Shown here one piece after another: positions 1 through 64,000 of a stretch of DNA of 64,000 bases. Source of the stretch: Cyanidioschyzon merolae (taxonomy: Eukaryota). Each line of letters begins with the position of its first letter. The first letter of the stretch is position 1. The notes under the pieces were generated by a model. The model was given only the letters and a program-made list of their open reading frames with translations, was not told the origin of the DNA and did no database searches. The position numbers and the translations under genes are program-made. Where the stretch lies: NCBI GenBank assembly GCA_000091205.1, contig AP006499.2; one strand, given 5' to 3'.

Positions 1-2279
1 CTCGGATCAGAGAATATGATACATACGCTACTCTGAATCCCTCGGCACGACGCCGTACCACGTCGCTAATCAAAGCATGTACTTCGCTGGTGCGAACAGT
101 ATCAGACCGACCTAAAACAGCAATATTGCGTGCTCGTCAACGCCGAGCGTTACTTCAACCGCACCTTTTGGGTGCTGTAGCCCTACTTTACTGGCTCGGA
201 AAATTGGAGACTGATGAAACGGAATCTTGGGATGGCGATGGAAGCAACTGACTAGCTCGTGGTGGAAGACATCGAAGTAGCAGAGAGTTCGGAACAGATG
301 TCGCAACGATACTTAGCGTCCCGTCAAATCGTCGATGTTTGTCGTGATGATCTCGGCCACGGAACGACGAACCTCTTACTCAAAGGATGGTGAAAAGGTG
401 ATGCACCCTTCATTGCATCTTGCGCTGCCATTCGTTCACGAATGGAGTTATCCAGAGCCAAGCTTACCCTCCCTTCGAATCAGAGCACACCAGCCGCAAC
501 ACGCGTCTCTTTGGTGTGGTTCTCGTACGGTACATCAAGACCCAGAAAATAACTCAAGATATTTGCATAGTGTACTGAATAGCCTCCTTCGCGAGCTATA
601 GCTCGAATTTGCGAGCAAGTATCAAGCATTCGAAAAAGTTCGCCAAGGCTATTGGGAAAGCTTGTCCAAGCATTCTGTTTCACAGAAAGGAATTAGATAG
701 AGGATGAACGGGTGATGGAGACCAACGGAATACACATCTGAAAGAACCATGTGAAACTTTAGCCTAACTCGATCGCGGAGACTCATTTCCGACCGTAAAA
801 GGTAGATGAAGCGCAAGAATTCGCGGTAAGTGGGAAACCCTGCTTACATTAAAAACGTGGTAGTCTCCATATCTCTCAATCGCCGGGAACGGAGCCAAAG
901 ACCTGAACGGAAATCGGATGAAGCTGCTCATGTCTTGTAGGGCTCGGTATTATCGGGAGCCGGGCGTGATGTCCAACAGATGGCGTTCGAACAAATGGAG
1001 CACCAGCATAGTCGGAACCCGTCACGACGCTGCAAGCATCATATCAAGCTGAGTTGGATACATTTTGAGCCTCGCTCAGAGGGCATTTTAGCTCCCAGAT
1101 AGCTTATGAGCGGAATTTTTGGCGGGCATACATGAAAACGTGCTGGGGCCGCCAACAGATTCGGTTGTTCACAGGCCATAGGCTTGCATGAGCCAAAATT
1201 TTCAATCACTTTCAAAATGAAATGAGCGACAAATCGGGACGTTTGGTTGAAGCCTACGGCGCTGGACGTGATGAGGCGCACATGCGCTGCGCTTGTACTC
1301 CTTCGGCGAGAGCATGTAAAAATTGTGGGAATTTGATTCTGCATCGGTCCAATTGCCGTATTCAGGACGTCATACTCGAATCACGAGCACAGGTGTACGG
1401 TTGAACTGGAACAGAGGGAGAGAGTGAAGCAAAGCCGGATGCATGAGATGGTGTCCAATAAACTGACCCAAGCTCAAGTGGCGAGGCATTTGACGGTGAG
1501 ACGCTTGTGTCTTGTGATTCCACCAGCAGCAAATGCGCAAAATAAGTTGCTGCTCTGAGCCTTCAGCGTCTTGATCAACTTCCGCATTTGTCTCGTGCTT
1601 CTGAAGCGTCCAGTGGCTTTCTGTCGAGTAAACTTTTAGGGGAATGGAATAGAACTCAGCGTTGACATTCTGCAGAAATGCTGTAGGCTTCCAACGAAAA
1701 AATAGGTAACCAGAAGAGTGGAGACAGGATTATTGGGACGTGCATGGCGCTGTTGTGCTAGGGTCAGCAATTAGGAGAGGTGGGTGCTCCTTCTAGATGC
1801 ACTGGGACGGCTTTCCTCGGTAACTGGTGAACGATTATCATTTTACATGGCATTCATTACTGAGTATACTCAGTGTTGAAAATGAACCGGATTTCTACGT
1901 CCTCAGTTCAGAGAGTGAATCCAAAATCAGCCTTGCTCCCTAAGTGTTGTTATTCTTCAACGTCTTGATGCCGCCCCCGTAGCCACATACGACGTGCAGG
2001 ACAATCCCATCGAGTACTGGAAGCTGGCACCGGATCGCAGCAGCGCACGAAGCGATACACCAAGCAAGGAGACCTGCACCAGTAAATGCGGCTGGCGAGG
2101 TAATCAGGACAAGCTCGCCATAATGTGTATGAATGTCTTTCACAAAAGATACCTGCATAGGTGCCGAGCAAGGAAGCTGCCAACGCTTCTACTCTGTCGC
2201 TGCCTTCACGCTGTACATATAGAAGTCAATCGCCGGCATCCAGCGGCTTTCACGAGTAGAGCCCTGTCACGGATTCAGC

Positions 2280-3389
2280 TCATAAACGCGAAATATTGCT
2301 ATCGATGCTTGATATTCTCTTATTTGCCTTACGGTATCGGGCAAGCGCAAAGTGCGCATCCAGGTAAACATCCGCGTGTGCGTCAACGGACTTGGTAATC
2401 GGGTCTGCGTAGCCACCACCCATACAAATGACGATTCCTGCCTCAGATTCCTGAAGAATATAGTCGAGCACGATTTGATTTCGAAGTCGCAACCCGGCCC
2501 TCGTGAGCGCAAGGCGACCGAGCTTATCTTCAGCGAGTGCGTCGACACCTGCCTGGTAAAAGACGAGATCTGGATCATGCTTCGCCATGATACGTGGCAA
2601 CCAGACTTCTAGGATCTGTAGATAATCGGTATCATCGGTATTGTCCTCAAACTCAATATCCAAGTCGCTCTTTTGCTTTCTGAAAGGATAGTTGCCGTGC
2701 CCGTGAAATGAACAGGTAAACACGCGACTATCTCCTTGGAATATCGCAGCCACACCGTTCCCCTGGTGCACATCGAGATCGAGAACGAGTATTCTTCTAA
2801 CCTGTGCATAATCGCGGAGCGCTACTCGAGCTGCAATTGCGATGTCATTGAAGACGCAAAAGCCCTCTCCATGGTCCGGAAACGCGTGATGCGTTCCGCC
2901 AGCAATCTGAGCTGCACACCTGCTGCGACCCTCGACAACATCACGCATGCAGGCTACGGTGCCACCGACGGATGCCAGGGTCCTTTGCACAAGGGCTGTG
3001 CTCCACGGGAATCCGATACGTCGAACCTCTATATCGGAGAGTTTGCCCTTAATAAACCGGTCAACATAGTCCTTAGAGTGAACGAGCAGAATATCGTCTA
3101 ACTCGGCGAGTGGAGATACCAGAAAAGGTACTCCTTTGAAAGAGCTGTCCGCTTCGAGCTTCCTCCTGACTAATTCATACTTTGCCATAGGGAAGCGATG
3201 CCCGGCCGGCAGCTCTACCGCATATACGTCCGCAAAGTATACTCGCAGCGCTCCGGCGCTCCCTATCTCTGCCGCGTGAGCGCAGCGCGAGCTTCGGTGT
3301 CTGGGCCAGGTGGTGATTTTTGGGCGGAATGCGAGTTTTCTGTAGAAAGGATTAATCCAGCTACTTAACCGCGAAGCCTGCAAATACAT
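2280..3389 (-). CDS. Histone deacetylase superfamily protein (class II / HDA14-like or AcuC-like). The track ORF runs 2280..3497 from a TTG; the first in-frame ATG is at 3389.
   Basis: HDAC motifs are present in the translation: RVYFADVY...AGHRFPM, GGTHHAFPDHGEGFCVFNDIAIAA, GGGYADP. The 405-aa ORF has no interruptions. Confidence 0.82.
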   Translation of the reverse strand: MYLQASRLSSWINPFYRKLAFRPKITTWPRHRSSRCAHAAEIGSAGALRVYFADVYAVELPAGHRFPMAKYELVRRKLEADSSFKGVPFLVSPLAELDDILLVHSKDYVDRFIKGKLSDIEVRRIGFPWSTALVQRTLASVGGTVACMRDVVEGRSRCAAQIAGGTHHAFPDHGEGFCVFNDIAIAARVALRDYAQVRRILVLDLDVHQGNGVAAIFQGDSRVFTCSFHGHGNYPFRKQKSDLDIEFEDNTDDTDYLQILEVWLPRIMAKHDPDLVFYQAGVDALAEDKLGRLALTRAGLRLRNQIVLDYILQESEAGIVICMGGGYADPITKSVDAHADVYLDAHFALARYRKANKRISSIDSNISRL

Positions 3390-3516
3390 AGCGTTCTGTG
3401 AAACTGGACAAGAAGACAGCGTGCAGGACGAGAGCTGTGTTCGCAGCACTGGAACGCAGCGGCACACCACGCACCGGGTGCAGGCGTGCCTCGGCAATAG
3501 AGGACTTTTCAGGTCT
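3390..3516. promoter_or_regulatory. Short (about 127 bp) divergent intergenic region between the HDAC (-) and VPS36 (+) genes; a putative bidirectional promoter.
   Basis: Head-to-head arrangement of two confidently called genes. No motif evidence. Confidence 0.35.
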
Positions 3517-4974
3517 ATGGCGGTTCCCGCCAGTTCTGAGGCCTTGCAGTGCTTTGACTTGACAACTTCCGGTTTGCCAGTGTTGTGGGGTTCAGAGAAA
3601 CTTCAGGTCGTTGCGGAGAGAGTAACCGTCGACCTGAGTTCGACTGCAAGTGCGAGCGACTCTCGTCTAGAGGGCACCACCGTGTACGTCACTTCGCAGC
3701 GACTGCTCTTGAAACCGCAGCATCAACAGCAGCTATTTGGTACGGATCTCTCAGATGTAACCTTCATAAAAGCAAGCAAGTCGGGTAGTTTTCTGCTCTG
3801 TGGAGCCTGTGGGAGAACGAGTTCCGCGCTTGTTCGGGTTGGAAAGGGAACACTGCTACGCTTTCACTGGGCAGCAGACCCCAGCAGCGTGGCGAGCTTT
3901 CTCAACAACCTGCGTAGCGCTGTCGAGCTGCATAAGAACGCGAAACTTAGACAACAAGGCACTTTGCGTTGCAAAGATATTGCTGGAAATGACTTCGAAG
4001 CTCGCCCTGCAGGTGTAGCCGGCGTTCGGGCAGCGGAACAGCGCCTAAGAGACGAGCGTAAGCAGCTTCTCAACAGGGCGTTTACCGATATGAACCACCT
4101 TAGTGTCGATGCCGAGAACTTGCGCGCGATGAGTGAGGCGCTGGTTCGCGAAAGCCAGAGAATGAGACACGAAGCATTGAGTCAGGACCCGGAAGCGCTG
4201 CTCTCCGTGATGCTCCGTGACATGATGCGTTTCGCCGAGGATCGTGTTCGTATTGCTGCTGAACCGTCGGAACGCTCGAAGAGTTCAGAGTATTGTTCAC
4301 ACCTGGCGAGGGATCTTTACGATTTTTTGGAGCCGATTGTTGCGAAGAACGGTGGGCTTCTGCATATTTTCGACGCATATGTTCTTTACAACAGCACCCG
4401 ACCAGTCACAGATATTGTTCCAGCGGATGATCTATGCGATGCCTGTGCACAGTGGCCCATTCTTGGTCTCCGCCTTCGACTTGAAATGATGGAATCTCAG
4501 CTCGTCATCCGTACGACAGAAACGGTACCTGTTTCACAAAGATTACTCGAACGAATCAAGGAAGTTGGGTTTATGACCTCACTGCAGGTTGCAGATCAGT
4601 TCCATATACCTGTGCAAGTGGCAGCGTGGCAATTAGAGTCCGCAGAACGCGAAGGTTTTCTCTGTCGTGATGAAGAGGAAACCGGCTGCGTGCGGTATTT
4701 CCTGAATGAATTCGATGCAATCTATGCCGCGGAAATTGGTCGCGAGACGCCAGCAACCGGTACGGCTGGTAACGAATTGTTGCCTACGCCTCAGACAAGC
4801 GCAAATGAGCACATTCTAGAAACCGCTCGTGCTTTTACGCCACCTATTTTTCCAAATACAGCAAACATCAAATCAGATGCCATGAGTGTTGAGACGCTTC
4901 GTCGGAGACGAAGCGCTCAACCGGACCAAGACACCCCAAAGAGTCTTTCTGAGTGGGACGCGACTCCCCAATAG
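3517..4974 (+). CDS. VPS36: ESCRT-II subunit Vps36 (EAP45). It has an N-terminal GLUE domain and a C-terminal winged-helix region.
   Basis: N-terminus reads SGLPVLWGSEKLQ...TTVYVTSQRLLL (GLUE). The C-terminal region MTSLQVADQFHIPVQVAAWQLESAEREGFLCRDEEETGCVRYFLNEF is characteristic of Vps36. ATG at 3517; the track starts at GTG 3421. Confidence 0.75.
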   Translation: MAVPASSEALQCFDLTTSGLPVLWGSEKLQVVAERVTVDLSSTASASDSRLEGTTVYVTSQRLLLKPQHQQQLFGTDLSDVTFIKASKSGSFLLCGACGRTSSALVRVGKGTLLRFHWAADPSSVASFLNNLRSAVELHKNAKLRQQGTLRCKDIAGNDFEARPAGVAGVRAAEQRLRDERKQLLNRAFTDMNHLSVDAENLRAMSEALVRESQRMRHEALSQDPEALLSVMLRDMMRFAEDRVRIAAEPSERSKSSEYCSHLARDLYDFLEPIVAKNGGLLHIFDAYVLYNSTRPVTDIVPADDLCDACAQWPILGLRLRLEMMESQLVIRTTETVPVSQRLLERIKEVGFMTSLQVADQFHIPVQVAAWQLESAEREGFLCRDEEETGCVRYFLNEFDAIYAAEIGRETPATGTAGNELLPTPQTSANEHILETARAFTPPIFPNTANIKSDAMSVETLRRRRSAQPDQDTPKSLSEWDATPQ

Positions 4975-5419
4975 CGCAGTGCCACCATGTGCGACATTTC
5001 ACCGCATTGCACCCTACTGTTTTCGGTTGGAACACGAGTTCCCACGCCGGCTACCCGAAAACTGCGTGCCGAACGAGCCGTCAAGCGTTCGTAGACGACG
5101 AGACACTTTTCGGATCTCCAGACTAGAAAGTTCTTATTTTTTTGTAACAGTAAAACTACTTTGGCTGTTTCGTTTCGTCATCAGTTTCGCTGTTCTTGAA
5201 CGTAGATCGAATCCAATCATAAGGCTCGATGAACCAAAAAGCTGTCAGGCCCACTAGCAGACCCCAACGTGCTGCTGCTCCAACATCTACTGGACGTAGC
5301 CGACGGAAAAGCTGCTGCAAAGCTGGTACACCTCGAGGTCTCGCTGCGTTCATATCACAAACACAAGTGTCTATCCCCGGAGCACCTCGAAAACAACTCG
5401 TACAGCGGTCAGTCGTCCG

Positions 5420-6060
5420 GGATGCGCGATGTGCCCTGGCGGCCGCACGCGCTGCGCATTGTCCGTTTCTTTCTCGATGATAAAATTCGGTTGACCATGG
5501 ATCCCAGATTGCGGGACATATAATGATGATTGAAAACGCGTCCATCTTGATGCATCTTTCTTCGAGTTCCATTGCTTTCACTTTCTTTCGAATATACTGG
5601 TCGTTTTTTACTTTCTATCATGTACCGAGTGCCTGACTGCGCCCACAGTAGCGCTTATACCGGTGGAGCTGATGCAGCACGGATACAGAACAGCTGTGTC
5701 GTACCACTGAGGGTTTCGGATCGAGGAACGATTCACCTGATACGGAATCAGTGCGGACAATCATTCTGGGAGCCTGAAAAGTGGGCAGAGAAACCTGGTG
5801 CCTGCAGCAGCGCGGACCGATATGCTAGGAGATAATTGCAATATTGGCGACGCCCAGACGCAGTATCCTAGTACTTGTCTAAGAATAAAGAGTGTTGCCG
5901 ACAAGCTGTGCAGGTCTCGCCACAGCACCTGCCACTCGAGGGAGTATGAAGCACTAGCCCGGCAGACCCGTCCGGTTCGCGGGACCTTCCACACAGAAGG
6001 TAAAGTTTCGAAGATACGGAAACCTTTCCCCCTTCAACGCTTTCCATGAAGGTCGAAAGA
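5420..6060 (+). repeat. Dispersed repeat family A, copy a (at least 640 bp). It is homologous to 19290..19935 (approximate bounds).
   Basis: Similarity to the 19.3-19.9 kb copy is visible by eye over the whole length. For example, gtaccgagtgcctg...ccactgagggtttcggatcgaggaacg...cattctgggagcctg...caggtctcgccacagc... appears in both. Confidence 0.7.
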
Positions 6061-6099
6061 ACCTGTTATTGAGTTGCTATTTAGTGGTTAGTTTCTGTT

Positions 6100-6290
6100 C
6101 TTTCGACAGTGGATCGGGATTCGCTTTCATTCTGGGAGCCTGCAGACTGCGCAGACAGACCTACTGCCTGCGACAGCACGGAGCGATACGCAAGGAATCC
6201 ACTGCGACCCAGACGACGCTTAGACGCAGCATATCAGCTCCTAGTCCCAGAATAAACTGCGTTCCAGACAAGCTGCTCAGGCCGCACTAA
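6100..6290 (+). repeat. Partial tandem re-duplication of an internal segment of repeat A. It corresponds to about 5755..5940 of copy a.
   Basis: cattctgggagcctgcagactg...tagtcccagaataaactgcgttccagacaagctgctcagg resembles copy a at 5755..5940 and copy c at 19645..19800. Confidence 0.6.
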
Positions 6291-6666
6291 GCGCATTCCC
6301 TGCAAAGCCATGCCTTCTCTCGGAGTCTAGGATCGTTCACAGGAACCAGTTTATCCCAGCTACGCCATTGTTACCGGCAGCTGGACTATCATGCCCAGCG
6401 AACCTCATTGACAAACATTGTACATGTTCACGTCCGGATCTCGTCGACGTCTCGCGTACGCAAAGCGACGATTTCGCGCACGATCCCTGACTGCGTGTGC
6501 GTACGTCACCTCGTTACATATGCCGCCGCAGCTGCGCTGTCGCCACGTTAGCTGCAAGCACTTTGTTCTGTTAAGTTTGTGAAGTTTTAGTGCTCCAAGA
6601 AACGAGCAAGTTCCTGCCTGCGGAAACGTAACGCTAATCGAAGGGGCAGCGGTTAGGACTGAGGCA

Positions 6667-8484
6667 GTGTTTTCAGCAGCGCTGCAAAAATCGCAGAAGA
6701 ACTGCAGCACGCAACGGGAAATGAGTCCAACGATCAGATTGCTCGGAACTGAACCATCTTGTATGCTGTCCAGAACGGTATCCAAGCGCCTTGCGCGTCG
6801 AAATGTCAGATACATACTGTTGCTTGTCGTTCTAACCGGTGTCCTGTCAGGTTTTCTCTTCCTGCGTAGCACTTTCTCCACGTACTATGCGGGTGAAAAA
6901 CTGAGACAGTGTGAAGAACGGCTTGCGAAAGGAGAGGCTCTTCTGCTACAGCGGCGTGTATCAAATATGGACGAAAATACAGAACAGCCTCCTAGAAGGG
7001 TTGCGGCTAAACACTTCTTGCGATCTGTGCTTGTTTTCGATGCCGTGGAGCACTTCAGCTCGGTCATCAATACAAATGCTCCAGGACGAGCAACGTTCCT
7101 GGGAACTAGTTCCCGAGGACGAGGTAGACCAGGATGGGCATATGAACCACGTCCCTTACTTCTGAACTTGTCCAATGGCGCCTGGTATTTGCCTTTGGAC
7201 GGGGAACCGCCATCGATTCCGGCAGTATTGTTATGGTTAGACAGATCCAGGAATGAGCGAAGGCTGCTCGTATGGACGAGCACAACCGCGGGGATTGCGT
7301 ATAACCCTCCTCGTGAGTGCGCGGAAGCTGGATCCACCTGCCAACTGGAACTCATCACATCGAGTACAACCCTTGCGGGTTCCTGTAATGTTGAGAAGCG
7401 CAATCTGAGCCTTTTTCTGAGCGCAAATGGAGCAGCAGGCACCTCATGCCTAGCAGAGGTTCGAATGCAGGTTACACTTACAAGCACAAACGCGCAAGAA
7501 TGGGAACCAGAACCGTCTCTACAGACGCTCGCAATCGTGCGCCCGTTCACGGAGGACCAGATACCTAAGCTCATGCGATCTCTGGATCAATGGAATGATC
7601 CATGGCGCTTCCCGTGCGAACGAAGCGGAGACTTTGACCGCCCGGACCTCGTATTCTACGCAAACAATGAACAAGCTCTCGTGTCGGCTCGAGCCGTTTT
7701 TCAGCGCAATCATTCATGGTCTTCCTGTTTCCAACGGGTGCGCTGGATTGAAGCCAATGTTGAACCAACCGTCGACGTTCATCCAGATGGCACCTGCTTC
7801 CAGTTCTACAGCATCTTCGATGATCCGCGATTCCGGAACTACTATCAGTATTTCTTTCTGATGGAGCCTGACGTCCACCCGATACGGGCTTTTTGGTTGG
7901 ACTCGATTCAGAGACAAATCAAACTCAGTGCACCTCAGGCCACGTTCTGGATACGCGGCTCCACATCAAAGTGTGCCGGTTGGTACGCAGCGAACGACTT
8001 TCATATTAACGGAAATGCCCTATACAACCTCTCATCCCGACAGTTTCGCGATTATCTGATACGTGTGCAACGCGCGTTTCAGCCGCGAGGCCACGTTCGC
8101 CACGCTCCGGGCTGCTCTGGCGGCTATGGTGGATTCGATCATTCTATCTTCCATTATGCCGTAGAAATAGCTTCGAAAAATTCGCACAAGTGGAAAATGT
8201 ATCAAAAGCTGTGTTTCGACGATCGGAAATCACCTGTTTGGAATTTCTGCAAACACAGATTTCTGCCTTGGCGAGTATACACGGAGAGTAACGGAAGTGC
8301 GTCCCTCGTACACAGCAGCTGGGGTAATAACGTAGATTTTTGGGACCCAGCAGTTCACGGCATCAAACGGCTTGAAACTAGTATGCTTGAAATGATCCGC
8401 CTTTGGGAACAGGATCCTTTTCCACTACATCCTCGTTTTCGTGCTTTTGCGCTGCTACACTGTCGCAAAAGGCAGCTTTTTTAA
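6667..8484 (+). CDS. Hypothetical type-II membrane protein. It has an N-terminal signal anchor and a large luminal domain, and may be a Golgi glycosyltransferase-like enzyme.
   Basis: Uninterrupted 605-aa ORF. Single hydrophobic segment ILLLVVLTGVLSGFLFL near the N-terminus. FDDPRF / LMEPDVHP segments could be a DxD-like motif. No firm family assignment. Confidence 0.5.
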   Translation: MFSAALQKSQKNCSTQREMSPTIRLLGTEPSCMLSRTVSKRLARRNVRYILLLVVLTGVLSGFLFLRSTFSTYYAGEKLRQCEERLAKGEALLLQRRVSNMDENTEQPPRRVAAKHFLRSVLVFDAVEHFSSVINTNAPGRATFLGTSSRGRGRPGWAYEPRPLLLNLSNGAWYLPLDGEPPSIPAVLLWLDRSRNERRLLVWTSTTAGIAYNPPRECAEAGSTCQLELITSSTTLAGSCNVEKRNLSLFLSANGAAGTSCLAEVRMQVTLTSTNAQEWEPEPSLQTLAIVRPFTEDQIPKLMRSLDQWNDPWRFPCERSGDFDRPDLVFYANNEQALVSARAVFQRNHSWSSCFQRVRWIEANVEPTVDVHPDGTCFQFYSIFDDPRFRNYYQYFFLMEPDVHPIRAFWLDSIQRQIKLSAPQATFWIRGSTSKCAGWYAANDFHINGNALYNLSSRQFRDYLIRVQRAFQPRGHVRHAPGCSGGYGGFDHSIFHYAVEIASKNSHKWKMYQKLCFDDRKSPVWNFCKHRFLPWRVYTESNGSASLVHSSWGNNVDFWDPAVHGIKRLETSMLEMIRLWEQDPFPLHPRFRAFALLHCRKRQLF

Positions 8485-9028
8485 GCCTTTCCTGACCCTG
8501 CACTGCATCTAGACGAGAGCAGCTGTTCCGACGCATGGGCGGATGGAAGTTCATATTTATTTTGTATGTAAGAACCTCAGCAGCGGAAATCGGAATCCAT
8601 GGAAGCTCTCCGCTGCAGCCCACTGGAAGCATCCGGCACAAGAGACACCGAGGAGCTTTCTGCGGACCCCTGGAACGCAGCTCAGATCCTGGGAATTCCA
8701 CAATCATCAAATTGAAGCGTTCTGGTAAACCCCTTGCCTTCTTTGAATAAGGAAGAGTAGCCATGCGCCATGGGCGTCCAGTGTCTGCATCATCAAGGGC
8801 ACTGCCCTTTCGGAGAAGCGGACCCGCGGTGCCGGCGGGGCCCCCGTTCGGTATCCGTAGGGATTCACGGCTCCAGCGCATGCCACGCAGAGCACTGCAA
8901 CTGGTGGTGCATACCAGTCTAGTTGATCAGCAGAGCGCCACGCGATACATCCTCGAAGCGTACGAGCAATAATCTGGAACCTACGCCCGGTGCCTGCGAT
9001 GCACTTAGCACTCTACGATGCAGCTAAT

Positions 9029-10762
9029 CTAGCTCGTTTCCCGAGGAGCCTTCGTTAGCACTACGAAAGATCTCGTCGGCAAGCGCATCGAACAGCCTGG
9101 AATATAAAAGGCTCTGCAGAGGCCTCTCGCCTGATTCCTGTCGAGAAAAGTTGCAGTCGCCAGCAGCGTCCAGTTTCTGAACATTGCGGGTGGCGCCTTG
9201 ACGTCGTTCACCAAACCCGCGAAAAAATCACACTCCTCCGCAATGCTTGCAACGAAACGATCATCGTAGACAGGCGCATTCCTATCGTTCATGCCTTCTG
9301 GTACGATATTCGTGGATACGAACGGCTTCGGAAGAAGACTTGAAGCATTCATTCGTACAAAACGCAAGGTTGTATTTCCTGGAAGAAAAAACGATGAAGG
9401 AAAGTGGTGCCACTCATCGCCCATACACAACGTGCATGCAGATTGTGCACAGTGCATTTTCGCAAGGTGCCTGAACACCTTAAACGGTGCTGCGTAGAAA
9501 CGCTGCTGACCTATAATTCGAGACCAGCTGGCAACGACACCCAAGACCAGCAAAGCCCTCATCAGAAACCTGCCGATGCGTCTCGTTCCACGCTCAAAGC
9601 TGCGCCAAACGACTGTGCATCGAGCGGCGCCCCAGCACACAAGTGGATAGATCGGATAGAGAAATCGCTCCTCCTTGTGCGCTTGTGCCGAGAAAACAGC
9701 TAACCAGGAAAGAAAAGCGCCAAACACCAGGGCCTCTACCTTGCAGAGACGCCAGTCTGCTGAGGAAGCGAAACCAGTACGCTTTCCGAGGAGCCGCAAT
9801 ACGTGGAGCAACTGCACTGCGGCGTACCAAACTGCGAAGGCGAAAAGCAGAGGGAAATTCAAGTTACTGTTTTTGATATAGTACGACCAGGGCTCTGTGC
9901 CGAAAACCTCAGGTCCTCTGTCCTTGTTCGGGAACACATTGTACAACACGAGACGCATAGGTGCGACGACGATGCGGCCATAGTACGCGCTGTCTACGAG
10001 CGTCATGACAGCCAGAGTGCTAGCAGCATAGACTCCTGCTAACACAACGAATCGACCCGGTGGCAGCCGCCTTTCCACTGGTAGCAGAAGCGGAATCCCC
10101 AGGAGTCCGACGAACGGCCAGCCGACGAGCACCGCGTTGGCCACGAGCATCATGGAAACAAGTTGCTTGCCGCTAAGCCACGATGCGTACGCAAACATGA
10201 ACTGAATCATCGTGAAGCTGGAGGGCAGGACCGATGGACTTGCATAGAACATGCCAGCTGACATCGCAGACAGCAAAAGATACCAATTCCCCGTGTTCGA
10301 TGCCTGGTACAGCTGGTCCATACTGAAAGCAAGCGAGACCTCAGCAACGAAGCAGGAACCGGCGTTCACGATGCGGATTATCTGGAAAGCAGCTGTTTTT
10401 TCGGAGCCTAGGCCACGGCCGATCCAACGCCACCAAAGAACTGGAATCTTGAAGAGCAACAAATATAGATAGCTGCGAAGTGCATACTCTGGCGAGTACT
10501 CCCAGGTTTGCAATCCGCTTCCGTATAGGAGAAAGTGTAAGGGTTCCCAGTAGTTGAAGACTTCGTCGCAGTCCGTGATGACGGCAAGCTCTGCGGCTCC
10601 GATCCTCACAACCAGTAGCATCGCAATCAGTAGCAAGCGAGCACACCGCTGTCTGCTCCGAATACCTGCTTGGTGGGAGCTATCCTTCAGGTGGTGCGTC
10701 GTGGCAACGACGTTCCCGATCCCCAGGTTTTCTGGCGCTCGACGCCTAAAAGCACGGCGCAT
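9029..10762 (-). CDS. ALG9: ALG9-family alpha-1,2-mannosyltransferase (GT22, which includes the ALG9/ALG12/PIG-B/SMP3 group). Multi-pass ER membrane protein.
   Basis: DEVFNYWEPLHFLLYGSGLQTWEYSPEYALRSYLYLLL matches the conserved N-terminal GT22/ALG9 signature. Many transmembrane segments. ATG start and no interruption over 577 aa. Confidence 0.8.
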   Translation of the reverse strand: MRRAFRRRAPENLGIGNVVATTHHLKDSSHQAGIRSRQRCARLLLIAMLLVVRIGAAELAVITDCDEVFNYWEPLHFLLYGSGLQTWEYSPEYALRSYLYLLLFKIPVLWWRWIGRGLGSEKTAAFQIIRIVNAGSCFVAEVSLAFSMDQLYQASNTGNWYLLLSAMSAGMFYASPSVLPSSFTMIQFMFAYASWLSGKQLVSMMLVANAVLVGWPFVGLLGIPLLLPVERRLPPGRFVVLAGVYAASTLAVMTLVDSAYYGRIVVAPMRLVLYNVFPNKDRGPEVFGTEPWSYYIKNSNLNFPLLFAFAVWYAAVQLLHVLRLLGKRTGFASSADWRLCKVEALVFGAFLSWLAVFSAQAHKEERFLYPIYPLVCWGAARCTVVWRSFERGTRRIGRFLMRALLVLGVVASWSRIIGQQRFYAAPFKVFRHLAKMHCAQSACTLCMGDEWHHFPSSFFLPGNTTLRFVRMNASSLLPKPFVSTNIVPEGMNDRNAPVYDDRFVASIAEECDFFAGLVNDVKAPPAMFRNWTLLATATFLDRNQARGLCRAFYIPGCSMRLPTRSFVVLTKAPRETS

Positions 10763-13700
10763 CTGACGAGGGCAAGCAAGCCTTTAGGAGCCTCCTCAGT
10801 AGGAGGCTCTCTATCTCGTGACGCAAAGATCAGCGGCGGAAACCCGAAAACAGAATCCGCCTGTTTGATGCGGTACAAGGCATCCGGTATTCTGGCGGTT
10901 GCCCGGCACACGCCTGCGCTACGTCCGAGATGCTTGTAATGCTTTCGCTGGGCAAGGAGGCTGTATTTTGAAAGCTTTCAATTTAAAGTGTACATTTACT
11001 AATTTTTGTACCACGTACCGCTAAACTTCGTGCAGGTTATCTTTTTCAAGCAGTTTGGTGTCAGATATGGCAGCTAAAGTGAGCAAACCTTCTATATGGA
11101 AGATGTTGGCGATCGTCGTTCCAGGAGAAAGTTTTTGATCGAGTTGCAACGGCGTAGTGGTGCTGGGAACGATAACTAACCGTTTCGCTTCGAACTTGAA
11201 CGGCGAAGTAACCACAGTGTTTCGTTTTGGGCGCTTGCATGGAATATTTTATGATTCAAGTTCCCATTGGAGGTGAGACTTTTTACTCAGTGGCAAAACG
11301 CAAGGAGGCCGAGCGGCGACTCGCGCGCTTGGCCTCAGAGTCACCAGGGAGCAGTGCCGATTCTTCTGTCCTCGGCTCCAACGTACCCGCAACGCCAGGA
11401 CTGGAACGAGCTGGAGACGTCTCGTTGAGTCATGATGAAGAGGTTTCTAGCGAAAAACCGAAAAAATGGCCCCGAGTATGAGAAGCTTGCCGCACGGAAA
11501 GCGCCATGCTTGCGGTGCCGTTCACATGGTAATATTAGGTGCTTTCGCGTGAACGCGGTTGCCCTGCCATGTTTTTCATAGTGGAGCATTCCTTAGTCAA
11601 TCAGGAGATACAAGGACACAAGAACAATGCTGGTACTCAGGGTGTGGGTTCCAAAGCGGCATATGCGCCGTTTGGATTGTATCACGTCACAACGGGACTG
11701 GGCGTATGCAGAGATTGCAGCATACATGAACGCTGCCGTTGACCAGAGATGAAACCTCAACTACCGACGAGTTATCGGAATGCAGCACCTGCTGCTGCCC
11801 TGAGCAACACGTCCTACCCCGTTGCTTGGTCAAATGTTTCGCTCGTTTGCATGAGGAATCCTATCTGGATTGCTCTTGTCATGCAGACATATTCAGCAAT
11901 ATCCAATAGCGGAACCCTAGTACAGCTCACCAGTTGTGCGGGAAGATCGTTCCCAGTACATACGTATGGTGCTGGAGCCTCACCAGAATCCTGAACGCAC
12001 CACGCGAGACTCCATTGCCCCCTTTCCTGACCACTGAGTTTTTTCCATCGGAAGTCGTTAGTGTTTCAACGCAATGCCGAAACTGGGAACTGAACGATTC
12101 CATAGAAACTTTGCTCGACAGAGCCGGTTAACGCTGTTTAGCCCCGAGAAATTTCCGGAGTTTACTCGATTTGTTCAAGTTTCGGTGGAGAGAGTGCATG
12201 CGCGCATGGTTGCTGGTGGAATCAGACCAAAGCATGCCACTCACCTTCGTTTACCTCACCATCTGAAGGTCGGTTGTTCTGGAGTGACGAAAAATGGCGT
12301 TGTCTACGAGCCGGGCAGCATAGCGTGGAGAGGAGAAGCCACGAAGTGTGTTTCTCCTCAGGATGAAGTCGTACGCGATCCTGCACATGTCGTATTTCGT
12401 AGGTGACCGCAGTATTGAATCGCCGTACGCGCAAACATTATCGGGAAACACACTTATCCCTTCTGTACGAACACCATTTTACTCTTCGTTGGCGACACAT
12501 ACATAGTTCTAAGCTTTCTCTCGAACCAAGTCTCATCGAACGAGAAGAGCATCCGTCCTTAACGTAACAAGAGTTCGCGCGTCAGAATCGAATCCACTGT
12601 GTATTGTTCAAGGCGCAACGCTCTCCCACAGACGCACTCTTTTTTTCCTCGGCCATCCATGTCTCTTCTTCACCGCTCGTATTGACAGTGCGAAAACCAC
12701 AAATCATGGAACTGGGTTTTTGATGTTTCTCAGAGAACGCACGAACAGGACTGGAATGACCTGGAGAGAGTCGTACAGAGAAAATTTGCTGAGTTCTATG
12801 TTGAGTGCGCGACGTTCAGACTAGGGACACAGCAAAGACTGCTTCAACTACTTGCTGAACATTAATTGGCTGACTTGGATAAGTAAACCCGTTTTTCGAT
12901 AGGTAGCGGTGATTCCATGACGTCTCCCCGCGATGTTTCTCCGCCCAAACGATACACCCTTTTCGAAGAATAGTCGGAAGAAAAAACAAAAACAGAAACT
13001 GCGTGCTTGTTCAAGAGTACTGGAATTCACTGCTCACCGAACATAGCAACGAGACTTGTCATGGCGAAAGAATCTAAGGGCGTGTCAGATTAAAACAGAC
13101 CACTGAACTGGGCGCTCTGTTCATCGCTTTCGATTTCCGAACTGTTTCATGTACAGCCCCGACATTTGATGCGCGGTTCGAAGAGCTTACGAATGCATAT
13201 ACTTTTAGAACTCTATGCTGACTTCTCGGAATGTTTACTTCGATGCTCTTCTACTGGAATTCGTGACATCAGTGTAATCAAGATGATTCGAAACGCCCCC
13301 GAACAATGGTTCGTGCACTAAGCAACGTCATTATCAAATGAATACGTACATGCCTCGACTGTTCTCCTTTGCTTACGTGTCGCCAGCTTCAATCAAGCAT
13401 ACTTCAAGGTTCGAAATTTTCGTTCCGAGCTAACTCCTGTACGTTGCGATTCTAGCGCCTGACTTGATGATAAGAGCGACTCAACGTCGTCCGCTGAGAA
13501 CTTTTCTGGAAGCTCATACGGAAAGTTCATTCAAGTTTTGACATCAAATTCTCGATTTCGCTCGAAAGACATATCCCTCCCTCTTGATGGCCATCGACGA
13601 GCCGGCATGAGTGAGCACGATGCTACATGTCAAGCAATATGATTCCAGAAACTCCCGTTTTTCTATCTGGATGGACAATTGGTCTTGGATTTGGACTTCA

Positions 13701-14449
13701 GTCATCACAGAGAACCGTTTCTATCCAAGGTACACCTCGGCTTTGCACGAAGAAGCTTAGGCTAATTAAAAAGTTCCCGGCACGGTCTCCAGTCTTTGTT
13801 TTCATTCTGATACCATTTTTAGGGAGAACAAGATCGAATTCCACGAATCCTTAATGGAAAAGAAGAGCGAGCGCTTCCACGTGCAACGGACATAGTCCTC
13901 CCCGAGCCAATCGCCCAGAAGAAATCAGGAATCTTAGAGTACGGTGCTGGACGCGAGAGCGGAGGAAACATCCAATGAAGCTTTCTGTGCCTATCAAGCG
14001 AACGCACCAACTGATGAAGAAAGCATTCACGTGCCGCAGCGCTGCGCTTCGATGAAGAGAAGGTGCGGTGGACGCATGGGAAACCGCACCCCAGCCCAGC
14101 GTGACCGGTGCGAAGGACACACCGAAGATGTACACAAAGCAGATGAAAATAACCAGAGGATCCCAGCTGGCAACGATCGTATATTTATGAAACGGACCGC
14201 CAACACCGGGACGCAGTGAATTCCGGATTTTGAGGCTGCCATCAATGTATCTCGACTGCTAAAATCGTAGCTGGAGGCACAGCAGAAACCAGCGCATTAG
14301 AAACTGAAGATAACAGAGTCGAAAAGGAAGCAGTGGTAGAAAGGATGCACAAATGCTAATGCTGATGGCAGTGGGAAAAGAATCAGAGTTTCAGACGAAC
14401 GCTAGACTTCGACAAGGCGATGCATTTCATTCGATCCAAACAGTTCAGT

Positions 14450-14900
14450 ACAAAATATCAGTGAAATAGAAAATGTCCCGCGACCATGCAGGATCAATGA
14501 GCACCCACGGATAGATGCCTCCCAGGCTTTTTTGACCCGCTGTCTGCTATCGGTTTCAGCTTCTCACTGTACGCTTCGAGCGTGAGGGGATGTCCAACAA
14601 AATTTGGACCCCCAGCTCCTCGGGTCCCGTCTCCAGCACCGCATATCGTCTGATACTGATGGCGGCGTTGAAGTCTCGGTTCATAAACTCCATACGTTTT
14701 GATGCCTCTAGTTGATCTTATCAATGTGCGTATTCCCCGAGCTCGCGCTTTCAGTACCATTTGCTGCTCTGCCAACTCTCCGTGCGTGTCCAATGCCGAA
14801 GCGCTCCGTTGGCTTCTCTCCGTTACGGCCTTCTGAAGCGTACATTCCTGCTCTTTCCATAAGTTTGAACATGAACGCACTTCCTGACGCCTTTAGATGA
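14450..14900 (-). pseudogene. Degraded 3' fragment of the TnpB/Fanzor-like element (copy 4). It retains the RuvC-III motif, is frameshifted, and carries the conserved 3' tail.
   Basis: The minus-strand translation contains RMEFMNRDFNAAISIRRYAVLE. The upstream KARARGIRTLIRSTRGIKTYG aligns to ERRAKVRGLLALVSTTSDGKKRMEF in copy 1. The conserved tail ggaggcatctatccgtgggtgc lies at about 14501..14522 (reverse complement). Confidence 0.6.
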
Positions 14901-15177
14901 TTACTTCCCCGGAGAGAGACGGACTTGCTGAGGGACTATGACATGTATTCCCCGTGTGTCACCGTGTGCTGAACGCATTAGCGATTCGCCCAATGGAGCG
15001 ATCACTGCGTACCAAGATAGAAAATACTCATAGGATGGGGTTGAACCACGGAGCTAACGGAGCAATGGAAAGCAACTGTATCCCTATAGAATTCGCAAAA
15101 GCTCGGGCGCAAGGGGAACGATGAAATGCAACGTTGTCCGATAGAATAGCGTCTCCAGACCTGCAGAGCAAAAGTCT

Positions 15178-15448
15178 TCAATTATTCCACAATGTGGAAT
15201 GGTGTTTTCTGAGCCTTCTATTCGAGTTCGATCGTACATTTAACAGGTTAACTGCTCTGCAAATACCCGGATAAGTTGTGACGGTTTCGTCCGAAGGACG
15301 TCTCATCGACCGAAAACATAAATGGACGTCCCTGTGTTTCATACCGATCGTAATGTTCCAGGAACGCTGTCGTTGCGATTGGAAGGAAGATGCCATTGCT
15401 TGAACGATGACTCTTTTTGAGATTGTATCCCAGTGTTTTCAGGATCAT
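15178..15448 (-). pseudogene. Possible remnant of a DDE transposase (Tc1/IS630-like LKxLGYxxKK...FxDEtsF segment).
   Basis: ORF MILKTLGYNLKKSHRSS...RPFMFSVDETSFGRN resembles the region around the first catalytic D of DDE_3 transposases. It is short and interrupted. Confidence 0.25.
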
Positions 15449-16432
15449 AGGCGCGACTTGGTGAGAAACAGAGACGCCTGTGGCGGCTATTATCGTCGCT
15501 GTTGCTTTCCGAAAATGGTGATCAACGGATCGTTTTCTAAGATCGACTGCAAGCGACCTCTATGAATATCGATCTCTGGCACGGAGTGCATCTACATTTT
15601 TCTTATAGTTTTCGCCAACCATCTGAGTACGTCGGTATGACTGTCCTAAACGAGGAATGCAGTCCTCCTTGGACTGTTCAGAAATGAATGTAAATGCTAC
15701 ATGCAAATCATCTACGATCTACACTATGCATTGCATTGCGATTTCGATCTCCTAGACATCGCAGCGGAAGTGAAACAGAATTTAGTACAAAGACTACAAG
15801 AACGGAAACCTCGGGCCTCTTTGATGGTAGCGTTCACGCATCCGATAGATGCCAATATGACACATCTGGTGAAAAAGCAGCTAAACATTCGCGTCGATTC
15901 GTTTTCTGGGTCTGTTCAGGGCATGGTGCTGGCATGTGCGTGCTGGCACTCACCAGCACTCACTGAACGTTGCTTTGCAGTCGCGAAATGCGAAAGCATC
16001 CCGCTCCAACGCGAGTTCGCGGTGATGAACTTGTCTTCAGCATCGCTTCCAAAGTCCGAATGCGACCAGCAAATGCCTCTTCATGGGAAGCTTGCGGCAA
16101 ATACCATCTCAGTTTGACATGGATGAATTCGTGCTCGACATTTCACGAGTGCAGCGCAAGAGGTCAATTCACTGTCCGCTTACACCTGTGCATGCGACGG
16201 CAACATAGAAACCGGAAACGAGTATTCTGCATTCACAGGAAATACCCTGCAGCATAGGCATCTGGATCCCATCCAATCGTTCAGAGCGCTTTTCCGCACG
16301 GCGCTGCTGAGGGCGCACTGATCCGTAAAACGCTTGGGATGTTTCGGTAGACATCTCGCTGCCTTTCGAGTCGAGCTTGTTGCGAGAGGAAAACCCAGCA
16401 GCCGGGGGACGTTCACGAGTTGCGTTTTTGCC

Positions 16433-16690
16433 ATGAGCGCTGCGCGATCGTCTTCGACGAGCGTGGTGAGTCCGGCAGCGCCGGCGGACCCCTGTGCTAG
16501 GCTCAGGGAGGAGGCGCTGCGCTGCGTCGGGGAAGCCAAGCGCCAGCCTGGGGCACACGATACCTGCCGCGAAAAGAAAGAGTGCTATCGACGCTGTCGT
16601 GACCTTTGGCTGGCCGAAATACGCAAGGCACGACGTGAAGAGCGACTTCCGAACCCGGCGGTGACGGGCCAAACGCCGGACACCAGCTAA
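16433..16690 (+). CDS. Candidate small CHCH-domain (twin Cx9C) protein of the mitochondrial IMS type, about 85 aa.
   Basis: Translation has PCARLREEALRC (Cx9C) ...16 aa... CREKKECYRRC (Cx9C). It lies within a GC-rich block that also produces spurious ORFs. Confidence 0.35.
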   Translation: MSAARSSSTSVVSPAAPADPCARLREEALRCVGEAKRQPGAHDTCREKKECYRRCRDLWLAEIRKARREERLPNPAVTGQTPDTS

Positions 16691-17675
16691 ACCTCGCTCT
16701 GGGTGGTAATCGTCCGCAACCTGTGCGGCCGACTGGGATGATTTCCACGTTGAAAGCACATTTGGACTTTGTTCGCTTTGGGGGAGTCTTCGCAGATCAG
16801 AGCTGTTGTCGTCGAGGCTACCCGCGGCCGCCAGCTCGCTGGTCGGCACTCGAGTCTGGGGCAGCCTGGTGCAGGCGACGTGCTGCGTTCGCTACAGACA
16901 GCGCGTTCTGCGGTGTCAGGACCTTTGTTATTCCAAGACCTCTTCTGGAGCGCAAGGCACCACAAGCGGTAACGAGCATCCAGTAGCAAGCAAGCAAGCT
17001 AGCATAGACGCGCCCCCGATAAAGTGCACATGTGCAAATATGCCTGCAGCGCTGCCGTCGACAACGGACTTGTCTATGTGCAGCCAGTGCATGACACCGA
17101 TATGCGTCCGTTCACGCTTCGTCTGCATCGGGCCAGCAACTGGTCTGATGATATTCTCCAGGCAGCGATTGAGATGAACCTGTCGTGGGGCTGTCTGTTT
17201 ATGGAAGCGCGCCATGTAGGTGTACCTGGCCAAGAGTTGGTCATGGAAACAAGGACGCCTCTCCATTCCGTCGTTTTGCGTCTCGTGTAGTACTCGAATC
17301 CGATATCCACCGGTGCATCCAAGGCGCTACGTTCAATGCCGTGGAGCGTGACCTGGAGACACTGCCGGGTTTCCGCTTCGTGCGTGCCCTTCCTGAGACT
17401 GTTTCGCACCGCGTTTCAACATGTATTCGGGAAGGACGCGTCTTTAACGCTGCTCCTCGGTTCCATCCATCACAGTCTGGTCATGAACAGACACGTCGAA
17501 CGTGCGCAGCAGAAACGGGAACCCCAAAAACATCTCGTTGCGAGGCCGTCTCCGCTGGCTCACAGGCCGTATGATCGCGCATTGCACTACGACCAAGTCA
17601 AGCTAAAAGCATGTCGTTTACCACTCGAGGTCTGTGCGACCGCGCTCTCCAACACACTAGGTATTTTACACAACA

Positions 17676-18398
17676 TCACTTCCACCAGGGCTTCTCACCA
17701 GTTCGAAAGTCGGTCTCCTTCCAGGGTTTGATCTGTACGAACCCGTCATCATCCACTTTGGTATGTGCCAGAGCGAGCGGAAGCGGAGCTGGACCGCGCA
17801 CCACCTTCCCTGTACGATCGTACTGCGAACCATGGCAAGGGCAAATGAACTTGTTCTGTGCTGCGTTCCAAGGCACCACGCAGCCGAGGTGCGTGCAAAC
17901 AGCATTCAGTGCGTAGGTTTCGAGCTCGCCGGCGTCGTTCACAACAAGATACGTGGGCTCCCCGTTCAGGCCTTGCACAAGATCACGAGAGCCGGGGGGA
18001 TGCGTCTTCAGATACTCCTCCTTCTTGATAGGCGTCCCGAGGGCGTCCTTGGCAATCGCGCCGCCTGAACTCTTGTTCTTCGACGGCGGCATGAAGTAGC
18101 TTGCGTATGTGCTCAGCATGATGCTTGCTGGGAGTCCAACTGAACCCAAGAGAATGAGGTTCAGCAGCGTGCGCTTCCCCATATCTGGTATGTAGTCGTC
18201 ATCGGAGCCCGAGGAGCCGCCACCGTCGCCACCGCTTCCGCTCCCTCCACGCGCGTTATCAACTGTACTCGGCAGCGCATACGTCATGCGCAGTGCCACA
18301 CGCTTCCTGCCCAGCGTTGTATGCTGACGTTCGACCGTACCAGGATAACACCGAGGCACCGTTCTAAACGTAAGGCTATTTGTTGTAAGCACGAACAT
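17676..18398 (-). CDS. petC: Cytochrome b6-f complex Rieske iron-sulfur subunit (PetC). This is the nuclear-encoded precursor with an N-terminal targeting extension.
   Basis: [45 protein letters not shown] contains both Rieske boxes (CTHLGC, CPCHGS) in the b6f-type context. The N-terminal extension is consistent with a transit peptide followed by a membrane anchor. ATG start verified. Confidence 0.9.
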
Positions 18399-19289
18399 TA
18401 TCCAGCGTTATACACAACAATGAAACTGCGAGTTGCAATCAAGTAAGAACGCAAACGTTCATGCAACACGAACGGAAAAATCGTTTCGTGATCATCGACG
18501 ATGGGCGGCAGCGTGCTCGCGATGCAGGGCTTCGAAGGATCGCGGCGTTCGGTGCAGCGGAATCGGGATGCCAGAGACGCCAGCACACTTAACCTTTCTG
18601 TGCCTGTGCTGGAAAAAAAGAACGCAGCTATCTCTTTGAGAGACATCAACATCTGGGAATCACTGTGGTAAATGAAGGCCAGCCACTTACTTTGAGTGTA
18701 GTGCTAGCAACTGATGGTCCCGTAACTGAGCTCCAGCACTCACCAGTTGTCAGCGAACTCATACTCTACCCCCTAGGTGGAAGGTCCAGCGAACCAGATG
18801 CGCACACGGGACCAGTGTTACGCGTACCTAATCACTGGTGGGTGCCAAGCACAGACCCGAGTCGCCAACCGACGGCAACGCTTTCCATGTACGATCACGC
18901 AGGAGAGAGGCGGCTCCCAGGATTCATCGTAACAGCCAAGTTTCTCCAATGTGTTGTGAAGCGAAAGCAAGTTTTGCATCCGCAGGCTGTCCGAGCACAA
19001 ACTGACAACGAGACCCAGTTCTACGTCAGGTGAAGCATGCCTCGAGCAGACGCCGTCTGCGGTACGGCAACGCCGTTCTGTTTCTGTGCTACGACAGCAC
19101 CGGCGCTACAAGCGCTATTGAGGCGGATGTTCACGGGCAGGCACTCGGCGCCCGATAGCACGTCTGAAACACCATTACATCCGAGAAGAAGTATGGGTTA
19201 TGAAACTTGGACGTAAGGCGTGGAATGACGAAAGTTCCACCGCGCGCAGGCATCAAGCGCACAGAGTCGCGGCACGCTCGCCTGTGTGA

Positions 19290-19935
19290 GAAGTTTTCAC
19301 ATGGAACAAAATCCGCTGCATTTGCTGTTGCCGCTGATTTTTCTCCAATGACAAAACGTTTACATTGTACTTGGATTCCAGATAGCGAGATGGATGGGTA
19401 TAGCTGATCGAAAAAGTGTCCATCATGATGCACTCTACCTCCATGCTCCGTTCCTTATACTTCCTTTCGGATGTACAGATCGTTTTGTGCGTTCTGTAGT
19501 GCGACCGAGTGCCTGCTTTGGGCACCCGCCTTAGCGCCTATACCACTGGGACGGATGCATCATGGAGATAGAACAGCGTTGCCATACCACTGAGGGCGAC
19601 GGATCGAGGAACGCTTTACCTGATACAGCGTTGGAGTCCAGAATAATTCTGGGAGCCTGTAGGCTAAACAGACAGAACTTTTGGCTGCGAAAGCACGAAC
19701 CGATATACTAGGAGTCTACTGCGATCTGGGCGACGACCAAACACAGCATCCCGCATCTAGTCCCAGAATGAACCGCGTTGCGGACGAGCTGCTCAGGTCT
19801 CGCCACAGCGCCCGCTACTGGGGGGAGCACGAAGCACGAGTCCGGGAGACTCGTCCGGCTCGCGGGACTTTTCGCCTAGAGGGAGGATTCTTCAGAATAT
19901 GGAAACCTTTTCCGCCTTTTCAAAGTTTATCGTAG
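19290..19935 (+). repeat. Dispersed repeat family A, copy c. It lies about 400 bp upstream of the start of TnpB/Fanzor-like element copy 1.
   Basis: Homologous along its whole length to 5420..6060. Minus-strand small ORFs in both copies are also related (MEVECIMMDTFSI vs MELEERCIKMDAFSI). Confidence 0.7.
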
Positions 19936-20318
19936 AAGGGGAAAGAAATTGCCGTATCGTTGCTCGCTAGTCGTGAGTCTCTTTTCTTTGTTCAACATAG
20001 CGCAGTCGATTTGCGCACCAGGGAGATCTGTCAGTTTCGAGTCACGACGCGTATGCTGCCGTTGAAGGGAAACGCGATCCTGATCAATAGCGTGCTGCTC
20101 TAATGTGCAAGTTGTACTTGCGTTAAAGACGTGGCAAAGTACAGTTCTTCAGTTCATTTGTGTTTCAAACCTCAAACAAGTGTATTCAACTGTTTTTTCG
20201 CAGTATATAACTGAAGCGTTCAAAGTCCGTTACAAAAAATAAAGAAGGAAAGTCATGGAAAACCAAGTCGACGATCCTGGAGGCCCAGTGTGGCTGGCCG
20301 CCAGAAAAAAAACAAAAA

Positions 20319-21776
20319 AATAGTGCCGAGTCCAGAAGAAAGCGAAGTGAAAAAGAAGCATTAGGGGAGGCTCTACGTCGAAGGCAGCAAGAAAGACGTC
20401 TGTACAACGAGATGGCGGTGAAAGCCTGTCTTCGTAAACATACCAAGGATCCGTACAAGGAAAAGTTGCGAGGCGCTATCAGAAACCGTGTCGAGTTCTA
20501 ATCCATGAGTATTATAAAGGCGTCATCAGTACGAATGCATTTGGTGTCGGAGATGTACGGAGACGTGACGCACATGGAAACAGTCGAGGTTCCGGATGCG
20601 TTTTCCGACAAGACTTCTATTCGTCACCTGATGCTTGGTACAGGGGAATCGTCGACGAAAAAAGAGCTAGTCCATGCCTTCCACGAAAACTTTGCAGATT
20701 TCCGCTTCGAGGGTACTCGATACAAGGGTGACGGAAGTATTTACACATACGGGGCGATGAAGTACATCACGAACCTGAGGAACCATTTGACTATGAACCC
20801 GGAGCGTTTCATGATACGCACCGTCTTTGCGCTGTACCCGGGACTGTCTCGCAAAGGAGTATGGGCGATTATCAATGGGATCACGAACGATCGCAAGCAT
20901 GAAGATGACAAGGAGGCGGATCTCGCGACGAAGAAAGTGCAGGATAACGACTCTGTCGTTCACGCGGACCCTGGGAATACGAATATCATAACCATCGCAG
21001 CACCCAAGCGTGGGGAAGATGGTACTGACGGTACCTTGCGTCAGAAAGATATGTGTCTTTTGAGGTTCTCGAGAGCAAGATACTATCGAGAATCCGTTAT
21101 AATGAATGCGAGAAAGAAAATCGACACATGGAATGCAGGAATGAAGGATCACCTGGAAGCTTTGAGGGAGGTGACGAGCCACGGGGCGGACTTTACAGCT
21201 TCTCGGAAATTCATGGAAGTTCGTGTTGCTCATTGGGATGCGCTGTAGAAAGAATATACAAAGCCCCGGCGGGCTCGTTTGCGTATGAATTTGTATTGTG
21301 GGAGGCAGCGTGCATTCGCAATCTTTTTCAATGAGTTGCGTGCCCTGAAGGAGGACGAGCGTCAAAGTCTCGTAGTAGCATACGGAGCAGGGCGCTGGAA
21401 GACCCAAAAAGGATGTACACCAGCTCCAACGACAAGAACGTACAAGGAGTGCGCACGGCGTTTTGTTACGGTGCCTGGAGATGAGTTCCGAACATCGTAT
21501 GTGCATCATGAACTGTGATGTACGCTTCAGAGAGTGGAGATGGAAAAGTGCCAGAGGAGCCCTGAGGATATAAAAAAGTACGGAGCGCTGACAGATGAGC
21601 AAATGGAAAGGAGGGCGAAAGTTCGAGGATTGCTTGCATTAGTAAGTACAACCAGTGATGGCAAGAAACGTATGGAATTCGTGAATCGTGACTTTAATGC
21701 CGCCGTCAATATAAGGAGATATGCGGTGCTGGAGAATAGACCTCCAAAGAAGACACAACAGGACTTAATTGGATAA
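20319..21776 (+). pseudogene. TnpB/Fanzor-like RNA-guided-nuclease homolog ORF of copy 1, interrupted by three nonsense codons. Read-through or a recently inactivated gene are both possible.
   Basis: See the element entry. At the TGA position, copy 3 has GGG and copy 4 has GAA, so the ancestral codon was probably GGA (Gly). Confidence 0.6.
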
Positions 21777-21905
21777 TCACTCAAGGTGGAATTATATGAG
21801 ACAATATTGGAAGCGGTAGTAGGTGGCCGGTCCAAAAAACTAAGAGGCGTCTGCACGTCAGCTGAAGATGTCTAGTCTAGGGCGGGTCACTCGCCGCTAT
21901 TGTAC
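20319..21905 (+). mobile_element. Near-full-length TnpB/Fanzor-like element (copy 1). A single reading frame of about 485 codons carries RuvC-I-like and RuvC-III motifs and is broken only by three in-frame stops. It is followed by a conserved non-coding 3' tail of about 130 bp.
   Basis: RuvC-I-like motif SVVHADPGNTNIITIAAPKRGEDGT (Asp codon at 20967..20969). RuvC-III motif KKRMEFVNRDFNAAVNIRRYAVL (Asp at 21690..21692). All segments 20319..20498, 20502..21245, 21249..21515 and 21519..21776 are in frame 0. In-frame stops: TAA 20499, TAG 21246, TGA 21516. Confidence 0.65.
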
Positions 21906-22389
21906 ACGGCCGCTGGTGGCAACGTTTTTCGTTTGAAAGGCGTTTGCTGTCTGTCGATCGAAGCCACCATAGGCTCACACCTAACTAGAAGCCCCGGTTT
22001 GAAACTGCATAGGCAGCGTATAGAGATCCAAATCGTCGACAAGCCACTTCTTCTCAATGCTCGCGAGCGAGCAGTTGCAAGTATTTGGAGGACACACTCG
22101 CTCGAACTAACGCACCTGTCACTGCGAGCGGTTCCACATCATGGTTGTTGTAGCGCACTTACTCTACGTGACGGTTTCCGTGCACGCAACTTTAGACGAG
22201 ATTCTTAGCGGTTGGGGTCGGAACTTAAAATGCGTCCTAGATCGGAGGCGCCCTGGCCTCGCAGGGCCTAGAGACACCCGGCCTCGACCAAGGTCAGGCG
22301 GGCACGTTCTTGACGCATTATTCGCACGCAAGCTTCCTTTTCCACCCAAGGACTCGTTTGATGGGTGGTGCACGGCGCCACTTCAGACG

Positions 22390-23748
22390 ATGGCTTCGCT
22401 ACCTTCTCCGTGGCCCATCGTGGCGATAAAGAAGCGTCGGCGAATCGTCTTTGCAGGGTTCTCGGTGACGCGGGCAGTTTTCAAAAGGATAACTGAGTCG
22501 TTTCAGCAGCGCTGGCTGGCGAAAACCGGAGAAGATGTCGACTTCGGTCTGAGTTTTGCGGGATCTGGTATTCAGTCACGGGCCATTCGGGACGGTCTTC
22601 CAGCGCATGTATGCTGCTTGGCGCTCGTGGATGATATCGAAAAGCTCGCACGCGGGGGCTTCATTGACCAGGCGTGGCGGATGCGAACCCCCTACAACGG
22701 TATTGTTGCCCGCTCGCTGACGGTGGCTGGATACCGTCCTCAGTTGGACGCATCTCCGTCGACGGATAAGATATGCGAGTGCTTCTACGATATTTTGGCG
22801 AAGAATCTTGCAGTCATTACAGCGAATCCGAAATCAGCGGGAGCTGCACGGTGGAATTTTTTAGGGTTGTGGTCCGCGGCGCGCTCCGGAACTATGCGCT
22901 TCGAACCGACATTTATTCAGAATGCGCTGCAAGCGAGGGACTCGACAAAGAACGCGATCCTCCATCGAATGCTCGAGACGGAGAATGACTGGATTGCTTT
23001 GGCCTTTCTCAGAGAGGTGTATCTCCGGGCTCCGGTGCTCCCGCGGGACGGACGCGATGCCACCGATGTCTTTCTGCGCCAGGAGCTGGGTGACGTGCTA
23101 ATAACGTACGAGAATGAGGCCATTTTGGCTCAGATGCGGGGTCTTCCCCTCGCGTACAGCATACCATCAGCGGAAGCCAACTGTCTCATTGAGTTCCCCA
23201 TCAGCGTAGTGGACCGGAACGCAGACCGCGAGAAAGTTCGGGATGTCGCTGATGCTTTTGTGGAATATTGTTTCAGCGACGAAGCACAACAGATTTTTGC
23301 TGACTACGGATTTCGCCCGGTTTCTGAGCGAGTGTTTCAACAAGTTCGGGAAAGATTTCCATCCCCCAGTATTTTAGAGACTGTAGATGAACACTATGGT
23401 GGATGGAGTGCCGTCATGCAGAAATTTTTCGTCACCGGGGCAGTCTTCGATATTCTTTTAGAGCAGGTATCACTTGAGCTCTTGCGTAGAAGGAGAAGTC
23501 AGAGGCGATGGATCTTCGGTGGCAGGCGCGGCCGAGGTGCACAGCAGGGCAACATTCCACACCACAAGCACGCGAACCTGGTCATGGACTCTGACGAATC
23601 CGAGCAAAGCACCAACTATGCATCAATGCAAATCCCGAGAACGAATCTCGTCGTCGTCGAATACGAGCAGCAGCAGCAGCAGCAGCGTCTATGTCGAGAC
23701 GGGATATCTGACGAGCGTTGCATACGCGCGGCTTCTTGGCTGCAGTAA
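22390..23748 (+). CDS. sbp: Sulfate/thiosulfate-binding protein (Sbp/CysP-type periplasmic binding protein homolog). It is probably the substrate-binding component of a plastid sulfate ABC transporter, and has a C-terminal tail of about 100 aa of unknown nature.
   Basis: [26 protein letters not shown] aligns with the bacterial Sbp signature [40 protein letters not shown]...[45 protein letters not shown] matches the Sbp N-lobe. The domain ends near [10 protein letters not shown]. ATG at 22390; an upstream ATG at 22141 is also possible. Confidence 0.78.
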   Translation: [452 protein letters not shown]

Positions 23749-23831
23749 GCCGACGACGACGAACAGATACTGATTGCACGTATCCAACGAATAGGTCGCA
23801 GACGGTCCAACTGCTCGCTACGCAACCAGCT

Positions 23832-25838
23832 TCAATGTTTGCGTGTTGCGCTGCTTTTGGCGAGAAGCGCGTTGATAGCGCCGTAAAACTGTTTGGAAGC
23901 ATTCAAGTTGAGATCACGCGGAACGCAGACTCGTTGGCGAATATGCTCGAGAGCGCCCCTTGCAACAGGATCCGACACAGGAGGTGTGCCTTCAACGGTT
24001 CCGTGAATCAGCACCTGTGCAACACTGCAAAGCGCTACCTCAATGCTATCCGCATCCGGCGCGTTGTCTCGGCAATGCTTCCGCATATCGTTGACGATGC
24101 GAGAGAAATTACGAATGATCGCAGCTGCTGCCTCGAGTCGAGATTCACGGACAGTCGCGGGGCAGGTGCTCTCTGAGCTGTACTCGACCCAGGGTGTGCG
24201 TTCAGCTTCGTGCAGCACTTGCTCTTGGACGCGAGTAGCCTCTGCAGACTCGGAGCGCGCGGTGGTGCATCGTCCTATTTGCGGAGGTAGGTTCAGAACC
24301 GTTGAATACGCGTTTGCTTTCAAGTACGAGGGCCGCTCCTCGATTGCCTGAAACCATGCCTCTAATCGCGGCCAGCGAGCATTTCCTCGGATCTCTATTC
24401 CCTTCCAAAACGGTATGCTGTACTCGATACGCTCCAGAAAAGGAGCAATCGCACAGTCAACGAGGCCGGGTCCATGCTCGTTCCCCTCAGCGAGCACAGA
24501 GAGAAAAGGGAACCGCGGTGATTCACGAAGCGCGTACTCCACAGCATCCATTGTTTGCAAAAACTGCTCACGGAGGCGATCTGACAGGAACGTGGACCCT
24601 GTCAGATAACGAAGCCAGTCGGAGAAGAGCCGGCGCTCCAGCCTCAAAAGCTCCGTTTTGCGACGTGTTTCGGCTGGGGAGCGGGCGTAGGCGGCTGGAT
24701 ATTGGCTGAACATTGGATGCTCTTCAAAAAATTCCATAATATCCATCGACTCGGTGAGCAGGGCACCGGACGGCTGAAGTTTCACCGCTGGCAAGAGTCC
24801 GCTTGGGACCATGTCTAGGTACCATCGCGGTTTGGGGTTCTCCTCCGTCTCGTAACAGCGCATTGGTATATGGACAGTACGATAGGGAATCTTTCGTTCT
24901 TCCAAATAAAACTGGACTCGCTGGCAGTACGGACACCATAGCGCGGGGTCCCGGTACAGAACGACGGGAACCTCGTCATCACCGAGCCCCGAGTCGAAGA
25001 CCCGACAGACTTCCTCGAAAGAGAAGTGAACGAGTCGCTTCGCTTGCCTTCGGTCAGGTTGCAGGATCCCTTGTGGAACCTTTTGGGCAAGTTTCAAAAG
25101 ACGCTCAGCCAGAACGCTACGGGCCAGTGTGTCGCTCATCTTCACTGCAGCGGACCTGTTGCACTGCGCTACCTCACGTGGTGAACGACGGACTCCAAAC
25201 AGTTTAGATAGAGCGCCGTTTCCGAGACCCTCACAGCTCAATGAAAACAGTACCTGCATCGAAAGCTGGTCCGTTGCTCGTCTAAAAACCCGTATTTCAC
25301 CCAGTTTCCGCAGAGATACAGTGAACGTTTTAGAGATTTTGCTGTTCAAGCCACGCGCACAAAACTGGATGCTTTGCGTTGCCAAGGCACCTGATCGAGA
25401 ATGAACGCTTGTCCATGCCATGTCATTTGATCCATATTTGAGTCTACGAATGCCCAAGCAGGGACATGCAATATATCGGGTACAGTTGTCTTTCCTGTAG
25501 GCTGTACAGAGAGTCAAGTGGCGACTGTCGGAAGGTGTACACTTGTCGAGTTTCGACCAACACGCTCTCTCGAGAGCAAGCGACGTGTTTCTCGAGGCGC
25601 GGGTAGAAGTTTCCCGATAAAGAGTGCGCCGGTTTGATTGCATCGGGTCTCCGACGTTCTCACAGACGTGGCCTGAAGGAGTGTGCTGCTGCTTTATCGG
25701 TCGCCCTGGATTGTTGCACAGCCGCGACTCTGAAACACAACCCCTGGACAAGCGATCGCCAATGAGACGTGAGCCAAACAGGTTAAAATATTCCTCCCTT
25801 TTCGTCGACTTGCGAAGACGAGAAACTAATGGGAGCAA
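23832..25838 (-). CDS. Multidomain protein with a central thioredoxin-fold/GST module (Grx2-like CPYC active site plus a GST C-terminal-like helical domain). Flanking regions are unassigned.
   Basis: PVVLYRDPALWCPYCQRVQFYLEERKIPYRTVHIPM...PSGLLPAVKL matches a GST N-domain with a CPYC dithiol. ...RIEYSIPFWKGIEIRGNARWPRLEAWFQAIEERPSYLKA is GST-C-like. Uninterrupted 668-aa ORF. Confidence 0.55.
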   Translation of the reverse strand: MLPLVSRLRKSTKREEYFNLFGSRLIGDRLSRGCVSESRLCNNPGRPIKQQHTPSGHVCENVGDPMQSNRRTLYRETSTRASRNTSLALERACWSKLDKCTPSDSRHLTLCTAYRKDNCTRYIACPCLGIRRLKYGSNDMAWTSVHSRSGALATQSIQFCARGLNSKISKTFTVSLRKLGEIRVFRRATDQLSMQVLFSLSCEGLGNGALSKLFGVRRSPREVAQCNRSAAVKMSDTLARSVLAERLLKLAQKVPQGILQPDRRQAKRLVHFSFEEVCRVFDSGLGDDEVPVVLYRDPALWCPYCQRVQFYLEERKIPYRTVHIPMRCYETEENPKPRWYLDMVPSGLLPAVKLQPSGALLTESMDIMEFFEEHPMFSQYPAAYARSPAETRRKTELLRLERRLFSDWLRYLTGSTFLSDRLREQFLQTMDAVEYALRESPRFPFLSVLAEGNEHGPGLVDCAIAPFLERIEYSIPFWKGIEIRGNARWPRLEAWFQAIEERPSYLKANAYSTVLNLPPQIGRCTTARSESAEATRVQEQVLHEAERTPWVEYSSESTCPATVRESRLEAAAAIIRNFSRIVNDMRKHCRDNAPDADSIEVALCSVAQVLIHGTVEGTPPVSDPVARGALEHIRQRVCVPRDLNLNASKQFYGAINALLAKSSATRKH

Positions 25839-25999
25839 AGAAGCACCAAGTCCATAACTTCCTCTTTCTATATATCAGGATGATTACGAGTCCATCAGAG
25901 GCTCCAGCACGCCATCCGTACGGGGCTCTGAAGCCACGGAAACCGGGACCCCGAGACCAGTCGCTACTGTGGTCATGCCTGATGCGGGATATGTATCCA

Positions 26000-28900
26000 T
26001 TAAGCCTCGGCCTCAGGATACTGCGCGGCAAGAATAGACACCAGTTGCTGTGCGGCCGAGAGAGCCAGAGCGAAATCCGATTGAGCTTGTACGGAGATGC
26101 TCCGGCTGGTGAAGCGCTGTATCGCTGAACACTGAGCCCGAATTGCTTGCTCATGTTTCCGCAACGAGTTCACCGGGATCTTGCATAGACACTGCAGCAC
26201 ACGCGTAATCGTCGCCCAGGTGATGCCGCGGACCAGTTGAAGTGGCTCATGCTCGCGGGCAGTTCCCGGGGATTCTCTCCGACGGGCGTTTGTGCGAAGC
26301 GGCTGAGGAAGCAAGCGCGACATCGTAGCCCAGATCTTATCAGTGCGACTGCTTGCGAACCACGGCACGAGAATGAACGCGAGCTCGATCACATCACATG
26401 CAGCTATGCGCACATCCGCACGAGTTTGGAGCATGCAGCGCGGCACGTGATCGAGAACCCTGGCTACCATGGGCAGGAGCAACCTCTGGTTCGACGCGAG
26501 GCTCTCTAACAAGCCGTGCAGGAGCTGCAAGGCGGCGCGGCGGAGCTCTGGGCTCTGCCTCTCAGTGGCAGCGAGTGCAGCGCTCCCGACACTTTCGACG
26601 ACCTGTGCGAGACGGAGCAACGAGGGATCCTCTTCGACGTCATCTGCATCGGCGCGGTGCTCGCTGTCGCTCCGCAAGCATGGGTGTCGACCGAGCACTG
26701 CGCAAACCGTGTCCAGCAGTTCCAGGTTACGCAATGCACGCTCCTCAGACAGAAACGCGATGCCGCGACCGATATCCACCAGCTCATCCGAGACAAGTAC
26801 GAGAGACTCTGGCCCCGCGATCGAAAAGAAAAACCGTCTCGCCGATTCAGTTGATACAACTCGAATGAGGAAACTCAACTGCGCCCGAACCAGAGACTCG
26901 ACGCTGGCGAAGCCGGCGGCAGTTGCAAGAACCTGCAACGTTTGTGATGCCGCCGTCGCCAGGGCATTCGTGTCAGCAGCACTGCCGGAACCAGGTTCGA
27001 GTTCAGAATCTGCGGCAAGCGACGCATTCCGAGGGATCTTATCTTCTACAGGGGCAGTCATTTGGCTAGCTGAGGTTGCAACGGGCAAACTGACTGAGGC
27101 TACAAAAGCCATATACTTGTGCAAACAGCGACGCCGGAAATCCACAACGTCTCGCGCTGCCCAAGCAGCATATACCCGTATGCCCCGAAGGATCTGGATG
27201 AGAGTCGCGGGATCGTGTCGAGATTCCTCGCCGATTTCCAGATAGACAGAGAGAAGGTCGTCGCCATTCGATCGATTGGACACAGCCTGGCTTGCGTCCG
27301 GATGCTCTCGGGAAAGCGACCCCTGTAATAGGTTGTTAGCGAACGACAGCAGACTTTGTAAATGCTGGGCTTGGGCATCGCTTTTCCGACTATCAAGACG
27401 GCCGAGCATAGGGTCCAGAAGCGGGTCCATGGCTCCCGCATAGCCCAGCAACTGAACCAGATCACAGCGTTCCCCAGGGAAGAGGCGAGCGTTTGGCGGA
27501 GCGCCCTCGCTAGCGGCTTCCAGGATCCAAACCCCTGGGCTAGCAGGGCCCGCACGTGCATCACTGTCATGAATAGCTAGCAGAAGATCGAGGATATTCC
27601 TGCGCTCGTAGAGATACTGAACAAGGCGCGGCAGCGCAGACGCTCTTTGACACTGTCCCAGGTACACGAGAAGGCCAGCAGCGCACCTCATTCGCCTGCG
27701 ATGCCAAGGACGCTCCGGGTCGTCGGAGAATTCCCCCAAATCCTCGCCGATCCCGTCTAGCGCTCTTTCCGCTAATACGCTATCATAGAGCGCTTCGATA
27801 AATCGCAGTGCACGGGCAGCGAGCACAGCAACCTGGTGATGTTCGCTCGTGAGATATAGCGCCAGGTTTGCAAACAGCATTGGCACGTCATCTGCAAACG
27901 CATCCTGCATCCGAATGGATTCGAGCACTACAGTGCAAAGATACACACCAGCCGCCTGCACCAACGCCGACGGATGATGGTGCAGGGAGAACGCATTGCA
28001 GTTTTCGACGAGAATCCGATTGAGAAGCGCTTGCAATTTTGGAGCTACAGCGTGAATCCAGTGCTTTGTGTCCGCTTTGGAAGGCACCGGGGAAGCGTGC
28101 TCGGGAGAGACGATGCCCACTGCGGACTTGGTTTGTTGCCAGTTGCATCCGCTGGTGACTGACGCTGGCGCCGTCATCGATCCAGTTACCTCTGTTCCTA
28201 GAGAAGGTTCCAGTGCACGTGCGAACAGGGTCCCAAAGCATGTAGCAGCCTCTGCAATAACCAGCGCTCTTGTTTGGGCATCGCCTGCAATGACCGAGCA
28301 CAAACCCGAACTGATACCAGGTAAGCATTGGCGCAACTCGTCTTGAGGCAAGAATGCAATAAATCTGTGCAAGAGGCGAATGGCGCTGCTTCGCTGCTGC
28401 CATTGTGCTCTGGAACGAGACAGCTCCAAAAGGAACAAGAGAATACAAGAGATGGCACCGCGGCCTGCACGCTTCAAAGCCTCGGATAGAACTGCACACG
28501 GAAAACAATGTCTGCAGCCGGCCGTGAGCCTGCGCTGCGCACGAGGACCACCCTTGAGGCACGTCGCTTCCTTGAAAGCAGCATTCGCCTCCGCCGCTTC
28601 TCGTATAACTGGGCAGGCATTCTGCTTCGGCTCTAGTTTGCGTTGATTGTCGTGAGCAACGGCCCAGAGGCGGTCTACATGGCTGCTCTGTCCATTGGAA
28701 TCAGAGGCATGTTGCATCGAGTCATTGTTGGGAGGAGATGGATTCCGCGTTCGAACTACAGTATCCGGTATGAGCACGCCTCCCGCATTATCATGCTGCT
28801 CTGGCAGGTCCAGCTGCGCCAGACGCTTTGGTTCACCGGAAGCATCCCCTACATGAGAGTGAATCTGGCTTGCAAGCGGGCTGCTCAAATCGTCATCGAG

Positions 28901-29650
28901 CGCAAAGTTTTCATGATCGAGCCTGCCTGTTTCGAGCGTCACCTTCCTGGATGATAAGCTCTTCAGATTCTCATTGAATGTCGAGCTTCCATTGCCGAAC
29001 ATGCCTGACTCGAGCGACAGTTCCTGGGTTGACGGCTCGCGAGCCACGGGCGCTTCGATCCCGCGCGTTTGGTCAGTCCGAGCGCGAGCCCAGCTGGCTA
29101 CACAACGGAGTGCAACCTGCGCGGGCTCTGTGAAAACTTGCGAACAAGTGCCCGTTGTGTGCTTCCATACCTGAGGCGAAGACCCGGAAACCATATTAAG
29201 AGGAAGACTCTCGAAACGTCGCCAAAGTGCTGCCTCCAGCTGTGGAACGGAAGCGTCAACAACTTGCTCATCCAGAGGCGCGCTCTGAACCGAAAACGCT
29301 GTGCTCAAAGTTCGGATCAGCGTGTCGGCTAGGGCCGTTCTGGAGTCAACAAGTCGCTCTAGTACAACAGCAACGGAAAAGAAGAGTGCCGAGAGCACAG
29401 AAACACAGACTTCTGTGCTCCGCCCTAGGCACTGCGAATCAATTTGAACCCTCTGCAGCACCTCTGTGGTGTGCACAAGACTTTCGCGGACATCCGAAAA
29501 TGAAGTTTGCGACCGAACTCGCTGTAAATGAGAAGCCAGCTCGAGAAGCGTTCGGATGAACGCTGCGTTTCCAGGTTGCTCCGTAGAAAGCAGCAGCCGT
29601 GCTTTTTGCCGACAATTTGCTGGTTTCCGAGCACGTTCGTCTTGGTTCAT
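26000..29650 (-). CDS. Very large (1216 aa) hypothetical protein, leucine-rich and probably an alpha-helical (HEAT/ARM-like) repeat scaffold. No family assigned.
   Basis: A 3.65-kb uninterrupted ORF, which is strong evidence of coding. Its composition is rich in L/A/S. No catalytic motif recognised. Confidence 0.6.
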   Translation of the reverse strand: MNQDERARKPANCRQKARLLLSTEQPGNAAFIRTLLELASHLQRVRSQTSFSDVRESLVHTTEVLQRVQIDSQCLGRSTEVCVSVLSALFFSVAVVLERLVDSRTALADTLIRTLSTAFSVQSAPLDEQVVDASVPQLEAALWRRFESLPLNMVSGSSPQVWKHTTGTCSQVFTEPAQVALRCVASWARARTDQTRGIEAPVAREPSTQELSLESGMFGNGSSTFNENLKSLSSRKVTLETGRLDHENFALDDDLSSPLASQIHSHVGDASGEPKRLAQLDLPEQHDNAGGVLIPDTVVRTRNPSPPNNDSMQHASDSNGQSSHVDRLWAVAHDNQRKLEPKQNACPVIREAAEANAAFKEATCLKGGPRAQRRLTAGCRHCFPCAVLSEALKRAGRGAISCILLFLLELSRSRAQWQQRSSAIRLLHRFIAFLPQDELRQCLPGISSGLCSVIAGDAQTRALVIAEAATCFGTLFARALEPSLGTEVTGSMTAPASVTSGCNWQQTKSAVGIVSPEHASPVPSKADTKHWIHAVAPKLQALLNRILVENCNAFSLHHHPSALVQAAGVYLCTVVLESIRMQDAFADDVPMLFANLALYLTSEHHQVAVLAARALRFIEALYDSVLAERALDGIGEDLGEFSDDPERPWHRRRMRCAAGLLVYLGQCQRASALPRLVQYLYERRNILDLLLAIHDSDARAGPASPGVWILEAASEGAPPNARLFPGERCDLVQLLGYAGAMDPLLDPMLGRLDSRKSDAQAQHLQSLLSFANNLLQGSLSREHPDASQAVSNRSNGDDLLSVYLEIGEESRHDPATLIQILRGIRVYAAWAARDVVDFRRRCLHKYMAFVASVSLPVATSASQMTAPVEDKIPRNASLAADSELEPGSGSAADTNALATAASQTLQVLATAAGFASVESLVRAQLSFLIRVVSTESARRFFFSIAGPESLVLVSDELVDIGRGIAFLSEERALRNLELLDTVCAVLGRHPCLRSDSEHRADADDVEEDPSLLRLAQVVESVGSAALAATERQSPELRRAALQLLHGLLESLASNQRLLLPMVARVLDHVPRCMLQTRADVRIAACDVIELAFILVPWFASSRTDKIWATMSRLLPQPLRTNARRRESPGTAREHEPLQLVRGITWATITRVLQCLCKIPVNSLRKHEQAIRAQCSAIQRFTSRSISVQAQSDFALALSAAQQLVSILAAQYPEAEA

Positions 29651-29802
29651 CTAGACCGAAGGACTCTTAGAAGACGACGCTATGATGTTCACGTTGGATA
29701 CACGCCCACGCTCTCCTGTGCAAGCGTCAAACACCATACTCGCAATGCTTCGGCTCACGAGCACTCCTACGAGCACTGCTGCTGCTGCTGCTGCTGCTGC
29801 GA

Positions 29803-31110
29803 TTGCATCCCTCGACTGTGCCGGAAGCCTGCCGCCAAACTCGTACCGGCAGTGATGGTACGCTGTCGTGCGCTTCGGGCAGGATCGACCGCTCTATGAG
29901 CGCTTTCTTGATCCTTTTTTTGAAGCAGCACGATCCAAATAAGAAAGCTGATGATGCACCGCATCGAGCGCGACAGAAAAGCGGTTACTGGAAGGACCTT
30001 GTCCTGGTAGCACAGCAAATTAGGTTGTTTCAGTCAAGGTTCGGGCTCCCGAACGATCGTCTTCCAACTGAATATGAGCTCCGAAGGCACGGATATAACG
30101 GAGGTCATACGATTCTCCGAGCACTTCGATTGCACGGTGGTAAACGGGCGTTTCTGCAGAAACTTGCGCGTTTAGACGATCCAGAGGCAAAGGCGCCGTT
30201 CGCCTCCTGGCAGGAGGCGAGTCCGCAGCGAAAAGTTTCAGATGCTCGTCGGGTCGCTCGGTCTCTGAAACCAGAGTTGGAAGGACTTGCTCGGAAGCTC
30301 GGGTTACCTGGAAAGACCCTTCCGAACTTGTCTTTGATCCGTGAATACGAGCCGCTTCTGGCCAACGTCATTTGCAGTACGCCGGGCGGCTATGCCGCTA
30401 TTGCTCGCGAACTGAACTGTTGCATTGAGCAGCAAAAGCCGGTCAGCTGGGCGAGCATGCGTAGATTAAAGCCTCTGCCTCTCCAAGAGCTGAAACGGGA
30501 GCTCTTGAAATTCATCGCGGAGCGAACGGTCACGCCGGGCGTGATGCCCCCGGAGCGTATCCTGGCAAAGGCTGGACGCTTCGACTTGATTATTTCCATA
30601 GAGTACCACGGCGGCAGTCGAGCAGTGGCTGAAATATGCGAGCTTCGTGACTCTGCCAGCTGGGAATACGTGCTGGAAATGCGTGATCTGTTGCGAGAAT
30701 TGCGTGCCTATTTGAACCTTGCCAATAAGGGCAACGAAATGCCGAGCATCGCTGAACTCCAGCGACAAGGCCGTGAGGATCTCGCACGACTCATTCGACG
30801 ACACGGGGGTCCGCTCGTGTTTGCAGCGAGGTTCGGGCTGTATGTGCCTCCTTCTCGCAGAAGGCGAGAGGCGGATCTGAAATGGGGCCCGTTCTCCCTG
30901 GCGCTTGCCGTCCGGCTCCTGGATGCCTGTTACCAGCGGGGCAGAGCAGTCGATGGAATCCCTGAACTCCCGCCTCTATCCGAGTTGGATCTTGAGCTGC
31001 AGACCGAGATTGCCGAGTACGGAGGACCAGATACGGTTGCCCGTCGCCTCGGATTGGCGTTTGCACGTCCAGACGGAGCGTCTGGCACCTTGCGTGAGGA
31101 TCACTGCTGA
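29803..31110 (+). CDS. Hypothetical protein with four internal helical repeats of about 36 aa each. The consensus is [LM]P-x3-[EI][LI]-x3-G-x2-[DL]-x3-I-x3-GG-x3-[AV]-x3-L.
   Basis: Repeats: LPTEYELRRHGYNGGHTILRALRLHGGKRAFLQKLARL; LPNLSLIREYEPLLANVICSTPGGYAAIAREL; MPPERILAKAGRFDLIISIEYHGGSRAVAEICEL; MPSIAELQRQGREDLARLIRRHGGPLVFAARFGL. The true start is probably downstream of the CAG tract at the 5' end. Confidence 0.45.
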   Translation: MHPSTVPEACRQTRTGSDGTLSCASGRIDRSMSAFLILFLKQHDPNKKADDAPHRARQKSGYWKDLVLVAQQIRLFQSRFGLPNDRLPTEYELRRHGYNGGHTILRALRLHGGKRAFLQKLARLDDPEAKAPFASWQEASPQRKVSDARRVARSLKPELEGLARKLGLPGKTLPNLSLIREYEPLLANVICSTPGGYAAIARELNCCIEQQKPVSWASMRRLKPLPLQELKRELLKFIAERTVTPGVMPPERILAKAGRFDLIISIEYHGGSRAVAEICELRDSASWEYVLEMRDLLRELRAYLNLANKGNEMPSIAELQRQGREDLARLIRRHGGPLVFAARFGLYVPPSRRRREADLKWGPFSLALAVRLLDACYQRGRAVDGIPELPPLSELDLELQTEIAEYGGPDTVARRLGLAFARPDGASGTLREDHC

Positions 31111-32761
31111 CCCGTTGTGCGTGTGTTGCGCTTAATTCCATGTAAAATTTTGGTGTGCTTGTTCCAGATCGTAGAATGGTAGGTTTTGTTTGCATGAAGA
31201 CCGTCTAGAGTCGGAGGAAACACGCCGCGAGTCCGCAATCGTCTCATTCACTGAGGCTGGAGCACCGAATCTGCATCCTCTGGGTCGGATCTCCTGAGAA
31301 TACCCCAGAAAGCGGAATGGTTGCATCTTTTCGGGAAACTGGCGCGTGGAGCATCCTTCTTCTGCGTCGCATATCTTCAGAATAGCACAGAAATCTGAAT
31401 GCTTGAATCATGTTCGGAAGGAGGATGCTTCCGAACTGGGCGAACGAAAGCACTGTGCAGTGCACATGAGGTCATCGCGAGCGCTGCGATGCGCATAGCT
31501 CCACTCATGCTCCGTGCTGCCTTAAACACACAGGATGGTCAGACGAAACCATCGAGAACTTGCACAGTTTATGGCGCTACCAATGGAGCTACAAGTACAT
31601 GGAGTGACCAAACGAAACCGACAAGGCTTGGCACGAACTTTGCCGCTGCATCCGCTGCCTACTGATAAAGAGCGCTGCATTTGGCAGGCGCCCCGCTTCA
31701 AAAAGTCGCCTCGTTTTGCCCTGGGGCTCGTCGCTCAGAATCCGTCTTTAGAAGGTAAGTGGTTTACCCTGTGAGTTGCAGACGAAGACTCTGCCCCATC
31801 ACCGCGGCACGTAAGTGGCTTGAAGCAATTCCTCACTGGGCAATACAAGAGCTCCTCTGTTCTTCCTAACACAAGTATGCATCCGGCAAGTGCACGTGCG
31901 GAGCTAGCGCCAGCGTCGTGACCGACGGGTGATACGCAACACTCCCAAAGTGTATGTATTGGTTCAGCCGCTGCCACCGTTCTGTGGCAAGTCCCTAGCT
32001 AACAGCTGCATCCAGGAACCGTACCAGTTATCGTTGCCGCCCGCAAGTTCAGCCGCGTCACACAAGAGTCCCATAAGCAGCATGCGCCACAACGCCTGAT
32101 GCATCGTTCTGTTCGGAAAGATGCGTTCAACTCTTTGGCTCGCTGCTCGGCACTTGGGCAACATGCAGCGGCTGCTTCACGATGACGCCAGTGACAGGCC
32201 CAAGTACGGAGCAACCTTTTTGACTCGTTGCTCGTGGCGCTCGCGCTCGCAACCAGGCATCATGCCTGGTGACAAACCAGCGCCAACGTAGAAGCACGCG
32301 CGCGGATTAGACGCTGTAAAATAGGTTAGATTCTGAAACTTGTTGTCTCCGAACGTAGCAGAACGCTCTTCAGAACGTGAAAACATACGTAAACGTGCCT
32401 CTGCCGGTGTCGGGTGCAGCGGGCTTCAGCGTATGGACAGATACGAACGTACTGACAGAACTTAACTTGCTCGTTTGTTCGGTTTCTCTCTGTTGTGCTA
32501 CTTCCAAGAGGCGTTTCGAGGAAGGTGCCCCAGTGCACCGGAAGTTTCGAAAGAGCAAGACTGGTTCATTCAAGGGCACTGAAGGGTTTTTTCTCTTTAG
32601 CTCTCTTTGGCAGAGTGCTTGCTTCCGACGAGTTCACCAGGGGGCACGAGTCAGCGCTTTTACAGCGCTGGTCCGCCTGGCTTGACTGAAGTAGGTTGAA
32701 CACACTCTCGCCACTGTGCCAAGCCGAACTTTCGTTCCCCGAACCCAGGCAGTGCGGGGCA

Positions 32762-33034
32762 ATGACTGCGACTGGTTTCGCAGAGGCAGTGAAGCCCACA
32801 AACCTTCTGAGCGCGCTCCAGGGAAACAGGGTGTCCGTGCGCCTCAAATGGGACCTGGAGTACACCGGCCTCCTCGCATCGTATGACTCGTACTTCAACC
32901 TGGAGCTGGAGCATGCGGAGGAGCTTCAGCCGGACGGCTCAAGCCTTCCGCTAGGCGACATGATCATTCGCTGTAATAACGTTCTTTATATCCGCGACCT
33001 TCGATCCACAGTGCCGGTCCCGCCTCTATCTTGA
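32762..33034 (+). CDS. SNRPF: Small nuclear ribonucleoprotein Sm-F (SmF/LSm6-like Sm fold).
   Basis: LLSALQGNRVSVRLKWDLEYTGLLASYDSYFNLELEHAEE...GDMIIRCNNVLYIR closely matches SmF ([26 protein letters not shown]...ILIRCNNVLYIR). About 90 aa. ATG at 32762; the track begins at an upstream TTG. Confidence 0.8.
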   Translation: MTATGFAEAVKPTNLLSALQGNRVSVRLKWDLEYTGLLASYDSYFNLELEHAEELQPDGSSLPLGDMIIRCNNVLYIRDLRSTVPVPPLS

Positions 33035-33187
33035 TCAGCATTCTTTCGGATCCATTCCGAACGTTTGCGATGCAGCAGTTTGTCGCCGTATTCCGAGCAG
33101 TTACCGCAGGGCTGAACCCCAGGGATGCACAGATCGAGGGATACTCCCTTGCAAATCATTCAATCCACAGACGCATCCGTCTCGGGG

Positions 33188-34084
33188 TTATACGCTTACG
33201 GTTTCCTTCGCTTGATACGCCCTTACGATATCGAGGAAAGTGGGTTTCAGACTCGCCCCACCGACCAGAAAACCATCGACGTCAGGCTGCGCAGCAAGTT
33301 CAAGACAGTTTTCCGGGGTGACCGAGCCACCGTAGAGAATTCGCATCTGTGACGCACAGGCTTCGCTGACCTGCCGACGAATCCAGCTGCGGATTTCCGA
33401 GTGGGCCTCTTGTGCCTGAGCCGCCGTCGCAACCTTGCCAGTTCCAATGGCCCAGACAGGCTCGTACGCAATAACCACTTTGGCCCAGTCGTCGGCGCTG
33501 AGATGTGCCCTTACCGCCGAGAGCTGCCGCTCATTGACCTCCCGGGTGCGGCCGGCTTCGCGCTCCTCTAAGAGTTCCCCTATGCACAGAATCACGTGCA
33601 CGCCTTTGTCGATAGCGTATTTTGTTTTGCGACCAATGACGTCATCGCTTTCCCGTATTTCCGGTAAATGACGCCTCTCCGAATGCCCTAGAATCACGTG
33701 ACTAAGCCCGATATCCCGGATCATTTCGACCGCAACCTCACCGGTGAACGCTCCCGGTTTTCCGACCCAGCAGTTCTGCAGTGCTACCCCGAAATCAGGC
33801 CGCAAAATCGATCTCGTCAACATGGCATAAACCGATGGCGGTGCGACAACGACTTCGACCCTGTTAAAGTCGATGTTTTTCCCAGCGTTGAACGCTTCGC
33901 ACAGCTCCTGGACGGACTGCTTCGAACCGTTGCATTTCCAGTTGCCACCCACGAAGAACTTCCGGGCGCTTTGGGCGGACATGAATAGACGTGTACGTGC
34001 TGTTCTTACGATGCGCAAGCGCTGTGCGTAGCTCTCCGCCTTGCTACTGACTGCGCGGCTTGGCACACCGAGCGTCACAAACAT
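33188..34084 (-). CDS. TPI: Triosephosphate isomerase with an N-terminal extension of about 35 aa (probable plastid transit peptide; an internal Met marks the mature/cytosolic-type start).
   Basis: ARKFFVGGNWKCNG, AYEPVWAIGTGKVAT, ILYGGSV and GFLVGGASLKP are canonical TPI motifs. Catalytic His in GHSERR and Glu in AYEPVWAIGTG. Confidence 0.95.
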   Translation of the reverse strand: MFVTLGVPSRAVSSKAESYAQRLRIVRTARTRLFMSAQSARKFFVGGNWKCNGSKQSVQELCEAFNAGKNIDFNRVEVVVAPPSVYAMLTRSILRPDFGVALQNCWVGKPGAFTGEVAVEMIRDIGLSHVILGHSERRHLPEIRESDDVIGRKTKYAIDKGVHVILCIGELLEEREAGRTREVNERQLSAVRAHLSADDWAKVVIAYEPVWAIGTGKVATAAQAQEAHSEIRSWIRRQVSEACASQMRILYGGSVTPENCLELAAQPDVDGFLVGGASLKPTFLDIVRAYQAKETVSV

Positions 34085-35269
34085 GTTTGGAGTACGAACC
34101 CGTCGTTGCTGGCCACTGATGCAGCCGATGAGCGCAAGTCGCCGAGACTATCCACGGTGTCCAGTAATGTGCGTGTTTATACATTTTTTTCTTGATCGCC
34201 TTTCGAGGCAGCGCATACGACGCGCTCGCCCCGTTCATGCCAGCGGTGACGCACGCTACGCTGGAAGCGATCGCTGCGATGACTACATTCCAAGTCCGAG
34301 ACCCTTTTCCACGCATACCGAAGAGACAGTAAACTTTAGCAGCGTATTGTGTGAGATGTGTCATGCAGCTGCCGAATGCCATTCCGTGAATGGCCTCAAA
34401 TGGCGGAGGATTTGTTATTCGAACGGAATCGATTGTTTCACGCGAGATGTTCGGTGAGCTTTCAGCACGGTTTTTGTGGATCGAGTTGCGAACGGCCGTT
34501 GCCAAGTATTATCGTCCGTGAATCCAGCGCAATGAATCGCTTCGTCAAAGCGTTGATTGAACCTGAAAGACCGAAACCCTGCAAGAATACCGTGTACGCA
34601 TATACTATAAATAGCGATAGAGGAAGAACGGAGGCTCGTACGTATGCATCAGATAAAGGTATCCGTTAGTTTACAAAAACCTATTTGATTGCGCCGCAGA
34701 TCTGCTTTACTCCGGTGATGGCACGAGTGCCAGCGGCGAACTGGTCAAAGCAGTTGCCCCGAACAGGCGGCCGAGAACTCTCCAACTGCGTATGAATCGA
34801 CAAGTCCCTAATGCTCCATTTCAGAACCTCGAGGCTGTATGCCTGGGAAACCTTCGAAAGAATCTCAGAGCTGGAACAGATGGCAACGTTTCTTGTTTAA
34901 TTGTTATCGGACACGACAAAGGCGGTCACCAGAAGCGTACAACTCGGAGTTGGTTCATCCCCGGTGCAGTGTATAGCAGGAGATCGACATCACGATGCAA
35001 CGCTTTGTATAGATCGTGGATGAATTACGTGCTGGACATTAATTCCTTACTGAACATTGTAAGAGAGACCGCATTCCTCCCTCAGGTCAGTCATACAACA
35101 GTGCTCAGATGGTTGCGGAATAACGGAATAAACATGTATGTGCAGTCCACGCAAAGAACTGATGTTCCTTAAGTGTGCTTGCAGTCAATGGTAGAAAACG
35201 ACCAATAGATCACGCTCTAAAAAGCAAAAGTGACGCTGATAGCCGCCGCGGGCGTCTCTGCTTCTCAAT

Positions 35270-36400
35270 AGCTTGAGCGTGTTGACCAAAAAACATGGGG
35301 ATGCAGTCGCCAAGGAGAGTGCTAGTTCATGCACTGCCGTCTTGTACCGAAATAGCAACGACAGAGTTCCTAGAACGTCGGGATCCGTACGAAGCACTGG
35401 AACCTCGAGTTGCTTTTTTAAGGTGATAAGACTTCCTCTTGACGAAACGGTCAGAGCGTGTACGGGTATTCGCGGAGCAGGGAGCACGATGTATGCACTA
35501 CCGAACTTTAAGAGAACGAGGACACTATCTGTTCTAGCTGGAGTGGATTCTTTTCGCGGCCTCAGTTCCGCTAGTAGACAAGGTTCATACAATAGCTCCA
35601 AACACTGTATCGAATCATTGAAGACTTTACCCTGACGTCTGGCGACGTCCGCCCATTGGACAAAGTGGCATTTTCCAATTTCCCTAGCGGTCGGGCTTTC
35701 GCCGATTTTATCGGGGCAGAGCTGATTTTCATTCCTACGTGCATTCCGTGGTTCAGCCACATCGAAGGAGTGTTTTTACCCTGAAACGTCATGATAGTTT
35801 CAAGTGCGAATCCCTGAAGCGTTCAGCACATGGTGACACACCGGGTACATTTTATCTGTCTTGCGCAAATCCTTCTCCCTCTGAGAAAGTCCTCACCAAG
35901 GGGCATCAAGAATTGCGTTCATCTAAAGAAATAAACCATCCAACGGATGAGCTGAAGTGTGCACTTCAGAAGGTCGAGATGCAACGAAGGCAGCGGAGCG
36001 CTCCGGCGATCGAAAAGCACAGAGCGCCGCTAGAGCGCTAAATGCCACAGAGGGCGCGATTTCAAGGACTTCTGCTACTGATGCGTTCCATCGTCGTCAA
36101 TAAACGCGTGGAGTTCGTGAACCGAGACTCCAACGCTGCCATCCATATCAGAAGATATGCAGTGCTGAGGACGAGACCCAAGGAACTGACGAGAGCCAAC
36201 TTTATGGGGCAACCTCTCAGTGTCAAAGTGTACAAGGGCAAGCTGAACCCCCACAGCAGGGGGCCGGTCAAAAACGCCTGGGAAGCGTCTGCACGTGGGT
36301 ATTCATTTACTCTGTATGGCCGCGAAACGTTTCCGCTTCCTTGACTGTGGAAGCGAAATCCGTGGTGACTTTCACAGCATTTTGGCGCGCTTTCGAGCAG
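35270..36400 (+). pseudogene. Diverged, truncated copy (copy 2) of the TnpB/Fanzor-like element. It has the RuvC-III motif and the conserved tail fragment, and ends about 130 bp upstream of the TLK gene.
   Basis: KRVEFVNRDSNAAIHIRRYAVLRTRPKELTRANFMGQPL (36042..36344) resembles the C-termini of copies 1 and 3. The upstream ...FFKVIRLPLDETVRACTGIRGAGST resembles ...FFNELRALKEDERQSLVVAYGAGRW of copy 1. The tail ggaagcgtctgcacgtggg resembles ggaggcgtctgcacgtcag. Confidence 0.55.
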
Positions 36401-36527
36401 CGCGCGCCAGATCCGCCGATGATCGCTGTGTTGCGCCTGGCGAGCAGCTCCGCGTGGCAAGACAGCGAGTTGTGTCGCGCGGCTGCTGCGCTTATCCAAG
36501 CCTGGGTTTCTTTGAACATAGTGCTCA

Positions 36528-39227
36528 ATGAGCAGCGTATTTGAATGCCATACTGAAATTGAGACAGAATGTGTTCATGACGAATCCTATGGAACCTTCC
36601 GCGAACCTCTAGTCTATCGCAGTCAAAGACTATCAACGCAGACGCTACGCGAGAAGCTAGCCTTGTTGGAGCGGCGGCTCAATCCACGCCCCTGGGATGC
36701 GCGTACTGCCCAGAGCGAAGTGCTTCTAGTCAACAAAAAACCTCGCTTTTGTGTGGAGGGTTTTGAAAGGCTTTCTGGGAACTACTCTGGAGAAGAACTG
36801 GTGACAGCAGGAGCTGGTGCGCCGGCGGACTCTGCCGCGAAGCTCGCGACGCCAGAAGCGGAAACCTGGGTGTATTGCGCCAAAGCCGCTGCAGATGGTT
36901 GCGGCTCTTCGGTGTGTCGCCCAGGACAGAGTGATTCCAAGTCAGGTAGTGAAACTCGGCGAACTCCGATACCGCGTGGCGAACGAGTGCCTGGGAAAGT
37001 CGATGTCGTAGCAGCGGCGACGATAACGTCAGGGGCCGCAGAATGCGCGGATGCCTCGAGTGTAGATGCGAGCGGGAAACACACAGACCAGCTGCATCCT
37101 GGTCAATCTTCGTCATGTACGGACAACAGGTTCCAGGCGGAGATTCACGACCGTACTCCAGAACATAGAAACGAGAACGATCTGCGCTGCCCTGAGAGCT
37201 GTCACCGCCGCGGGTGTGAAGCTGGCGCAACGCCACCGCCCGGTTCGCAGTCAACGAGTCCCGGCAACTCTTGCAGCGTTGCGGAGACTATTCTAACCGT
37301 CTCGCGATTCGAAGGTAGAAGTGGATGCCAGACAGAGCTCGGCTCGCAGACACCGTCGCAGACTCCAGCAGCAACCGTCGATCGTAGCAGTTCGCCGGTA
37401 GCTTCCAACAGCGGGGAGAGAAGCTGTCGAAGCGAGCCGGCTCGCCATGCGCAAGAGTGGACGACCCCTGCCGCGGTCGCGGGTCAAAGCACCATGAATA
37501 GGCCCCGAAAGAGAAAAGCGCGCGTGCCTGCTGCGGAGGAGAACAACGGCCTCACACTGGATCAGTTTTTTTCGCGAGCGGAGAAAATGACGCCAAGTGC
37601 ATCGGCCGGAGCCTGCACGTTTGAGATGGATTCCATTGAGAGCGGGAGCAGCAGGGTGAGCGCTGCGGATGACGCTCCTGGATCGCAGAGCATCGCGGGT
37701 CAGCAGGACGCGCGGCTTGTCAAAGCCACCGCCTCTGTGGAAGAAATCCACAACCAGTATGTGCTCCAAATCGAAGGGCTCTCCACACAGCTCGAGGAGC
37801 TACGTGCTGTGGCGTTCGAGCTCGAGTCTACACAGGAACGCCTCTCCCAAGTAGAACGCACCGCCGGTGCACTCCGAAATGCGCTGATGGATGCCCTGCG
37901 GGAGCAAGGCCGACTCGAGCGAGGGCTGAACGCCCGGCTAGTCGCTGAAAAGTGTCAGAGGTTAGGGCAACCAGTTATTGCTCGCAGCGGCACTGCCCTG
38001 CAAGAAGTGTGGGAGGACGGATCTGAGTTTCAGCGTCTGAGTGAGCGTCAAAACGTCATCGCCGCGGAGCGAGAATCCATCGAGAGGTCACGGAAAGAGC
38101 TTAGCAGACTGCGCCGCCCCGCTCCTGGTCAAAATGATGCCACTGCAGATGCCCCGCAATGGCTGTCTATGTACATCGCAGAACAAGAAGAGATCTTTCG
38201 CGTGCGAATTCAGCTTCTGAAACGAGATGAAGCCGCTCTCGCCGAAGAGAGAGCGAAACTGGAATGCGAACGCGCAATGCTTCTGCGTGAACTGAAACGC
38301 GTTCGCGATGAGAGTGCCTCTCGATTCCGAGAATTTCCACTGCTTGCCGATCGGTATCTTCTTCTCCGCTTGCTCGGTCGCGGTGGCTTTTCTGAAGTCT
38401 GGAAAGCCTACGATATCGAGCAGGCCCGGTATGTCGCATGCAAAATCCACCAGCTCCACGCCTATTGGAGTGAATCGCGGAAGAGCAACTACATCAAGCA
38501 CGCTACCCGCGAGTATCGAATCCATGCGACGCTCAAACATCCCCGTATCGTGAGCTTGTACGATGTGTTTGAGATCGACGACCACACCTTTTGCACAGTA
38601 CTCGAGTACTGCGGTGAGGCCTGTGACCTCGACACCTATCTCCGGATGAACCATCACGTATCGGAGCGCGAGGCCAAGTCCATCATTGCACAGGTGTTGA
38701 GCGCTCTCCTCTATTTGAACTCACAACCCAAACGGATCATTCACTACGATCTCAAGCCTGGTAACATTCTGTACACAAACGGAGAGGTCCGCATCACGGA
38801 CTTTGGCCTCAGCAAGATCATGGACGAGAACCTGAACACCATGGATGGAATGGAACTAACTTCGCAAGGCGCTGGCACCTACTGGTACTTGCCCCCAGAG
38901 TGCTTTGAGGGCATCTCTGCTACGAGCGGCGCCACGGGTCCTCGAATCAGCAACAAGGTGGACGTCTGGAGTTGCGGTATCATCCTGTACCAGCTTCTTT
39001 ACGGTGTCAAGCCATTCGGAAACGACCTTTCCCAGGAACGAATTCTGCGTGATGGCACGATCCTCAAAGCGTCGGATCGAGACCTCTTCTTTCCGGCAAA
39101 GCCAGCGGTATCCACGGAGGCCAAAGATTTTATCCGTCTATGTCTCACGCGAAATCAAATGGATCGACCCGATATTCGCTCTATTGCGATGCACCACTAT
39201 CTTCGAGGGACTATAACGATGTCCTAA
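36528..39227 (+). CDS. TLK: Tousled-like serine/threonine protein kinase (TLK). It has a long low-complexity/coiled-coil N-terminal region and a C-terminal kinase domain.
   Basis: YLLLRLLGRGGFSEVWKAYDIEQARYVACKIHQL...NYIKHATREYRIHATLKHPRIVSLYDVFEIDDHTFCTVLEYCGEACDLDTYL...IHYDLKPGNILYTNGEVRITDFGLSKIMD is nearly diagnostic of TLK. ATG start verified. Confidence 0.9.
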   Translation: MSSVFECHTEIETECVHDESYGTFREPLVYRSQRLSTQTLREKLALLERRLNPRPWDARTAQSEVLLVNKKPRFCVEGFERLSGNYSGEELVTAGAGAPADSAAKLATPEAETWVYCAKAAADGCGSSVCRPGQSDSKSGSETRRTPIPRGERVPGKVDVVAAATITSGAAECADASSVDASGKHTDQLHPGQSSSCTDNRFQAEIHDRTPEHRNENDLRCPESCHRRGCEAGATPPPGSQSTSPGNSCSVAETILTVSRFEGRSGCQTELGSQTPSQTPAATVDRSSSPVASNSGERSCRSEPARHAQEWTTPAAVAGQSTMNRPRKRKARVPAAEENNGLTLDQFFSRAEKMTPSASAGACTFEMDSIESGSSRVSAADDAPGSQSIAGQQDARLVKATASVEEIHNQYVLQIEGLSTQLEELRAVAFELESTQERLSQVERTAGALRNALMDALREQGRLERGLNARLVAEKCQRLGQPVIARSGTALQEVWEDGSEFQRLSERQNVIAAERESIERSRKELSRLRRPAPGQNDATADAPQWLSMYIAEQEEIFRVRIQLLKRDEAALAEERAKLECERAMLLRELKRVRDESASRFREFPLLADRYLLLRLLGRGGFSEVWKAYDIEQARYVACKIHQLHAYWSESRKSNYIKHATREYRIHATLKHPRIVSLYDVFEIDDHTFCTVLEYCGEACDLDTYLRMNHHVSEREAKSIIAQVLSALLYLNSQPKRIIHYDLKPGNILYTNGEVRITDFGLSKIMDENLNTMDGMELTSQGAGTYWYLPPECFEGISATSGATGPRISNKVDVWSCGIILYQLLYGVKPFGNDLSQERILRDGTILKASDRDLFFPAKPAVSTEAKDFIRLCLTRNQMDRPDIRSIAMHHYLRGTITMS

Positions 39228-39288
39228 ATGGTCACCCGAAAGCCAGTGGTGTCCTGAATTTCGCCTGCAAACCCATGGAGCTCACAAC

Positions 39289-40209
39289 CTACAGACCCAC
39301 AAGATCGAGATGATTCTTCACAAACGCGAAATCACCCGGGTTCGTGAGCTCAAGCGGCGTGCGAATAGAATTGCACGACAACACCATGAGCTCGATCTGT
39401 GCGTCGTGGAGCAACTCGTTCAACATTGTGGACAGAATGTATTCCTTGTGCGCGTACACGTCGTTCTCGTCAGTGCTACACCGTTTCACGCTCTGCTGCT
39501 GCTGCTGAAGATGATGATCGTCACGCAGTGCCTCCAGCTCGGACAGAAAGCGTCGAAACCGCTCGTCGGCCCGAGCGAAGATGCTCGTATCGTGGAAGCC
39601 GAAAACGTTCATACTCGTGAGCTCGTCGCCAGTATAGCGACCTTCCTCAATATCTTCGAAGCCGATGTTGTACTGTTCGACAATTTCTAAAACTCGGTGT
39701 CGCTCATCTGTCTGAACGATGGCACGGTTAACTCGCCCTTCCTTGGGCAGCACTTCGCGCAACTTGTATCCAGGCATGCACGCGGTTTTCGCCGCCGTAA
39801 TGTGATTGCATACCAGTGACAGAGCTGCCACTCCGTATAAGGAATCACCATTCAGCACTATGAAAGGTCCATGAATATGCTCCCGCGCCGCAAGCAGTGC
39901 GTCCACGGTGCCCAGCGGTCGTTTTCGCCACGCCGGTACCCGTTGCACGCAAAAGTATACTGGGAGCCCATAAAACTGTTCGCCAATGAGGGCGTGAATC
40001 GGTAAGTGTGTAGCCTCCGACACCACGAAAACGAGACTCGATATCGCTGGATAGGCCTCGCAGAGTTGACGAACAGAGAGTTCCAGGAGGGTCTCGCCGT
40101 GGCGACCCACCTCCTGGAGGCACTTGATGCGCCCGCCAAACCGGGAAGAAAGCCCTGCTGCGAGGTACACCGCTTGAATTGTCGGTTTCACCGCTTCATT
40201 CTCCCTCAT
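39289..40209 (-). CDS. Sugar-phosphate nucleotidyltransferase family protein (NTP_transferase fold; precise substrate unknown).
   Basis: N-terminal AVYLAAGLSSRFGGRIKCL resembles the GxGTRxxP-type nucleotidyltransferase signature. LNGDSLYG resembles the downstream conserved region. It is convergent with TLK and only about 60 bp separates the two ends. Confidence 0.5.
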   Translation of the reverse strand: MRENEAVKPTIQAVYLAAGLSSRFGGRIKCLQEVGRHGETLLELSVRQLCEAYPAISSLVFVVSEATHLPIHALIGEQFYGLPVYFCVQRVPAWRKRPLGTVDALLAAREHIHGPFIVLNGDSLYGVAALSLVCNHITAAKTACMPGYKLREVLPKEGRVNRAIVQTDERHRVLEIVEQYNIGFEDIEEGRYTGDELTSMNVFGFHDTSIFARADERFRRFLSELEALRDDHHLQQQQQSVKRCSTDENDVYAHKEYILSTMLNELLHDAQIELMVLSCNSIRTPLELTNPGDFAFVKNHLDLVGL

Positions 40210-40379
40210 GGGATTGTAAAGAATCAGAGTAAACGCTCAACAAGTGGCAGTGCCGACCAGCGTGCCACGTTGTCGCCGCAGGCGCTGGGGCGCGAGAGGT
40301 AAGCACCCGCGGACAACTGGCTAGTCTGCGCTGCGTATCGACGGCCTGAGGAGGTGCGCGCGCGCGCGCCCGCGCCTCT

Positions 40380-40620
40380 CGGCGGCATTTTGACACGATA
40401 TGCCTGTGATACCTCTGATGCTACTGCCTCTGATGCTATTGCTGATGCTGGTGCCTCTGATACCTCTGATGCTGGTGCCTCTGGTGCATCTGGCGCTGAT
40501 GCCTCTGATGCTGGTGCCTCTGATGCCTCTGACGCTGCTGCCTCTGATCCTAGTGCTGATACTAGTGCTGATGCTGCGTTTCTCTGGGTGCTGCAGACAC
40601 ACGCGGTGTCGAGAAATCGA
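40380..40620. repeat. Cryptic low-complexity tandem repeat, approximately (GATGCTGGTGCCTCT)n. It translates to D/A/S/G-rich repeats on one strand and L/M/P-rich on the other.
   Basis: Visible 15-18 nt periodicity. Both strands remain open, which is an artefact of the repeat. Confidence 0.7.
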
Positions 40621-41189
40621 TGACGCGACCCGCATATCCTTCCCTCGGTTATGGAGTAGATTTGCGATGTGTGTAGCGCTAATGCAGATTTGTAAATTCG
40701 CTCTTAATGCAGATACTTGACAAAAGGGTGGCGCGCTCGCGCTAGAACGCAAGAGCGAAACAAACTCGCACAAGCGCACCTCTGATCTGAGACAACGAGG
40801 CAGTATTACGGGAAGACACTCATGAACAGCGAATCCGCATTCCGAAACGCTTGGCAAACGGATCGCTCTCGCCTAGCACGTGTCATGCACCGTACCTGAA
40901 AGCGATGTTCCTGCTGACTTTTCGTGAGGTGCTCTAGCCGGCCCCGAGCATAGCACTGTTCTCGTGCAGAAAGCAGTGTATGGTGTCTAGCGCGCCCGCT
41001 TCCAGTACCGATCGTGAGCATATGGACTATTCCTGGCATGAGACTCCGAGCCCCAGGCCGCAGTTCCCAGATCAGCGGTCGATATGCAAAACGCTCCGTG
41101 ATTGCTGCCACAATCACTCTGCAGATCACATCTTCGATCATAAGGGAAACGCGCATGAGAGCGCGTCGTTCCCACGGTCCTGAAGCAGC

Positions 41190-41888
41190 ATGCTCCGCCC
41201 GCACATCATAAGGTATCTGTGCTGTGGAGCCGCCAGCACCCCGATGCTGGGGCAGCAGCGCGAACTCGCGGCTTTTGTGGAGTCCGCGCACCCCGAAACA
41301 CGCCTGCAGGGCCATGGGCACGGCAAAAGCAGCCACCGTGTCTGGCAGAAAGCCACAGCACCACTTTCATGGCTTGTCGTGGAGAATTTCGTTTCCGGTT
41401 TACAGCAACTCGGAATGAGCGTACAAGGCGTGTGCACCTCGTTTCGCTACGATACTTATAGATGAGTTCCGAACATCGTATACACACCACGAACTGGGGT
41501 GTACACTTCAGAAGGTCGAGCTAGGAAAGTGCCAGCGGAGCCCTGAGGATATAAAAAGCACGGACCGCTGACAGAAGCGCAACTGGAAAGGAGAGCGAAA
41601 GTTCGTGGACTACTTGCATTAGTGAGTACAACCAGTGACGGCAAGAAACGTATGGAGTTTGTGAATCGTGACTTTAACGCCGCTATCAATATCAGGAGGT
41701 GTGCGGTGCTGGAGACGAGACCTCCAGAGTTGACACGAGAGAACTTTATTGGACAACCTCTCAAGTCGAATTATATGAGACAAGATTGGAAGAAGTAGTA
41801 GGTGGCCAGTCGAGAAAAACTGGGAGGCGTCTGCACGTCAGTGGGAGACGTTTCGTATAGGGCGCTGGTCGCCACTACTGCACACGCC
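41190..41888 (+). pseudogene. 3'-truncated, frameshifted copy (copy 3) of the TnpB/Fanzor-like element. It retains the RuvC-III region and the full conserved 3' tail, and ends about 17 bp before the uS9 start codon.
   Basis: Nucleotide identity to copy 1 is visible from about 41400 to about 41888 (DEFRTSYTHHELGCTLQKVE...KKRMEFVNRDFNAAINIRRCAVLETRPPELTRENFIGQPL). There is a frameshift near 41465. The tail runs ...ggaggcgtctgcacgtcag...ctactgcacacgcccg. Confidence 0.65.
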
Positions 41889-41904
41889 CGTAGTCTTTCT
41901 CACA

Positions 41905-42795
41905 ATGCTACGGTGGTGGTGGTGGTGCAGAAGATTCAAAGCAAACTTGCCAGTTTCTACGCTGCGTGGTGAGCAGCTTTTCGGCTCCGCGCAGCACCGA
42001 AACCTAACCCAGTCGAGTTATGTCGGCGAGAGCGTCTACTTGTGGCAGAACAAGGCTCGCGTTCACGGGCTTGTGTCGCCACGCGAAATAGCTTGCAGTC
42101 CGCGCTTGAGAAGCATATTAAGCGGGGCACTGAGCCGACGTGGTTACTCGACTCCTGCTTCGGAGAGTGTCGACGTTCAGCGGCGTCTAGATGAGCAGCT
42201 CCGCGCCAAGGCTGCTATTGCGCTGGACCCGCAGGGCCTTGCGACAGTTTTGGCCGACTCGACCCGAATCGAAGAAGCTAACGCCACAGTGCAGCCCGAT
42301 TCTACCGCGAACGAAACGCAGGCACAGCAGCGACGACGTCGACGACGTCTGTATCCCGACGGTTCCGTGAACGCTACTGGACGACGGAAGACTGCCGTTG
42401 CAGTCGCGCGTCTCTTCCCGATAGAGTCGCCCGGAGGTCCGCAGTCGACCGCAGTCGATCATGAGACGCTCGTGGAACCCCGCTTTCGCGTCAATCGTCA
42501 GGATATCGCCGATTACTTCCTTCGTGTTGATCATCGTTTGGAGATCATGCGCCCGCTGATGCTCACCGGTATGGAGAACCGTTTCCATGTTCATGCGTTT
42601 GCACGCGGCGGGGGCATCACCGGCCAAGCCGAGGCTCTTCGACTTGCCATTGCGCGAGCTTTGGAGGATTACGACCCTGAGCTACGGCGTATACTCAAGC
42701 CGGCAGGTCTTCTCACGCGAGACCCTCGCATGGTTGAGCGGAAAAAGTACGGTAGGCACAAGGCCAGAAGAGCCTTTCAATGGGTCAAACGATAA
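41905..42795 (+). CDS. RPS9: Organellar-type ribosomal protein uS9 (RPS9) with a long N-terminal presequence/extension.
   Basis: C-terminal ...GTGRRKTAVAVARLFP...HVHAFARGGGITGQAEALRLAIARAL...DPRMVERKKYGRHKARRAFQWVKR is the uS9 signature and ends in the typical RR..Q.SKR-like tail. ATG at 41905. Confidence 0.85.
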   Translation: MLRWWWWCRRFKANLPVSTLRGEQLFGSAQHRNLTQSSYVGESVYLWQNKARVHGLVSPREIACSPRLRSILSGALSRRGYSTPASESVDVQRRLDEQLRAKAAIALDPQGLATVLADSTRIEEANATVQPDSTANETQAQQRRRRRRLYPDGSVNATGRRKTAVAVARLFPIESPGGPQSTAVDHETLVEPRFRVNRQDIADYFLRVDHRLEIMRPLMLTGMENRFHVHAFARGGGITGQAEALRLAIARALEDYDPELRRILKPAGLLTRDPRMVERKKYGRHKARRAFQWVKR

Positions 42796-44524
42796 ACTGG
42801 CTAGGATTGCTTGCGGTTAGCTTGTGCGCCGAACGCTGGTGTCTCAACGCGGAAAATGGCAGGACCCGGGGGCATGTCCACTGATACTCTATGATGTCGA
42901 ATGACTGCGCAGCGTGACCGTCTACATATTGCTCGAATCATATCCGTTTGCTGTATATACATAAAGCTTTCAAAGCTTGCTGGATCCCTGAACCGTACCA
43001 TACAAATGCCTTGCTCCAGGCGAGAGGCGAGGCCCCTGTCTCCTGGCCTCTGATTGTCTTCGCTCGATGGTCGGCGAGAAGAGGATTCTTTTCGTTCTTT
43101 TCAGGAAGCCAGTAGTAACCGCCCTCTAGCATCCCGAAATCCATGTCCACATCACTCCCTTAGATTTTCTATTTCTTCGAATGAATGCGTTTCGAAAACA
43201 TCTATAAATCGCGAAAAAGCAATTTGATGGCACGAACCTGCGGACGGAATACCTTTGACGTGAAAGATTATAAGTGTACGCGTTTCAACGCGAGGCCAAT
43301 GACGTGCTGTTCAACGCGTGACGGGTTTTCCACAGAAGTATGCGTTGTTCTGTGTCCATTCGTATCTCTTTATCGGAGCTCGAATCCACAGTATGAAGGC
43401 TTCACATCCTCTTACTCCTTGCTTACCATTTGCTGGAAAGCATATGGAGTGGAATGCGTTGACAAGAACGTAGTTTTGTAGACAGCGTTTGATGCGTTCT
43501 GTTCTTTCGTGCAATTCTTTTCAGGACGAGCATTACGAGACGGATGGATCATTCACCAGCTGACCGGGGAACGACTGACTTGTGCATGGAACACGCTTTT
43601 CCGTAAGCTGGCAATGACAGCCCAAATTTGTTGTGCGACCTGTCTTCAATCTACAGAATACATTCCCCAAGTTGCATACCGAAGGGAAAAAACAACGTGC
43701 GTATATCGCAACAGGTGCTCCAGAATGCACCCCAACACATCCATCGACCCGCGGATACGCATATGAAGCTTTGAACTGTTACGTTTACGCATCGATACGT
43801 ATATATTCACGCAGACGCATGAACGCATGCTGGCATCAGTAACCAGAAACGAACGCATATCACTGCGCAGCGATCACTGATGTACGTCTTCTGTAACGTG
43901 TTTCATACAGCTTGCATGCTTGCCAGAACAACGAGCGTACTACTCGTGCTTGCTGGAGCACTTTCAGCATCTTACAGTATTGGACCAAATCGAGACTTTT
44001 GGCTGGACTCCAATCGTCGACGACGAGGCGGGGTGACAGATATCCAGCGCGTCAAGAATCGTGTCTGGACGTACTCGGTACCAGTACTCGGTTTTCGTAC
44101 GCGTTCTCGAATGCTGGTATTACGCACAATGCAATGCTTTTTGATGCTCTTTGGATGCTTGTGGTGACGATCGTGATCCGCTGATATGCTCCATTCGTAT
44201 CCTGTCGAGAAAAACGACACCTCCGCATCATCACCCTGATTGATCGCTTTCATGGATCGAAAAGGGACTCGTTCGCGTTCCTGCAGCAAAATCAAGAGGA
44301 ATCCTGCGCGGAAACAACATGCAACCACAAAGAGCTGGCCAGCACTCATAGATCCACTTTCGCATCCTCCACGAGCGCTTTTCGAGGTTGGGTGCTGATT
44401 GCGCCTAGTTCCGGGTAACGGGGTACCTCAAGGCGACCTCAGAGCAGCGGCGCGTTACCTAGAACGCGTGCAAGTCGGAACGAGCCGCATGATGCAAGCT
44501 TGCTGCACGAGCATTCCATGGCAA

Positions 44525-46975
44525 TCATGGGATGTTTTCCGCAAGACTGGCGTCCTGGGACACAGCCGCCTCAGACTGCTGCGCTCGCCACATCTGGGCG
44601 TACACCGTGTTGCCTTCCCGCAAAAGACTCTGATGCTGGCCTCGTTCAATAATGCAGCCATCGTTCATCACGAGGATTTCATCTGCATCGCTAATCGAAG
44701 AGAGACGGTGTGCAATGAAAATAGATGTGCGGTTCGAGGCTACCTGCTGAATAGCATGACGAATGAGCAGTTCGGTGGACGAGTCCAAGGCAGACGACAT
44801 TTCATCGCACACGAGAATGGGCGAGTTCTTCAGAATGGCGCGCGCGATAGCGATACGTTGCTTTTCGCCGCCACTGAGCATAATGCCACGCTCACCGACC
44901 ATGGTTTCGTAGCCGTGTGGGAAATGCTCCACGATTGTGTCGTGGATGTAGGCTGCTTTGGCCGCGGCCTCAATTTCCTCCTTTGTTGCATCGATGCGCC
45001 CGTAACGAATGTTGTATTCGATGGTGTTGTTGAAGAGTACGATATCCTGAGGGATGCAGGATATGGCTCTTCGGAGCGAAGCGAGTTGCACCCGTTTGAT
45101 ATCTTGTCCCCCGATGTAGATCGAGCCTTGATCAGGATCATAGAAGCGGAAGAGGAGTTTGATGATGGTGGATTTTCCACAGCCGCTGGGTCCGATGATC
45201 GCCACTTTCTTCCCGTGCGGCACATCGAATGAGATCTCCCGGAGGATCTGATGGCTAGCGGTGCTACCAGTGCTCGGTGGGTCTGCCCAAGACGGGTACG
45301 CGAAACTCACTCCCCTAAAAGCGATGCTAGCGTCGCGCTCGAGGAAGAGCGGCAGCGCCGACGCGAGCTCGACGACGCGCGGACGCAGCTGCATCACACC
45401 AAACATCATCTCCATATCCGTTAGGCTTTGGCGAACCTCCCGGTATACTGTGCCCAAAAAGTTCAGCGGCATCGACATTTGGAAGAGGAGCCCATTCACC
45501 AACACAATATCACCGACAGTGAGTTGGCCCTGCATGACTTCGCGAGCCGCCATGACCATCATCGCAGCCATAGCTACGGTAAAGATCGCGTTCTGCCCAA
45601 AGTTCAACACCGAGAGGGACACCTGCGTTTTCACATTCTCGCGTCCGTATTTTTCAAGAAAAGCTGCATATTGATCTGCTTCCACGGACTCGTTATTAAA
45701 ATACTTGACTGTTTCGTAGTTCATGAGGCTATCAGTGGCCTTATTGCTCGCCGCGTTCTCAGCAATATTCATGCTCTTGCGGAACTGCGTTCGCCACTGC
45801 GTCACCACCAGCGTGAAGATCGTATAGGCCGTGAGCGCTCCACCGGCAATAATGGCATAGCGCTCGCCGCAGCTATAGGCGAGCATACCGCAGACCAGAC
45901 CAACCTCGAGAATCGTCGGCAGGATATTGAAGACAATCGCCCGCATGAGAAAGTCGATACCACGCATGCCCCGGTCAATGGTACGCGCAAGCGCACCAGT
46001 TTTTCGTGACGAGTGATAGCTCAGATCGAGGTCCAGAATTCGGCGAAAAGTCGTCAGCGCCAAATCAGAGATCGCTCGCTGACTCACTGTTGCAAAAATG
46101 GCATTGCGGAGCTCATTTGTCAGTGATGCTGCACCACGAGCTAGTCCATAGGCGAGAAGTATCAGGACGGGCCAGGTGCTCGCGTACGCTGCGGCGGGAT
46201 CAACCGCTTTCGATAGCATATCGACTGCGATCTTGAATGTCACAGGAACCTGCACGAGAAGGATTTTGGAGACGAATAGTAGCGAAACGGCTATCGCTAC
46301 GCGTCGACGCAGAACTGGATTGTCGCGAGGCCACGCGTACCTGCTGAGTATGCGCCCAACGCCGCGAAAAGAGGCAGGTTTGACGCCCTCGAGTCCAGCC
46401 ATATCGGCGTTGCTGTGGAGAAGCTTCGACGACGTTGATGTCGATTCCGACTCGGAAATGAGGCCGAGGCTGCGAAGCCCGCGCATTACCTTCTCCGACG
46501 AGCGCTGTCGGAGTAGCAGCCAGCGCTCGGCAAGTGTCTTGGATGCTGGAGCTGGCGCGTCGGCAGGGCGTCGGAGCTTCTCTTCCGGTGCGTGTGCTCT
46601 TGGTGAACCCGCGTGGACCCGGCAACCGCGCTGAAAAGGCGATCTGCGAAATGCTTCCGAGTTCCAGAGGAGTGAGCGTTGCACCCGGTTTCTGTCATTC
46701 GCTGCTCTTTTGGTATAGTGGGCGCTGTGCATGCTATACAGCGACACTTCCTGAGCACGCACCTCATGAGTCCAACCGTTTCCTTGCTGCAAGCACCACC
46801 ATTGGATCGAGGCGCTTAGCTTGCAAGCACGCTTCCGCGATGCCACTCGCGGAAACACGCACGTACTTATCCTGAAAAGTATGTGCATATTTGTAGCGAG
46901 AGCAGGGCACGCATGGAGAGCAGCAACCGGGCTGCCGCAACACGGGACGTGCCTGCTCCCTGCCTGCAGTAGCAC
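44525..46975 (-). CDS. ATM1: ABCB half-transporter of the ATM1/ABCB7/HMT1 type (one TMD plus one NBD; mitochondrial Fe-S/glutathione-conjugate exporter family).
   Basis: N-terminus WPRDNPVLRRRVAIAVSLLFVSKILLVQVPVTFKIAVD is ATM1-like. Walker A GPSGCGKST, signature LSGGEKQRIAIARA, Walker B ILVCDEMSSALD. Six transmembrane helices. 816 aa. Confidence 0.88.
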   Translation of the reverse strand: MLLQAGSRHVPCCGSPVAALHACPALATNMHILFRISTCVFPRVASRKRACKLSASIQWWCLQQGNGWTHEVRAQEVSLYSMHSAHYTKRAANDRNRVQRSLLWNSEAFRRSPFQRGCRVHAGSPRAHAPEEKLRRPADAPAPASKTLAERWLLLRQRSSEKVMRGLRSLGLISESESTSTSSKLLHSNADMAGLEGVKPASFRGVGRILSRYAWPRDNPVLRRRVAIAVSLLFVSKILLVQVPVTFKIAVDMLSKAVDPAAAYASTWPVLILLAYGLARGAASLTNELRNAIFATVSQRAISDLALTTFRRILDLDLSYHSSRKTGALARTIDRGMRGIDFLMRAIVFNILPTILEVGLVCGMLAYSCGERYAIIAGGALTAYTIFTLVVTQWRTQFRKSMNIAENAASNKATDSLMNYETVKYFNNESVEADQYAAFLEKYGRENVKTQVSLSVLNFGQNAIFTVAMAAMMVMAAREVMQGQLTVGDIVLVNGLLFQMSMPLNFLGTVYREVRQSLTDMEMMFGVMQLRPRVVELASALPLFLERDASIAFRGVSFAYPSWADPPSTGSTASHQILREISFDVPHGKKVAIIGPSGCGKSTIIKLLFRFYDPDQGSIYIGGQDIKRVQLASLRRAISCIPQDIVLFNNTIEYNIRYGRIDATKEEIEAAAKAAYIHDTIVEHFPHGYETMVGERGIMLSGGEKQRIAIARAILKNSPILVCDEMSSALDSSTELLIRHAIQQVASNRTSIFIAHRLSSISDADEILVMNDGCIIERGQHQSLLREGNTVYAQMWRAQQSEAAVSQDASLAENIP

Positions 46976-47197
46976 CCGCGTGCAGCACTCGTTTCGTTGA
47001 GCCTTCGGAAACCGCCCCTTCCAGAGAAAAACAAAAGTCCCACAAGCCCGAACACCAGACGGAACTTGCCCAAATACGCAAGCAGTCCAGTTGGCTTCTT
47101 GGGAACACCAGGGCTATAAGCACCGCGTTCAGCGTACGCAACAGGCGCCCTGTCCTGAGTGTAGCTCTGTGGACGCGTCGCCGAGGATGAGCGGCTC

Positions 47198-48367
47198 TTG
47201 TTGCGTCGCTCCCTGTATTACTCTCGCTTGTGTTGCTGGTGGTGCGGTTTCCCTTTGGACCCGTCGTCGACATTGCAGCAACTGTGCTTTCTAGCTGCAA
47301 GCTGCCGCTCCATGCCCAAACGGAGTGGTGGTTATAGAAAGAAAAGGCGCACGCAGCCGCCACAGTCGACGGAGCCTTCGGAGTCAGAGGCGAAACCTCC
47401 GCAGTCGTTTGTTTTCCGTCGAGGGCCTGCGAGTCCAGAGGTGCGAGCCCTCTTGCTTGATCTTCGACGAGTCTTGTTACCGAATACAGCGCCTCGGCTC
47501 CGAGAGGGTGATCGATCCGATCTCAAGGATCTGCTGGACGTTGCTGGACCGCTTGGGGTCACCCATTTCGTCATGTTCCGCGAGAGTCGCCTCGGTTTCG
47601 TGAATGTACGTTTCGCACGAACGCCCCGCGGACCCACCGTCACTTTTCGTCTCGAACGCTTCTCGCTGAGTTCGGACGTGCACCGAGCGCAGCGCAGACC
47701 GCTTACGTTGAAGCACACGGACTTTGAACAGGCACCTTTGTTGATACTGAGCAACTTGGACACCGACACGCCAAATACGCAGCTGCTCGTCACGATGTTC
47801 CGCAACCTCTTGCCGCCTTTGGACGTCAAGAACATTCGCTTGGAACAGGATGTGAAACGAGTCCTCTTACTTGACTGGAATGCGACGACGGAGGAGCTCG
47901 AATGGCGACATTATGGTATTCGGATACGACCGCAGGGGGTGTCGAGGACTATTCGACGCGTCATTGAACGGCGGGGGAGACGTGCGGGAGCGCTCGGCGC
48001 TGGACACCTGCACGATGTTAGTGAGCTGGCGGATCCATCACTTGCAGCGACGCTGCTTACCTCGGAAAGCGAGGCAGAGGGACCGTCTGAGTTCCAGTTT
48101 GAGCGATGGATGCCGCCCCCGAATCCAGAACCTAGCGCGATAAGCGCTGGTGTTGGTACTGCGGTATCCGGTGCCCGGAAGCGTACCACGGGTTCAGGGA
48201 GGTCGCGGATGTCAGCAGCGAGCTACGCGCCCCGAGCTGCAGTGCGTCTCATCGAGGTAGGTCCGCGGATGACCATGCGCTTGTTGAAAATTGAAGAGGG
48301 GCTCTCCAGCGGGACAGTCCTCTACCGCGCAGCCTCCTTTAGCGCACGCGATGGTGCGCAACTCTGA
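47198..48367 (+). CDS. Brix-domain ribosome biogenesis protein (Peter Pan/SSF1-like).
   Basis: SFVFRRGPASPEVRALLLDLRRVLLPNTAPRLREGDRSDLKDLLDVAGPLGVTHFVMF...PRGPTVTFRLERFSLSSDV is typical of the Ppan/Ssf1 Brix N-terminal region. It is divergent with the ATM1 gene, with a shared intergenic region of about 220 bp. Confidence 0.7.
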   Translation: MLRRSLYYSRLCCWWCGFPLDPSSTLQQLCFLAASCRSMPKRSGGYRKKRRTQPPQSTEPSESEAKPPQSFVFRRGPASPEVRALLLDLRRVLLPNTAPRLREGDRSDLKDLLDVAGPLGVTHFVMFRESRLGFVNVRFARTPRGPTVTFRLERFSLSSDVHRAQRRPLTLKHTDFEQAPLLILSNLDTDTPNTQLLVTMFRNLLPPLDVKNIRLEQDVKRVLLLDWNATTEELEWRHYGIRIRPQGVSRTIRRVIERRGRRAGALGAGHLHDVSELADPSLAATLLTSESEAEGPSEFQFERWMPPPNPEPSAISAGVGTAVSGARKRTTGSGRSRMSAASYAPRAAVRLIEVGPRMTMRLLKIEEGLSSGTVLYRAASFSARDGAQL

Positions 48368-48582
48368 ACCCGTGGAGAGGTTTTTGTGCAGCGGAGCACG
48401 GACCGCTGCATATCCTTGCGGTCGTGCTCATTCGTGCCTTGTGACCGGTTCCAGCTGCACCCATTGATCAAGGGAGCGTAGCAGCAGCGCCTCCAGATGG
48501 TTAGCGCCGATGGAGTCGAGTGGGACGTGCTCTATGGCAGTGCGGTTGCCGGAGAGAGAAGCGAAGCTTGTGGTATTTTTTT

Positions 48583-48822
48583 ACGGAACAACGTGCTCGA
48601 CCCGCACTGTTTCTAACCTGCCGTGTGTGCAGATGATGCGCTTCCGGGGACACAGCAAACGTCGAAGAACACGATCCGCACTGTTTCTAACCTGCCGTGT
48701 GTGCAGATGATGCGCTTCCGGGGACACAGCAAACGTCGAAGAACACGATCCACACTGTTTCTAACCTGCCGTGTGTGCAGATGATGCGCTTCCGGGGACA
48801 CAGCAAACGTCGAAGAACGTGT
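48583..48822. repeat. Minisatellite: three contiguous 74-bp units plus a partial leading unit. Unit: cgcactgtttctaacctgccgtgtgtgcagatgatgcgcttccggggacacagcaaacgtcgaagaacacgatc.
   Basis: Units begin at about 48603, 48677 and 48751 and are near-identical. It lies about 230 bp downstream of the Brix gene. Confidence 0.85.
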
Positions 48823-49883
48823 AGTGCGAACGGGAATTCTGAATCCGAGCCCACCAGCATAATGTACTGGAGTTCCGTTCGGAGAGCGGAGCGCGGTTGC
48901 AAAGCACACCCCAAAGCTCTTTCGGGATCCTCGTGGATGGTCGTTCACGTTCGAGCCGACCGCTTGTGGATGAATTTTTGGTAACGATACGAGCGTCGCG
49001 TAACTTGACGCAGCATGGATACGTCATGCTCGCAACGCCAGCACTAGGAAAGCGCTGGTCTGCCGCACCCCGAGCAGACTCTCCACGAACAGAACAGACG
49101 CATTCACGAGCGCCGAGCGCATATCCTGCACACTTAGCGTGCGGAGCCGCTTCGCTTGCCAGGAACGGCTGCGAGCCCTCGGCAGGCGCCAGTATCCCGT
49201 GCACGAGTCGCTTAAATCTGCATACCCGCACTGTGCTGCTGCTGTGGCAGTCACTTGCTGCAACTTGATTATGATCTGCATCATTGTTCTCGTGGAGCAG
49301 TGTCCACGGTGAGCGCTTTAGTCTGGTTATGCGTCCAGAACAAGCGCTTCCAATTGTAGCAGGGGAGAGCATCTGCATTGCGGCATACAGAACGCTGTCG
49401 TAGCTGCGCGCTCGTATCCGGCGACAGCGGTCTCCTTTAACTGGGGCGAAGAAACCGTGACGCAAGCGATCGATTACGAACGAATGCATGAATGAATGGA
49501 TGGATGTTGCGCGCTTTAGAGCGTGACCCAGGGATACCGCTCGTCTTGGTCGGAACGCGTCATCAGAATACGCTCACTTGAATGCGATATGTGGAACGAA
49601 CCCAGCGAAAGCGGTACGCGCTTTTCTACTCGGTTTGCCGCTCTGTCGCATGTTTCCAACGATGGAAAGCGGACTCCTGGTAGTCTGCGCGTGACGCAGT
49701 CCAGTGATTGTACGGTCGTACAATGAGCAATGAGAAGTTTGGTTTTCGTTGACAGCGCTTCGATGGGCTACGGGTGCTGTTTTCATCCGGCGCAGATGCT
49801 CAGCGCCAGAGCGTTCTCGACCTGTACGCAAAATCGGGATGCTTCATACCCGAGCTCTAGTGTTTGCGTACTCAGGAGGCCGG

Positions 49884-51605
49884 TTAAAGAACTCTCCAGA
49901 TTGCTGTCTTGTCTGGCTCCATTTCGAACTCCACATCCAAAACAGATGTGGCCAGCGTGTGGCCCTTTCGTTTGCCGCTCACACAGAACAGCGTCGTGGT
50001 TTCCGTGCCTCGCCAGATATCCGCTCTCTCCGCATCCTGAACGAGGCGGAACAGCTCCATGTGCCGCATCTGCTCCTTGCTTTCCTGATCCTGAACATCG
50101 ATGTACCCAAAGAGGCGAATTTCTTTGTCTGTGCCAAAGCCGCTGATAGGAATAGGCACTGCCCCCGGGTTGATGTAATGAACGAGAGCCCCGGTGCGAA
50201 TCAGATTCACACCAGCGTGCGGTTTCTGCTCGGTCCATTTATCGGCAACGACGCCTGGGCGTAGCGGAGCTGTGTTCGACGACGACGATGTCGTCACAAC
50301 TGATCGCGACGGAGAAGCCTCTTTCGACTGCAGGCGGAAACGCGTCTTGCGGACCGTATACGCCTCCCAGGCAAGGCCCGGCACAAAACCAAGTGAGGCC
50401 GTTGACGAGTTCTCTTGACCAACAGCCGGAGACTTGTTTGCGTCATGCGCTTCCTTTTCTAGACGGTGCTGCTCTTCAACAATTTTGAGAGACAGCAAGT
50501 ACAGGGCACCGTAGTCAATCATAGAGGGATCTTTCAGCGCAGCAGAATGGAGAACCTCCAATTCGTGACGACCAACACCCCCGCCCAGGCGAACGACTTC
50601 GTCACAGCGGCCTGTGAGCGCAGCGGACGCTAGCAGCACCAAACGATCGTTGACATCCATGGATTTCCCATCTTTCTCGGCTTGTCGAACCGCATCGTTA
50701 TACGCAGTGCGCATTTTCTCGGGATCATGCATTCGACAGGCAATGTCGAGTTTTAGTGCCGCAGAGCGAGCCACCGATTCGCGTATAAGTTGTCGAGTCT
50801 CGGCATCGGAGACAGTTGCTGCCTCCGCAGCAAGTTCATCGAATCCTCCCATTTCGAGTAGGCTCCACGCCGACTCTAGGTACGTTTTCTTCAGCTCTTC
50901 CCGGACCTGCAGCGCTTGTTCCAAGCTGATCTTGCCGCTGGACGGGTTGTACTGCGCTGCGGTTCTGGTGCAGAAAACCGTGTGGCACCACTGCGCGATG
51001 ACAAAACGACAGGGCGCACTGAGCACTTCGTAGGACTCTATGGACTGCAGCTTCTTCAGGAGCTTGCGCTCCCGAGCAGTGTCGGCGTTGCCCGTTTCCT
51101 GAATGTTCCGGAGGGAGGCGTCCAACTGCCCAGCGAGCTCCGACTCGTCTATAATCGGGAGCGATGGAACGCCTCCTGTCGCAGTGTCCGTTTCAGAAGG
51201 TTTCGCCAGCGTCGTGCTTGACGAAGCAGGCGGAGGTGCTTCTGCGGTTTGTGCTGCAGCGCCGCTTGCGGACGCTGACGGCTCTCCGGTTACGGCAGCT
51301 GATTCGGAGATGATTCGATGATTCCCAGACGACCCGCTTTCGGTTTCACTCGACGTAACGTTAGCCGCTGTGGGTGCCTCTACGGGTTGCTCAGCGGCCC
51401 TGCCTTGGTACGTCTTTTCCGACTCCGAAGGATGCGCGGAAGCCGTGCTCGACAGCGATCGAAGCTGTGTGCGGGTGCTCTTGTAAAGGTAGTAACCGCC
51501 GATCGCTAACCCCGTGACAGTTGCTGCCGTCACCACATAGGTGAAAGTGCGACCCATAGTGTCTACCGGTCGAGACACGCCACACACTGCGTTTGGGCGG
51601 GTCAA
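49884..51605 (-). CDS. Hypothetical protein with an N-terminal transmembrane anchor. It has a low-complexity S/T/A-rich region, a helical middle and a conserved-looking C-terminal domain. Unassigned.
   Basis: Uninterrupted 573-aa ORF. Transmembrane segment FTYVVTAATVTGLAIGGYYLY. No recognisable catalytic motif. Confidence 0.5.
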   Translation of the reverse strand: MTRPNAVCGVSRPVDTMGRTFTYVVTAATVTGLAIGGYYLYKSTRTQLRSLSSTASAHPSESEKTYQGRAAEQPVEAPTAANVTSSETESGSSGNHRIISESAAVTGEPSASASGAAAQTAEAPPPASSSTTLAKPSETDTATGGVPSLPIIDESELAGQLDASLRNIQETGNADTARERKLLKKLQSIESYEVLSAPCRFVIAQWCHTVFCTRTAAQYNPSSGKISLEQALQVREELKKTYLESAWSLLEMGGFDELAAEAATVSDAETRQLIRESVARSAALKLDIACRMHDPEKMRTAYNDAVRQAEKDGKSMDVNDRLVLLASAALTGRCDEVVRLGGGVGRHELEVLHSAALKDPSMIDYGALYLLSLKIVEEQHRLEKEAHDANKSPAVGQENSSTASLGFVPGLAWEAYTVRKTRFRLQSKEASPSRSVVTTSSSSNTAPLRPGVVADKWTEQKPHAGVNLIRTGALVHYINPGAVPIPISGFGTDKEIRLFGYIDVQDQESKEQMRHMELFRLVQDAERADIWRGTETTTLFCVSGKRKGHTLATSVLDVEFEMEPDKTAIWRVL

Positions 51606-52671
51606 GGGTGGAGGCAGCGTTCCGGCTCCGCGACGCGCGCTGCTCCGCCCGAACCCCTGGAAAGTCCTTATGATCTATTAAGTTACGTAAAAGTATATTT
51701 TAAGATAGTTTTGTACCTTAGACGCATGTCCTTGCGCAGGCTCAGTGTCGCATCGCGTGTGCGGGGATTTTCGCGATCGCGGCGCGGCCGCTGAAGGCGC
51801 GAAGCCTTGTCGACGACTGTGCGGTAACCCTGGGCCGCATCATGCTCCAGTCAGCGTCTCGGTGTCCACTGTTTTATGCGTTTTCGGGGCGCCCAGGTAC
51901 CACGTGAGCACTGGGCTCTGTGTTGGATTTCACAGAGTGCCCGCTTAGGTTCTCGGCTGAGTCGCCGATGACCGGGTTTCTGCCGTATCAGCATGCGATC
52001 ATCGGGAGCTCGCTTCCCATGTCCATGTATGTGCAAGCAGCGTCGGATAACGTCTACAGGTTTTATGCATATCGGTAGCAAGGTGTGAAAAGCTGAACGG
52101 CGGGAACGAATCTATGACAGGAAAGGCCGCTTCCTATCCGTTCCCTCTTTCGAAGTGAATCCTACACGCTGGTGGGAATACCATGAGGAGGCGGGTGAAC
52201 GCTTCGGCTGCGAGCTTACCCCACCATATCAGTACCACTCGAGTCGCAGAGGTGTCCATTCGAATCACAGCATACGTCTGTTACGGATACGGTTGCGTCA
52301 AGTCGATTCCCGTGGCAGCGAATTTCTCGATGCACCAGCCAATGACCCCTATCTGGCGTTCTACGAAAAACCTTTCTCGAATAACAAGCGCATTTCTCAC
52401 GCACTATAAGCCGGCTCGATCGAGCTGTGCAGAGAGGAAATGTAGCGCTCGCATCCGTGCCATTACCGTAGCAGCCGCTTGGCAGACCAATGGCTCTATC
52501 TGCACGTTGCGCGTTTGTATGAACAGCGTCACCCCGTATCGAAGAAGAGCTCAAAGCTGAAGCATGCAAAGGCGAATGGACCCAGAGCACCCACGAAAGC
52601 GCATCAAACACGTTCACATACCACTCGCAAACAACAAGTGTGCGCAAGCAGGCGCGCCGCCTTTGGTGCCT

Positions 52672-53763
52672 TTACTCTGCGGCAGGCGGCGAGGGTACGT
52701 CTGTTCGCGCCATTTGCTCAGCGCGCGACTTGAGTCCATGGTTGAACGCTTCAAAGTCCCGCAGCAGCCGCTTTCGAAACCGACCGCTGGGAAAGACATC
52801 GGCAGTAATACCTGAGAAACTCGCGGTGTGCGTAAAGAGGCATCCGTTCGTGGTAGGCTCGATCCGGAAAGAATGCCTACCCCTAAAGACCCATCCAAAG
52901 ACTAGTTTTCGCTCCCAGGTGAGCTCGTTGCCTGTACGTAGCTGGGTCAGCTTTGAGCGAAAACGCCGCCCTCGCCAACCGCTATCGAGCTCCACAGTGA
53001 GCGTCGCACCCAACGCTAGTTCGCCTCGTATGTTCGAAAACAGGGCGTTCCACTCTGGATACCGCTCGAAGTCACACAGAATATCCCAGATAACGGAAGC
53101 CGGGGCCAAGATCTCGATAGAAGTATTGACTTGGACGGGCATTACCGAGCAGCAACACACACACACAGTGCAGGGTCTGCTGCAGTTTCCGCTTCGTTTC
53201 GCCAGAAACGGTGCACTGGGAAGGTGCCAGCGACGCACCGAGGCTACGTGTCGTAGTTCGACTACAAGCACGCCGCCACCACTACCTACGACTGTAGCTG
53301 CGACGAGCCAAAGCCAAAGTCGCCCCTGAAACGGGAAACACGAACGTCTCCAGTTTCGCTCAAACAAAGTGCTTCGGTTATATCGTCGAGAACAAGAGAG
53401 AGCCCGTCGCTGGCGCAAACCCGTTCGGGAGACATTAACTGGTACAACACGTGTGGAAACCGGCGCGTTGCACACACACACACACGGCGTCTCCTGTTCG
53501 AACGCTAGAGCCGTCGAGCTGAAACCGCTCCAACCCACACTGGAGCGCTGCACCTGGACACCGCGGACAGCGGCGGCTCGCGATCTGCACGTGCGCCTCC
53601 CGAGCCTGGAGCATTGCCTGTGCTGATTCGCGAGCCGCTCGCTTTCGAATGTCATCGCGACTTGTGCGCTGGTACAGCCGAACATGCATTGGTAGATCAT
53701 GGTGTTGTTACATCGAGTTTGATCACAAAGGAACAGGCCCATTGAGATAACAGGGGTATCCAT
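52672..53763 (-). CDS. SRPBCC (START/Bet v1/polyketide-cyclase-like) ligand-binding domain protein with an N-terminal extension.
   Basis: C-terminal part VNTSIEILAPASVIWDILCDFERYPEWNALFSNIRGE...LTVELDSGWRGRRFRSKLTQLRTGNELTWERKLVFGWVFRGRHSFRIEP fits the polyketide_cyc2/SRPBCC pattern. Confidence 0.55.
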   Translation of the reverse strand: MDTPVISMGLFLCDQTRCNNTMIYQCMFGCTSAQVAMTFESERLANQHRQCSRLGRRTCRSRAAAVRGVQVQRSSVGWSGFSSTALAFEQETPCVCVCNAPVSTRVVPVNVSRTGLRQRRALSCSRRYNRSTLFERNWRRSCFPFQGRLWLWLVAATVVGSGGGVLVVELRHVASVRRWHLPSAPFLAKRSGNCSRPCTVCVCCCSVMPVQVNTSIEILAPASVIWDILCDFERYPEWNALFSNIRGELALGATLTVELDSGWRGRRFRSKLTQLRTGNELTWERKLVFGWVFRGRHSFRIEPTTNGCLFTHTASFSGITADVFPSGRFRKRLLRDFEAFNHGLKSRAEQMARTDVPSPPAAE

Positions 53764-56151
53764 ATTAAAGTTTGAGCGGTTTTCCGACTACCATTGAAGC
53801 CAGCCCTTGGAAGATTTGTCTGCGGCAGCTCCCTTTTCGTCTCGCTTGTCTGCAGCTTTGGATACGCGAGTCTATCCGAATTCCGCGTGGTAATTTGTCA
53901 GCATTCGAGCCATGTTATGGGCTACGTTATCGTCGGGATTTCGCAGTTTCCGGCCGACGCTCGTGCATTTGATCCATGCGCGATCGTTGCGGTCTATATT
54001 TCGCTTGCCATCTCTATGGACTCTGTAAACAGCCTCGGTGCACGCTTCGCAGCGGTGACTCTTGATTGTGGTGAGGAGTTCGCGGATGTAGACGACACGA
54101 GCTTCCCGAAACGCAGCGCTACAGCGCGTGAACGCGTGGTTTATCGCTCCGTACATGCCCTTGACGGGTACAGAGCGCTCCGCTGGATACCCGGCTCCGA
54201 TTCCGCGCCCGGTATCGTACGCTGCGATTATCGACGTCCATCGGGCGATCGCTCGGCGAGCACTCTATCGGCTACAGGTGCGAGCGCACGCTGTTCCATT
54301 CGATAGAGGATCTGTTGAACGCGACCTTGATCATGATGAAACAAGTACTGGATGGGGAATCCTGTCTCGTGATCAAGTCGGGACATTTAGATACGTGTAT
54401 GCTCTCTTCGTCCAAATATGTTTGGGCATTGTCCAACCGAAGCGATCGCTGCGTTGACCCAAGCCCATGTGCAAAATCCTTTTCTATGCAAGTAGAAGAA
54501 GAGATTGGAGCCCATAGAACCAAATCCTGTGAGAGGTATCCTGTCACTGTCGAATGGAGTATCGTCTATTGTCACGAAGAGAAGGATTTATTTTTGAAAC
54601 GTAATGGAAAATTTGACGTGGCAAGTTCAGTAAACTTGCTGCATGAGCACGTGATCAAGTCGTCAAAGCACGACATCGAGGACGCTTCCTTGCCAATCCA
54701 GAGGCGTGAGTCGCTGCGCTCACGAGTTACCTTGAAACCGAAAGATCGAAAACTTGAAGGATGCGAATTTTGGGCGTGCTCCATGTAAGAAAAGGAGAAG
54801 AACGGATGCTTTTGCGCAAGCATTGGATATCGATATCGGTTATTATGTGAGCATTTGTTCGAGGGCCCTGCGAAGAATCTTGACTCCGGTCACGCAACGA
54901 ATTCCAGCAGCATAGAGTCGAAAGCGCGACTCCGAAACCGCGGCTGGGGAACCGAAAAGCTACATATAAATCCATAAGCCGTTTTGACTGCACTTTGAAT
55001 CTCAAGGTTATGCATCTGTCGAAAATCTCGAAAGTAGATCGGGAACCAGGAGCGGAGCCAGCGCTTCAGTGTCCGATTTCAATCGGAGTTCAGCATAGGC
55101 CTCGATGCTGTGCGCACATGCACGAGAATCCGTTTCGTCTCGAAGAACTTCGAGCTTCAAAGATGCGAGCTCAGCAGTTTTGCCACGATGCGTCCGTCCC
55201 ACGATGACGAAACGCAGGCATGATCGTCTGTTACCGCATCGCCGACAAGTGTTTTACGGCATCTCGATTGCATGCATTGCAGAGAGAGTCTGCTGGAATC
55301 GTTCCATGCAAAGCAGTAAACAAGCGAGCGTGAAGATCCATGCAGGCATTCGCATGCGGCGGCTGTCGTATGCCACTGATTTCCGTATCATCGCCGTGCC
55401 ACGATGCTATGCGTTGTCGTATGCATGACCCTCGCCATGCATTCGATACGCTATAAGTTGGTACCCGAACAGACGTCTGCATGCATGCTCGCATAGCGTC
55501 AGAATCATCATGCCTTTCTTTTGGAGTGACCAAAAATCCCGCGCTGTGAGCCCCGGGACGCACGCTTTCTGCAATGCACACCTCTCGCCAGCCATCAAGC
55601 GCTCCGGTTCAGCGACCGAGTGCGTGACCCGCACACGACGCCGACTTTTATCCTCACAAGGCCTGCTGCTGCACGCAGAACCTGGGCACAGAACGGGTGC
55701 AGCGCCCTGATCAACAACATGAACATTTCCCCAGCAGTATCTGCTGATACCTGGGCAATTCCGGCGGAAGTACAAAGCGCGAGACCATGCACTCGAAGCA
55801 GATACGGTGCACATTGCACAGACGATCGTGCACGAATTAACAGACATTTCTGGGGGAGCACCATAGGCGTCGTTCGAGCGACCACATTGCACAATAAACA
55901 CCCCAGTCTGATAACAGCTCACTCGAGCCATTATCCCGCGTCATGACGAGCGCTCCCCACGATTCACGGAAAGTTGACCCTGGCCAATACCATTGAGCGT
56001 AAGCGCCTGGGTCGTACTGAATCGATGAATCAAATCGGACACCCAGGAATGCACGATTCCAGAAGCGATTGCGCGGGTGCGTGCAGTGGCGCGCCAACGA
56101 CCTCGACTAGAACTTTGGAACGCGTTTTTGCCTATGGTGCTTGCTGCGTGA

Positions 56152-57315
56152 GTGAAAGCGCATAGAGCGTGCAGAAGCGTTTGCCTGGCGCGTAACAGTT
56201 GTCGCTCTATGCCGACGACCCGTGAAGCACACGACGGCAGTTCCGGTTGCACGGAACAGGCTAGTCAGCGCGTAAAACGCTTAAGAGCCGCACTTCGCGA
56301 GCACTCGACGGCAATTGATGCAGTGAAGGACACTGTTGATGCACAGAAACTGCAGGAGTTTCTCGATCGGAATGATGAGCTTTCAGTGGACGTCGAGGAT
56401 GCGGTGGCGCAAGGTCTTCTGTCTGAAGCGTACCTCAAAATCACGCTACTGGAGCGAGCGTTGGTCGCAAAAGTGAAGACTGGGTTGAGGGTGCTCGATT
56501 CGGACGCTTTTCTTGAGCGTCTGCGAACAAAGTGGTCAGTTTCTCGGCAGCACGGCGTGCCGACTCGAGACACTTACGCTTCCGGAGTGACACTCGCGGA
56601 AAGCATAACCACAGTGCCCGAAACTAGCGAACCCGAGCGCCCGTCAGAACAGGCAGCTGCGAACCTCCGTGACGCCAGCACCGGTGACCTCGTTGTCGAT
56701 TTGGACGCGCTCGGCAAGCGATTCTATCGGTTTTTTCGAACCGCGCCTGCGCCAACTTTCATGTTTGGACTGGTAAACCTCTCAACCGAGACGGCGTCGA
56801 ATGTTTCAAGTGTTGAACAAACACCTGTTGTACGCGAACGCGCGGCCCGTGAGCGAACCGTTGTTGCTGCCACCGAACGCGCCGAACAGGTCTCGCTCAA
56901 TGACGTCCAGGAGCAGGTTCGTACGGACGTTGCAGTGAAGCAGATGTTCGATTTCTTAGAAGAACATGGCCCTATTGAGTTGTACGACCTTGTACTCGAT
57001 ACGAGCAGCTTCGGACGAACGATTGAGAACCTGTTTCACCTTTCGTTTTTGATTCGTGATGGAAGGGTAGAGTTGTGGCGTGAACATGATCAGTATATGG
57101 TGAGGCCACTGCATCGCCACGGCCAAAGTCTGGCTCGCACCGGACAGGAACCTGCGCCTGGTACAGCGGGAGCGGAGCTAGTCGCAGGCAAGCAAGCCAT
57201 CTTCCGATTCGATTGGCAAGATTGGAGTGAACTTTGCATGCAACGACATGGGAAACGAACGCTCCAACCGGGAACGAGCCCGAACCCGAGTCACAGTAGC
57301 ATCGCTGCATTGTAA
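56152..57315 (+). CDS. NSE4: Non-SMC element 4 (Nse4/EID3-like), the kleisin subunit of the SMC5/6 complex.
   Basis: C-terminal IELYDLVLDTSSFGRTIENLFHLSFLIRDGRVEL matches the conserved Nse4_C motif (SFsqTVENlFxlSFLvkdG). Confidence 0.6.
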   Translation: MKAHRACRSVCLARNSCRSMPTTREAHDGSSGCTEQASQRVKRLRAALREHSTAIDAVKDTVDAQKLQEFLDRNDELSVDVEDAVAQGLLSEAYLKITLLERALVAKVKTGLRVLDSDAFLERLRTKWSVSRQHGVPTRDTYASGVTLAESITTVPETSEPERPSEQAAANLRDASTGDLVVDLDALGKRFYRFFRTAPAPTFMFGLVNLSTETASNVSSVEQTPVVRERAARERTVVAATERAEQVSLNDVQEQVRTDVAVKQMFDFLEEHGPIELYDLVLDTSSFGRTIENLFHLSFLIRDGRVELWREHDQYMVRPLHRHGQSLARTGQEPAPGTAGAELVAGKQAIFRFDWQDWSELCMQRHGKRTLQPGTSPNPSHSSIAAL

Positions 57316-58859
57316 CTGCGTTCACTATGAAACAAAGCGCAGCGTTTTTGTGATGTGAGATCGATGCGTTTGGCAAGATTCTCCCGGGATACGCGCATCG
57401 TCCGGGTAACATCTAATCATTCGCAGATGATAGCGTTTGGCGCTTACGAAGCCCCGCAGCGCATCGACGACTCCGATCCACGTGAGGCACTCGGGTAGCG
57501 CGGCAGTGGGGTGCTTGGTGTGCATGTCGCGCTGCAGCAACGCGCAGAGCAGGAAGCATTCCGAGTTTTACCCGATTCTCGCAACAAAAGTCGGTTCTGT
57601 TGCGGACCGAGTCGCTCTTGTCAGTGCTGAAACAATGCGGAGCACGCAGTGATTTGTGGGGCTTTGAAACATCAAGATAATTCTTGCCGTTTAGTTAGAG
57701 CCGGGGAATCGTATTTTTGGTACAGAAGCGCCCTGCGAGATTCCCTGGCGAGGCTCATCGATTGCCATGTGTTGAGCAGGGCTATGCGATTGGCTTTTGG
57801 ATTGTTTCACACTACGACAATACAACGTATGTTCGCTCTAGCTCAGAATCTGATCCAAAAAACAGTCATTTTCACGGAGCTGCACCGAGCTTTATGCTAA
57901 ACTTTTTCGCTCTTCTGGGAACGGTTGCTCACATCCTGCTTGCGATCAGGCCTGCATCTTCTTCGCTTCCGAGGCGTGAAGCAGACAATGCGGCTCATGC
58001 GAGAAAGCGCCAGCAATGCAGAGATCAAACATTGGGCCACTGCCTTCAAATAACAGCTTTCCCGGGGTCCGTGGCGGTTTCAGGGCACCGTTTGCTGCAC
58101 TATGATCCAGCAGAACCACAAAAGAATGCGACTTGTGCGAAGCACACTGACCAGGGCTGAAATCTGTGGCCCCCGCTGGCTTGCACAACCAGCGACTTGC
58201 GAACGACTCCGCGGCTCCAGACGCTGAACGCGTACCCGTGGATGACGTGGACGCTGCCAGCACAGCAGGCTACGGCATGCGCGCTGATGTCGGACACTTG
58301 TCAAGTAACGTTAGACGGGATGAACACAGCAACTCGTCTTGGTCCGTGCATTGCGGATGCCGTGATAACAATCTGCAGACCAGGCGGCAGGGACGGGCCC
58401 TGGTTCGTGTAGGGCGGGGTTATCTTCGACCAAGCATGCTTCCATGACAGCGGGTGCGAGTCAGGCGCCCCTCCAGCGAGACTGCTTTCGGTGTGTCGCG
58501 TGTAATGCGTTATCTGATCTGGATCTCAGGTCCAAGACGCTTCGCATTCAGTCGAGGACTGGTATGCTCCATGTACGTAGTATGATCCATATTCTGGTAA
58601 AGGAGCAACGAACCGTCTCAGTCTCTTCGTACATGATCATCAGTTTCTGGGATAGATGCTTGTGCTTTTCTGAAGGAGCATTTTATCTGAAAGCTACCAA
58701 CGATGAGTGTACCGAGTACAAGCGGATGCGACACAGCACAAAAACTCCATGCACCAGCCCATCGTCCATGTATGTTCATTCCTGCAGAACCCTGCTTCTC
58801 GATGAAGACGTCAAGATCCGCCGGAGCGATCCGAGCTGCAAGATGCCCATGAACACCAT

Positions 58860-59879
58860 TTGAGCAGAATCAAAACTCCGAGGTATCGTCGCATTTGTCT
58901 ATTTACCATCAACACAGCCAGTTTCGGTGTGCGCGACAATGGTTTCGCCTCCGCGTTGACGGCTGCTAGCTCTGGCGTAGTGAGTGTGTCTTTTTGGTCT
59001 AGATGTTGCCAGGGTACAGGCAGTGAACACTCCACAGGACAGCGTCAGACAGGTTCCCTTTTGCATCTGCGGTACTCAATACGACATGGGACCAATGGGT
59101 ACCAATGGGTACCAATACGGAGGCGATATACAGCCCAGAGGGCACGGTCAAGTCAAACCGATCGGTCGCGTACGATGATATCAAGCATACTCGGTGAATG
59201 GGTACCAATATGGAGGCGAGATACAGCCCAGAGGGCACGGTCAAGTCAAACCGATCGGTCGCGTACGATGATATCAAGCATACTCGGTGAATGGGTACCA
59301 ATATGGAGGCGAGATACAGCCCAGAGGGCACGGTCAAGTCAAACCGATCGGTTGCGTGCGATGATATCAAGCATACTCGGTGAATGGGTACCAATATGGA
59401 GGCGAGATACAGCCCAGAGGGCACGGTCAAGTCAAACCGATCGGTCGCGTACGATGCTATCAAGCATACTGCCTGGCCAGCTCACGCTGTCGCTCTATGA
59501 CGCGTCGCCACCAGCGCATTTCTGCCGCGGCACTCTTGCAAGGCGGAAAGACGCGAAGCTCATCAACGATGCAAATACAGTTACCCTCATGCCAGTTCAC
59601 CCGACCAGAGCAATACAGTACGACTCCAGTTTGCAGAGCACTCCGAGTCCCTTGCTTCCAGTCACCCGCGCCTTGGAGCATACCTTCGGGAGAGTTCCAG
59701 CACTGAGCCTTCGCGACTCCCGTTCCGTCGTCGATAGCGAGACGTATACAGGCACGCGAAAACTTTATTTCCCTAACGATTCCGAGCAGACACACACGCG
59801 TGATATGCAGAAGCGTCAGCGTGAGTTTCCAGGCTGGTACCCACTCATCGGTGCCGTCGTCGCTGGCTTCCGGTGTTAG
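58860..59879 (+). CDS. Hypothetical ORF spanning the 93-bp minisatellite. It encodes 31-aa tandem repeats (GEWVPIWRRDTAQRARSSQTDRSRTMISSIL, four copies). Its coding status is uncertain.
   Basis: The repeat unit is a multiple of 3 and keeps several frames open on both strands, so the long ORF may be an artefact of the repeat. Confidence 0.25.
   Translation: MSRIKTPRYRRICLFTINTASFGVRDNGFASALTAASSGVVSVSFWSRCCQGTGSEHSTGQRQTGSLLHLRYSIRHGTNGYQWVPIRRRYTAQRARSSQTDRSRTMISSILGEWVPIWRRDTAQRARSSQTDRSRTMISSILGEWVPIWRRDTAQRARSSQTDRLRAMISSILGEWVPIWRRDTAQRARSSQTDRSRTMLSSILPGQLTLSLYDASPPAHFCRGTLARRKDAKLINDANTVTLMPVHPTRAIQYDSSLQSTPSPLLPVTRALEHTFGRVPALSLRDSRSVVDSETYTGTRKLYFPNDSEQTHTRDMQKRQREFPGWYPLIGAVVAGFRC
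59087..59472. repeat. Minisatellite: four 93-bp units preceded by three 10-bp gggtaccaat repeats.
   Basis: Units start at about 59107, 59200, 59293 and 59386. The unit ends ...gtcgcgtacgatgatatcaagcatactcggtgaat. Confidence 0.85.
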
Positions 59880-61103
59880 TCGACTGTCCCAGCGCGGGAT
59901 TGGTAGTATAGCCAAGTCGCGTACCGGCTCCAGCGCGGGAGCATCCTTTGCAGGCTGTAAAGGCTGCCGGACAGCTTTATAAAGTTGGACAGCGAATACT
60001 TCAACCGCGCTGCTTAAAACCGGCAAGTTCCTGTGGTATCCCCAGTTGAGCCGGCGCTCAAACATAACGGCTACAACAGCCGCTATCCCGGTTCGAATCA
60101 GAACGCACCTAGTGAACGTCAAGCTCACATAGGCACTTGCGTTTCCGGGTCAAAGTTGAGTTTAGAGTCGAGCGCTCCGTAAGACGACGGCTTTTCGTCG
60201 CCGTGTGCGTGGCGACTCGGCGTAACGATGTCGTGCGCTGTACGAAAAGCACGAGCAGCAGCAGCAGCGCTCACGCCCGACACTCTCAGCGGTGGTAAGG
60301 CGAAGCGGTTCTGTTTATGCGTTGCTTCCGCACCGGCGTTGCAGATGACGTTGCGTACGCTCACTGCAGGCACTCGGCACACGATAGACAGTACGACTTG
60401 AACAGTATCTCCCATACGGAGCACTTGTGGTACCGGGTGGAGCTTGAAAGTAGAGTGGAAAATGATAGACGTTCTCCAATATGCCGGTTTCCTATCCTGC
60501 ACAACCGGAGATCTCTGGTCAGCGTAAACCCACTGTCGATCGAAGTACTCCATTCGAGGGCCGCATCTTGGCGGATGGACGCACCAGATGTTTTGGCATC
60601 CGCCAGATACACCACTGCAGCAAACGAACAGCGTGTAGGGACATGACTGCATCGGCAAGCGCTTTCATGTTCCATGGAATTCAGTCCAGAGATCCTCTAC
60701 GCACCAACATCCTTACCAGTCCAACGAGCTTTGCAGCGCAGAGCATACCGCAGGTGCGTGATCGGCAGTCGTTTGCGCCCCAGCAAATATCCAACGGCAG
60801 CTGGACGGCTCGACGGTGCCTCTGGCGGTCGCAAATCGACGCCTGGGCAAAGCGACACAAACCCCATCACACAACCGTATAGGGCGTCAAAAAGCTACAC
60901 AAAAAATGCATCTGCGAGCAGGTCCAGCAGCGCAACGTCACCGCGGATGGCAAGCGGCGATCAGCGCATGAGGCAGGCGCGCTACGCACACCCACTGTCG
61001 CGTGACCTGCTCGAGAAGCGCAACGCAGTGGAGACGCTGCACGCGGAGCACGGACCCGTCGATCCCTCAGATCCGTGGAACGCTGCGCCTAGGGAGCTTC
61101 ACG

Positions 61104-61488
61104 CAGAGCCGCCACAACCTCCCGATTCTTTCTCTTCGATAGAAAGGTCATTCAGACCAGGAATCAGTAACGATGCGATGGATATCGCATATGCGTGATC
61201 AGAGCCGCCACAACCTCCCGATTCTTTCTCTTCGATAGAAAGGTCATTCAGACCAGGAATCAGTAACGATGCGATGGATATCGCATATGCGTGATCAGAG
61301 CCGCCACAACCTCCCGATTCTTTCTCTTCGATAGAAAGGTCATTCAGACCAGGAATCAGTAACGATGCGATGGATATCGCATATGCGTGATCAGAGCCGC
61401 CACAACCTCCCGATTCTTTCTCTTCGATAGAAAGGTCATTCAGACCAGGAATCAGTAACGATGCGATGGATATCGCATATGCGTGATC
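61104..61488. repeat. Minisatellite: four 96-bp units. Unit: gagccgccacaacctcccgattctttctcttcgatagaaaggtcattcagaccaggaatcagtaacgatgcgatggatatcgcatatgcgtgatca.
   Basis: Units start at about 61106, 61202, 61298 and 61394 and are near-identical. It lies immediately upstream of, and overlaps, the 5' end of the 803-aa ORF. Confidence 0.85.
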
Positions 61489-63894
61489 CGCGTTGCAATA
61501 CGTATGCGAGCGGCAGCTCCCGAGGCAGTGCGCTGCGAATCGCAAGCCGCGCGCTGCCCTGCAGCGATGCGCGCGAAAAATCGCCTCCAGGAACGGCGCG
61601 CGCCGCGGCGTCGATCGCGCATCGCATTGGGTGCTGCTTGCGGCACGAGACGGTGCTTTCGGCTGCTGCAAGTGTCGTACGTACCTCATATGGATGTGAG
61701 CGGGAACGGGTTATTGATGCCTCGTAACCTGCAAGTTCGTCGTAGCGACGGTAGGGTGTTGTCTGTACGTATCCGCGAGGCATCATTGGGTGAAGAAGCG
61801 AACCTGCACTTCGGTAAGCTAGAGGCTGCAGTCGCTTGCCCGGTGGCAGGTGTTCATGAGGCGTCCAGCTGGACACGTGAGCCAGTATGCAGAACAAATC
61901 GGCAGTCGAGCAACAATGTCGACCACGAGGTGTCACAATCTGGGCTGAGCCTGGCTGATAAAGCTGCTACAGTCAACGGGATGCTCTGGTCAGACGCGCA
62001 TGCTCCCAAAGCGTATACCGAGTTGCTCGGCGATGATCGAATGCACCGGGAGTTGTTGCGCTGGCTGGTCAGCTGGTCGCAGTATCGGGACGTACGCAGC
62101 ACCTCGGGAGCATCCTTTCGGAACGGGACCGGTGCTTGTCGTCGGTTCACCGCGCCGTTGACACCCTTAGCGGTGTTGGCCGGTCCGCCCGCATCCTGCA
62201 AAACGGCGTGTGTGCGTGTTCTCGCTGAGCGGGCTGGTCTGGAAATGTGGGAGCCCCATATGCTGTTTAGAGACGGGTTGAACTGTGCAGAAAATCGATT
62301 TGCAGAGGTACTCGGGAGTGCTTCGCTACGAACAGGGCGACCAAGGCTGGTAGTTGTCGACGAGGGCGTTTTACCCGCAGAAGCCTTTGCCTCTCTGAAA
62401 CGAAGCGCCGGGAACGCTTCCGCCAACACCATCCACTGGTCGGATGTTCTTGTTCGCGTAGCGCTCACGTTGAAAAGCGTACCTGTTCTCTTCGTTCTCG
62501 ACGATGCTCACTGCCGTGAGGCCCGCATCCTCCGTGCGCAGGGAGCTGTCATTTTCACTTGCAGCCGCCCCGGTTTGCAGCCGCTCAAGAGACGTCTAGA
62601 GCAGGTTACGCGTCACTGTGGCTTGAAATTCGCCGAATCCGCCTTTCTTGAGCATCTTGCACTGGCACTTAACTGCGATATTCGAGCATGCCTGAACCAA
62701 CTCCAGCTTATTGGTGCCTGTCAATGGTCTGATGGCCTGTGGTCCACCATTGGCCTGCGTGATGCACCGGGGCCTCTGCGAGAGCAATGCTCGCAAATAT
62801 TCCGGGTGAGCGCGCGTCCAGCGTCCTATATGGTTCAGACGGGAGCCGGTGGCGTTCGTAACCGAGCGACCGGAACTGCGTCCGACGATTCTGAACGGGA
62901 TATTCCGCACCGACCAGCGTTCGGGGCATCTCAGAGCCCAGATCTCTGGAAACGACAGCATTTTCTCAGCGGTGAAATTCGCGATTATCTCGACATGTGT
63001 TTCGAGAACTATCTGGCGGTGGTGCCCTTCGATCCGCTGATGCGTCGCTGCAGCGCTGCAGTCGACTGGCACAGTTGTATCGATTCGATGATCCACAACG
63101 AGCTGGTGGACTCGATGGTGCTGGAAACGCTCGGCCTTGCTGCCCTGCAATCGTACCGTTACCATTGCGGGCGATCGACTGCACCCGTACCACACTCGCT
63201 CAAACTGGCCCGTTTCGGGTGCCTCGACGCCAACTCCCCGATGCATACGCGAAACCGCGACATCATAGAGCGATATCGACAGGCGCTTATCGAAGATTCA
63301 AGCAACGCTTCTGTACGGCAAGCATATGCGCTATCTCTGCGGCGCGAGGGCGTTCTCGTTTTCATACCGTTGCTTGTTGTCACGATGCAAGCGATCGTGG
63401 AAGCGACAGTCGCGGAAAAAGGCGCACGGCGCGCGGAGCTGCTCCGGCACCTAGGAAAGCAACTGTCGAGCTACGCGCTACGTTGGGCGGCGGATGACGA
63501 TTCGCAGGCCAACATTGCACCAGAAGCGCCATCAGGTGCTCGCCGGTGGAATGCTCTTCCGCTTGAACCAGCGATCGCTGACCTATGCATCATGCAAAGC
63601 GCTTCGTATCCGGAATGCAAACGGGAAGGCGTGCGAGCGCTTCAACGACAGTTCGGCGTGCTACTCAGGAACTGCGCTGGGCAACGGGTGCGGTCCGCTC
63701 GGAACGTCGCACTGCGCGGAAACGCACTCCACCACCACGCTGCGCATCCTCTGAGTTTACCGGTGAAACGCGACGCTAGGATATCGGAGCTTCGATCGCA
63801 TTCAGATGGCATCCAGTGCATCGTCCGTTACCAGTATCGCGAAGGGCACACGAACGCGGTCTTGCGTCCGTGTCTGATCGAGGATTTGCTATAA
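61483..63894 (+). CDS. RFC-like clamp-loader family protein (Rad17/Rad24-, Ctf18- or Elg1-like) with a degenerate Walker A motif. The true start is probably downstream of 61483.
   Basis: NGMLWSDAHAPKAYTELLGDDRMHRELLRWLVSW...LAVLAGPPASCKTACVRVLAERAGLEMWEP follows the Rad17/RFC large-subunit pattern (LW.eKy.P....EL......v..WL...lLL.GPpGcGKT). The listed ORF start lies inside the minisatellite. Confidence 0.5.
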   Translation: MIRVAIRMRAAAPEAVRCESQAARCPAAMRAKNRLQERRAPRRRSRIALGAACGTRRCFRLLQVSYVPHMDVSGNGLLMPRNLQVRRSDGRVLSVRIREASLGEEANLHFGKLEAAVACPVAGVHEASSWTREPVCRTNRQSSNNVDHEVSQSGLSLADKAATVNGMLWSDAHAPKAYTELLGDDRMHRELLRWLVSWSQYRDVRSTSGASFRNGTGACRRFTAPLTPLAVLAGPPASCKTACVRVLAERAGLEMWEPHMLFRDGLNCAENRFAEVLGSASLRTGRPRLVVVDEGVLPAEAFASLKRSAGNASANTIHWSDVLVRVALTLKSVPVLFVLDDAHCREARILRAQGAVIFTCSRPGLQPLKRRLEQVTRHCGLKFAESAFLEHLALALNCDIRACLNQLQLIGACQWSDGLWSTIGLRDAPGPLREQCSQIFRVSARPASYMVQTGAGGVRNRATGTASDDSERDIPHRPAFGASQSPDLWKRQHFLSGEIRDYLDMCFENYLAVVPFDPLMRRCSAAVDWHSCIDSMIHNELVDSMVLETLGLAALQSYRYHCGRSTAPVPHSLKLARFGCLDANSPMHTRNRDIIERYRQALIEDSSNASVRQAYALSLRREGVLVFIPLLVVTMQAIVEATVAEKGARRAELLRHLGKQLSSYALRWAADDDSQANIAPEAPSGARRWNALPLEPAIADLCIMQSASYPECKREGVRALQRQFGVLLRNCAGQRVRSARNVALRGNALHHHAAHPLSLPVKRDARISELRSHSDGIQCIVRYQYREGHTNAVLRPCLIEDLL

Positions 63895-64000
63895 CACCAG
63901 AAAAGTCCAGATGTTTTTCCAATACGTATGATTTGTAGCTGGTTCGTCGCTCTCACAAAATGTATGCAAACGTGATGGGGCATCCAGTACGCGTCGTTGC

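Follow-up and report, generated by a model that had tools for sequence, protein, structure and literature searches.

What is the repeated DNA, here called repeat A, that occurs in a 64,000-nt stretch of Cyanidioschyzon merolae 10D chromosome 17 (the window), and does it belong with the TnpB/Fanzor-like open reading frame (ORF) that follows one of its copies? The window is assigned to this chromosome by exact identity of encoded proteins to the chromosome 17 proteins BAM82065 and BAM82069/CMQ169C. Our comparisons make it very probable that repeat A is the 5' non-coding module, ~635-640 bp long, of CMe-1A, an old transposable element of C. merolae that carries a Fanzor1 gene, and that the solo form of the module is the non-autonomous element TE-N2_CMe. 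The family is already described and is not a new element, gene or RNA. An earlier note on this DNA, made from the sequence alone, had called it unclassified, which is not borne out: it is present in Repbase and in Bao & Jurka 2013, though without an assigned transposon class.

Self-BLASTN of the window aligned positions 5527-6103 (in copy a) with 19405-19989 (in copy c) at 71.2% identity over 586 nt (E about 1e-74). It further aligned 6127-6281 with 5761-5914 (72%) and 6129-6281 with 19646-19797 (76%), and revealed an inverted match, absent from the earlier note, of 19026-19194 (minus strand) with both 19457-19623 and 5583-5740, at about 70%. A separate repeat search of the window returned the same families (D3 and D5). 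The homology of at least 640 bp that had been noticed between 5420-6060 and 19290-19935 is therefore a real repeat, placed about 45-50 bp too far to the left: a sliding-identity profile, together with an alignment of the 5' boundaries of 16 loci, showed that it begins at a T-rich tract (near 5465 for copy a, near 19338 for copy c); the homology ends near 6103 and 19989, respectively. The third piece, reported at 6100-6290, is present as well, with actual limits of 6114-6281.

The published CMe-1A consensus of 3169 bp (Bao & Jurka 2013, Mob DNA 4:12, Additional file 2; also in Repbase) was used as the reference and compared with the window by BLASTN. About 150 copies of CMe-1A, ~80% identical to a consensus of ~3 kb, have been reported; its 5' 635 bp and the entire TE-N2_CMe, an element with about 70 solo copies and a separately derived consensus, are 95% identical. 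Both elements lack terminal inverted repeats (TIRs), and target-site duplications (TSDs) were given as undetermined (PMC3627910). The same element of the same organism had been recorded by Nozaki et al. 2007 (BMC Biol 5:28, PMC1955436) as a transcribed 'novel interspersed repetitive element' of 3.2 kb, with 253 copies distributed over all chromosomes, amounting to about 5% of the genome and containing a truncated ORF weakly similar to WSV486 of WSSV; the latter is a viral Fanzor according to Bao & Jurka (PMC3627910). Nozaki et al. kept the 5' module and the Fanzor part undivided and missed the relationship to TnpB. The literature total for the family is about 220-250 copies, on all chromosomes (PMC1955436, PMC3627910). 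We found no literature on the C. merolae Fanzor element later than Bao & Jurka 2013, and a 2024 paper on dispersed repeats does not mention the CMe-1A/TE-N2_CMe family. The C. merolae genome has very few other transposons. Copies a and c and the fragments at 6114-6281 and 19025-19215 are old, with about 77-86% identity to the CMe-1A consensus and 63-76% to each other; the copies in this window are presumably dead relics.

Copy a (5465-6103, plus strand) sits between a Vps36/EAP30 gene (3421-4974) and an ORF at 6667-8484. Its T-rich tract (5465-5474) is followed by a sequence (5475-6103) that matches CMe-1A consensus 1-636 with 77.4% identity over 638 nt (E 3e-138, BLASTN); homology ends on both sides at these limits, and the DNA beyond is unrelated. 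No Fanzor sequence was found within 1 kb of copy a, either by BLASTN with the consensus or by TBLASTN, hence copy a is not a CMe-1A. The earlier suggestion that this copy, having no nuclease ORF beside it, may be a separate non-autonomous element agrees with these data. Its extent is that published for TE-N2_CMe (consensus 1-636 covers the ~635-bp element), again with unrelated DNA on both sides; it departs from the published description in its age (77% identity to the CMe-1A consensus) and in the presence of a fragment of another copy 10 nt downstream. The assignment to TE-N2_CMe would follow from the colinearity with the 5' 635 bp of CMe-1A stated by Bao & Jurka, rather than from direct alignment.

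The downstream fragment, a2 (6114-6281, plus strand), corresponds to consensus 278-445 (85.7% over 168 nt, BLASTN) and is what remains of a different copy of the family. A four-way alignment showed 66% identity of a2 with copy a, as against 82% with the family consensus, and only 7 derived sites in common with copy a; a2 is thus an independent fragment and not the local partial tandem re-duplication for which it had been taken. The arrangement of copy a and a2 recurs in near-identical metagenome contigs (L001-L004, L020, L042 and L044).

Copy c (19348-21942) is a whole CMe-1A with an internal deletion of ~570 bp and a broken Fanzor1 gene. Positions 19348-20903 match consensus 3-1553 (82.9%) and 20895-21942 match consensus 2124-3169 (87.2%, BLASTN), and this colinearity bears out the proposal that copy c is the left part of the element to which the TnpB/Fanzor-like ORF belongs. 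Over consensus 3-3169, copy c resembles CMe-1A in its order, in its identity (83-87%), in the remains of the Fanzor1 ORF and in having no TIRs or TSDs, whereas it differs from the consensus by the absence of 1554-2123, by being a pseudogene and by having part of its own module duplicated upstream in inverted orientation. The 5' module (19338-19989, plus strand), homologous to copy a, comprises the T-rich tract (19338-19347) and consensus 3 to about 640. It is followed by the non-coding leader of the Fanzor part (19990-20255, plus strand; about consensus 646-905), which is colinear and includes the hairpin-forming start of that part. The consensus ORF start at 906 falls on an ATG at 20256 in the window, from which the Fanzor1 (TnpB-like) pseudogene, with its frameshifts and internal deletion, extends to about 21881 (plus strand). 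The deletion of consensus 1554-2123 has its junction at a 9-nt overlap (20895-20903), and the lost segment is retained in the orthologous contig L029. In TBLASTN, two parts of the CMe-1 protein matched copy c in frame 3, aa 30-236 with 65% and aa 407-721 with 83%, while aa 237-406 are missing; the ancestral ATG at 20256 is in a frame different from that of both matches. The motif NRDFNAAVNIRR is still present in the pseudogene. Of the two long copies, only copy c thus has coding sequence for CMe-1 (a Fanzor1 protein, TnpB-like with RuvC), as a pseudogene.

The 3' non-coding end of copy c (21882-21956, plus strand) contains a GC-rich hairpin, a T-run, GAAAGGCG and ~14 further nt (TTTGCTGTCTGTCG). 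Consensus 3169 corresponds to 21942 in the window; the ~14 nt past this published end are conserved among copies, and the 3' ends and flanks of at least nine loci have TTTGTTGTT.GTGG in common. Relative to the published ends of CMe-1A, the copies have in common about 10 additional T-rich nt before and ~14 nt after.

Just upstream of copy c lies an inverted partial copy of the module (19025-19215, minus strand), which represents consensus 86-271 with 79.2% identity over 192 nt and, together with 19430-19620, forms an inverted repeat of about 190 bp. The spacer between this fragment and the module (19216-19337, plus strand) is within an upstream extension that is present elsewhere too: inverted fragment and spacer together are also found ahead of the module at L051/L018 and L017/L062, window positions 19160-19400 being 95.9% identical to L051, a different locus, and 19049-20000 aligning continuously with L017 and L062. 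Two more pieces of the family are present in the window. A strongly diverged fragment of the 5' module (60277-60529, minus strand; consensus 13-249, 68.5% over 254 nt, E 2e-13), absent from the earlier note, contains the family motif CCGAGTGCCTG at 60367-60377. A solo 3' fragment of CMe-1A (41417-41885, plus strand; consensus 2665-3137, 89.0% over 473 nt), matched with frameshifts by aa 589-734 of the CMe-1 protein (TBLASTN), is not part of repeat A.

Metagenomes were scanned for the family with a required exact 18-base pattern; since this requirement applies and long repeats break assemblies, the sample is biased. The 62 loci recovered from C. merolae-like contigs reduce to at least 17 distinct further loci, and the sampled populations include genomes 99.5% identical to the window. 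The family motif gave no matches in viral contigs. Of the ~17 distinct loci, six are canonical composites with the Fanzor part, two more have the module inverted beside it, and about nine are solo copies. The solo 3' limits fall at consensus 611-701 (611, 633-645, 665-668 and 697-701), mostly at 633-645, and the tree of copies is star-like, with solos and composites intermixed. These loci, together with the about 150 and about 70 copies in the literature, speak for a dispersed mobile family and against a segmental duplication, the outcome by which the earlier note's mobile-element reading would have fallen. A local duplication of non-mobile DNA within the 64-kb region would suit the position of the long copies, only 14 kb apart on the same strand; however, their flanks are unrelated, they are nearer to the consensus (77% and 83%) than to each other (71%), at least 17 other loci have different flanks, and the literature counts about 220-250 copies. 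Copy number and unrelated flanks refute this explanation, to which we attach practically no probability.

A T-rich tract of 6-10 nt stands ahead of the 5' boundary of the module (consensus 1) in every case; on average, 6.3 of the 10 nt directly before this boundary are T, the background being 22% T. At 11 solo loci no signal of TSDs was obtained, the longest same-locus match being 5.8 nt as compared to 5.3 ± 0.95 nt in cross-locus controls. The repeat search of the window returned no inverted-repeat pair at the element ends, in agreement with Bao & Jurka (PMC3627910), and pairwise comparison of all loci for empty sites found only the known internal deletion of copy c. Several established classes were considered and rejected. 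For a MITE or other TIR DNA transposon, the ends (CGATGACAAAACG... and ...TCTGTTCTTTGTTCTAT) do not form an inverted repeat and no TSD was found. The termini do not fit a Helitron (5' TC, 3' CTRR, a hairpin 10-20 nt before the 3' end and A/T insertion); a hairpin is present at consensus ~553-590, some 50 nt away from the 3' end of solo copies, and is without covariation. A solo LTR, with TG...CA termini and a TSD of 4-6 bp, is likewise at odds with the termini and with the lack of a TSD; LTR retrotransposons have not been reported in C. merolae (PMC1955436). Finally, a tRNA-derived SINE was rejected, as ARAGORN finds no tRNA in the window.

The fixed boundary at consensus 1, always after 6-10 T-rich nt, the variable other end and the lack of TIRs would also be compatible with a retroposon on the minus strand, whose A-rich tail would be read here as the T-rich tract and whose full-length or 5'-truncated retro-copies would be the solos; C. 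merolae has 26 non-LTR retrotransposons, three of them with an intact reverse transcriptase (PMC1955436), which would have produced them. We regard this as very unlikely. TSDs are lacking (5.8 nt at the same locus against 5.3 nt across loci), the tract is short and broken by C or G instead of being an A run of variable length, and neither ARAGORN nor Rfam found a tRNA, 7SL or 5S match anywhere in the window. Moreover, full composites of 3.2 kb have the same boundary with the Fanzor gene on the other strand, and three loci have the tract in the interior of a longer unit that is itself repeated.

The possibility that the module is itself functional, encoding a small protein or a structured RNA (for instance a guide or scaffold that the Fanzor nuclease would obtain from the 5' side), is largely refuted, and we consider it extremely improbable. 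In a gap-free block of 390 nt, the mismatches of copy a with copy c are distributed unevenly over the three codon positions (39, 23 and 47), and one frame is open for 57-75 codons from the first ATG in both copies (about 100 codons from stop to stop in copy a). This looked suggestive of a coding module, which was rejected: the open frame is frame-shifted in the published consensus, whose positions 1-905 hold no conserved ORF on either strand. The related minus-strand mini-ORFs that the earlier note had pointed out do exist and are a by-product of DNA homology; the encoded peptide or former ORF at which they seemed to hint finds no support, as the frame (MEL...) meets a stop after 28 codons in the consensus and is shifted or stopped in most of the 17 copies. 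With regard to RNA, two local hairpins can form in the consensus, and long conserved 5' non-coding regions are known in some Fanzor families (PMC10530073). However, for 17 copies aligned over 704 columns RNAalifold gave only -32 kcal/mol, the covariation term being -1.4; pairing in the two hairpins amounts to 79.8%, as compared to 78.6% in shuffles, 50 of 500 shuffles being as good; fold z-scores (DNA folding) range from -1.8 to +0.2; and an Rfam scan of the window had no matches. The guide RNAs of known Fanzor and TnpB arise from the 3' end (PMC10530073), and the features of such RNAs (omega RNA, fRNA) were not found in repeat A, which is located 5' of the ORF and has no conserved fold, covariation or Rfam match.

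Given that solos and composites do not differ in their 5' terminus and mingle in the star-like tree, the cis-acting left end most likely lies in the module. This left end would be used by a transposition machinery, the module would probably serve as an upstream promoter or leader as well, and solo copies would have been mobilised in trans in the same period as the Fanzor-bearing copies. Because no transposase is known for the CMe-1A/TE-N2_CMe family, we infer this trans-mobilisation and, taken alone, give it even chances. By analogy with TnpB and Fanzor systems, the guide RNA used by the nuclease would originate at the 3' end of the element and not in the module.

The relation between solos and composites may be viewed in other ways. 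The scatter of solo 3' ends (611-701), a point against our main reading, also fits truncation or deletion of composites. If solos were no elements of their own but 3'-truncated or internally deleted remnants of CMe-1A, their varied limits (611, 633-645, 665-668 and 697-701) would be expected; large internal deletions do occur, as in copy c, and the pieces covering 278-445 and 86-271 are plainly remnants. We nevertheless find this unlikely for the solos in general, as most of them end within about 12 nt of one another (633-645) with no 3' part of CMe-1A after, a repeated stop at one point that is unexpected of random deletions, and ~70 such copies have a consensus of their own (PMC3627910). A possible, though still doubtful, alternative is that TE-N2_CMe was an independent element and that CMe-1A is its fusion with a separate Fanzor part (consensus about 646 to the 3' end), subsequently amplified; the Fanzor part would have landed at the 3' end of the module or been transduced from it. 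A related Fanzor subfamily starts at consensus 648-649 without a module (L035), a boundary within a few nt of most solo ends (633-645), and the start of the Fanzor part has a small hairpin of its own (GCGCG...CGCGC), the arms of which are variant yet complementary in L035. In addition, the T-rich tract of the module abuts the Fanzor part in inverted orientation at L031/L059/L012/L064, and a tail-to-tail arrangement exists in the L043/L023/L054 cluster. On the other hand, only two or three independent junctions were seen, one of them (L053/L016) is not clean, and the adjacency could reflect nested insertion or rearrangement in repeat-rich DNA. The fusion model is compatible with the identification as CMe-1A/TE-N2_CMe; only the direction of derivation changes.

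The module and the Fanzor part have been seen head-to-tail (CMe-1A), head-to-head (L031/L059) and tail-to-tail (the L043 cluster). The module-less Fanzor part that starts at ~648 in L035 and the inverted module of L031/L059 are a point against a single element and indicate possibly separable ones. It is conceivable, but in our opinion improbable, that the ~640-bp module and the Fanzor part are two separable mobile units that repeatedly abut, the Fanzor nuclease reading the T-rich tract as a motif for insertion or as a TAM-like motif.

With the module taken as the left end of CMe-1A, the element can be compared to IS200/IS605- and IS607-type TnpB elements and to characterised Fanzor loci (Saito et al. 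2023, PMC10432273; Jiang et al. 2023, PMC10530073). In all of them the nuclease gene is inside a transposon without classical TIRs or TSDs, and conserved non-coding DNA is found on both sides of the ORF in TnpB/Fanzor loci and CMe-1A alike. The short A/T-rich motif at the left boundary of CMe-1A may be comparable to the transposon-adjacent motif of TnpB/Fanzor, as a candidate only. Unlike the IS200/IS605/IS607 TnpB elements, CMe-1A has no associated TnpA or other transposase. Its 5' non-coding region is far longer (905 bp), with the first 640 bp being itself an independently amplified repeat. Characterised TnpB/Fanzor systems have their guide RNA 3' of the ORF rather than in a module on the 5' side.

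In practical terms, a correct annotation has been gained: the two intergenic repeats of chromosome 17 are, with the probability given above, relics of CMe-1A and TE-N2_CMe, a family whose description preceded by a decade the demonstration that Fanzor is an RNA-guided nuclease. Leads on the spread of a Fanzor1 element and its nuclease-less companion are offered by the constant T-rich left boundary and the ~14 conserved nt past the published 3' end, and also by Fanzor parts that lack the module or have it inverted and by the recurrent inverted partial duplicate upstream of the module. Should the module and the Fanzor part prove to be separable units, and the T-rich tract a motif read by the nuclease, TE-N2_CMe, without a nuclease of its own, would hitch-hike in a eukaryote on a maintenance system guided by RNA; C. 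merolae, whose genome is complete, tiny and genetically tractable, would then be suited for testing what Fanzor does for its transposon.

Comparison of the window with itself by BLASTN recovered the repeat pair proposed in the earlier note, with 5527–6103 matching 19405–19989 at 71.2% identity over 586 nt (E about 1e-74). A pairwise alignment, together with a sliding-identity profile, placed the limits of homology at about 5465–5475 to ~6103 for one copy (copy a) and at about 19338–19348 to ~19989 for the other (copy c), with unrelated flanks, so the coordinates first proposed lay ~45–50 bp too far to the left and were otherwise right. The same search matched 6127–6281 with 5761–5914 (72%) and 6129–6281 with 19646–19797 (76%), and found an inverted match not listed before, between 19026–19194 (minus strand) and both 19457–19623 and 5583–5740.

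The repeat belongs to an element that is already known from the literature and has an entry in a repeat database. Nozaki et al. (2007; PMC1955436) reported a transcribed 3.2-kb interspersed repeat with 253 copies and a truncated ORF resembling the WSSV protein WSV486, and this ORF was identified by Bao and Jurka (2013; PMC3627910) as Fanzor1, a eukaryotic homologue of TnpB. The latter authors gave about 150 copies of the element, CMe-1A, each ~80% identical to a ~3-kb consensus, and found no terminal inverted repeats (TIRs) in it or in the non-autonomous TE-N2_CMe; target-site duplications (TSDs) could not be determined and the class of both was left unknown. We aligned the 3169-bp CMe-1A consensus (Additional file 2 of that paper) to the window. 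Copy c corresponds to consensus 3–1553 (19348–20903, plus strand, 82.9%) and 2124–3169 (20895–21942, plus, 87.2%), and on this alignment it is the left module of a single, complete-ended CMe-1A that has lost consensus 1554–2123. The Fanzor1 gene of this element is a pseudogene that retains the motif NRDFNAAVNIRR. Its TBLASTN matches, to aa 30–236 and 407–721, are in frame 3, and the ATG of the ancestral gene (20256) is out of frame with them. Copy a (5475–6103, plus) covers consensus 1–636 at 77.4% and, judged from the sequence, is a Fanzor-less element with exactly the extent reported for TE-N2_CMe. Both suggestions made before, that the repeat forms the left portion of a Fanzor element at copy c and a separate non-autonomous element at copy a, agree with the 2013 description. 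Further matches are at 6114–6281 (plus, consensus 278–445, 85.7%), 19025–19215 (minus, 86–271, 79.2%), 41417–41885 (plus, 2665–3137, 89.0%) and 60277–60529 (minus, 13–249, 68.5%), with weaker 3' relics at 14513–14853 and 35947–36296 (about 2737–3088, 69–71%).

Other copies of the repeat could be sampled from metagenomes, in which there are contigs that match the window at 99.5% identity. A scan of metagenome contigs for a family motif gave 62 loci (prefixed L below), reduced by consensus BLAST and then flank clustering to about 17 distinct ones besides the two in the window, a sample biased by its exact-match pattern and by the breaking of assemblies at long repeats. About 9 are solo copies of the module, starting at consensus 1–4 and ending at 611–701, mostly 633–645; six are canonical composites running on into the Fanzor part, two have the module inverted beside the Fanzor part and one is a short fragment. 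This was the check on copy number and Fanzor association that the earlier note had proposed, and it establishes a dispersed, multi-copy family whose members occur with the nuclease gene as well as without it. In a distance tree, 17 copies form a star (63–76% pairwise identity) in which solos are mixed with composites, which indicates a single old period of amplification.

The fragment at 6114–6281 had been taken for a 190-bp tandem re-duplication of copy a. It is 66% identical to the matching part of copy a versus 82% to the consensus, and has only 7 derived sites in common with copy a; it is a relic of a different member of the family, situated 10 nt past copy a and independent of it, and did not arise from copy a by local duplication. 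The inverted fragment (consensus 86–271) recurs, with a ~100–130-bp spacer, ahead of the module at at least three different loci (window 19025–19347; L051:3–190, L051/L018; L017:1100–1362 and L062:13657–13919, L017/L062), and this foldback-like upstream extension was therefore propagated with the element, in a variant of it. Breaks near consensus 271–278 also occur in several other family fragments, 6114–6281 included. At an orthologous locus in a lineage ~92% identical to 10D (L029:76–2260, compared with window 19348–20905) the 570-bp segment deleted in the window is still present, so the internal deletion of copy c is recent. Many copies have a ~78-bp tandem duplication at consensus 2117–2196, the right breakpoint of this deletion.

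Relics of an older, more diverged kind are also found in the window. A Fanzor-like pseudogene extends over three frames at 900–1678, with 32–40% amino acid identity to CMe-1 aa 453–709, and seems to come from a family other than CMe-1A. Two old dispersed repeats are inverted (14471–15753 versus 34978–36332, ~69%; 13239–14051 versus 54107–54922, ~65%), and parts of them (14513–14853, 35947–36296) match the CMe-1A 3' region, suggesting that there is a second and diverged family of Fanzor elements whose common flanks are longer. The long ORFs of the window encode ordinary eukaryotic proteins (histone deacetylase, Vps36/EAP30, Alg9-like mannosyltransferase, GST, TTI1), two of them exact matches to C. 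merolae 10D BAM82065 and BAM82069 (CMQ169C). The 535-aa ORF at 22141–23748 has a periplasmic solute-binding domain of bacterial type (SBP_bac_11, E 3.5e-21), unusual in a nuclear eukaryotic gene, and may be plastid-targeted or of horizontal origin. Three tandem arrays (48598–48819, 59104–59563 and 61104–61583; units of 74, 93 and 96 nt) consist of copies mutually 96–100% identical.

The hint of a peptide encoded on the minus strand of the repeat did not hold up: the start ATGs differ between copies a and c, and the MEL... mini-ORF behind the copy-a version meets a stop after 28 codons in the consensus; in most copies it is broken by a frameshift or otherwise interrupted, and in copy a it extends into unrelated flanking DNA. 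A 138-aa ORF predicted there by metagenome gene callers (5153–5569, minus), which starts inside copy a and enters the flank, has no counterpart in the C. merolae annotation, judged from consecutive accession numbers, and looks like chance read-through of a decayed repeat. One open frame is common to copies a and c, and mismatches between the two are skewed by codon position (39, 23 and 47). Neither feature holds when the family is considered: the consensus is frame-shifted in that frame, and consensus 1–905 has no conserved ORF on either strand. Two hairpins can form in the consensus module, one 5' subterminal and one of 10 bp at about 553–590, with folding energies that are not unusual and no covariation across copies (79.8% paired versus 78.6% in shuffles). 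RNAalifold over the whole module was weak (−32 kcal/mol, 704 columns), and Rfam and ARAGORN gave no matches.

In all 16 boundary-intact loci a T-rich tract directly precedes consensus position 1 (on average 6.3 of the last 10 nt are T, versus 22% T in the window), and upstream of this tract homology ceases. About 10 of these T-rich nucleotides are conserved among copies, as are ~14 nt past the published 3' end (TTTGTTGTT.GTGG; window 21943–21956 and the 3' flanks of L018, L051, L065, L009, L055, L037, L035 and L021), from which the Repbase CMe-1A consensus seems to stop a little early on either side. The termini of the element are not inverted repeats, and TSDs were not detectable (longest same-locus match 5.8 nt versus 5.3 nt in cross-locus controls).

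CMe-1A may have arisen through the fusion of two separable units, in which case TE-N2_CMe would not be a deletion derivative. This is suggested by a related subfamily, whose Fanzor parts begin at consensus 648–649, where most solo copies end, either lacking the module (L035:2617) or with it inverted alongside, its T-rich tract abutting this point (L031/L059; L031:4649–4660, also L059, L012 and L064). However, clean junctions are few and that of L053/L016 is messy (L053:1719–1873). The Fanzor part begins with a small GCGCG...CGCGC hairpin, whose arms are altered yet complementary in L035.

The identity and structure of repeat A come directly from these comparisons; its mechanism we infer. In Fanzor/TnpB loci that have been characterised, the guide RNA is located 3' of the ORF, and the TAM of the nuclease is often matched by a short left-boundary motif (PMC10530073); on that analogy the module would not be the guide RNA, and the T-rich tract may be a motif for insertion or a TAM. 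Solo and Fanzor-bearing copies have the same 5' terminus and the same age, and neither TIRs nor TSDs. Read most simply, the module would carry the left-end cis sequences of a mobile element, and probably also serve as its upstream leader or promoter, and the solo form would have been mobilised in trans.

Follow-up and report, generated by a model that had tools for sequence, protein, structure and literature searches.

The four related repeats considered here are all decayed and dead, and we read the cluster, with a probability of roughly 85%, as the remains of DNA transposons with a Fanzor1 gene, lying in the intergenic DNA of chromosome 17, copies 2 and 4 being members of the CMe-1A family of Cyanidioschyzon merolae and copies 1 and 3 representing a single deletion derivative of a mariner-type composite of transposase and Fanzor. 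The 3' portion that the copies share is, from their alignments, mostly the outcome of ordinary internal deletions. The window, that is the whole 64-kb stretch of DNA analysed, corresponds to chromosome 17 of C. merolae 10D, and four of its proteins match BAM82066, BAM82067, BAM82069 and BAM82073 exactly.

On formal alignment the four loci are homologous, with self-BLAST E-values from 4e-18 to 5e-131. Copy 2 matches copy 4 at 82% over 480 bp (E 5e-131). Copies 1 and 3 align for about 1.27 kb with 69-70% identity (E 5e-68 and 1e-56), while weaker matches join copy 1 to copy 4 (73% over 226 bp), copy 1 to copy 2 (69% over 218 bp) and copy 3 to copy 4 (69% over 355 bp). A sequence-only reading of this DNA had proposed a four-copy family with a common RuvC-III region and had set its own limit at less than 60% identity over less than 100 bp; the alignments exceed this limit, and the RuvC-III motif (M/V)EF(V/M)NRD(F/S)NAA is encoded by all four copies.

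Using BLAST, we compared the window with the CMe-1A consensus given in the supplement of Bao & Jurka 2013, a sequence of 3169 bp in which a TE-N2_CMe module of 635 bp is followed by a Fanzor1 gene of 734 codons and then by a short structured tail. It matches copies 2 and 4 at 83-89% nucleotide identity, whereas identity is only 69-71%, over approximately 2738-3085, for copies 1 and 3, which are therefore related to CMe-1A yet outside the family proper; the assignment of all four to one TnpB/Fanzor-type superfamily holds. CMe-1A (CMe-1) was described as a Fanzor1 family of C. merolae with about 150 copies, about 80% identical to the consensus, and was classed as "unknown, no TIRs" (Bao & Jurka 2013, Mobile DNA 4:12). 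From its copy number, size and reported similarity to WSV486, it is probably the interspersed repeat of 3.2 kb and 253 copies that Nozaki et al. 2007 described, and these published figures (about 150-253 copies, about 5% of the genome) bear out the suggestion that the family is a major repeat of this genome. As publications of 2007 and 2013 had already described this family, identified it as Fanzor1 and reported how abundant it is, the present finding is mainly a re-identification, and what this analysis adds is small: the mariner link and the overlap of the end of copy 4 with a host start codon.

The features of copies 2 and 4 are as follows.

19348..21950, plus strand: copy 2, a member of CMe-1A that retains both ends
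19348 to about 19990, plus strand: TE-N2_CMe-like 5' module of copy 2
near 20002, plus strand: left end of the core of copy 2
about 20258-21884, plus strand: Fanzor pseudogene of copy 2, with four in-frame stops in the stretch read
20895-20908, plus strand: internal-deletion junction of copy 2, where consensus 1554-2123 (570 bp) is missing
21809-21950, plus strand: complete tail of copy 2 (107 bits against the tail model)
41417..41930, plus strand: copy 4, the 5'-truncated last 0.5 kb or so of CMe-1A
41417-41765, plus strand: Fanzor C-terminal remnant of copy 4, frameshifted, with tblastn matches in two reading frames
41788-41923, plus strand: well-preserved tail of copy 4 (109 bits)

Copies 2 and 4 have the same layout as CMe-1A (TE-N2_CMe module, Fanzor ORF, tail) and nothing essential differs, apart from the loss of consensus 1554-2123 in copy 2 and of 1-2664 in copy 4. 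Copy 2 had been taken for a strongly diverged copy with only a fragment of the tail, but it follows the consensus from 3 to 1553 at 83.0% and from 2124 to 3169 at 87.2% (window 19348-21942), its tail is complete and scores 107 bits against 109 bits for copy 4, and the diverged copies are instead copies 1 and 3 (about 70%). Its translation retains the RuvC-I stretch HADPGNT together with DEFRTSY and NRDFNAA. The same insertion is present in a metagenome contig that is 97.6% identical over 11.9 kb. Copy 4 matches consensus 2665-3137 at 89.0%, and its homology starts at 41417 rather than at 41.2 kb as first proposed.

Copies 1 and 3 have a different composition.

14423..15790, minus strand: copy 1, decayed, derived by deletion from a mariner-type transposase+Fanzor element
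14423-14557, minus strand: degenerate tail of copy 1 (tail model 9.9 bits, not significant)
14513-14853, minus strand: Fanzor C-terminal remnant of copy 1 with RuvC-III (14853-14513 equals CMe-1A consensus 2739-3082, 68.9%)
about 14968-15696, minus strand: IS630-like transposase pseudogene of copy 1 (tblastn of intact transposases, E 2e-13)
about 15761-15790, minus strand: possible left inverted-repeat relic of copy 1, aligning with the left inverted repeats of the intact elements L007, L009 and L010
34951..36389, plus strand: copy 3, a second instance of the deletion derivative seen in copy 1
35032-35775, plus strand: IS630-like transposase pseudogene of copy 3 (tblastn E 1e-14)
35947, plus strand: deletion junction of copy 3, from alignment to the related locus L021
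35947-36296, plus strand: Fanzor C-terminal remnant of copy 3 (consensus 2737-3088, 70.8%)
36245-36389, plus strand: tail of copy 3 (tail model 30.4 bits, E 1.6e-5)

In both copies a full-length transposase pseudogene, covered by tblastn from residue 12 to residue 262, is joined to the last 120 or so Fanzor codons and the tail. Copy 1 had been thought to end at 14.9 kb, but its homology with copy 3 extends over 14471-15753 at 69-70%, the extra 0.9 kb being the transposase pseudogene. Aligned to L021, copy 3 matches 1908-2889 (34967-35947) and 4817-5085 (35947-36212), so that 1.93 kb are missing, and the two copies have in common a 1.9-kb deletion from about codon 10 to about codon 610 of Fanzor, with the breakpoint at consensus 2737-2739, compared with 2665 in copy 4. 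This common junction leads to the conclusion that copies 1 and 3 descend from one deletion derivative which, judging from the alignments, reached two sites 20 kb apart; the flanks of the two copies had no homology to each other in self-BLAST. A 40-bp block at the junction, 88% conserved between the two copies, was considered and set aside, as a rough estimate gives 0.2-0.4 such blocks by chance at 69% identity.

The intact relatives of this lineage allow the transposase to be classified. The transposases of the metagenome elements L007 and L010 match DDE_3 (PF13358) with E-values of 7e-26 and 1e-27, that of L007 also matches the NCBIfam IS630 model NF033545 (131 bits for a cut-off of 100), in line with the DDE_3-type transposase with an N-terminal helix-turn-helix expected of an IS630/Tc1-mariner transposon; the genes of copies 1 and 3 are themselves pseudogenes. 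The transposase partner that had been sought therefore exists, but it is an IS630/Tc1-mariner DDE enzyme and not an IS607-like or Helitron one. Intact metagenome elements L006-L010 are bounded by inverted repeats of 28-31 bp and, at several distinct insertion sites, have TA at either end, which is likely a TA target duplication. Of the target-site features looked for, TA is found at the ends of these relatives, but no target duplication is visible in the sequence at copy 2. At copies 1 and 3, where TA target-site duplication was examined, the ends can be placed to about 20 bp at best; the left-repeat-like stretch of copy 1 matches at 21 of 30 positions at the expected place by our own count, with alignment scores at noise level, and a search of both copies gave no convincing right inverted repeat.

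Fanzor1 genes carried by Tc1/mariner transposons are already known from PUl-1, PUl-2 and PGv-1 (Bao & Jurka 2013), and in these, as in copies 1 and 3, L021 and L006-L010, a mariner/IS630-type DDE transposase gene lies upstream in the same orientation. PUl-1, with 24-bp repeats and TA, resembles the intact L006-L010, but unlike these three published elements the transposase link in C. merolae consists only of pseudogenes diverged to about 70% whose inverted repeats are nearly erased. The lineage of copies 1 and 3 would be an older relative (about 70%) in which an IS630/Tc1-mariner gene stood directly upstream of Fanzor within one inverted-repeat-bounded element. In the live family the transposase would have cut and pasted elements bounded by such repeats, and since it acts on the bounded element, internally deleted derivatives could have moved with a transposase supplied from elsewhere. 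CMe-1A proper shows no inverted repeats and no detectable target duplication; on the basis of one linking locus (L021) and the relics, it may descend from a mariner-type element.

The Fanzor protein carries the Fanzor1 motif D-X(125,275)-[TS][TS]-X-X-zinc finger-X(5,50)-RD with the RuvC D/E/D triad, and the catalytic residues D398, E569 and D636 are invariant in ten homologues; copies 1, 3 and 4 retain only the last RuvC motif of the triad. Read from the sequence, the zinc ligands look like HH..C..C and not four cysteines. In a Foldseek search of the PDB, the six best matches are all Fanzor1 structures (SpuFz, GtFz, PpFz; E 7.7e-6 to 8.5e-4, probability 0.98-1.00) and the next match stands at E 0.14, so that the predicted fold is similar to those of solved Fanzors; the model is poor (mean pLDDT 55, below 50 in the RuvC region), which explains TM-scores to Fanzors of just 0.2-0.3. 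The Fanzor proteins had no match in Pfam (in a copy without PF26935, DUF8286) or in NCBIfam, PDB sequence searches with a single sequence and with a 10-sequence profile found nothing, and a scan of viral contigs returned no Fanzor relatives.

It had been proposed that three copies were truncated to the same 3' portion, in the manner of 5'-truncated insertions. This stands for copy 4, which is truly 5'-truncated, but not for copies 1 and 3, which share an internal deletion and keep the 5' half of the larger element, nor for copy 2, which keeps both ends. The RuvC-III end and tail are common to all because one deletion spared them in copies 1 and 3, copy 2 is nearly complete and copy 4 is truncated. 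The TE-N2_CMe 5' module also occurs alone at four places in the window according to consensus BLAST, and retention is therefore not specific to the 3' end.

A rolling-circle (Helitron-like) or reverse-transcription-like process, starting at the 3' end and stopping early, had been suggested as the origin of 5'-truncated insertions, and several observations are compatible with it besides the lack of inverted repeats and target duplication in CMe-1A. All truncated fragments with both ends in the searched sequence keep the 3' end (copy 4 and three related loci, a small sample), their breakpoints vary (copy 4, L036, L079, L045/L075), a stable hairpin of about 10 bp lies a few bases from the right end and is kept in two different sequence versions, with 11 of 11 pairs changed on both sides in the CM-fitted alignment, and on the left flank every independent class ends in A[T/G]C. 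Against this, only copy 4 among the window copies is a truncation, pieces with the 5' module alone are found, the sample amounts to about five fragments, and 3' pieces are easier to detect because the 3' half is better conserved than the 5' part. Of the Helitron hallmarks (5' TC, 3' CTRR, subterminal 3' hairpin, RepHel gene), the hairpin is present, but the right ends read ...GTTGTTGGTG.. or ...GTTTGTTTTC and not CTRR, and none of the loci showed a Rep or helicase gene. Of those of non-LTR retroposition (poly(A) or LINE-matching 3' tail, target duplications, variable 5' truncation), variable truncation is seen in the five or so fragments, without poly(A), duplication or similarity of the tail to the nearby LINE-like 3' end at 18600-19221. 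A borrowed LINE 3' tail was likewise considered and rejected. A repeat upstream in L004 contains an ORF in which a LINE-like zinc-knuckle motif was recognised by eye, with no match in Pfam, but the 3' end of this repeat does not resemble the Fanzor tail, and the way it is oriented would lead one to expect truncation of the wrong kind. Such replicative or one-ended spread seems to us quite improbable.

The folds predicted for the tail agree on a closing stem with hairpins inside it and another hairpin at the end (z-scores -1.9 to -4.0). G-U pairs abound in one of the stems, as would suit an RNA of the sense strand. In our own reading of the alignment, three closing-stem pairs of copy 3 have changed on both sides and still pair, whereas the tail of copy 1 folds no better than shuffled sequence (z +0.38). 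The covariation score of the first structure is not above shuffles (119 of 500 reach it), and on the MAFFT alignment, where 22 of 500 do so, covariation is weak; on an unbiased alignment it is thus not significant, and it is strong (0 of 500) only on the alignment fitted to the model. RNAalifold gave a poor global structure (-4.6 kcal/mol) for the whole 329-column 3' alignment and a coherent fold only from sub-alignments, the tail model left the tails of L003, L006-L010 and L031 undetected at E <= 0.01, and Rfam and tRNA scans of the window returned nothing. With covariation support that is weak to moderate, the tail is a plausible omega-RNA scaffold, and the folds and tail-model scores show the shared piece to consist of RuvC-III plus a structured tail resembling an omega RNA, in agreement with the initial idea of an omega-RNA region at the right end. 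In the live family, Fanzor would be a RuvC nuclease directed by an RNA that the 3' end of the element encodes, in Fanzor1 systems a structured scaffold followed by a guide derived from the flank.

Copies that lack the ORF and keep the right end could matter, by analogy with Spizellomyces, where "ghost" omega-RNA loci work in trans with SpuFz1 (PMC10432273). SpuFz1 of Spizellomyces punctatus (Saito et al. 2023) is the best fold match to the algal protein and, as at its loci, a structured non-coding right end overlaps the end of the ORF and ORF-less right-end copies coexist with full copies; however, the ghost loci keep both inverted repeats, well conserved, whereas copy 4 lacks the left end and the tails in the window decay at the neutral rate. 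The ORF-less 3' pieces might thus have been retained because they work, guiding a Fanzor from intact copies elsewhere: intact ORFs are reported in some CMe-1A copies (Bao & Jurka 2013), and the tail of copy 4 is as good as those of full-length copies (109 bits, z -2.95). Yet in none of copies 1-4 is the tail more conserved than the coding sequence next to it (copy 4: 81% for the tail, 91% for the coding part; copies 1 and 3: 57-61% and 70-72%). Across 21 full-length copies conservation is lowest in the last 57 bases, and the tail of copy 1 neither fits the model nor folds better than shuffled sequence; we regard functional retention as very unlikely.

A further possibility is that 3' fragments survive where they form part of the promoter, or of the 5' end, of the host gene downstream, only the gene-adjoining part being protected in a compact, deletion-prone genome. 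A sulfate-binding protein gene begins 191 bp beyond the end of copy 2 and a tousled-like kinase gene about 139 bp beyond that of copy 3, each co-oriented with its copy, and the right end of copy 4 holds the annotated start codon and first 8 or so codons of mitochondrial ribosomal protein S9 (BAM82075), the annotated ATG at 41905 falling inside the terminal hairpin and (TGG)n end. These are three cases only, which would share one orientation by chance about 1 time in 8, the gene downstream of the related locus L004 is convergent, and the S9 start codon is a matter of annotation; we find this explanation unlikely. A broader view, in which CMe-1A is a transposase-less IS630/mariner-Fanzor1 descendant, some 3' fragments are ghost omega-RNA loci, copy 4 has been recruited to provide S9 with its 5' end and start codon, and the 3'-end excess reflects selection or one-ended copying primed at the right-end hairpin, is decidedly doubtful.

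Beyond the four homologous loci that had been listed, the window contains further relics.

408..1663, plus strand: Fanzor-like relic of a more distant sub-lineage (tblastn, P0073 residues 416-663, 35-47%, E 3e-35)
5475-6103, plus strand: solo TE-N2_CMe, the 5' module of CMe-1A (consensus 1-636, 77.4%)
6114-6281, plus strand: partial second TE-N2_CMe (consensus 278-445, 85.7%)
12119..12292, minus strand: short Fanzor C-terminal relic of a P0073-like lineage (residues 599-656, 43%, E 1e-8)
13239..14051, plus strand: IS630-like transposase relic, tail-to-tail with copy 1 (65-67% to 54107-54922)
54107-54930, minus strand: second transposase relic, homologous to 13239..14051 (transposase tblastn at 54628-54930)

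The relic at 408..1663 has no long ORF left and may be cut off by the start of the window, that at 12119..12292 is 75% identical to L003 at the nucleotide level, and a further transposase tblastn match lies at 43505-43663.

Under the favoured reading of dead Fanzor1-carrying transposons, one deletion derivative would explain most of the shared 3' portion and remove the hint of an unusual insertion mechanism. Decayed IS630/mariner transposase genes joined to Fanzor remnants in C. merolae offer a candidate origin for a family that has stood unclassified, and co-option of copy 4 as a 5' end and start codon, if true, would concern an essential host gene, S9. As a model alga that is genetically tractable and has homologous recombination, C. 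merolae would allow direct tests of its own, endogenous Fanzor family, for which an omega-RNA-like tail can be defined.

All of the similarities claimed for the four repeats noted from the sequence alone were recovered by repeat finding and by a sensitive self-BLAST of the window, and the four loci can be treated as one repeat family:

14423-15790, minus strand, copy 1
19348-21950, plus strand, copy 2
34951-36389, plus strand, copy 3
41417 to about 41930, plus strand, copy 4

Copies 2 and 4 are 82% identical over 480 bp (E 5e-131) and copies 1 and 3 are 69-70% identical in two blocks totalling about 1.27 kb (E 5e-68 and 1e-56), with self-BLAST matches also between copies 1 and 4 (73% over 226 bp), 1 and 2 (69% over 218 bp) and 3 and 4 (69% over 355 bp), so that the resemblances hold in formal alignment with identities of 69-82% over 218 bp or more. 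Six-frame translation found the motif (M/V)EF(V/M)NRD(F/S)NAA encoded in all four copies. The sequence-only reading had placed the copies roughly correctly, except that copies 1 and 3 share a further 0.9 kb on the upstream side of their Fanzor remnants.

In metagenomes, the protein conceptually translated from copy 2 has 192 relatives, among them intact proteins of 676-702 residues with a lysine-rich N-terminus, and searches of Pfam, NCBIfam and PDB sequences gave no name for proteins of this type. The RuvC catalytic residues D, E and D are invariant among the homologues, and the best six PDB matches of a poor AlphaFold model (pLDDT 55) are all Fanzor1 proteins (SpuFz, GtFz and PpFz; E 7.7e-6 to 8.5e-4, the next match being at 0.14). 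From these residues, the predicted structure and the published description, we assign the family to Fanzor1. One Fanzor1 family, CMe-1A, has already been described in the C. merolae genome, with about 150 copies of about 80% identity to a consensus of about 3 kb, the 5' 635 bp of which is a separate repeat, TE-N2_CMe; no inverted repeats were found and the target duplication was left undetermined (Bao & Jurka 2013). Using the 3169-bp consensus from the supplement of that study, aligned to the window, we found that copy 2 spans positions 3-1553 (83%) and 2124-3169 (87%) and copy 4 positions 2665-3137 (89%). A transcribed interspersed repeat of 3.2 kb, whose ORF is truncated and whose 253 copies make up about 5% of the genome (Nozaki et al. 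2007), is probably the same family. The suggestion that this is a major repeat of the genome was thus right, and already in print with these two copy numbers.

The additional 0.9 kb shared by copies 1 and 3 holds a transposase gene of the IS630/Tc1-mariner type, decayed yet present in full length (tblastn using intact relatives as queries matched residues 12-262, E 2e-13 and 1e-14). The intact relatives match Pfam DDE_3, and the transposase of locus L007 also exceeds the cut-off of NCBIfam IS630. L021, another related locus, has a full Fanzor gene downstream of a transposase remnant; the alignment of copy 3 with this locus covers positions 1908-2889 and then, at window position 35947, jumps to 4817-5085. 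Relative to the CMe-1A consensus, the Fanzor part starts at 2737 in copy 3 and at 2739 in copy 1. The same junction, the alignment unbroken across it and the unrelated flanks identify copies 1 and 3 as two insertions of a single internally deleted derivative, and their identity of about 70% to each other and to CMe-1A indicates that they are old. In copy 1, 21 of 30 positions match the left inverted repeats of intact elements at the expected place; formal local alignment of the ends of copies 1 and 3 to the inverted repeats was at noise level and found no right repeat.

These intact elements come from a metagenome scan for relatives, which collected 80 loci. In five of them (L006-L010), a 301-305-residue IS630-family transposase lies directly upstream of an intact 699-702-residue Fanzor1, the pair being enclosed by 28-31 bp inverted repeats (for example, L007 853-4493). 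At the different insertion sites, the copies always start with GTTATACTCTG and end with GTATA, and the TA at both ends would fit a TA target duplication. These elements from environmental metagenomes look like intact composite transposons, 'BRINE' appearing in the name of one contig, and their arrangement matches that of the mariner-borne Fanzor1 elements PUl-1 and PUl-2 (Bao & Jurka 2013). The published accounts consulted do not mention a tie linking CMe-1-type Fanzors to an IS630/mariner transposase, a minor point.

The sequence-only reading had also proposed that three copies were cut down to the same 3' portion. Two of these three, copies 1 and 3, reflect a single deletion event, which also spared the 5' half of the larger element; copy 4 is a genuine 5' truncation with a frameshift. 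Nor is copy 2 a 3' fragment: its TE-N2 module, core left end, ORF start and complete tail (the structured last ~140 bases) are all there, only consensus 1554-2123 is missing, and the stretch read holds four in-frame stops. The right breakpoint of this deletion falls inside a 75-bp (25-residue) tandem repeat, of variable number among copies, that lies within the Fanzor ORF immediately upstream of RuvC-I (L004 7146-7450, L005 6465-6693, window 20895-20966). The same copy 2 insertion occurs on a metagenome contig with 97.6% identity over 11.9 kb. Solo pieces of the 5' module were found at four places by comparing the consensus with the window:

5475-6103, solo 5'-module piece
6114-6281, solo 5'-module piece
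19025-19215, solo 5'-module piece
60277-60529, solo 5'-module piece

In copies 1-4, the tail is no better conserved than the adjoining coding sequence, and among 21 full copies conservation is lowest in the last 57 bases. The shared deletion, copy 2, the solo 5' pieces and the tails all speak against preferential 3' retention, and the suggestive pattern is mostly one shared deletion. What stands of that proposal is that the truncated fragments with checkable ends (copy 4, L036, L079 and L045/L075) all retain the 3' end, with varying breakpoints, in a tiny sample of chance neighbours in related loci and the window. Given this, and given that A[T/G]C closes the left flank of every independent copy, a one-ended mechanism of spread keeps some plausibility, but the sample is tiny and the hallmarks of Helitrons or retroposition are absent. 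The sequence just upstream of the core left end is not unique but belongs to a small number of repeated classes, TE-N2 and at least three more, all ending in A[T/G]C and most often in G[C/A]ATC; this ending may be a target motif, or these may be the first bases of the element proper. In L079, two 5'-truncated CMe-1A copies, at 1913-2905 (minus strand) and 2957-4010 (plus strand), stand head-to-head with about 50 bp between them and make up a large inverted repeat whose 3' ends point outward.

Retention of the 3' end of copy 4 might alternatively be explained locally, by its overlap with a gene start, though we consider this explanation unlikely. The annotated ATG (41905) and first ~8 codons of the mitochondrial ribosomal protein S9 precursor BAM82075 fall within the terminal hairpin and the (TGG)n end on the right of this copy (41886-41930), and the N-terminus MLRWWWWC derives from the (TGG)n end. 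No other in-frame ATG lies near this N-terminus, which metagenome relatives share. Copy 2 ends 191 bp upstream of the co-oriented gene for the sulfate-binding protein, and copy 3 about 139 bp upstream of that for the tousled-like kinase, likewise co-oriented. The published accounts consulted do not mention the start codon overlap either; it is a minor point. Four long window ORFs match C. merolae 10D proteins exactly:

BAM82066, b6/f Rieske subunit
BAM82067, sulfate-binding protein
BAM82069, CMQ169C
BAM82073, tousled-like kinase

These matches place the window on nuclear chromosome 17 of this nearly intron-free red alga, which agrees with its G+C content of about 53%, its long uninterrupted ORFs and the lack of matches in tRNA and Rfam scans. 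Tandem repeats with near-identical units of 74, 93 and 96 bp (48598-48819, 59104-59563 and 61104-61583) and a 9-27 bp GCT/GAT-rich array (40398-40564) are unrelated to the Fanzor repeats.

A fold of the tail was derived from 30 non-redundant copies: a closing stem (CAGUAGU/ACUACUG) encloses internal hairpins and is followed by a terminal hairpin of ~10 bp. Single tail sequences fold better than their shuffles (z-scores -1.9 to -4.0), and in one stem G-U alternates with G-C, as expected of a sense-strand RNA. Covariation was not significant in MAFFT alignments (the observed score was reached by 119 and by 22 of 500 shuffles) and exceeded all 500 shuffles only with a model-fitted alignment, which is biased towards structure. 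A covariance model run on the window listed exactly four tails, those of copy 4 (109 bits), copy 2 (107), copy 3 (30.4, E 1.6e-5) and copy 1 (9.9, not significant); in the closing stem of copy 3, read by eye from the alignment, three pairs are altered on both sides with pairing kept. The tail is best read as a putative omega-RNA scaffold overlapping the ORF end, by analogy with SpuFz1, in which the scaffold does so.

The window contains other relics, the two Fanzor-like ones being of a lineage nearer to the metagenome Fanzor protein P0073 than to CMe-1A:

408-1663, plus strand, decayed Fanzor-like relic
12119-12292, minus strand, decayed Fanzor-like relic, DNA 75% identical to locus L003
13239-14051, plus strand, IS630-like transposase relic
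43505-43663, minus strand, IS630-like transposase relic
54107-54930, minus strand, IS630-like transposase relic

With copies 1 and 3 included, there are at least five IS630-like transposase relics in 64 kb, against only eight class II elements counted in the whole genome (2007 genome paper); either this region is enriched or that count was low. The first ~200 bp of a further repeat (window 18600-19221, head-to-head with copy 2; L004 4506-5599) also occur in TE-N2_CMe, in its 5' part. The L004 copy of this repeat contains an ORF of 255 residues in antisense, whose CxC...ET...CP...R motif looks by eye like the zinc knuckle at the C-terminus of LINE ORF2; a Pfam search gave no match.

The repeat family is real and consists of the published CMe-1A Fanzor1 family and older mariner-type relatives, and every Fanzor-family copy in the window is dead.

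Follow-up and report, generated by a model that had tools for sequence, protein, structure and literature searches.

The window, i.e., the whole stretch of 64,000 nucleotides analyzed here, carries on its plus strand a decayed mobile element with the following features.

19346-21942, plus strand: complete element, a decayed CMe-1A copy with an internal deletion (blastn against the published 3,169-bp consensus)
19346-19995, plus strand: non-coding 5′ module, TE-N2_CMe (CMe-1A 1-~636; published equivalence and copy comparison)
19996-20254, plus strand: conserved 5′ leader before the Fanzor start codon (four-copy alignment)
20255-20257, plus strand: ancestral Fanzor1 ATG, shared by every aligned copy but here no longer in frame with the body
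20300-20370, plus strand: two frameshifting indels, +2 nt at ~20312 and -1 nt at ~20364 (pairwise alignment to a 29-copy consensus)
20499-20501, plus strand: premature stop 1, TAA; Ser-Tyr in relatives (RVESYSMS in CMe-1)
20895-20908, plus strand: internal deletion junction with 14 nt of microhomology (overlapping blast segments, pairwise and protein alignments)
20967-20969, plus strand: RuvC-I catalytic Asp codon in motif VVHADPGNTNIITIA (ADPGNT); invariant in 42/42 relatives
21246-21248, plus strand: premature stop 2, TAG; Trp in relatives (DALWEEY)
21369-21398, plus strand: LVVAYGAGRW in the window translation
21372-21395, plus strand: canonical RuvC-II strand VVAYGAGR, with Gly (42/42) in place of the TnpB catalytic Glu
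21483-21485, plus strand: relocated catalytic Glu codon in motif GDEFRTSYVHHEL (GDEFRTS); invariant in 42/42 relatives
21516-21518, plus strand: premature stop 3, TGA; Gly in relatives (HHELGCTLQ)
21690-21692, plus strand: RuvC-III catalytic Asp codon in motif FVNRDFNAAVNI (NRDFNAA); invariant in 42/42 relatives
21774-21776, plus strand: premature stop 4, TAA; CAA (Gln) in relatives (GQPLKVELYE)
21777-21880, plus strand: once-coding C-terminal extension (consensus ORF and CMe-1 protein both end ...RRLHVSWRRFV-stop)
21923-21942, plus strand: 3′-terminal hairpin CGTTTTTC-GTTT-GAAAGGCG at the right end; the published consensus ends ...GAAAGGCG

The 5′ end of CMe-1A and TE-N2_CMe carries GACAAAACGTTT. 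By blastn, positions 3-1553 of the CMe-1A consensus correspond to window 19348-20903 (82.9% identity) and positions 2124-3169 to 20895-21942 (87.2% identity), and in a tblastn comparison with CMe-1, the Fanzor1 protein published for the family, the retained parts of the window translation show 64-83% identity. Judged from these alignments, 19346-21942 is very probably one old, dead copy of CMe-1A, the Fanzor1-carrying DNA transposon that forms a multi-copy family in Cyanidioschyzon merolae or a close relative. The initial annotation had placed the element at 20319-21905, which is too short at both ends, and had implied novelty; the family was already published as CMe-1A/CMe-1 in 2013. That description counts ~150 copies ~80% identical to the consensus, equates the 5′ 635 bp with TE-N2_CMe, and, being the paper that defines Fanzor1, lists CMe-1 as a member (Bao and Jurka, 2013; Mob DNA 4:12, PMC3627910). 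An independent reconstruction agrees with it: ~3 kb in length, ~80% identity of copies to the consensus, TE-N2_CMe at the 5′ end, and neither terminal inverted repeats (TIRs) nor target site duplications (TSDs). More than 20 independent loci have the TE-N2_CMe module immediately 5′ of the Fanzor leader; the module is also found alone, and the leader has matches at about 40 loci. A right end at 21912, where blast similarity falls sharply, was considered and rejected, as both the published consensus and a 39-copy alignment extend to 21942.

The initial annotation had also noted family members elsewhere in the window, and these are real. They lie, together with solo pieces of the 5′ module and a host gene, at the following positions.

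14513-14853, minus strand: family member (window search)
35947-36296, plus strand: family member (window search)
41417-41885, plus strand: 5′-truncated 3′-end CMe-1A fragment (consensus 2665-3137, 89% identical)
~900-1678, plus strand: more distant relic (window search)
5475-6281, plus strand: solo TE-N2_CMe-like copy (CMe-1A 1-636, 77% identical), with a partial duplicate at 6114-6281
19025-19215, minus strand: solo 5′-module piece (comparison with CMe-1A)
60277-60529, minus strand: solo 5′-module piece (comparison with CMe-1A)
3421-4974: Vps36/EAP30 gene

The eukaryotic nuclear context that had been proposed is upheld as far as Vps36/EAP30 is concerned, and is extended by genes for histone deacetylase, Alg9 mannosyltransferase, TTI1 and a plastid-type PetC Rieske protein. 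Since host genes across the window consist of long ORFs without interruption, the genome appears to be intron-poor, and this compact algal gene content, together with the match to the repeat consensus, is the reason why C. merolae or a close relative is taken as the host.

The coding part of this copy is heavily damaged. In the 29-copy consensus, the ATG at 20255-20257 opens an ORF of 770 codons; in the window copy, the frameshifts at ~20312 and ~20364 uncouple it from the body. A poly-A run was considered as the frameshift site and rejected, because alignment to the consensus places the indels at those two positions. [quoted passage not shown] Three stops had been counted; the number of premature stops is four, as the closing TAA at 21774 is itself premature, and three frameshifting indels come on top. 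The ancestral stop, a TAG, lies at about 21878-21880, beyond a 1-nt deletion at ~21839, so that the supposed conserved non-coding tail is mostly former coding sequence. Furthermore, the copy is not near-full-length, as had been stated: it lacks 229 of the 770 consensus codons. The internal deletion amounts to 687 bp against the 29-copy consensus and to 570 bp against CMe-1A, of which positions 1554-2123 are absent, and the module measures 1,916 bp vs 2,430-2,860 bp in other copies. The deletion takes out consensus codons 218-446, upstream of RuvC-I. Within the lost segment lie LILRYFVFL, FNVVPMCNIKSHFVTID and FTGLIETDGVALCVHY, whose aligned counterparts in solved Fanzor1 proteins precede RuvC-I; by this alignment the lost segment is the WED/REC part.

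These lesions bear on whether the locus could be a live Fanzor gene whose stops are intronic or read through, so that a functional or recently functional RNA-guided nuclease is made. The copy retains all three catalytic codons (D, E, D), and some CMe-1A copies are said to still encode intact proteins (Bao and Jurka, 2013; PMC3627910), but the copy is colinear with the consensus, without intron-like insertions at the stop sites, and the stops stand where relatives have sense codons, in a window whose host genes are uninterrupted. The ATG is out of frame, and the deleted 229 codons are present in every intact relative. A live gene is thus highly improbable. The description as active or recently active likewise fails, as the copy has diverged by ~14% from the consensus, and a full-length ORF is missing from all of the ~50 close copies retrieved. 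With 229 codons lost, the start out of frame, four stops and ~14% divergence, the window copy is incapable of RNA-guided cutting.

The relic may instead have been co-opted, either as a truncated protein from a 247-aa ORF (20505-21248) or through a 3′ tail serving as a structured host or regulatory RNA. Gene calling picks up this ORF, and two metagenome contigs carry it with 99% conservation; however, the flanks in both contigs are equally conserved (97-99.6% over the whole locus), so that the conservation reflects strain relatedness, not selection. Moreover, the ORF crosses the junction made by the deletion and closes at a premature stop. As for the tail, the terminal hairpin is kept, but the window tail does not fold more stably than its shuffles (z = -1.28), and a search of Rfam matches no family. 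The consensus tail is more stable than its shuffles (z = -3.04), which is weak evidence for an omega-RNA, and the RNAalifold covariation term across 39 decayed copies is -0.37, i.e., there is almost no covariation. Co-option in either form is very unlikely, and the most fitting view of the window copy is that of neutral debris left by a transposon among host genes.

The derivation of the element from a Fanzor1 gene, i.e., a eukaryotic TnpB-like gene with a RuvC domain, is supported at two levels, profile and fold, and the Fanzor call of the initial annotation is right for the family. Single-sequence searches with the read-through translation return nothing relevant in Pfam, NCBIfam or PDB sequences, and a 9-sequence profile has no match in the PDB; homology is therefore visible only with a broader profile or through the fold. 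Indeed, a 42-sequence profile of intact relatives matches only Fanzor1 chains in the PDB (PpFz1 9cf0, E-value 6.4e-22; SpuFz1 8gkh, 3.1e-16; GtFz1 9cer, 6.2e-9). An AF2 model from the 9-sequence input is not usable (pLDDT 43), and that of an intact relative, P0082, reaches a pLDDT of 86.3. A Foldseek search of the PDB with the latter returns Fanzor1 as the top seven matches (E ~1e-17, TM up to 0.73), followed by Cas12f, Cas12o, Cas12h and C2c1, and the model has the bilobed WED/REC plus RuvC/TNB fold, so that the relative is predicted to fold as a Fanzor1/Cas12-like protein. The window copy could not form it, because the 229 codons upstream of RuvC-I are gone. For the family, both outcomes that the initial annotation had named as refuting its reading, no significant profile match and a fold without the RuvC core, failed to occur.

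A bacterial TnpB (IS200/IS605 or IS607 OrfB), brought in by contamination or recent horizontal transfer, would share the D...TS...RD pattern, and relatives of the element do give a weak PF07282 match. Yet the matches to PDB sequences are to eukaryotic Fanzor1 only, no prokaryotic model in NCBIfam matches, the canonical RuvC-II Glu is missing, and the Lys/Arg-rich N-terminal extension is like that of other Fanzors. The element also lies between eukaryotic genes on one contig and matches a red-algal repeat family. A bacterial origin of this kind is extremely improbable.

Catalytic residues are another point on which the Fanzor1 assignment clarifies the earlier reading. The initial annotation found no RuvC-II glutamate and suggested that the protein may be catalytically divergent. 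In Fanzors, Gly or Pro replaces Glu at the canonical RuvC-II site, and the Glu is relocated downstream (PMC10530073). The “missing” Glu, as judged from the aligned sequences, is this known rearrangement: the canonical site holds Gly, the invariant Glu sits in DEFRT, and this layout is the normal one for Fanzors. In the numbering of P0082, D421, G559, E592 and D659 are invariant in 42/42, and the corresponding codons are all found in the window copy. The RuvC-I Asp aligns with DPGR of PpFz1 and DPNK of SpuFz1, the relocated Glu with IDEFRTSS of PpFz1 and LDEYKTSS of SpuFz1, and the RuvC-III Asp with NRD of SpuFz1 (D606 in the literature) and NRN of GtFz1 (N658).

The C4 zinc finger, which is part of the Fanzor/TnpB motif of 2013 (Bao and Jurka, 2013; PMC3627910), is a different matter. 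Between [TS][TS] and RD, a CxxC pair is missing from 40/42 clade members, and neither CMe-1 nor the window copy has one; by this comparison the zinc finger appears to have been lost in the Fanzor1 clade of CMe-1, a clade of at least 2,800 clusters at 50% identity. The TNB domain is still detected in 20/42 members (PF07282, Cas12f1-like TNB). Membership in Fanzor1 is kept despite the absent zinc finger because of homology and fold, and zinc ligands are taken as typical, not obligatory, since the Fanzor1-defining paper itself counts CMe-1 as a member.

The ancestral element was about 3.2 kb long. A non-coding 5′ module of ~640 bp and a leader of ~260 bp were followed by a single ORF without introns, 734-770 codons in length, which reached nearly to the right end. 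The ORF encoded a Fanzor1 protein whose D-E-D RuvC triad was intact and had the rearranged layout typical of Fanzors. By homology to SpuFz1, GtFz1 and PpFz1, the active CMe-1 protein would have bound an omega-RNA transcribed from the 3′ end of the element, with the DNA flanking its right end as the guide, and would cut matching double-stranded DNA beside a short TAM; such RNA-guided cutting may help the element to persist or spread. The window locus itself, debris of a family catalogued in 2013, is of very little importance. The CMe-1 consensus is of more interest: a complete Fanzor1 from a thermoacidophilic red alga, with all catalytic residues and no zinc finger, whose reconstructed sequence makes it a candidate zinc-independent and possibly heat-tolerant RNA-guided nuclease.

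How CMe-1A moves is a question to which its termini are relevant, and they could settle which transposition machinery is responsible; the class of CMe-1A and TE-N2_CMe was left “unknown” by Bao and Jurka (2013; PMC3627910). The longest string common to both flanks measures 5.9 nt within a copy vs 5.7 nt in mismatched controls, giving no sign of a TSD, and the search for TIRs running end to end yielded nothing but an inverted match that is asymmetric and subterminal. This match (13/15) pairs positions 5-19 with a site 62-76 nt from the 3′ end and is equalled by 1/500 shuffles. The left flank at -10..-1 is 64% T, vs 18% at -40..-21, and a stable terminal hairpin occurs in 21/39 copies, in two sequence versions. 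The T-rich 5′ target, the lack of TSDs, the two-version 3′ hairpins, the asymmetric subterminal inverted repeat and the 5′-truncated copies suggest, tentatively and with the balance tilting against it, that CMe-1A and TE-N2_CMe are Helitron2-like rolling-circle elements. No RepHel (HUH plus helicase) gene was seen in the window or the fetched loci.

Intact distant relatives of the CMe-1A Fanzor1 adjoin Tc1/mariner DDE_3 transposases. If the doubtful Helitron2-like reading holds, one Fanzor1 lineage would accordingly have changed its transposon vehicle. There is no trace of a DDE_3 transposase in the CMe-1A consensus. Relics in the window that bear DDE_3 were considered as a mobilizing partner and rejected: they have only the Fanzor C-terminal coding region in common with the element and diverge before the terminus.

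Comparison with known systems places the element at several levels. The closest is CMe-1A itself, with 83-87% nucleotide identity over consensus 3-3169 and with the TE-N2_CMe 5′ module, the ORF and the right end (...GAAAGGCG) in common; unlike the consensus, the window copy lacks the internal segment and carries frameshifts and four stops. The 29-copy metagenome consensus differs from CMe-1 in extra 75-bp (25-aa) tandem repeats just before RuvC-I, giving 770 vs 734 aa. [quoted passage not shown] In CMe-1A, however, the repeat has its 3′ arm 62-76 nt away from the end, whereas the Helitron2 definition gives 20-30 nt, and the likeness makes the Helitron2 class a hypothesis, not an established assignment.

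Among nucleases, SpuFz1 (8GKH), PpFz1 (9CF0) and GtFz1 (9CER) share their overall fold with the P0082 model over ~685 columns (TM up to 0.73), and their RuvC-I Asp, the relocated Glu in (D/N)E(F/Y)xTS and the RuvC-III NRD align with those of the CMe-1 clade, although sequence identity is only 11-16%. SpuFz1 shares a CCCC zinc finger with TnpB, unlike the CMe-1 clade. Bacterial TnpB (IS200/IS605, e.g., ISDra2) has the RuvC core and TNB-domain homology in common with CMe-1A, whose coding region reaches the right end, where TnpB systems encode the omega-RNA. In contrast to TnpB, CMe-1A has no TnpA partner and no zinc ligands, its RuvC-II Glu is relocated, its host is a eukaryotic nucleus, and its protein carries about 300 extra N-terminal residues, which start with a basic, NLS-like sequence.

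The reading frame that begins at 20319(+) had been regarded in the initial annotation as a TnpB/Fanzor-like gene, and its translation agrees exactly, with all of the motifs in place (VVHADPGNTNIITIA, LVVAYGAGRW, GDEFRTSYVHHEL, and FVNRDFNAAVNI). Stops lie in this frame at 20499 (TAA), 21246 (TAG), and 21516 (TGA), and the frame ends at TAA 21774. The read-through translation alone finds no match in Pfam, NCBIfam, or PDB sequences; in a large protein database it has 202 close homologues. An exhaustive profile search extends these to 2,868 representative clusters (E ≤ 1e-3), mostly of 600–700 aa, and many of the relatives carry the PF26935 (DUF8286) tag. A narrow profile of nine sequences has no match in PDB, while a profile made from 42 diverse full-length relatives (alignment A3) has exactly three matches there, all of them Fanzor1:

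Parasitella PpFz1, E 6.4e-22
Spizellomyces SpuFz1, E 3.1e-16
Guillardia GtFz1, E 6.2e-9

In these profile alignments, DPG, DEFRT, and NRDxNAA fall on the corresponding motifs of the three proteins, and 20 of the 42 members match Pfam PF07282 (Cas12f1-like TNB domain). The fold gives the same answer. An AlphaFold2 model of P0082, an intact relative, built on A3 is confident (pLDDT 86.3, pTM 0.82), and the top seven hits of this model in a Foldseek search of PDB are Fanzor1 structures (E ~1e-17, TM up to 0.73, ~685 columns), followed by Cas12f, Cas12o, Cas12h, and C2c1. The family had thus been rightly recognized from the raw sequence, on both profile and fold matches; neither of the outcomes named beforehand as refuting it, a lack of significant profile hits or a fold without a RuvC core, was obtained.

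The active site is that of an ordinary Fanzor. Asp of ADPG, Glu of DEFRT, and Asp of NRD are invariant in all 42 members, as is Gly of VAYG at the canonical RuvC-II position, 33 residues before the DEFRT Glu. In Fanzors, the canonical RuvC-II Glu is replaced by Gly or Pro and a conserved Glu further downstream is used (Jiang et al., 2023, PMC10530073). The absence of Glu at RuvC-II, which had been taken as a possible sign of catalytic divergence, is therefore explained by the usual Fanzor rearrangement and gives no evidence of divergence. The RuvC-III Asp aligns with NRD of SpuFz1 and NRN of GtFz1, that is, D606 and N658 (Xu et al., 2024). A C4 zinc finger is part of the Fanzor/TnpB motif of 2013, and SpuFz1 has one. 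Searched for as CxxC...CxxC between DEFRT and NRD, it was not found in 40 of the 42 members, in CMe-1 (the Fanzor1 protein of the published C. merolae transposon CMe-1A), or in the window copy (interval 21483–21692); CxxC remnants are seen only in P0254 and P0258. Judged from the alignment, the truly unusual feature of this clade is the apparent loss of the C4 zinc finger, with D, E, and D remaining invariant.

The element belongs to a family described in 2013 and is already known. CMe-1A was reported from Cyanidioschyzon merolae as ~150 copies, each with ~80% identity to its 3,169-bp consensus, encoding the 734-aa CMe-1; no TIRs were found, TSDs were undetermined and the class was unknown, and a separate repeat, TE-N2_CMe, equals its 5′ 635 bp (Bao and Jurka, 2013, PMC3627910). 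Compared with the published consensus, window 19348–20903 corresponds to CMe-1A positions 3–1553 (82.9% identity) and 20895–21942 to positions 2124–3169 (87.2%). The same architecture was rebuilt independently from ~50 metagenomic copies, in which the leader and ATG are conserved and, at more than 20 loci, a ~650-bp 5′ unit lies immediately ahead of the leader. At one locus (L004 814–2710, − strand), other DNA beside RVT_1 (reverse-transcriptase) ORFs replaces the TE-N2_CMe module upstream of the leader, probably because a retroelement inserted, or the DNA was rearranged, at the junction of the module. The majority consensus built from 29 copies contains a single uninterrupted 770-codon ORF, with 91–95% DNA identity and 86.5% protein identity to CMe-1A; most of this divergence comes from additional copies of a 25-aa tandem repeat that directly precedes RuvC-I. 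This 75-bp repeat, KHEEKKEADPATQEVQDNDFVVDAA-like, lies immediately N-terminal to the RuvC-I strand and varies from one to at least four copies across the family:

L003 6465–6693, tandem repeat
L004 4875–5024, tandem repeat
window 20895–20966, tandem repeat

The window copy itself is an internally deleted pseudogene. Scored against the 29-copy consensus, with which it shares 86.4% of 1,946 aligned nt, it has gained 2 nt at ~20312 and lost 1 nt at ~20364 and at ~21839; owing to the first two indels, the body is no longer in the reading frame of the conserved ATG at 20255. A deletion of 687 bp (229 codons) at 20908, with a 14-nt junction microhomology (20895–20908), ends at that microhomology inside the 75-bp tandem repeat. 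The lost block contains LILRYFVFL, FNVVPMCNIKSHFVTID, and FTGLIETDGVALCVHY, which all intact relatives keep and which align to solved Fanzor1 upstream of RuvC-I. There are four premature stops, including TAA 21774, which stands for CAA. The ancestral ORF ran on to a TAG at ~21878–21880, so that most of the tail previously described as conserved and non-coding was once coding. The module of this copy is 1,916 bp long, compared with 2,430–2,860 bp in other copies. Neither a near-full-length element nor an active or recently active system, as first proposed, is supported at this locus. No full-length ORF was found among the ~50 close copies retrieved (longest, 557–599 aa); some genomic CMe-1A copies are intact (Bao and Jurka, 2013, PMC3627910). 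A metagenome contig, L001, represents the same locus with 97% identity including the flanks, and because the flanks are equally matched, conservation of a 247-aa ORF in it reflects strain relatedness and not selection.

Family members had been noted elsewhere in the window, and tblastn/blastn of the region against it gave four more pieces:

~900–1678, + strand, related piece
14513–14853, − strand, related piece
35947–36296, + strand, related piece
41417–41885, + strand, related piece

The first is a second, far more divergent Fanzor1 relic (32–40% aa identity to CMe-1 residues 453–709), scattered across three frames with LVEAYGAGR in ORF 1222–1404; it may be an older or different Fanzor1 family of the same genome. 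TE-N2_CMe-like repeats are also found: near-complete at 5475–6103(+) with a partial duplicate at 6114–6281(+), partial and inverted at 19025–19215(−), shortly before the main element, and partial at 60277–60529(−). The setting is eukaryotic, as was noted at first: nearby long ORFs encode histone deacetylase, Vps36/EAP30, Alg9 mannosyltransferase, TTI1, GST, and an N-terminally extended, plastid-type Rieske protein (PetC). These host ORFs are uninterrupted, which fits a compact, intron-poor alga.

Established for the family are its homology and fold, the intact catalytic triad of the consensus, and the extension of the coding region into the right end. By analogy with SpuFz1, GtFz1, and PpFz1, the active ancestor would have cut dsDNA in a TAM-dependent manner under the guidance of an omega-RNA, presumably derived from the 3′ end of the element. 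The RNA tests are weak: the final 253 nt of the CMe-1A consensus form a more stable fold than shuffled sequence (z = −3.04; the window copy's own tail, −1.28), covariation across 39 decayed copies is nearly nil, and an Rfam search of the tail gave no matching family. Three insertions (L007, L008, and L009) encode identical intact 699-aa Fanzor1 proteins and share ~190 nt of non-coding sequence 3′ of the stop before diverging (e.g., L008 4311–4493). This stretch is a clean candidate for an omega-RNA or right-end region, and the lineage is possibly active. The same loci have 12–18-nt tandem repeats between the transposase and Fanzor genes.

Intact distant relatives of 586–702 aa have such a transposase gene, DDE_3/HTH_Tnp_Tc3 (Tc1/mariner-type, ~300 aa), directly upstream of Fanzor1 on the same strand at more than 25 loci (L007–L011, L020–L051, L060, L066, and L081), with Pfam E of 1e-26 to 1e-27 (e.g., L008 890–1807, L011 112–1017). 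Because of this adjacency, the clade is typically a two-gene Tc1/mariner-Fanzor element. No trace of a DDE_3 transposase is found in CMe-1A. A ~1.35-kb relic family is also represented twice in the window, by copies with ~69% identity to each other at 34978–36332(+) and 15753–14471(−), with decayed transposases:

35032–35775, + strand, decayed DDE_3 transposase
14968–15696, − strand, decayed DDE_3 transposase

In each, DDE_3 is followed within ~100–170 nt by only the last ~120 CMe-1-like Fanzor codons and part of the tail. The relics part ways with CMe-1A before the 3′ terminus, which rules them out as its mobilizing partner and makes them a sister lineage.

The ends of CMe-1A itself were examined in alignment A6 and in two intervals of the window:

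19330–19365, left terminus
21860–21960, right terminus

Neither TSDs at CMe-1A copies nor an end-to-end TIR was found when looked for. In the 10 nt immediately 5′ of the element, T makes up 64% and pyrimidines 86%, versus 18% and 48% further out (16 independent copies), and right-flank bases 1–4 are T in 20, T in 23, T in 16, and G in 18 of 26. A 3′-terminal hairpin exists in two sequence versions that pair in different registers, and its stability is significant in 21 of 39 copies; the 3′ end of TE-N2_CMe bears its own 9-bp stem. CMe-1A positions 5–19 match in inverted orientation, at 13 of 15 bases, a site 62–76 nt from the 3′ end, which was equalled by 1 of 500 shuffles. With their T-rich 5′ flank, TTTG right flank, lack of a TSD, 3′ hairpin, and asymmetric inverted match, these termini are like the Helitron2 traits of Chlamydomonas Fanzor1 elements (Bao and Jurka), and by its ends CMe-1A may be a Helitron2-like element.

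Follow-up and report, generated by a model that had tools for sequence, protein, structure and literature searches.

Random decay as the probable origin of three in-frame stop codons in a defective CMe-1A (Fanzor1) copy of Cyanidioschyzon merolae

Locus and host context

The sequence analyzed here (the window) is a stretch of 64,000 nucleotides from chromosome 17 of Cyanidioschyzon merolae 10D. Three of its open reading frames (ORFs) match annotated 10D proteins letter for letter: the tousled-like kinase BAM82073, CMQ169C and the mannosyltransferase BAM82065. The window has ten long host ORFs, these three included, and TAA, TAG and TGA each occur among their terminators. A tRNA scan of the 64-kb window found no tRNA gene, and the C. 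merolae genome as a whole has only 27 introns (PMC4829280). All coordinates below are those of the window, and features lie on the plus strand unless otherwise indicated.

The frame whose codons begin at positions divisible by 3 (frame 0) contains a long Fanzor/TnpB-like reading frame that ends at the TAA at 21774. It is interrupted by three different stop codons, TAA at 20499..20501, TAG at 21246..21248 and TGA at 21516..21518, and for all three the initial annotation had given the coordinates, codons and frame correctly. Recognizable Fanzor-like protein flanks each stop, as that annotation also held, including the motifs DPGNTN, DEFRTS and NRDFNAA. In these motifs the codons for all three catalytic RuvC residues are retained, and each is conserved across homologs: the RuvC-I Asp at 20967..20969 (DPGNTN), the RuvC-II Glu at 21483..21485 (DEFRTS) and the RuvC-III Asp at 21690..21692 (NRDFNAA).

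Opposite the Fanzor frame there is an antisense ORF of 311 codons (20667-21602, minus strand), which most likely owes its existence to the purine richness of the sense strand; across positions 20001-22000 the GC skew is 0.16 and the AT skew 0.14.

The CMe-1A element and its family

The Fanzor-like frame is part of a mobile element copy that extends from 19338 to 21946, about 2.6 kb at present and about 3.26 kb before an internal deletion described below. The left boundary (19332-19349) is common to L002, L023, L076, L058 and other related loci, and the right boundary, at about 21946, is the point 3' of a terminal hairpin at which similarity between copies ends. The first ~675 bp (19338..20013) constitute a 5' non-coding module resembling TE-N2_CMe. 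Only part of the family has this module, and copies accordingly fall into two classes, one contiguous from about 19338 and the other beginning at about 20013. Sequence related to the module is also found at 5624-6103 of the window. Immediately 5' of the element is a different short repeat (19000-19221), which also adjoins several other copies, in either orientation (L017, L019, L021, L023, L068 and L080).

Relatives of this element are numerous. A protein search returned 121 homologs, mostly 70-80% identical and all from environmental assemblies, and among metagenome contigs at least 360 related loci were confirmed, 80 of which were fetched for comparison. Five remnants are present in the window itself. 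A family consensus was built from 27 near-full-length copies, and the window copy is 87-88% identical to it.

A Fanzor1-encoding family named CMe-1A has been described from C. merolae (Bao & Jurka 2013, Mob DNA 4:12, PMC3627910). It comprises ~150 copies that are ~80% identical to their consensus, the consensus is ~3 kb long and lacks TIRs, a few copies are still intact, and the 5' 635 bp correspond to a separate repeat, TE-N2_CMe (PMC3627910). The window copy fits this published description. It shares the host, the multi-copy state, the length of ~3 kb, the lack of TIRs and the single Fanzor1-type ORF; copies are likewise ~80-88% identical to a consensus, and the 5' module of ~635-675 bp is likewise found as a separate short repeat. 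There is no difference in kind between the two; the window copy is a defective member whose lesions are the deletion, three frameshifts and a total of three to five nonsense codons. The family has thus been known since 2013, and this copy is an ordinary defective one.

Relationship to Fanzor and TnpB nucleases

Standard profile searches provide little to anchor the encoded protein. No Pfam-A family was matched by the window protein or its homologs, a search of NCBIfam with the protein produced nothing relevant and no TnpB model match, and a profile of alignment A1 compared with PDB sequences gave just a chance match and no solved Fanzor chain. The sole profile link is a weak precomputed match to PF26935 (DUF8286). 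An AlphaFold (AF2) model of the longest homolog, P0001, is of low confidence (pLDDT 49, pTM 0.29), and it was used for its Foldseek ranking with its geometry left aside. With this low-confidence model, ranks 1-7 against the PDB are all Fanzor proteins (SpuFz, GtFz and PpFz), at TM-scores of 0.19-0.25; the top five have E values from 1.9e-4 to 1.2e-2, and ranks 6-7, both PpFz, are not significant (E ~0.7). The earlier label "TnpB/Fanzor-like" stands through the combination of motifs, literature and this weak structural signal.

The characterized nucleases SpuFz1, GtFz1 and PpFz (PDB 8gkh, 9cez, 9cer and 9cf0) have the same split RuvC order of D..E..D and are transposon-borne, as is the case here. 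However, their sequence identity to the CMe-1A protein is just 11-18%, there is no match at the profile level, and the window copy, unlike those proteins, cannot encode an active enzyme. The bacterial TnpB proteins of IS200/IS605 and IS607 elements also provide a parallel, in that an RuvC-type nuclease is carried on a mobile element with a 3' terminal or subterminal hairpin. The CMe-1A protein differs from them in matching no Pfam or NCBIfam TnpB model, in the absence of an accompanying TnpA, in its eukaryotic host, and in being much longer, with an N-terminal extension.

Ancestral codons at the three stops

At each of the three stops, the ancestral codon can be read from two sources, namely DNA copies projected on the consensus (for codons) and protein alignments (for residues). 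The TAA at 20499 is derived from TAC (Tyr), present in 40/52 copies, and 16/19 homologous proteins have Tyr or Phe at this position. The TAG at 21246 is derived from TGG (Trp), found in 73 of the 82 copies, with Trp in 81 of the 90 proteins. At the TGA at 21516, the ancestral codon is GGA or GGG (Gly): GGN occurs in 80/82 copies and Gly in 58/68 proteins. One base was substituted in each case (C>A at the TAA, G>A at the TAG and G>T at the TGA). Protein and DNA alignments with homologs are colinear and gapless across all three stops, and the homologs have a conserved residue at each of these positions.

At each of the three sites most family copies carry a sense codon, a result that points to pseudogene decay. 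The proposal of a gene inactivated by derived nonsense mutations is right in kind, since TAC>TAA, TGG>TAG and GGR>TGA are each one base away from a conserved codon. The initial annotation had based its case for the TGA on two other remnants in the window, and here only half of the comparison holds: the remnant at 41417-41885 (copy 3) does have GGG at this site, but the codon read as GAA in copy 4 is AAG when taken in frame.

It was also considered that the stops might have been inherited from a defective master copy, as the TAA (consensus codon 60) and a TAG/TAT at codon 685 recur in L023, L027 and L036. This candidate was set aside. The recurrence is probably a coincidence, as the L023/L027/L036 locus lies outside the 25 nearest copies (at a distance of >17%), and among ~66 loci with ~150 stops such overlaps are expected.

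Deletion, frameshifts and the end of the frame

The initial annotation had found no indel-type disruption across the flagged interval. Alignment with full-length relatives overturns this description, revealing a 654-bp internal deletion inside the interval and two frameshifts just upstream of it. The deletion junction lies at 20895..20908, with a breakpoint at 20907/20908 and a 14-nt microhomology, AAGCATGAAGATGA. Full-length relatives contain the 654 bp (218 codons) absent from the window copy, and the AAGCATGAAGATGA motif occurs in frame on either side of the missing block. Because the deletion joins these two similar in-frame motifs, the reading frame is kept. Recombination or slippage involving the microhomology is its probable origin. 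What was removed is the most conserved N-terminal block of the protein, equivalent to residues ~193-459 of P0001, and this block holds the sole two invariant columns of alignment A3 (W335 and D359) as well as a predicted beta-hairpin.

Immediately before the RuvC-I motif lies a 75-bp (25-aa) tandem repeat, KHEEKKEA..QKVQDNDLVVDA (4357-4726 in L004; 20895-20966 in the window). Between one and five units occur among copies. The window has one, and a tandem-repeat search of the window copy found none.

The ancestral ATG and first 22 codons are located at 20255..20323, a segment that reads MENQVDDPGGPVWLAARKKTKK followed by a stop; it can be aligned to the N-terminus of L003, which is in frame. 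The first frameshift falls within an A-run (A8-C-A7, 20305..20320), which is expanded by 2 nt (segment of 40 nt, family mode 38). Because of this expansion, the ATG at 20255 is in another frame and runs into the TAG at 20321. The second is a 1-nt deletion at 20359..20360 (GAAGC^ATTAGG; segment of 47 nt, mode 48), after which the sequence is in frame 0. The first ~35 codons of the frame-0 translation are thus partly outside the ancestral frame. The A-run at 20305-20320 is a length hot spot in the family: the corresponding segment ranges from 31 to 42 nt in 27 copies, 26 of which fall at 36-42 nt, and as a consequence the ATG is out of frame in many copies. Part of this variation may be metagenome assembly error.

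At the other end, the TAA at 21774..21776 that terminates the frame as read is itself a nonsense codon, derived from a CAA present in 65/82 copies. The consensus ORF extends 35 codons past 21774, and distant homologs continue with ...GQPL.... In the window this C-terminal tail (21834..21865) has decayed, with a 1-nt deletion in the A-run at 21834-21839 and a TGA at 21863-21865 that stands at consensus Trp codon 733. Counted along its entire ORF, the copy has accumulated five stops and three frameshifts in addition to one large deletion, a ratio that is usual in the family.

Orthologous loci and the age of the copy

Three environmental loci (L005, L006 and L007) are 97.3-99.3% identical to the window across 18729-23272, a span that takes in the element and the flanks on both sides. 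Because the alignment spans both flanks, these loci represent the same insertion in related strains. All three have the deletion, the TAG at 21246 and the TGA at 21516. The TAA at 20499 is common to L005 and L006; L007 starts at 20558 and covers just the TAG and the TGA. L005 and L006, which alone extend into the 5' region, also have both N-terminal frameshifts.

It had been suggested that the gene was recently inactivated. Since the orthologous loci share the stops, the deletion and the frameshifts, the inactivation is not recent, and the copy was already dead before these lineages split. The same sequence comparison is evidence that the insertion itself predates the split of strain 10D from its environmental relatives. 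One codon differs in state: 21720..21722 is TAT in the window and TAG, a fourth stop, in L005, L006 and L007, with TGT as the family consensus. Nonsense changes are therefore still being gained, or still segregate, at this locus.

The substitution pattern after inactivation, judged from the window and L005-L007, is neutral, although the counts are small: differences by codon position are 4/5/4, 3/5/4 and 4/2/3, an even distribution. The window differs from these orthologs about three times as densely in the frame (1.1-1.3%) as in the neighboring gene (0.35%). The 5' module has diverged further, by 6% from L005 and L006, compared with 1.1-1.3% for the Fanzor part and 0.35% for the adjacent gene. 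Gene conversion with other copies is one possible reason for this uneven divergence. The window copy has diverged by 11% from the family consensus, and no paralog is closer to it than 15%.

Decay statistics

The presence of several stops without frameshifts had been singled out as an odd pattern. In 66 non-redundant copies, covering 115 kb aligned to the consensus, 151 in-frame stops were counted versus 103 net frameshifts. At this family rate, 1.25 frameshifts are predicted in the window's 1.4 kb, and the probability of finding none is ~0.29. Six of the 43 near-full-length copies have between one and four stops and zero frameshifts in the same region. The pattern is thus not beyond chance. 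In a simulation of neutral decay, in which the consensus was decayed with the window's own 155 substitutions and their own spectrum, 5.6 +/- 2.3 stops were expected, and four are observed when the TAA at 21774 is counted.

Differences from the consensus are concentrated at third codon positions, both in the window copy (41/40/74 for the three positions) and in the family (4430/3548/7187). As a result of this third-position excess, part of the 11% divergence must date from a time when selection still acted on the lineage, and for this reason the neutral simulation somewhat overestimates the expected number of stops. The excess agrees with a Fanzor ORF long kept under selection, and maintenance of the ORF by selection during the spread of the family is also the view of Bao and Jurka (PMC3627910).

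Origin of the stops

Taken together, these data make it very nearly certain that 19338-21946 is an old, dead copy of CMe-1A, a Fanzor1 element with an RuvC-type ORF, that carries ordinary random damage. Coding selection on the copy would have lapsed, and random damage would then have accrued, in an order of lesions that we infer. This damage comprises the single-base nonsense changes TAC>TAA, TGG>TAG and GGR>TGA; the CAA>TAA change at 21774, a fourth nonsense mutation that now ends the frame; three small frameshifts, of which two are close to the ATG and the third is in the tail; and the 654-bp deletion between similar in-frame motifs, with which the conserved N-terminal (WED/REC-type) core was lost. 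The stretch free of frameshifts (20360-21773) would be due to chance and to the choice of interval. As far as sequence comparison can tell, the stops are presumably neither decoded, spliced nor read through, and the locus would yield no functional nuclease and no protein. Points against this reading are the presence of all three catalytic RuvC residues, the third-position excess and, for the Fanzor assignment, the missing profile matches and the low-confidence structure model.

The retained RuvC motifs could instead be taken to mean that the stops are recent, independent hits in a freshly inactivated Fanzor that was functional until lately. Such a history would also be compatible with every stop being one step from a sense codon and with the lack of any small frameshift within 20360-21773. 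It is nevertheless very improbable, as the conserved core is deleted, the copy is as distant from its paralogs and consensus as noted above, and the stops and the 654-bp deletion recur in L005-L007, which differ from the window by 0.7-2.7%, together with both N-terminal frameshifts in L005 and L006. A directed process of stop formation, either RIP-like or a deaminase-type C-to-T/G-to-A hypermutation of repeats, had also been raised. G>A is indeed the commonest change with respect to the consensus (36 of 155), and transitions from GC to AT outnumber those from AT to GC by 56:32. Two of the three stop-forming changes are transversions, however (C>A and G>T), and the overall spectrum of 88 transitions and 67 transversions is far from the near-exclusive transitions of RIP. 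Indels are moreover common in the family, as the 103 net frameshifts illustrate, and there is next to no chance that hypermutation was responsible.

The same negligible probability attaches to the idea that a protein is still made and that the stops are bypassed by micro-introns, programmed read-through or a variant code, for which the frame looks open between the stops and nothing more. Tiny in-frame introns, one of the explanations offered at the outset, find no counterpart in the alignments: there is no extra sequence around the stops relative to the homologs, which are colinear without a gap, so that any intron would remove conserved residues, and the host has few introns in any case. Programmed read-through, a second such explanation, is contradicted by the normal termination of the window's host genes on TAA, TAG and TGA. 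The question of whether host genes ever use these codons internally receives the same answer, as all three are the terminators of the ten long window ORFs. Codon reassignment of the kind found in Blastocrithidia or Condylostoma was rejected on the same grounds, host ORFs ending normally. Nor did the window scan find a tRNA gene, and the frame itself is without an in-frame start and without 218 codons of its core.

Three different stops without a frameshift are best regarded, then, as the product of random decay in an old transposon copy. The odd pattern vanishes upon alignment with full-length relatives, and the apparent lack of indels is explained by the absence of such relatives from the first comparison. 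By-products of the analysis are a lesion map of the copy, evidence on the age of the insertion and family-level decay statistics for CMe-1A. The finding otherwise matters little, being ordinary pseudogene decay in a known repeat family.

The 3' end and other Fanzor remnants in the window

The element reaches ~35-40 nt past its apparent end, in the window (21908-21946) as well as in L003, L018, L063, L083, L015 and L023, following ...CACTACTGTACAC. This extension contains a 3'-terminal hairpin, AACGTTTTTC-GTTT-GAAAGGCGTT (21921..21945), that is found in most copies. Its sequence takes two forms, CGTCGTTCGA-CTT-TCGAACGGCG and AACGTTTTTC-TTTT-GAAAGGCGTT, with base pairing preserved in both, and similarity between copies ends directly after ...GGCGTT. 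The hairpin may serve as a signal for transposition or termination, or it may belong to an omega-RNA. When the 3'-most 270 nt from 51 copies were folded together with RNAalifold, support was weak (covariation term -0.27) and no convincing omega-RNA structure emerged.

There is a small chance that this protein-dead copy is still transcribed, through its 3' region and hairpin (21656-21946), as an omega-RNA-like or guide-like RNA, or that it is mobilized in trans by the few intact CMe-1A copies. If so, the window copy would be a non-autonomous yet active partner rather than inert debris.

Four further Fanzor remnants are present in the 64 kb, at 41417-41885, 35947-36296 and 900-1678 on the plus strand and at 14467-14844 on the minus strand. 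The remnant at 900-1678 has only ~32% protein identity, and it could represent another Fanzor family.

Follow-up and report, generated by a model that had tools for sequence, protein, structure and literature searches.

A covarying two-stem-loop module at the 3′ end of the Cyanidioschyzon merolae Fanzor1 repeat CMe-1A is a candidate ωRNA scaffold

What is encoded by the conserved sequence at the 3′ end of a decaying nuclease gene on chromosome 17 of Cyanidioschyzon merolae 10D? The window analyzed here, a 64,000-nucleotide stretch of this chromosome, contains four copies related to this gene. The initial annotation took the protein for a Fanzor or TnpB-like nuclease and proposed that positions 21777 to 21905, downstream of the stop codon of copy 1, are a conserved, non-coding tail carrying the scaffold of a guide RNA (ωRNA). 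In TnpB elements of the IS200/IS605 type, such as ISDra2, the ωRNA comes from the 3′ end of the nuclease gene, or the sequence after it, together with the right end of the transposon. In Fanzor1 elements, the ωRNA scaffold is ~75 nt long, reaches from the stop codon to the right end, and forms two stem-loops, SL1 and SL2 (PMC10432273).

We compared a profile of 110 relatives with PDB chains and found that it matches the solved Fanzor1 structures PpFz1 (9cf0, E = 4.6e-19), SpuFz1 (8gkh, E = 9.8e-12), and GtFz1 (9cer, E = 0.011). The 110-sequence profile was needed, as PDB searches with a single sequence or with seven sequences gave no match. An AlphaFold2 model of the relative P0067 reached a pLDDT of 91.6 and has the TnpB/Cas12-type fold (WED-REC-RuvC-TNB); a first model, from seven sequences, was unusable (pLDDT 48). 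When the P0067 model was compared with the PDB using Foldseek, we found SpuFz1 (E = 5e-17, TM 0.65 to 0.74), PpFz1, and GtFz1; the top seven matches were all Fanzor1 and were followed by Cas12 families. The RuvC residues D398 and E569 are invariant in the 110 relatives, D636 is conserved in at least 90%, and the copy 1 remnant carries the RuvC motifs DPG, DEFRT, and RDFNAA. A Pfam scan of the conceptual proteins of the window and of their relatives found no TnpB or Fanzor family. The precomputed domain label was DUF8286 only, and PF07282 (TNB) was present only in distant relatives. The profile matches and the predicted fold agree that the protein is a Fanzor, as had been proposed.

Three ORFs of the window are identical to C. 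merolae 10D proteins encoded on a 1.23-Mb chromosome. The four copies in the window are members of the C. merolae Fanzor1 repeat that was named CMe-1A in 2013 (Bao & Jurka 2013, PMC3627910). Of these, copies 1 and 3 are dead CMe-1A elements. CMe-1A was described as ~150 copies of ~3 kb and ~80% identity, with no TIR, TSD, or transposase and with TE-N2 as its 5′ 635 bp (PMC3627910). We compared our copies with this published description and found the same host, size, divergence, Fanzor1 ORF, lack of TIRs, and 5′ ~635 bp in common with TE-N2_CMe; the reference copy of the family is 3338 bp long. Earlier work reported a 3.2-kb transcribed repeat, the "253-copy novel interspersed repetitive element" of C. 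merolae (Nozaki 2007, PMC1955436). CMe-1A is probably also this 253-copy element, which makes up ~5% of the genome. Our copies share with CMe-1A/TE-N2_CMe and the 253-copy repeat the organism, a length of ~3 to 3.3 kb, and ~80% identity among copies, as well as the Fanzor1 ORF, the absence of TIRs, and a 5′ ~650 bp that is also a separate repeat. We looked for pairs of young copies at separate loci, which would set the boundaries to the base, and found none; pairs that are nearly identical have their flanks in common and so represent one locus seen in different samples.

All four window copies are pseudogenes with stops, frameshifts, or deletions, and there is no intact ORF in the window; intact relatives occur elsewhere (P0008, P0067, and P0078). 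Copy 1 lies on the plus strand and begins with a 5′ module, alpha, at 19338 to 19989. The sequence upstream of ~19338 is unique. Alpha is homologous to a solo copy at 5527 to 6103 and to modules at many loci, and it is probably TE-N2_CMe, the 635-bp element described as the 5′ part of CMe-1A (PMC3627910). Alignment of 5′ regions revealed a small hairpin (GCGCA GTCGATT TGCGC) at 20000 to 20016 (plus strand), where homology starts among Fanzor bodies with different 5′ modules; variants in other copies are GCGCTCA G TGAGCGC and GTGCGC..GCGCAC. The Fanzor1 pseudogene follows at 20256 to 21880 (plus strand), as judged from translations, comparison with P0001 and P0008, and the motifs DPGNTN, DEFRTSY, and NRDFNAAVNIRR. 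Its lesions are a frameshift in an N-terminal A-run, an internal deletion of ~330 codons, a −1 frameshift near 21833 to 21839, and in-frame stops at 20499 to 20501, 21247 to 21249, 21517 to 21519, and 21775 to 21777.

Copy 3 is 5′ truncated; its frameshifted Fanzor1 ORF remnant (41417 to 41857, plus strand) extends from RuvC-II to the C terminus. In copy 2 (34950 to 36375, plus strand), a probable, decayed DDE remnant of the Tc1/mariner type precedes a C-terminal piece of Fanzor, and the copy ends in a distinct 3′ tail of its own with the hairpin CGCUUCC..GGAAGCG. Copy 4 (14440 to 15760, minus strand) is of the same chimeric type and has only a ~47-nt coding block in common with copies 1 and 3. 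Its conceptual translation gave a weak DDE_3 match, below the cut-off (E = 0.038). We assigned the DDE remnant of copy 2 from its homology to copy 4 and from the DDE_3 genes located upstream in intact relatives. We found no TIRs around copies 2 and 4, and the TIR sequence of the relatives is absent from the window.

The tail flagged in copy 1 is indeed conserved in copy 3, with ~85% identity between 21779 to ~21912 and 41759 to 41892. Since the same tail is present in 79 distinct related metagenome copies, this similarity is not chance. An alignment of the tails also bore out the claim that copy 2 keeps GGAAGCGTCTGCACGTGGG. Copy 4 had been credited with a tail of 110 to 130 bp. We found that it resembles copy 1 only in the ~47-nt coding block (21807 to 21852 of copy 1). 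Beyond this block, the alignment is with copy 2, for 110 nt. Copy 4 is grouped with copy 2 and is separate from copies 1 and 3.

The description of the tail as non-coding did not hold. In most family copies, the reading frame continues past the TAA of copy 1 for another 35 codons and ends at a TAG that they share. The TAA, at 21775 to 21777 (plus strand), had been taken as the end of the ORF. The codons of relatives identify it as a premature stop that replaced an ancestral CAA (Gln); CAA is found in copy 3 and most relatives, and a stop is found in only three independent loci. The argument from conservation downstream of the stop therefore rested on a premature stop codon. The family stop is the TAG at 21878 to 21880 of copy 1, and the commonest stop across copies is at codon 73. 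Positions 21778 to 21877 (plus strand) encode the ancestral C terminus ...QPLKVELYEKKLEAVVGGRSKKTGRRLHVSWRRFV* (family consensus PLKVELYEKKLEAVVGGRSKKTGRRLHVSWRRFV), as indicated by the shared frame and by codon periodicity. Third codon positions are the most variable in the tail (0.248 versus 0.188 and 0.145), and the upstream ORF has the same pattern. In copy 1, the −1 frameshift in the A-run hides the read-through frame. Folding of the coding tail (21777 to 21877) with control windows gave z = −0.5, and we found no structure there. We concluded that 21778 to 21877 is former C-terminal coding sequence, outside demonstrable structure. Two conserved blocks had been singled out within the tail. 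The first encodes the peptide LEAVVGGRSKKTGRRLHVS and is conserved in copies 2 and 4 because of the shared motif GGRSKK.G(R/K)(R/H)L(H/S)V. The second (tagggcgggtcactcgccgctattgtacacgg...) does lie in non-coding sequence.

This non-coding sequence is a 3′ module of ~72 nt (21878 to ~21951) made up of SL1, which includes the stop codon, a CUGUA linker, and the terminal hairpin SL2. The module runs ~45 bases beyond the flagged interval. Homology among copies continues past 21905 through the terminal hairpin to ~21947 to 21951, so the interval as drawn cut off the main hairpin. SL1 (21878 to 21899, plus strand; UAGGGCGGG UCA CUCGCC(G)CUA) includes the family TAG at 21878 to 21880. It is defined by pairing and by a covariance model, R1, of which it corresponds to positions 1 to 25, and it is predicted in every copy that we folded. 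The linker (21900 to 21904, plus strand) reads UUGUA in copy 1, where the family consensus is CUGUA, and is part of a motif, GCC-YY-ACUGUA, that mariner-borne relatives in other organisms share. The SL2 region (21905 to 21951, plus strand) is the terminal hairpin of the element, as defined by folding, family-wide covariation, and the end of homology. In copy 1, SL2 is of "type B," with a core at 21919 to 21947 (GGCAACGUUUUUC GUUU GAAAGGCGUUUGC) and a decayed outer CAC..GUG closure.

Copy 3 has a corresponding module at 41858 to 41918 (plus strand), supported by folding and by a match to R1 (41.5 bits, E = 4.5e-8). Its SL1 lies at 41858 to 41877 (TAG at 41858 to 41860), its linker at 41878 to 41882, and its SL2 at 41883 to 41918 (CAC..CCGUAG..CUACGG..GUG). 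A (GTG)n run follows the module, up to 41927. We rejected two further R1 matches in the window as chance: 3513 to 3591, which lies within an ORF (3421 to 4974) and has a weak E value of 0.037, and 62594 to 62622, which is weaker still (E = 1.5).

The boundary of the element is the final base of SL2. Immediately beyond this base, the flanking sequence differs from copy to copy, and nucleotide diversity reaches the random level of 0.67 to 0.69 only at 21660+285. Across family copies, the 3′ end is constant and the 5′ modules are variable (alpha, beta, or unique). There are 5′-truncated copies with intact 3′ ends, namely, copy 3, L047:920-1032, and L036:134-607; scoring of 5′ truncation by chained BLAST hits is confounded by an acidic repeat within the ORF, which is variable. 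We found no conserved motif flanking the heterogeneous 5′ boundaries that could represent a TAM or left-end motif.

RNAalifold on plain MAFFT alignments recovered four pairs only and nothing useful for SL2. Because the 3′ arms differ in length, we built covariance model R1 from five equal-length seeds instead. In the covariance-model alignment of 59 distinct metagenome copies, 87% of the predicted pairs form, versus 28 to 59% in slid controls. Double changes occur in 23 of 27 pairs, versus 11.7 ± 1.9 in shuffles, and 0 of 500 shuffles reach 23; the shuffle statistics are inflated by relatedness, as all the sequences are copies of one repeat family, and the pair counts for SL2 come from an alignment fitted to the model structure. 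In SL1, pairing extends to 88% of cells, with one pair that alternates between CG (31) and GC (26). SL1 alone is thermodynamically ordinary (z = −0.1), and its support comes mainly from this one covarying pair. In SL2, the closing pairs covary from CAC..GTG to TAC..GTA, CGC..GCG, or CTG..CAG. The sequences of L043, L020, and L044 are unrelated, yet each forms a hairpin at the same place.

The structure is specific to the sense strand. We found that SL2 windows have a mean folding z of −2.0, the reverse complement has −0.68, and flanks and most coding windows are at ~0. Preserved copies fold as SL1 plus SL2 with z values of −5.3, −4.4, and −3.4; the modules of copies 1 and 3 in the window are decayed, with z about −1. 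In SL2, G·U outnumbers A·C by 164 to 24 (7:1), which indicates that it is the sense strand that is under selection. Nucleotide diversity is 0.23 in SL1 and the linker, similar to the adjacent coding tail, and 0.42 in SL2. A search of Rfam 15 found no match at E ≤ 10 within 21400 to 22100.

Thus, the initial proposal was partly correct: the flagged interval is mostly coding, and the element has a covarying, strand-specific two-stem-loop module at its 3′ end and boundary. This module extends from the stop codon to the end of homology, abuts the right end, and has a conserved secondary structure with compensatory changes in the model-fitted alignment. Because this layout resembles that of known Fanzor1 ωRNAs, with a scaffold of ~75 nt and both SL1 and SL2, our best reading is that in live copies the module would be a Fanzor ωRNA scaffold; we give this a probability of roughly 60%. 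In Fz1 ωRNAs, an SL1 of ~7 bp is followed by a variable region and the guide, and SpuFz1 and PpFz1 have a single SL2 (Xu et al. 2024, PMC11423790). The C. merolae protein is a Fanzor1 like SpuFz1 (Spizellomyces punctatus) and PpFz1 (Parasitella parasitica) by profile and fold, and its module has two stem-loops, SL1 (a possible equivalent of the SL1 in the Fz1 structures) and then a single SL2, with the variable flank directly behind. It differs in its bulged SL1 of 8 to 9 bp, which overlaps the stop codon, in its SL2 of up to 19 bp, and in a right end formed by this hairpin, not by an inverted repeat. From the TnpB ωRNA, it differs in its eukaryotic host, its Fanzor1 protein, the absence of TnpA, and a scaffold that barely overlaps the ORF.

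The SpuFz1 guide comprises 14 to 15 nt beyond the right end (Saito et al. 2023, PMC10432273). By analogy, the diverging flank at 21952 to 21972 (plus strand) would encode a guide if read-through transcription occurs. According to this model, the sense strand would be transcribed through SL1 and SL2 into flanking DNA, and trimming of the RNA would leave the scaffold with ~15 to 20 nt of flanking sequence. This flanking portion would direct the Fanzor1 nuclease to DNA that it matches, beside a TAM. All four ORFs in the window are broken and both window modules are decayed; therefore, nothing here can be functional now.

Related elements in other organisms carry part of this arrangement. The Tc1/mariner relatives L083 to L088 belong to the same Fanzor1 clade, with 42 to 48% identity to the copy 1 conceptual protein over the matched 62 to 64%. 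The intact mariner-borne relatives have a conserved, structured 3′ UTR of ~185 nt up to the right TIR, and in both these relatives and CMe-1A, the GCC-YY-ACUGUA motif follows an SL1-like hairpin. Capture of Fanzor1 by Mariner has been described (Bao & Jurka 2013, PMC3627910), and copies 2 and 4 in the window keep a probable mariner DDE remnant. The mariner-borne relatives have a DDE_3 transposase gene, 30- to 32-bp TIRs, and a TA flank, whereas CMe-1A has none of these and ends in a hairpin.

The way in which CMe-1A ends also bears on a second explanation, which we consider possible though unlikely. SL2, with or without SL1, could be mainly a cis-acting mobility signal that is read as single-stranded DNA or RNA by a trans-acting enzyme, and the module would then not be, or not only be, a guide-RNA scaffold. 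Since CMe-1A has no TIRs or transposase (and no TSD), such a signal must exist somewhere, and the boundary falls exactly on the last base of the hairpin. The constant 3′ end with varying 5′ modules, the truncated copies that retain it, the strand-specific, G·U-rich structure, and the (GTG)n run behind copy 3 are consistent with this explanation. Candidate enzymes are an HUH/rolling-circle-type enzyme, for which hairpins are the usual recognition sites, and the reverse transcriptase of resident non-LTR elements, by comparison with the 3′ stem-loops of LINEs and SINEs. C. merolae has 26 non-LTR elements, 3 of them with an intact reverse transcriptase (PMC1955436). CMe-1A resembles Helitron/HUH elements and stringent LINEs and SINEs in its hairpin at the extreme 3′ end, its lack of TIRs and TSDs, and its variable 5′ ends, but it differs from them in having no CTRR-type terminus, no Rep/Hel or reverse transcriptase, and no poly(A) or regular tail. 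We found no partner enzyme, no poly(A) or regular 3′ repeat, and no TSDs. To our knowledge, every Fanzor carrier characterized so far is a DNA transposon, and among intact relatives, the closest belong to Tc1/mariner. A mobility signal also leaves SL1 and the ACUGUA motif unexplained, and the motif occurs in relatives whose TIRs already serve mobility. In TnpB elements, the right-end hairpin is both a mobility signal and part of the guide RNA, so a mobility role may complement the ωRNA reading and not exclude it.

A more doubtful scenario combines the two roles. CMe-1A might have lost its mariner transposase and TIRs, leaving the guide-RNA hairpin as its only cis-acting end, and might have spread by an RNA or break-repair route. 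An RNA intermediate could be copied by a resident non-LTR reverse transcriptase, or breaks induced by Fanzor and its ωRNA could be repaired with copying that starts at the 3′ end. If true, either route would account for a hairpin 3′ end that stays constant, 5′ modules that form a patchwork, and copies truncated at the 5′ end.

It is improbable that the module serves the Fanzor mRNA as an ordinary 3′ UTR element, acting in 3′-end formation, stability, or localization, and has no guiding role. The position directly after the stop codon on the sense strand and the RNA-like structure with G·U pairs would fit such an element, as would the report that the family is transcribed (PMC1955436). However, a 3′ UTR element need not match the boundary of a mobile element to the nucleotide, and the length and two-stem-loop layout resemble those of known Fz1 ωRNA scaffolds. 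We know of no studied Fanzor or TnpB in which the guide RNA is encoded at a position other than this one. Least probable is that recent common ancestry, without selection on the tail, left inherited palindromes or chance hairpins: one repeat family with inflated shuffle statistics and an SL1-linker diversity close to that of the coding tail would fit this, but pairing is kept among copies that are only ~80% identical and more diverse still in SL2, most pairs have changed on both sides, wholly different sequences make a hairpin at the same place, the strand bias is strong, and pairing is lost in slid controls, which preserve relatedness.

The preferred reading, an ωRNA scaffold, adds to a family that has been known since 2007 and 2013 and is the largest repeat family of C. 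merolae, at ~5% of a very small genome. The two earlier papers cover the CMe-1A element and its ORF (PMC3627910 and PMC1955436); the 3′ structure, the exact 3′ boundary, and the ωRNA are beyond them, and in the literature that we searched, we found no prior description of the 3′ end, the exact boundary, or a guide RNA of CMe-1A. The 72-nt SL1-CUGUA-SL2 module is a concrete, testable ωRNA model, and together with Fanzor1, it makes a compact candidate nuclease/scaffold pair. C. merolae lives at 45°C and pH 1.5 (PMC1955436), and as a genetically tractable thermo-acidophilic alga, it is suited to testing the model. The finding also raises the question of how a Fanzor element without TIRs or a transposase multiplies.

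We found four related pseudogene copies in the window, all of them dead. Copy 1 (plus strand, from an ATG at 20256 to ~21951) is a Fanzor1 pseudogene, and copy 3 (plus strand, ~41417-41918) is a 5'-truncated remnant. Copies 2 (plus strand, ~34950-36375) and 4 (minus strand, ~15760-14440) pair with each other; in each, a decayed Tc1/mariner-like DDE remnant precedes a nuclease gene reduced to its C-terminal part. These two are chimeric, with the DDE remnant directly 5' of the C-terminal ~100 codons of Fanzor1, and their 3' tail differs from that of copies 1 and 3. Conceptual translation of copy 1 yields the motifs DPGNTN, DEFRTSY, and NRDFNAAVNIRR; in-frame stop codons interrupt its ORF at four places, two frameshifts break it further, and ~330 codons are deleted. 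Near 20935, these ~330 codons were lost upstream of the last unit of an acidic tandem repeat, of which the KVQDND motif is kept. In relatives P0001, P0008, and P0009, this repeat (…KHEE.KEA..ATQKVQDND.VV…) lies inside the Fanzor ORF just upstream of the RuvC-I motif, and its copy number differs among relatives.

Pfam searches and single-sequence PDB searches with the Fanzor protein gave no match. A profile built from 110 relatives matched Fanzor1 proteins of known structure, with E-values of 4.6e-19 (Parasitella), 9.8e-12 (Spizellomyces), and 0.011 (Guillardia). P0067, an intact relative, was modeled with AlphaFold2 (pLDDT, 91.6); in Foldseek, SpuFz1, PpFz1, and GtFz1 were the top matches to this model (E as low as 5e-17 and TM as high as 0.74), and Cas12 proteins ranked next. 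Residues D398 and E569 are invariant among the 110 relatives, and D636 is conserved in at least 90%. Based on the profile matches, the fold, and these residues, the initial annotation was correct in calling the protein TnpB/Fanzor.

The same annotation described 21777-21905 as a non-coding tail after the stop codon. We fetched 80 related metagenome loci, apparently from Cyanidioschyzon populations, extracted 79 distinct 3' tails, and found instead that most of this tail is coding. The frame of the upstream ORF runs on beyond the copy 1 TAA (21775-21777) as ...NF(I/V)GQPLKVELYEKKLEAVVGGRSKKTGRRLHVSWRRFV-stop, and the most frequent stop among the 79 tails is a TAG equivalent to 21878-21880. At the position of the copy 1 TAA, copy 3 has CAA, and a stop occurs in only three independent loci. 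Diversity by codon position was 0.188/0.145/0.248 in 21778-21877 and 0.138/0.119/0.228 in the upstream ORF, with the same third-position excess. The block GGCCGGTC.AAAAA..CTGGGAGGCGTCTGCACGT, which is retained in copies 2 and 4 too, is conserved because it codes for GGRSKK.G(R/K)(R/H)L(H/S)V in all copies when they are translated in the family frame. Folding of 21777-21877 showed no excess stability over shuffled sequence (z = -0.5). Conservation of the tail in copies 1, 3, and 4 was confirmed in part: copy 4 matches copy 1 over no more than ~47 nt and farther out aligns with copy 2.

The non-coding module begins at the family stop codon and runs ~72 nt to the end of alignability (21878 to ~21947-21951 in copy 1). 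At this boundary diversity reaches the random level (0.67-0.69), and the flanks are unrelated between copies. The module consists of a stem-loop (SL1), the linker CUGUA, and a long terminal hairpin (SL2). SL1, at 21878-21899 in copy 1 (UAGGGCGGG-UCA-CUCGCC(G)CUA), contains the stop codon; 88% of its cells are paired, and one pair alternates between CG (31 copies) and GC (26 copies). Well-preserved SL2 hairpins start with CAC and close with GUG, which ends at the last base of the element, as in the 19-bp hairpin of L010 (CACCGUUGGCGUCGUUCG-ACU-UUCGAACGGCGUUGAUGGUG). The SL2 interior varies by subfamily, and the pairs that close the hairpin covary (TAC..GUA in L039, CGC..GCG in L049, CUG..CAG in L053). 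In L043, L020, and L044, unrelated sequences make a hairpin in the same position. Rfam contained no family matching the module.

The structure and covariation check proposed with the initial annotation was run. A covariance model from five equal-length seeds gave 82 matches, 59 of them distinct. In an alignment fitted to the model, which favors the structure, 87% of cells were paired versus 28-59% with the partners slid, and 23 of 27 pairs had changes on both sides versus 11.7±1.9 in shuffles (0/500). Single-sequence folding, which is independent of that alignment, agreed with the structure: SL2 windows had a mean z of -2.0 (52% below -2), against -0.68 for their reverse complements and ~0 for flanks and the majority of coding windows. 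Preserved whole modules fold as SL1 plus SL2 (z = -5.3, -4.4, and -3.4; opposite strand, -2.0 and -1.6). Selection acts on the sense strand of SL2, since we counted 164 G·U pairs versus 24 A·C mismatches. Both window modules are eroded (z ~ -1); copy 1 retains SL1 and a core hairpin of the SL2 variant type B (21919-21947), and copy 3 retains SL1 and a CAC..GUG hairpin (41883-41918). A further, weak match of the SL1-SL2 model at 3513-3591 (plus strand; 16.4 bits, E = 0.037) lies inside an ordinary ORF (3421-4974) and was judged to be chance.

Several loci vary around the module. In L073:685-800 the SL1-SL2 region is duplicated in tandem, a (GTG)n run (41919-41927) directly follows the terminal hairpin of copy 3, and TCCAGGGGT stands right after the element end in L052, L011, and L072, which differ in their downstream sequence. 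L047:4400-4580 and L048:4400-4575 share 99% identity across the tail of the ORF and differ in SL1 loops and SL2 variants from the stop codon on, a pattern that points to recombination or gene conversion breaking where the ORF meets the module. L047:920-1032 is an isolated 3' end that retains the final ~45 nt of the ORF together with SL1 and SL2; it has no Fanzor sequence upstream and is comparable to the ORF-less "ghost" loci of SpuFz1.

Neither the element nor its protein family is new. Bao and Jurka (2013) described the C. merolae Fanzor1 family CMe-1A as ~150 copies of ~3 kb with ~80% identity to the consensus, without TIRs, with TSDs that could not be determined, and with a first 635 bp that is a separate repeat, TE-N2_CMe (PMC3627910). 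Our data match this description: a reference copy is 3338 bp, identity among copies is ~75-85%, and ~650 bp at the 5' end of copy 1 (19338-19989) recur alone at 5527-6103. This repeat, alpha, is probably TE-N2_CMe; a partial internal duplication follows the solo copy (6127-6281), and a ~190-nt partial copy is inverted at 19026-19215. CMe-1A almost certainly corresponds to the transcribed 3.2-kb interspersed element reported in 253 copies, ~5% of the genome (Nozaki et al. 2007, PMC1955436). Three long window ORFs exactly match C. merolae 10D proteins encoded on a 1,232,258-bp chromosome (tousled-like kinase BAM82073, CYME_CMQ169C, and others). Fanzor bodies with one common 3' end differ at the 5' side, where some carry alpha, others a second module of >400 nt (beta), and others unique sequence (L022, L036, L047, L020, L031, L066; L069, L054, L048, L071, L053, L040), and body homology begins near a small covarying hairpin (20000-20016). 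Tandem arrays unrelated to the module lie at 61104-61583 (96-nt x4), 59104-59563 (93-nt x4), 48598-48819 (74-nt x3), and, just upstream of copy 3, 40398-40564 (short-period, GCTGATGCC-like).

The main alternative to a guide RNA role, and one compatible with it, is that the terminal hairpin is a cis-acting mobility signal. We consider this rather unlikely. In its favor, CMe-1A has neither TIRs nor a transposase, and no TSDs are seen; the 3' end is constant while the 5' parts are a patchwork; 5'-truncated copies (copy 3 and the solo L047 fragment) keep intact 3' ends; and some non-LTR elements of the genome retain an intact RT. An ordinary mRNA 3' UTR element is less likely, as is conservation by shared ancestry alone for a module with covariation and a strand bias.

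Distant intact relatives (P0078, P0121, and P0067) are carried by Tc1/mariner elements with an upstream DDE_3 gene, 30-32-bp TIRs, and a TA flank. Their structured ~185-nt 3' UTR is conserved up to the right TIR and, just 3' of an SL1-like hairpin, has GCC-YY-ACUGUA in common with the C. merolae module. Loci L083-L088 have the intact order TIR, DDE_3 gene, Fanzor1 gene, ~185-nt UTR, TIR. These relatives show that the motif is old and make copies 2 and 4 the probable remains of a mariner-type ancestor.

[quoted passage not shown] The C. merolae module resembles these guide RNAs in position, length, and two-stem-loop layout. The best-supported reading, to which we give a probability of about 0.6, is that SL1-CUGUA-SL2 is an ωRNA scaffold. 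The ωRNA scaffold proposed for the flagged tail stands in part: a covarying two-hairpin module exists, shifted relative to the flagged interval and extending beyond 21905. We show its position, boundary, conservation, covariation, and strand bias, and infer its transcription, processing, and binding, as well as a guide length and a target-adjacent motif (TAM); the guide would be supplied by transcription read-through past SL2 into the flank. We regard the C. merolae 3' module as a plausible new addition to the known Fanzor1 ωRNAs.
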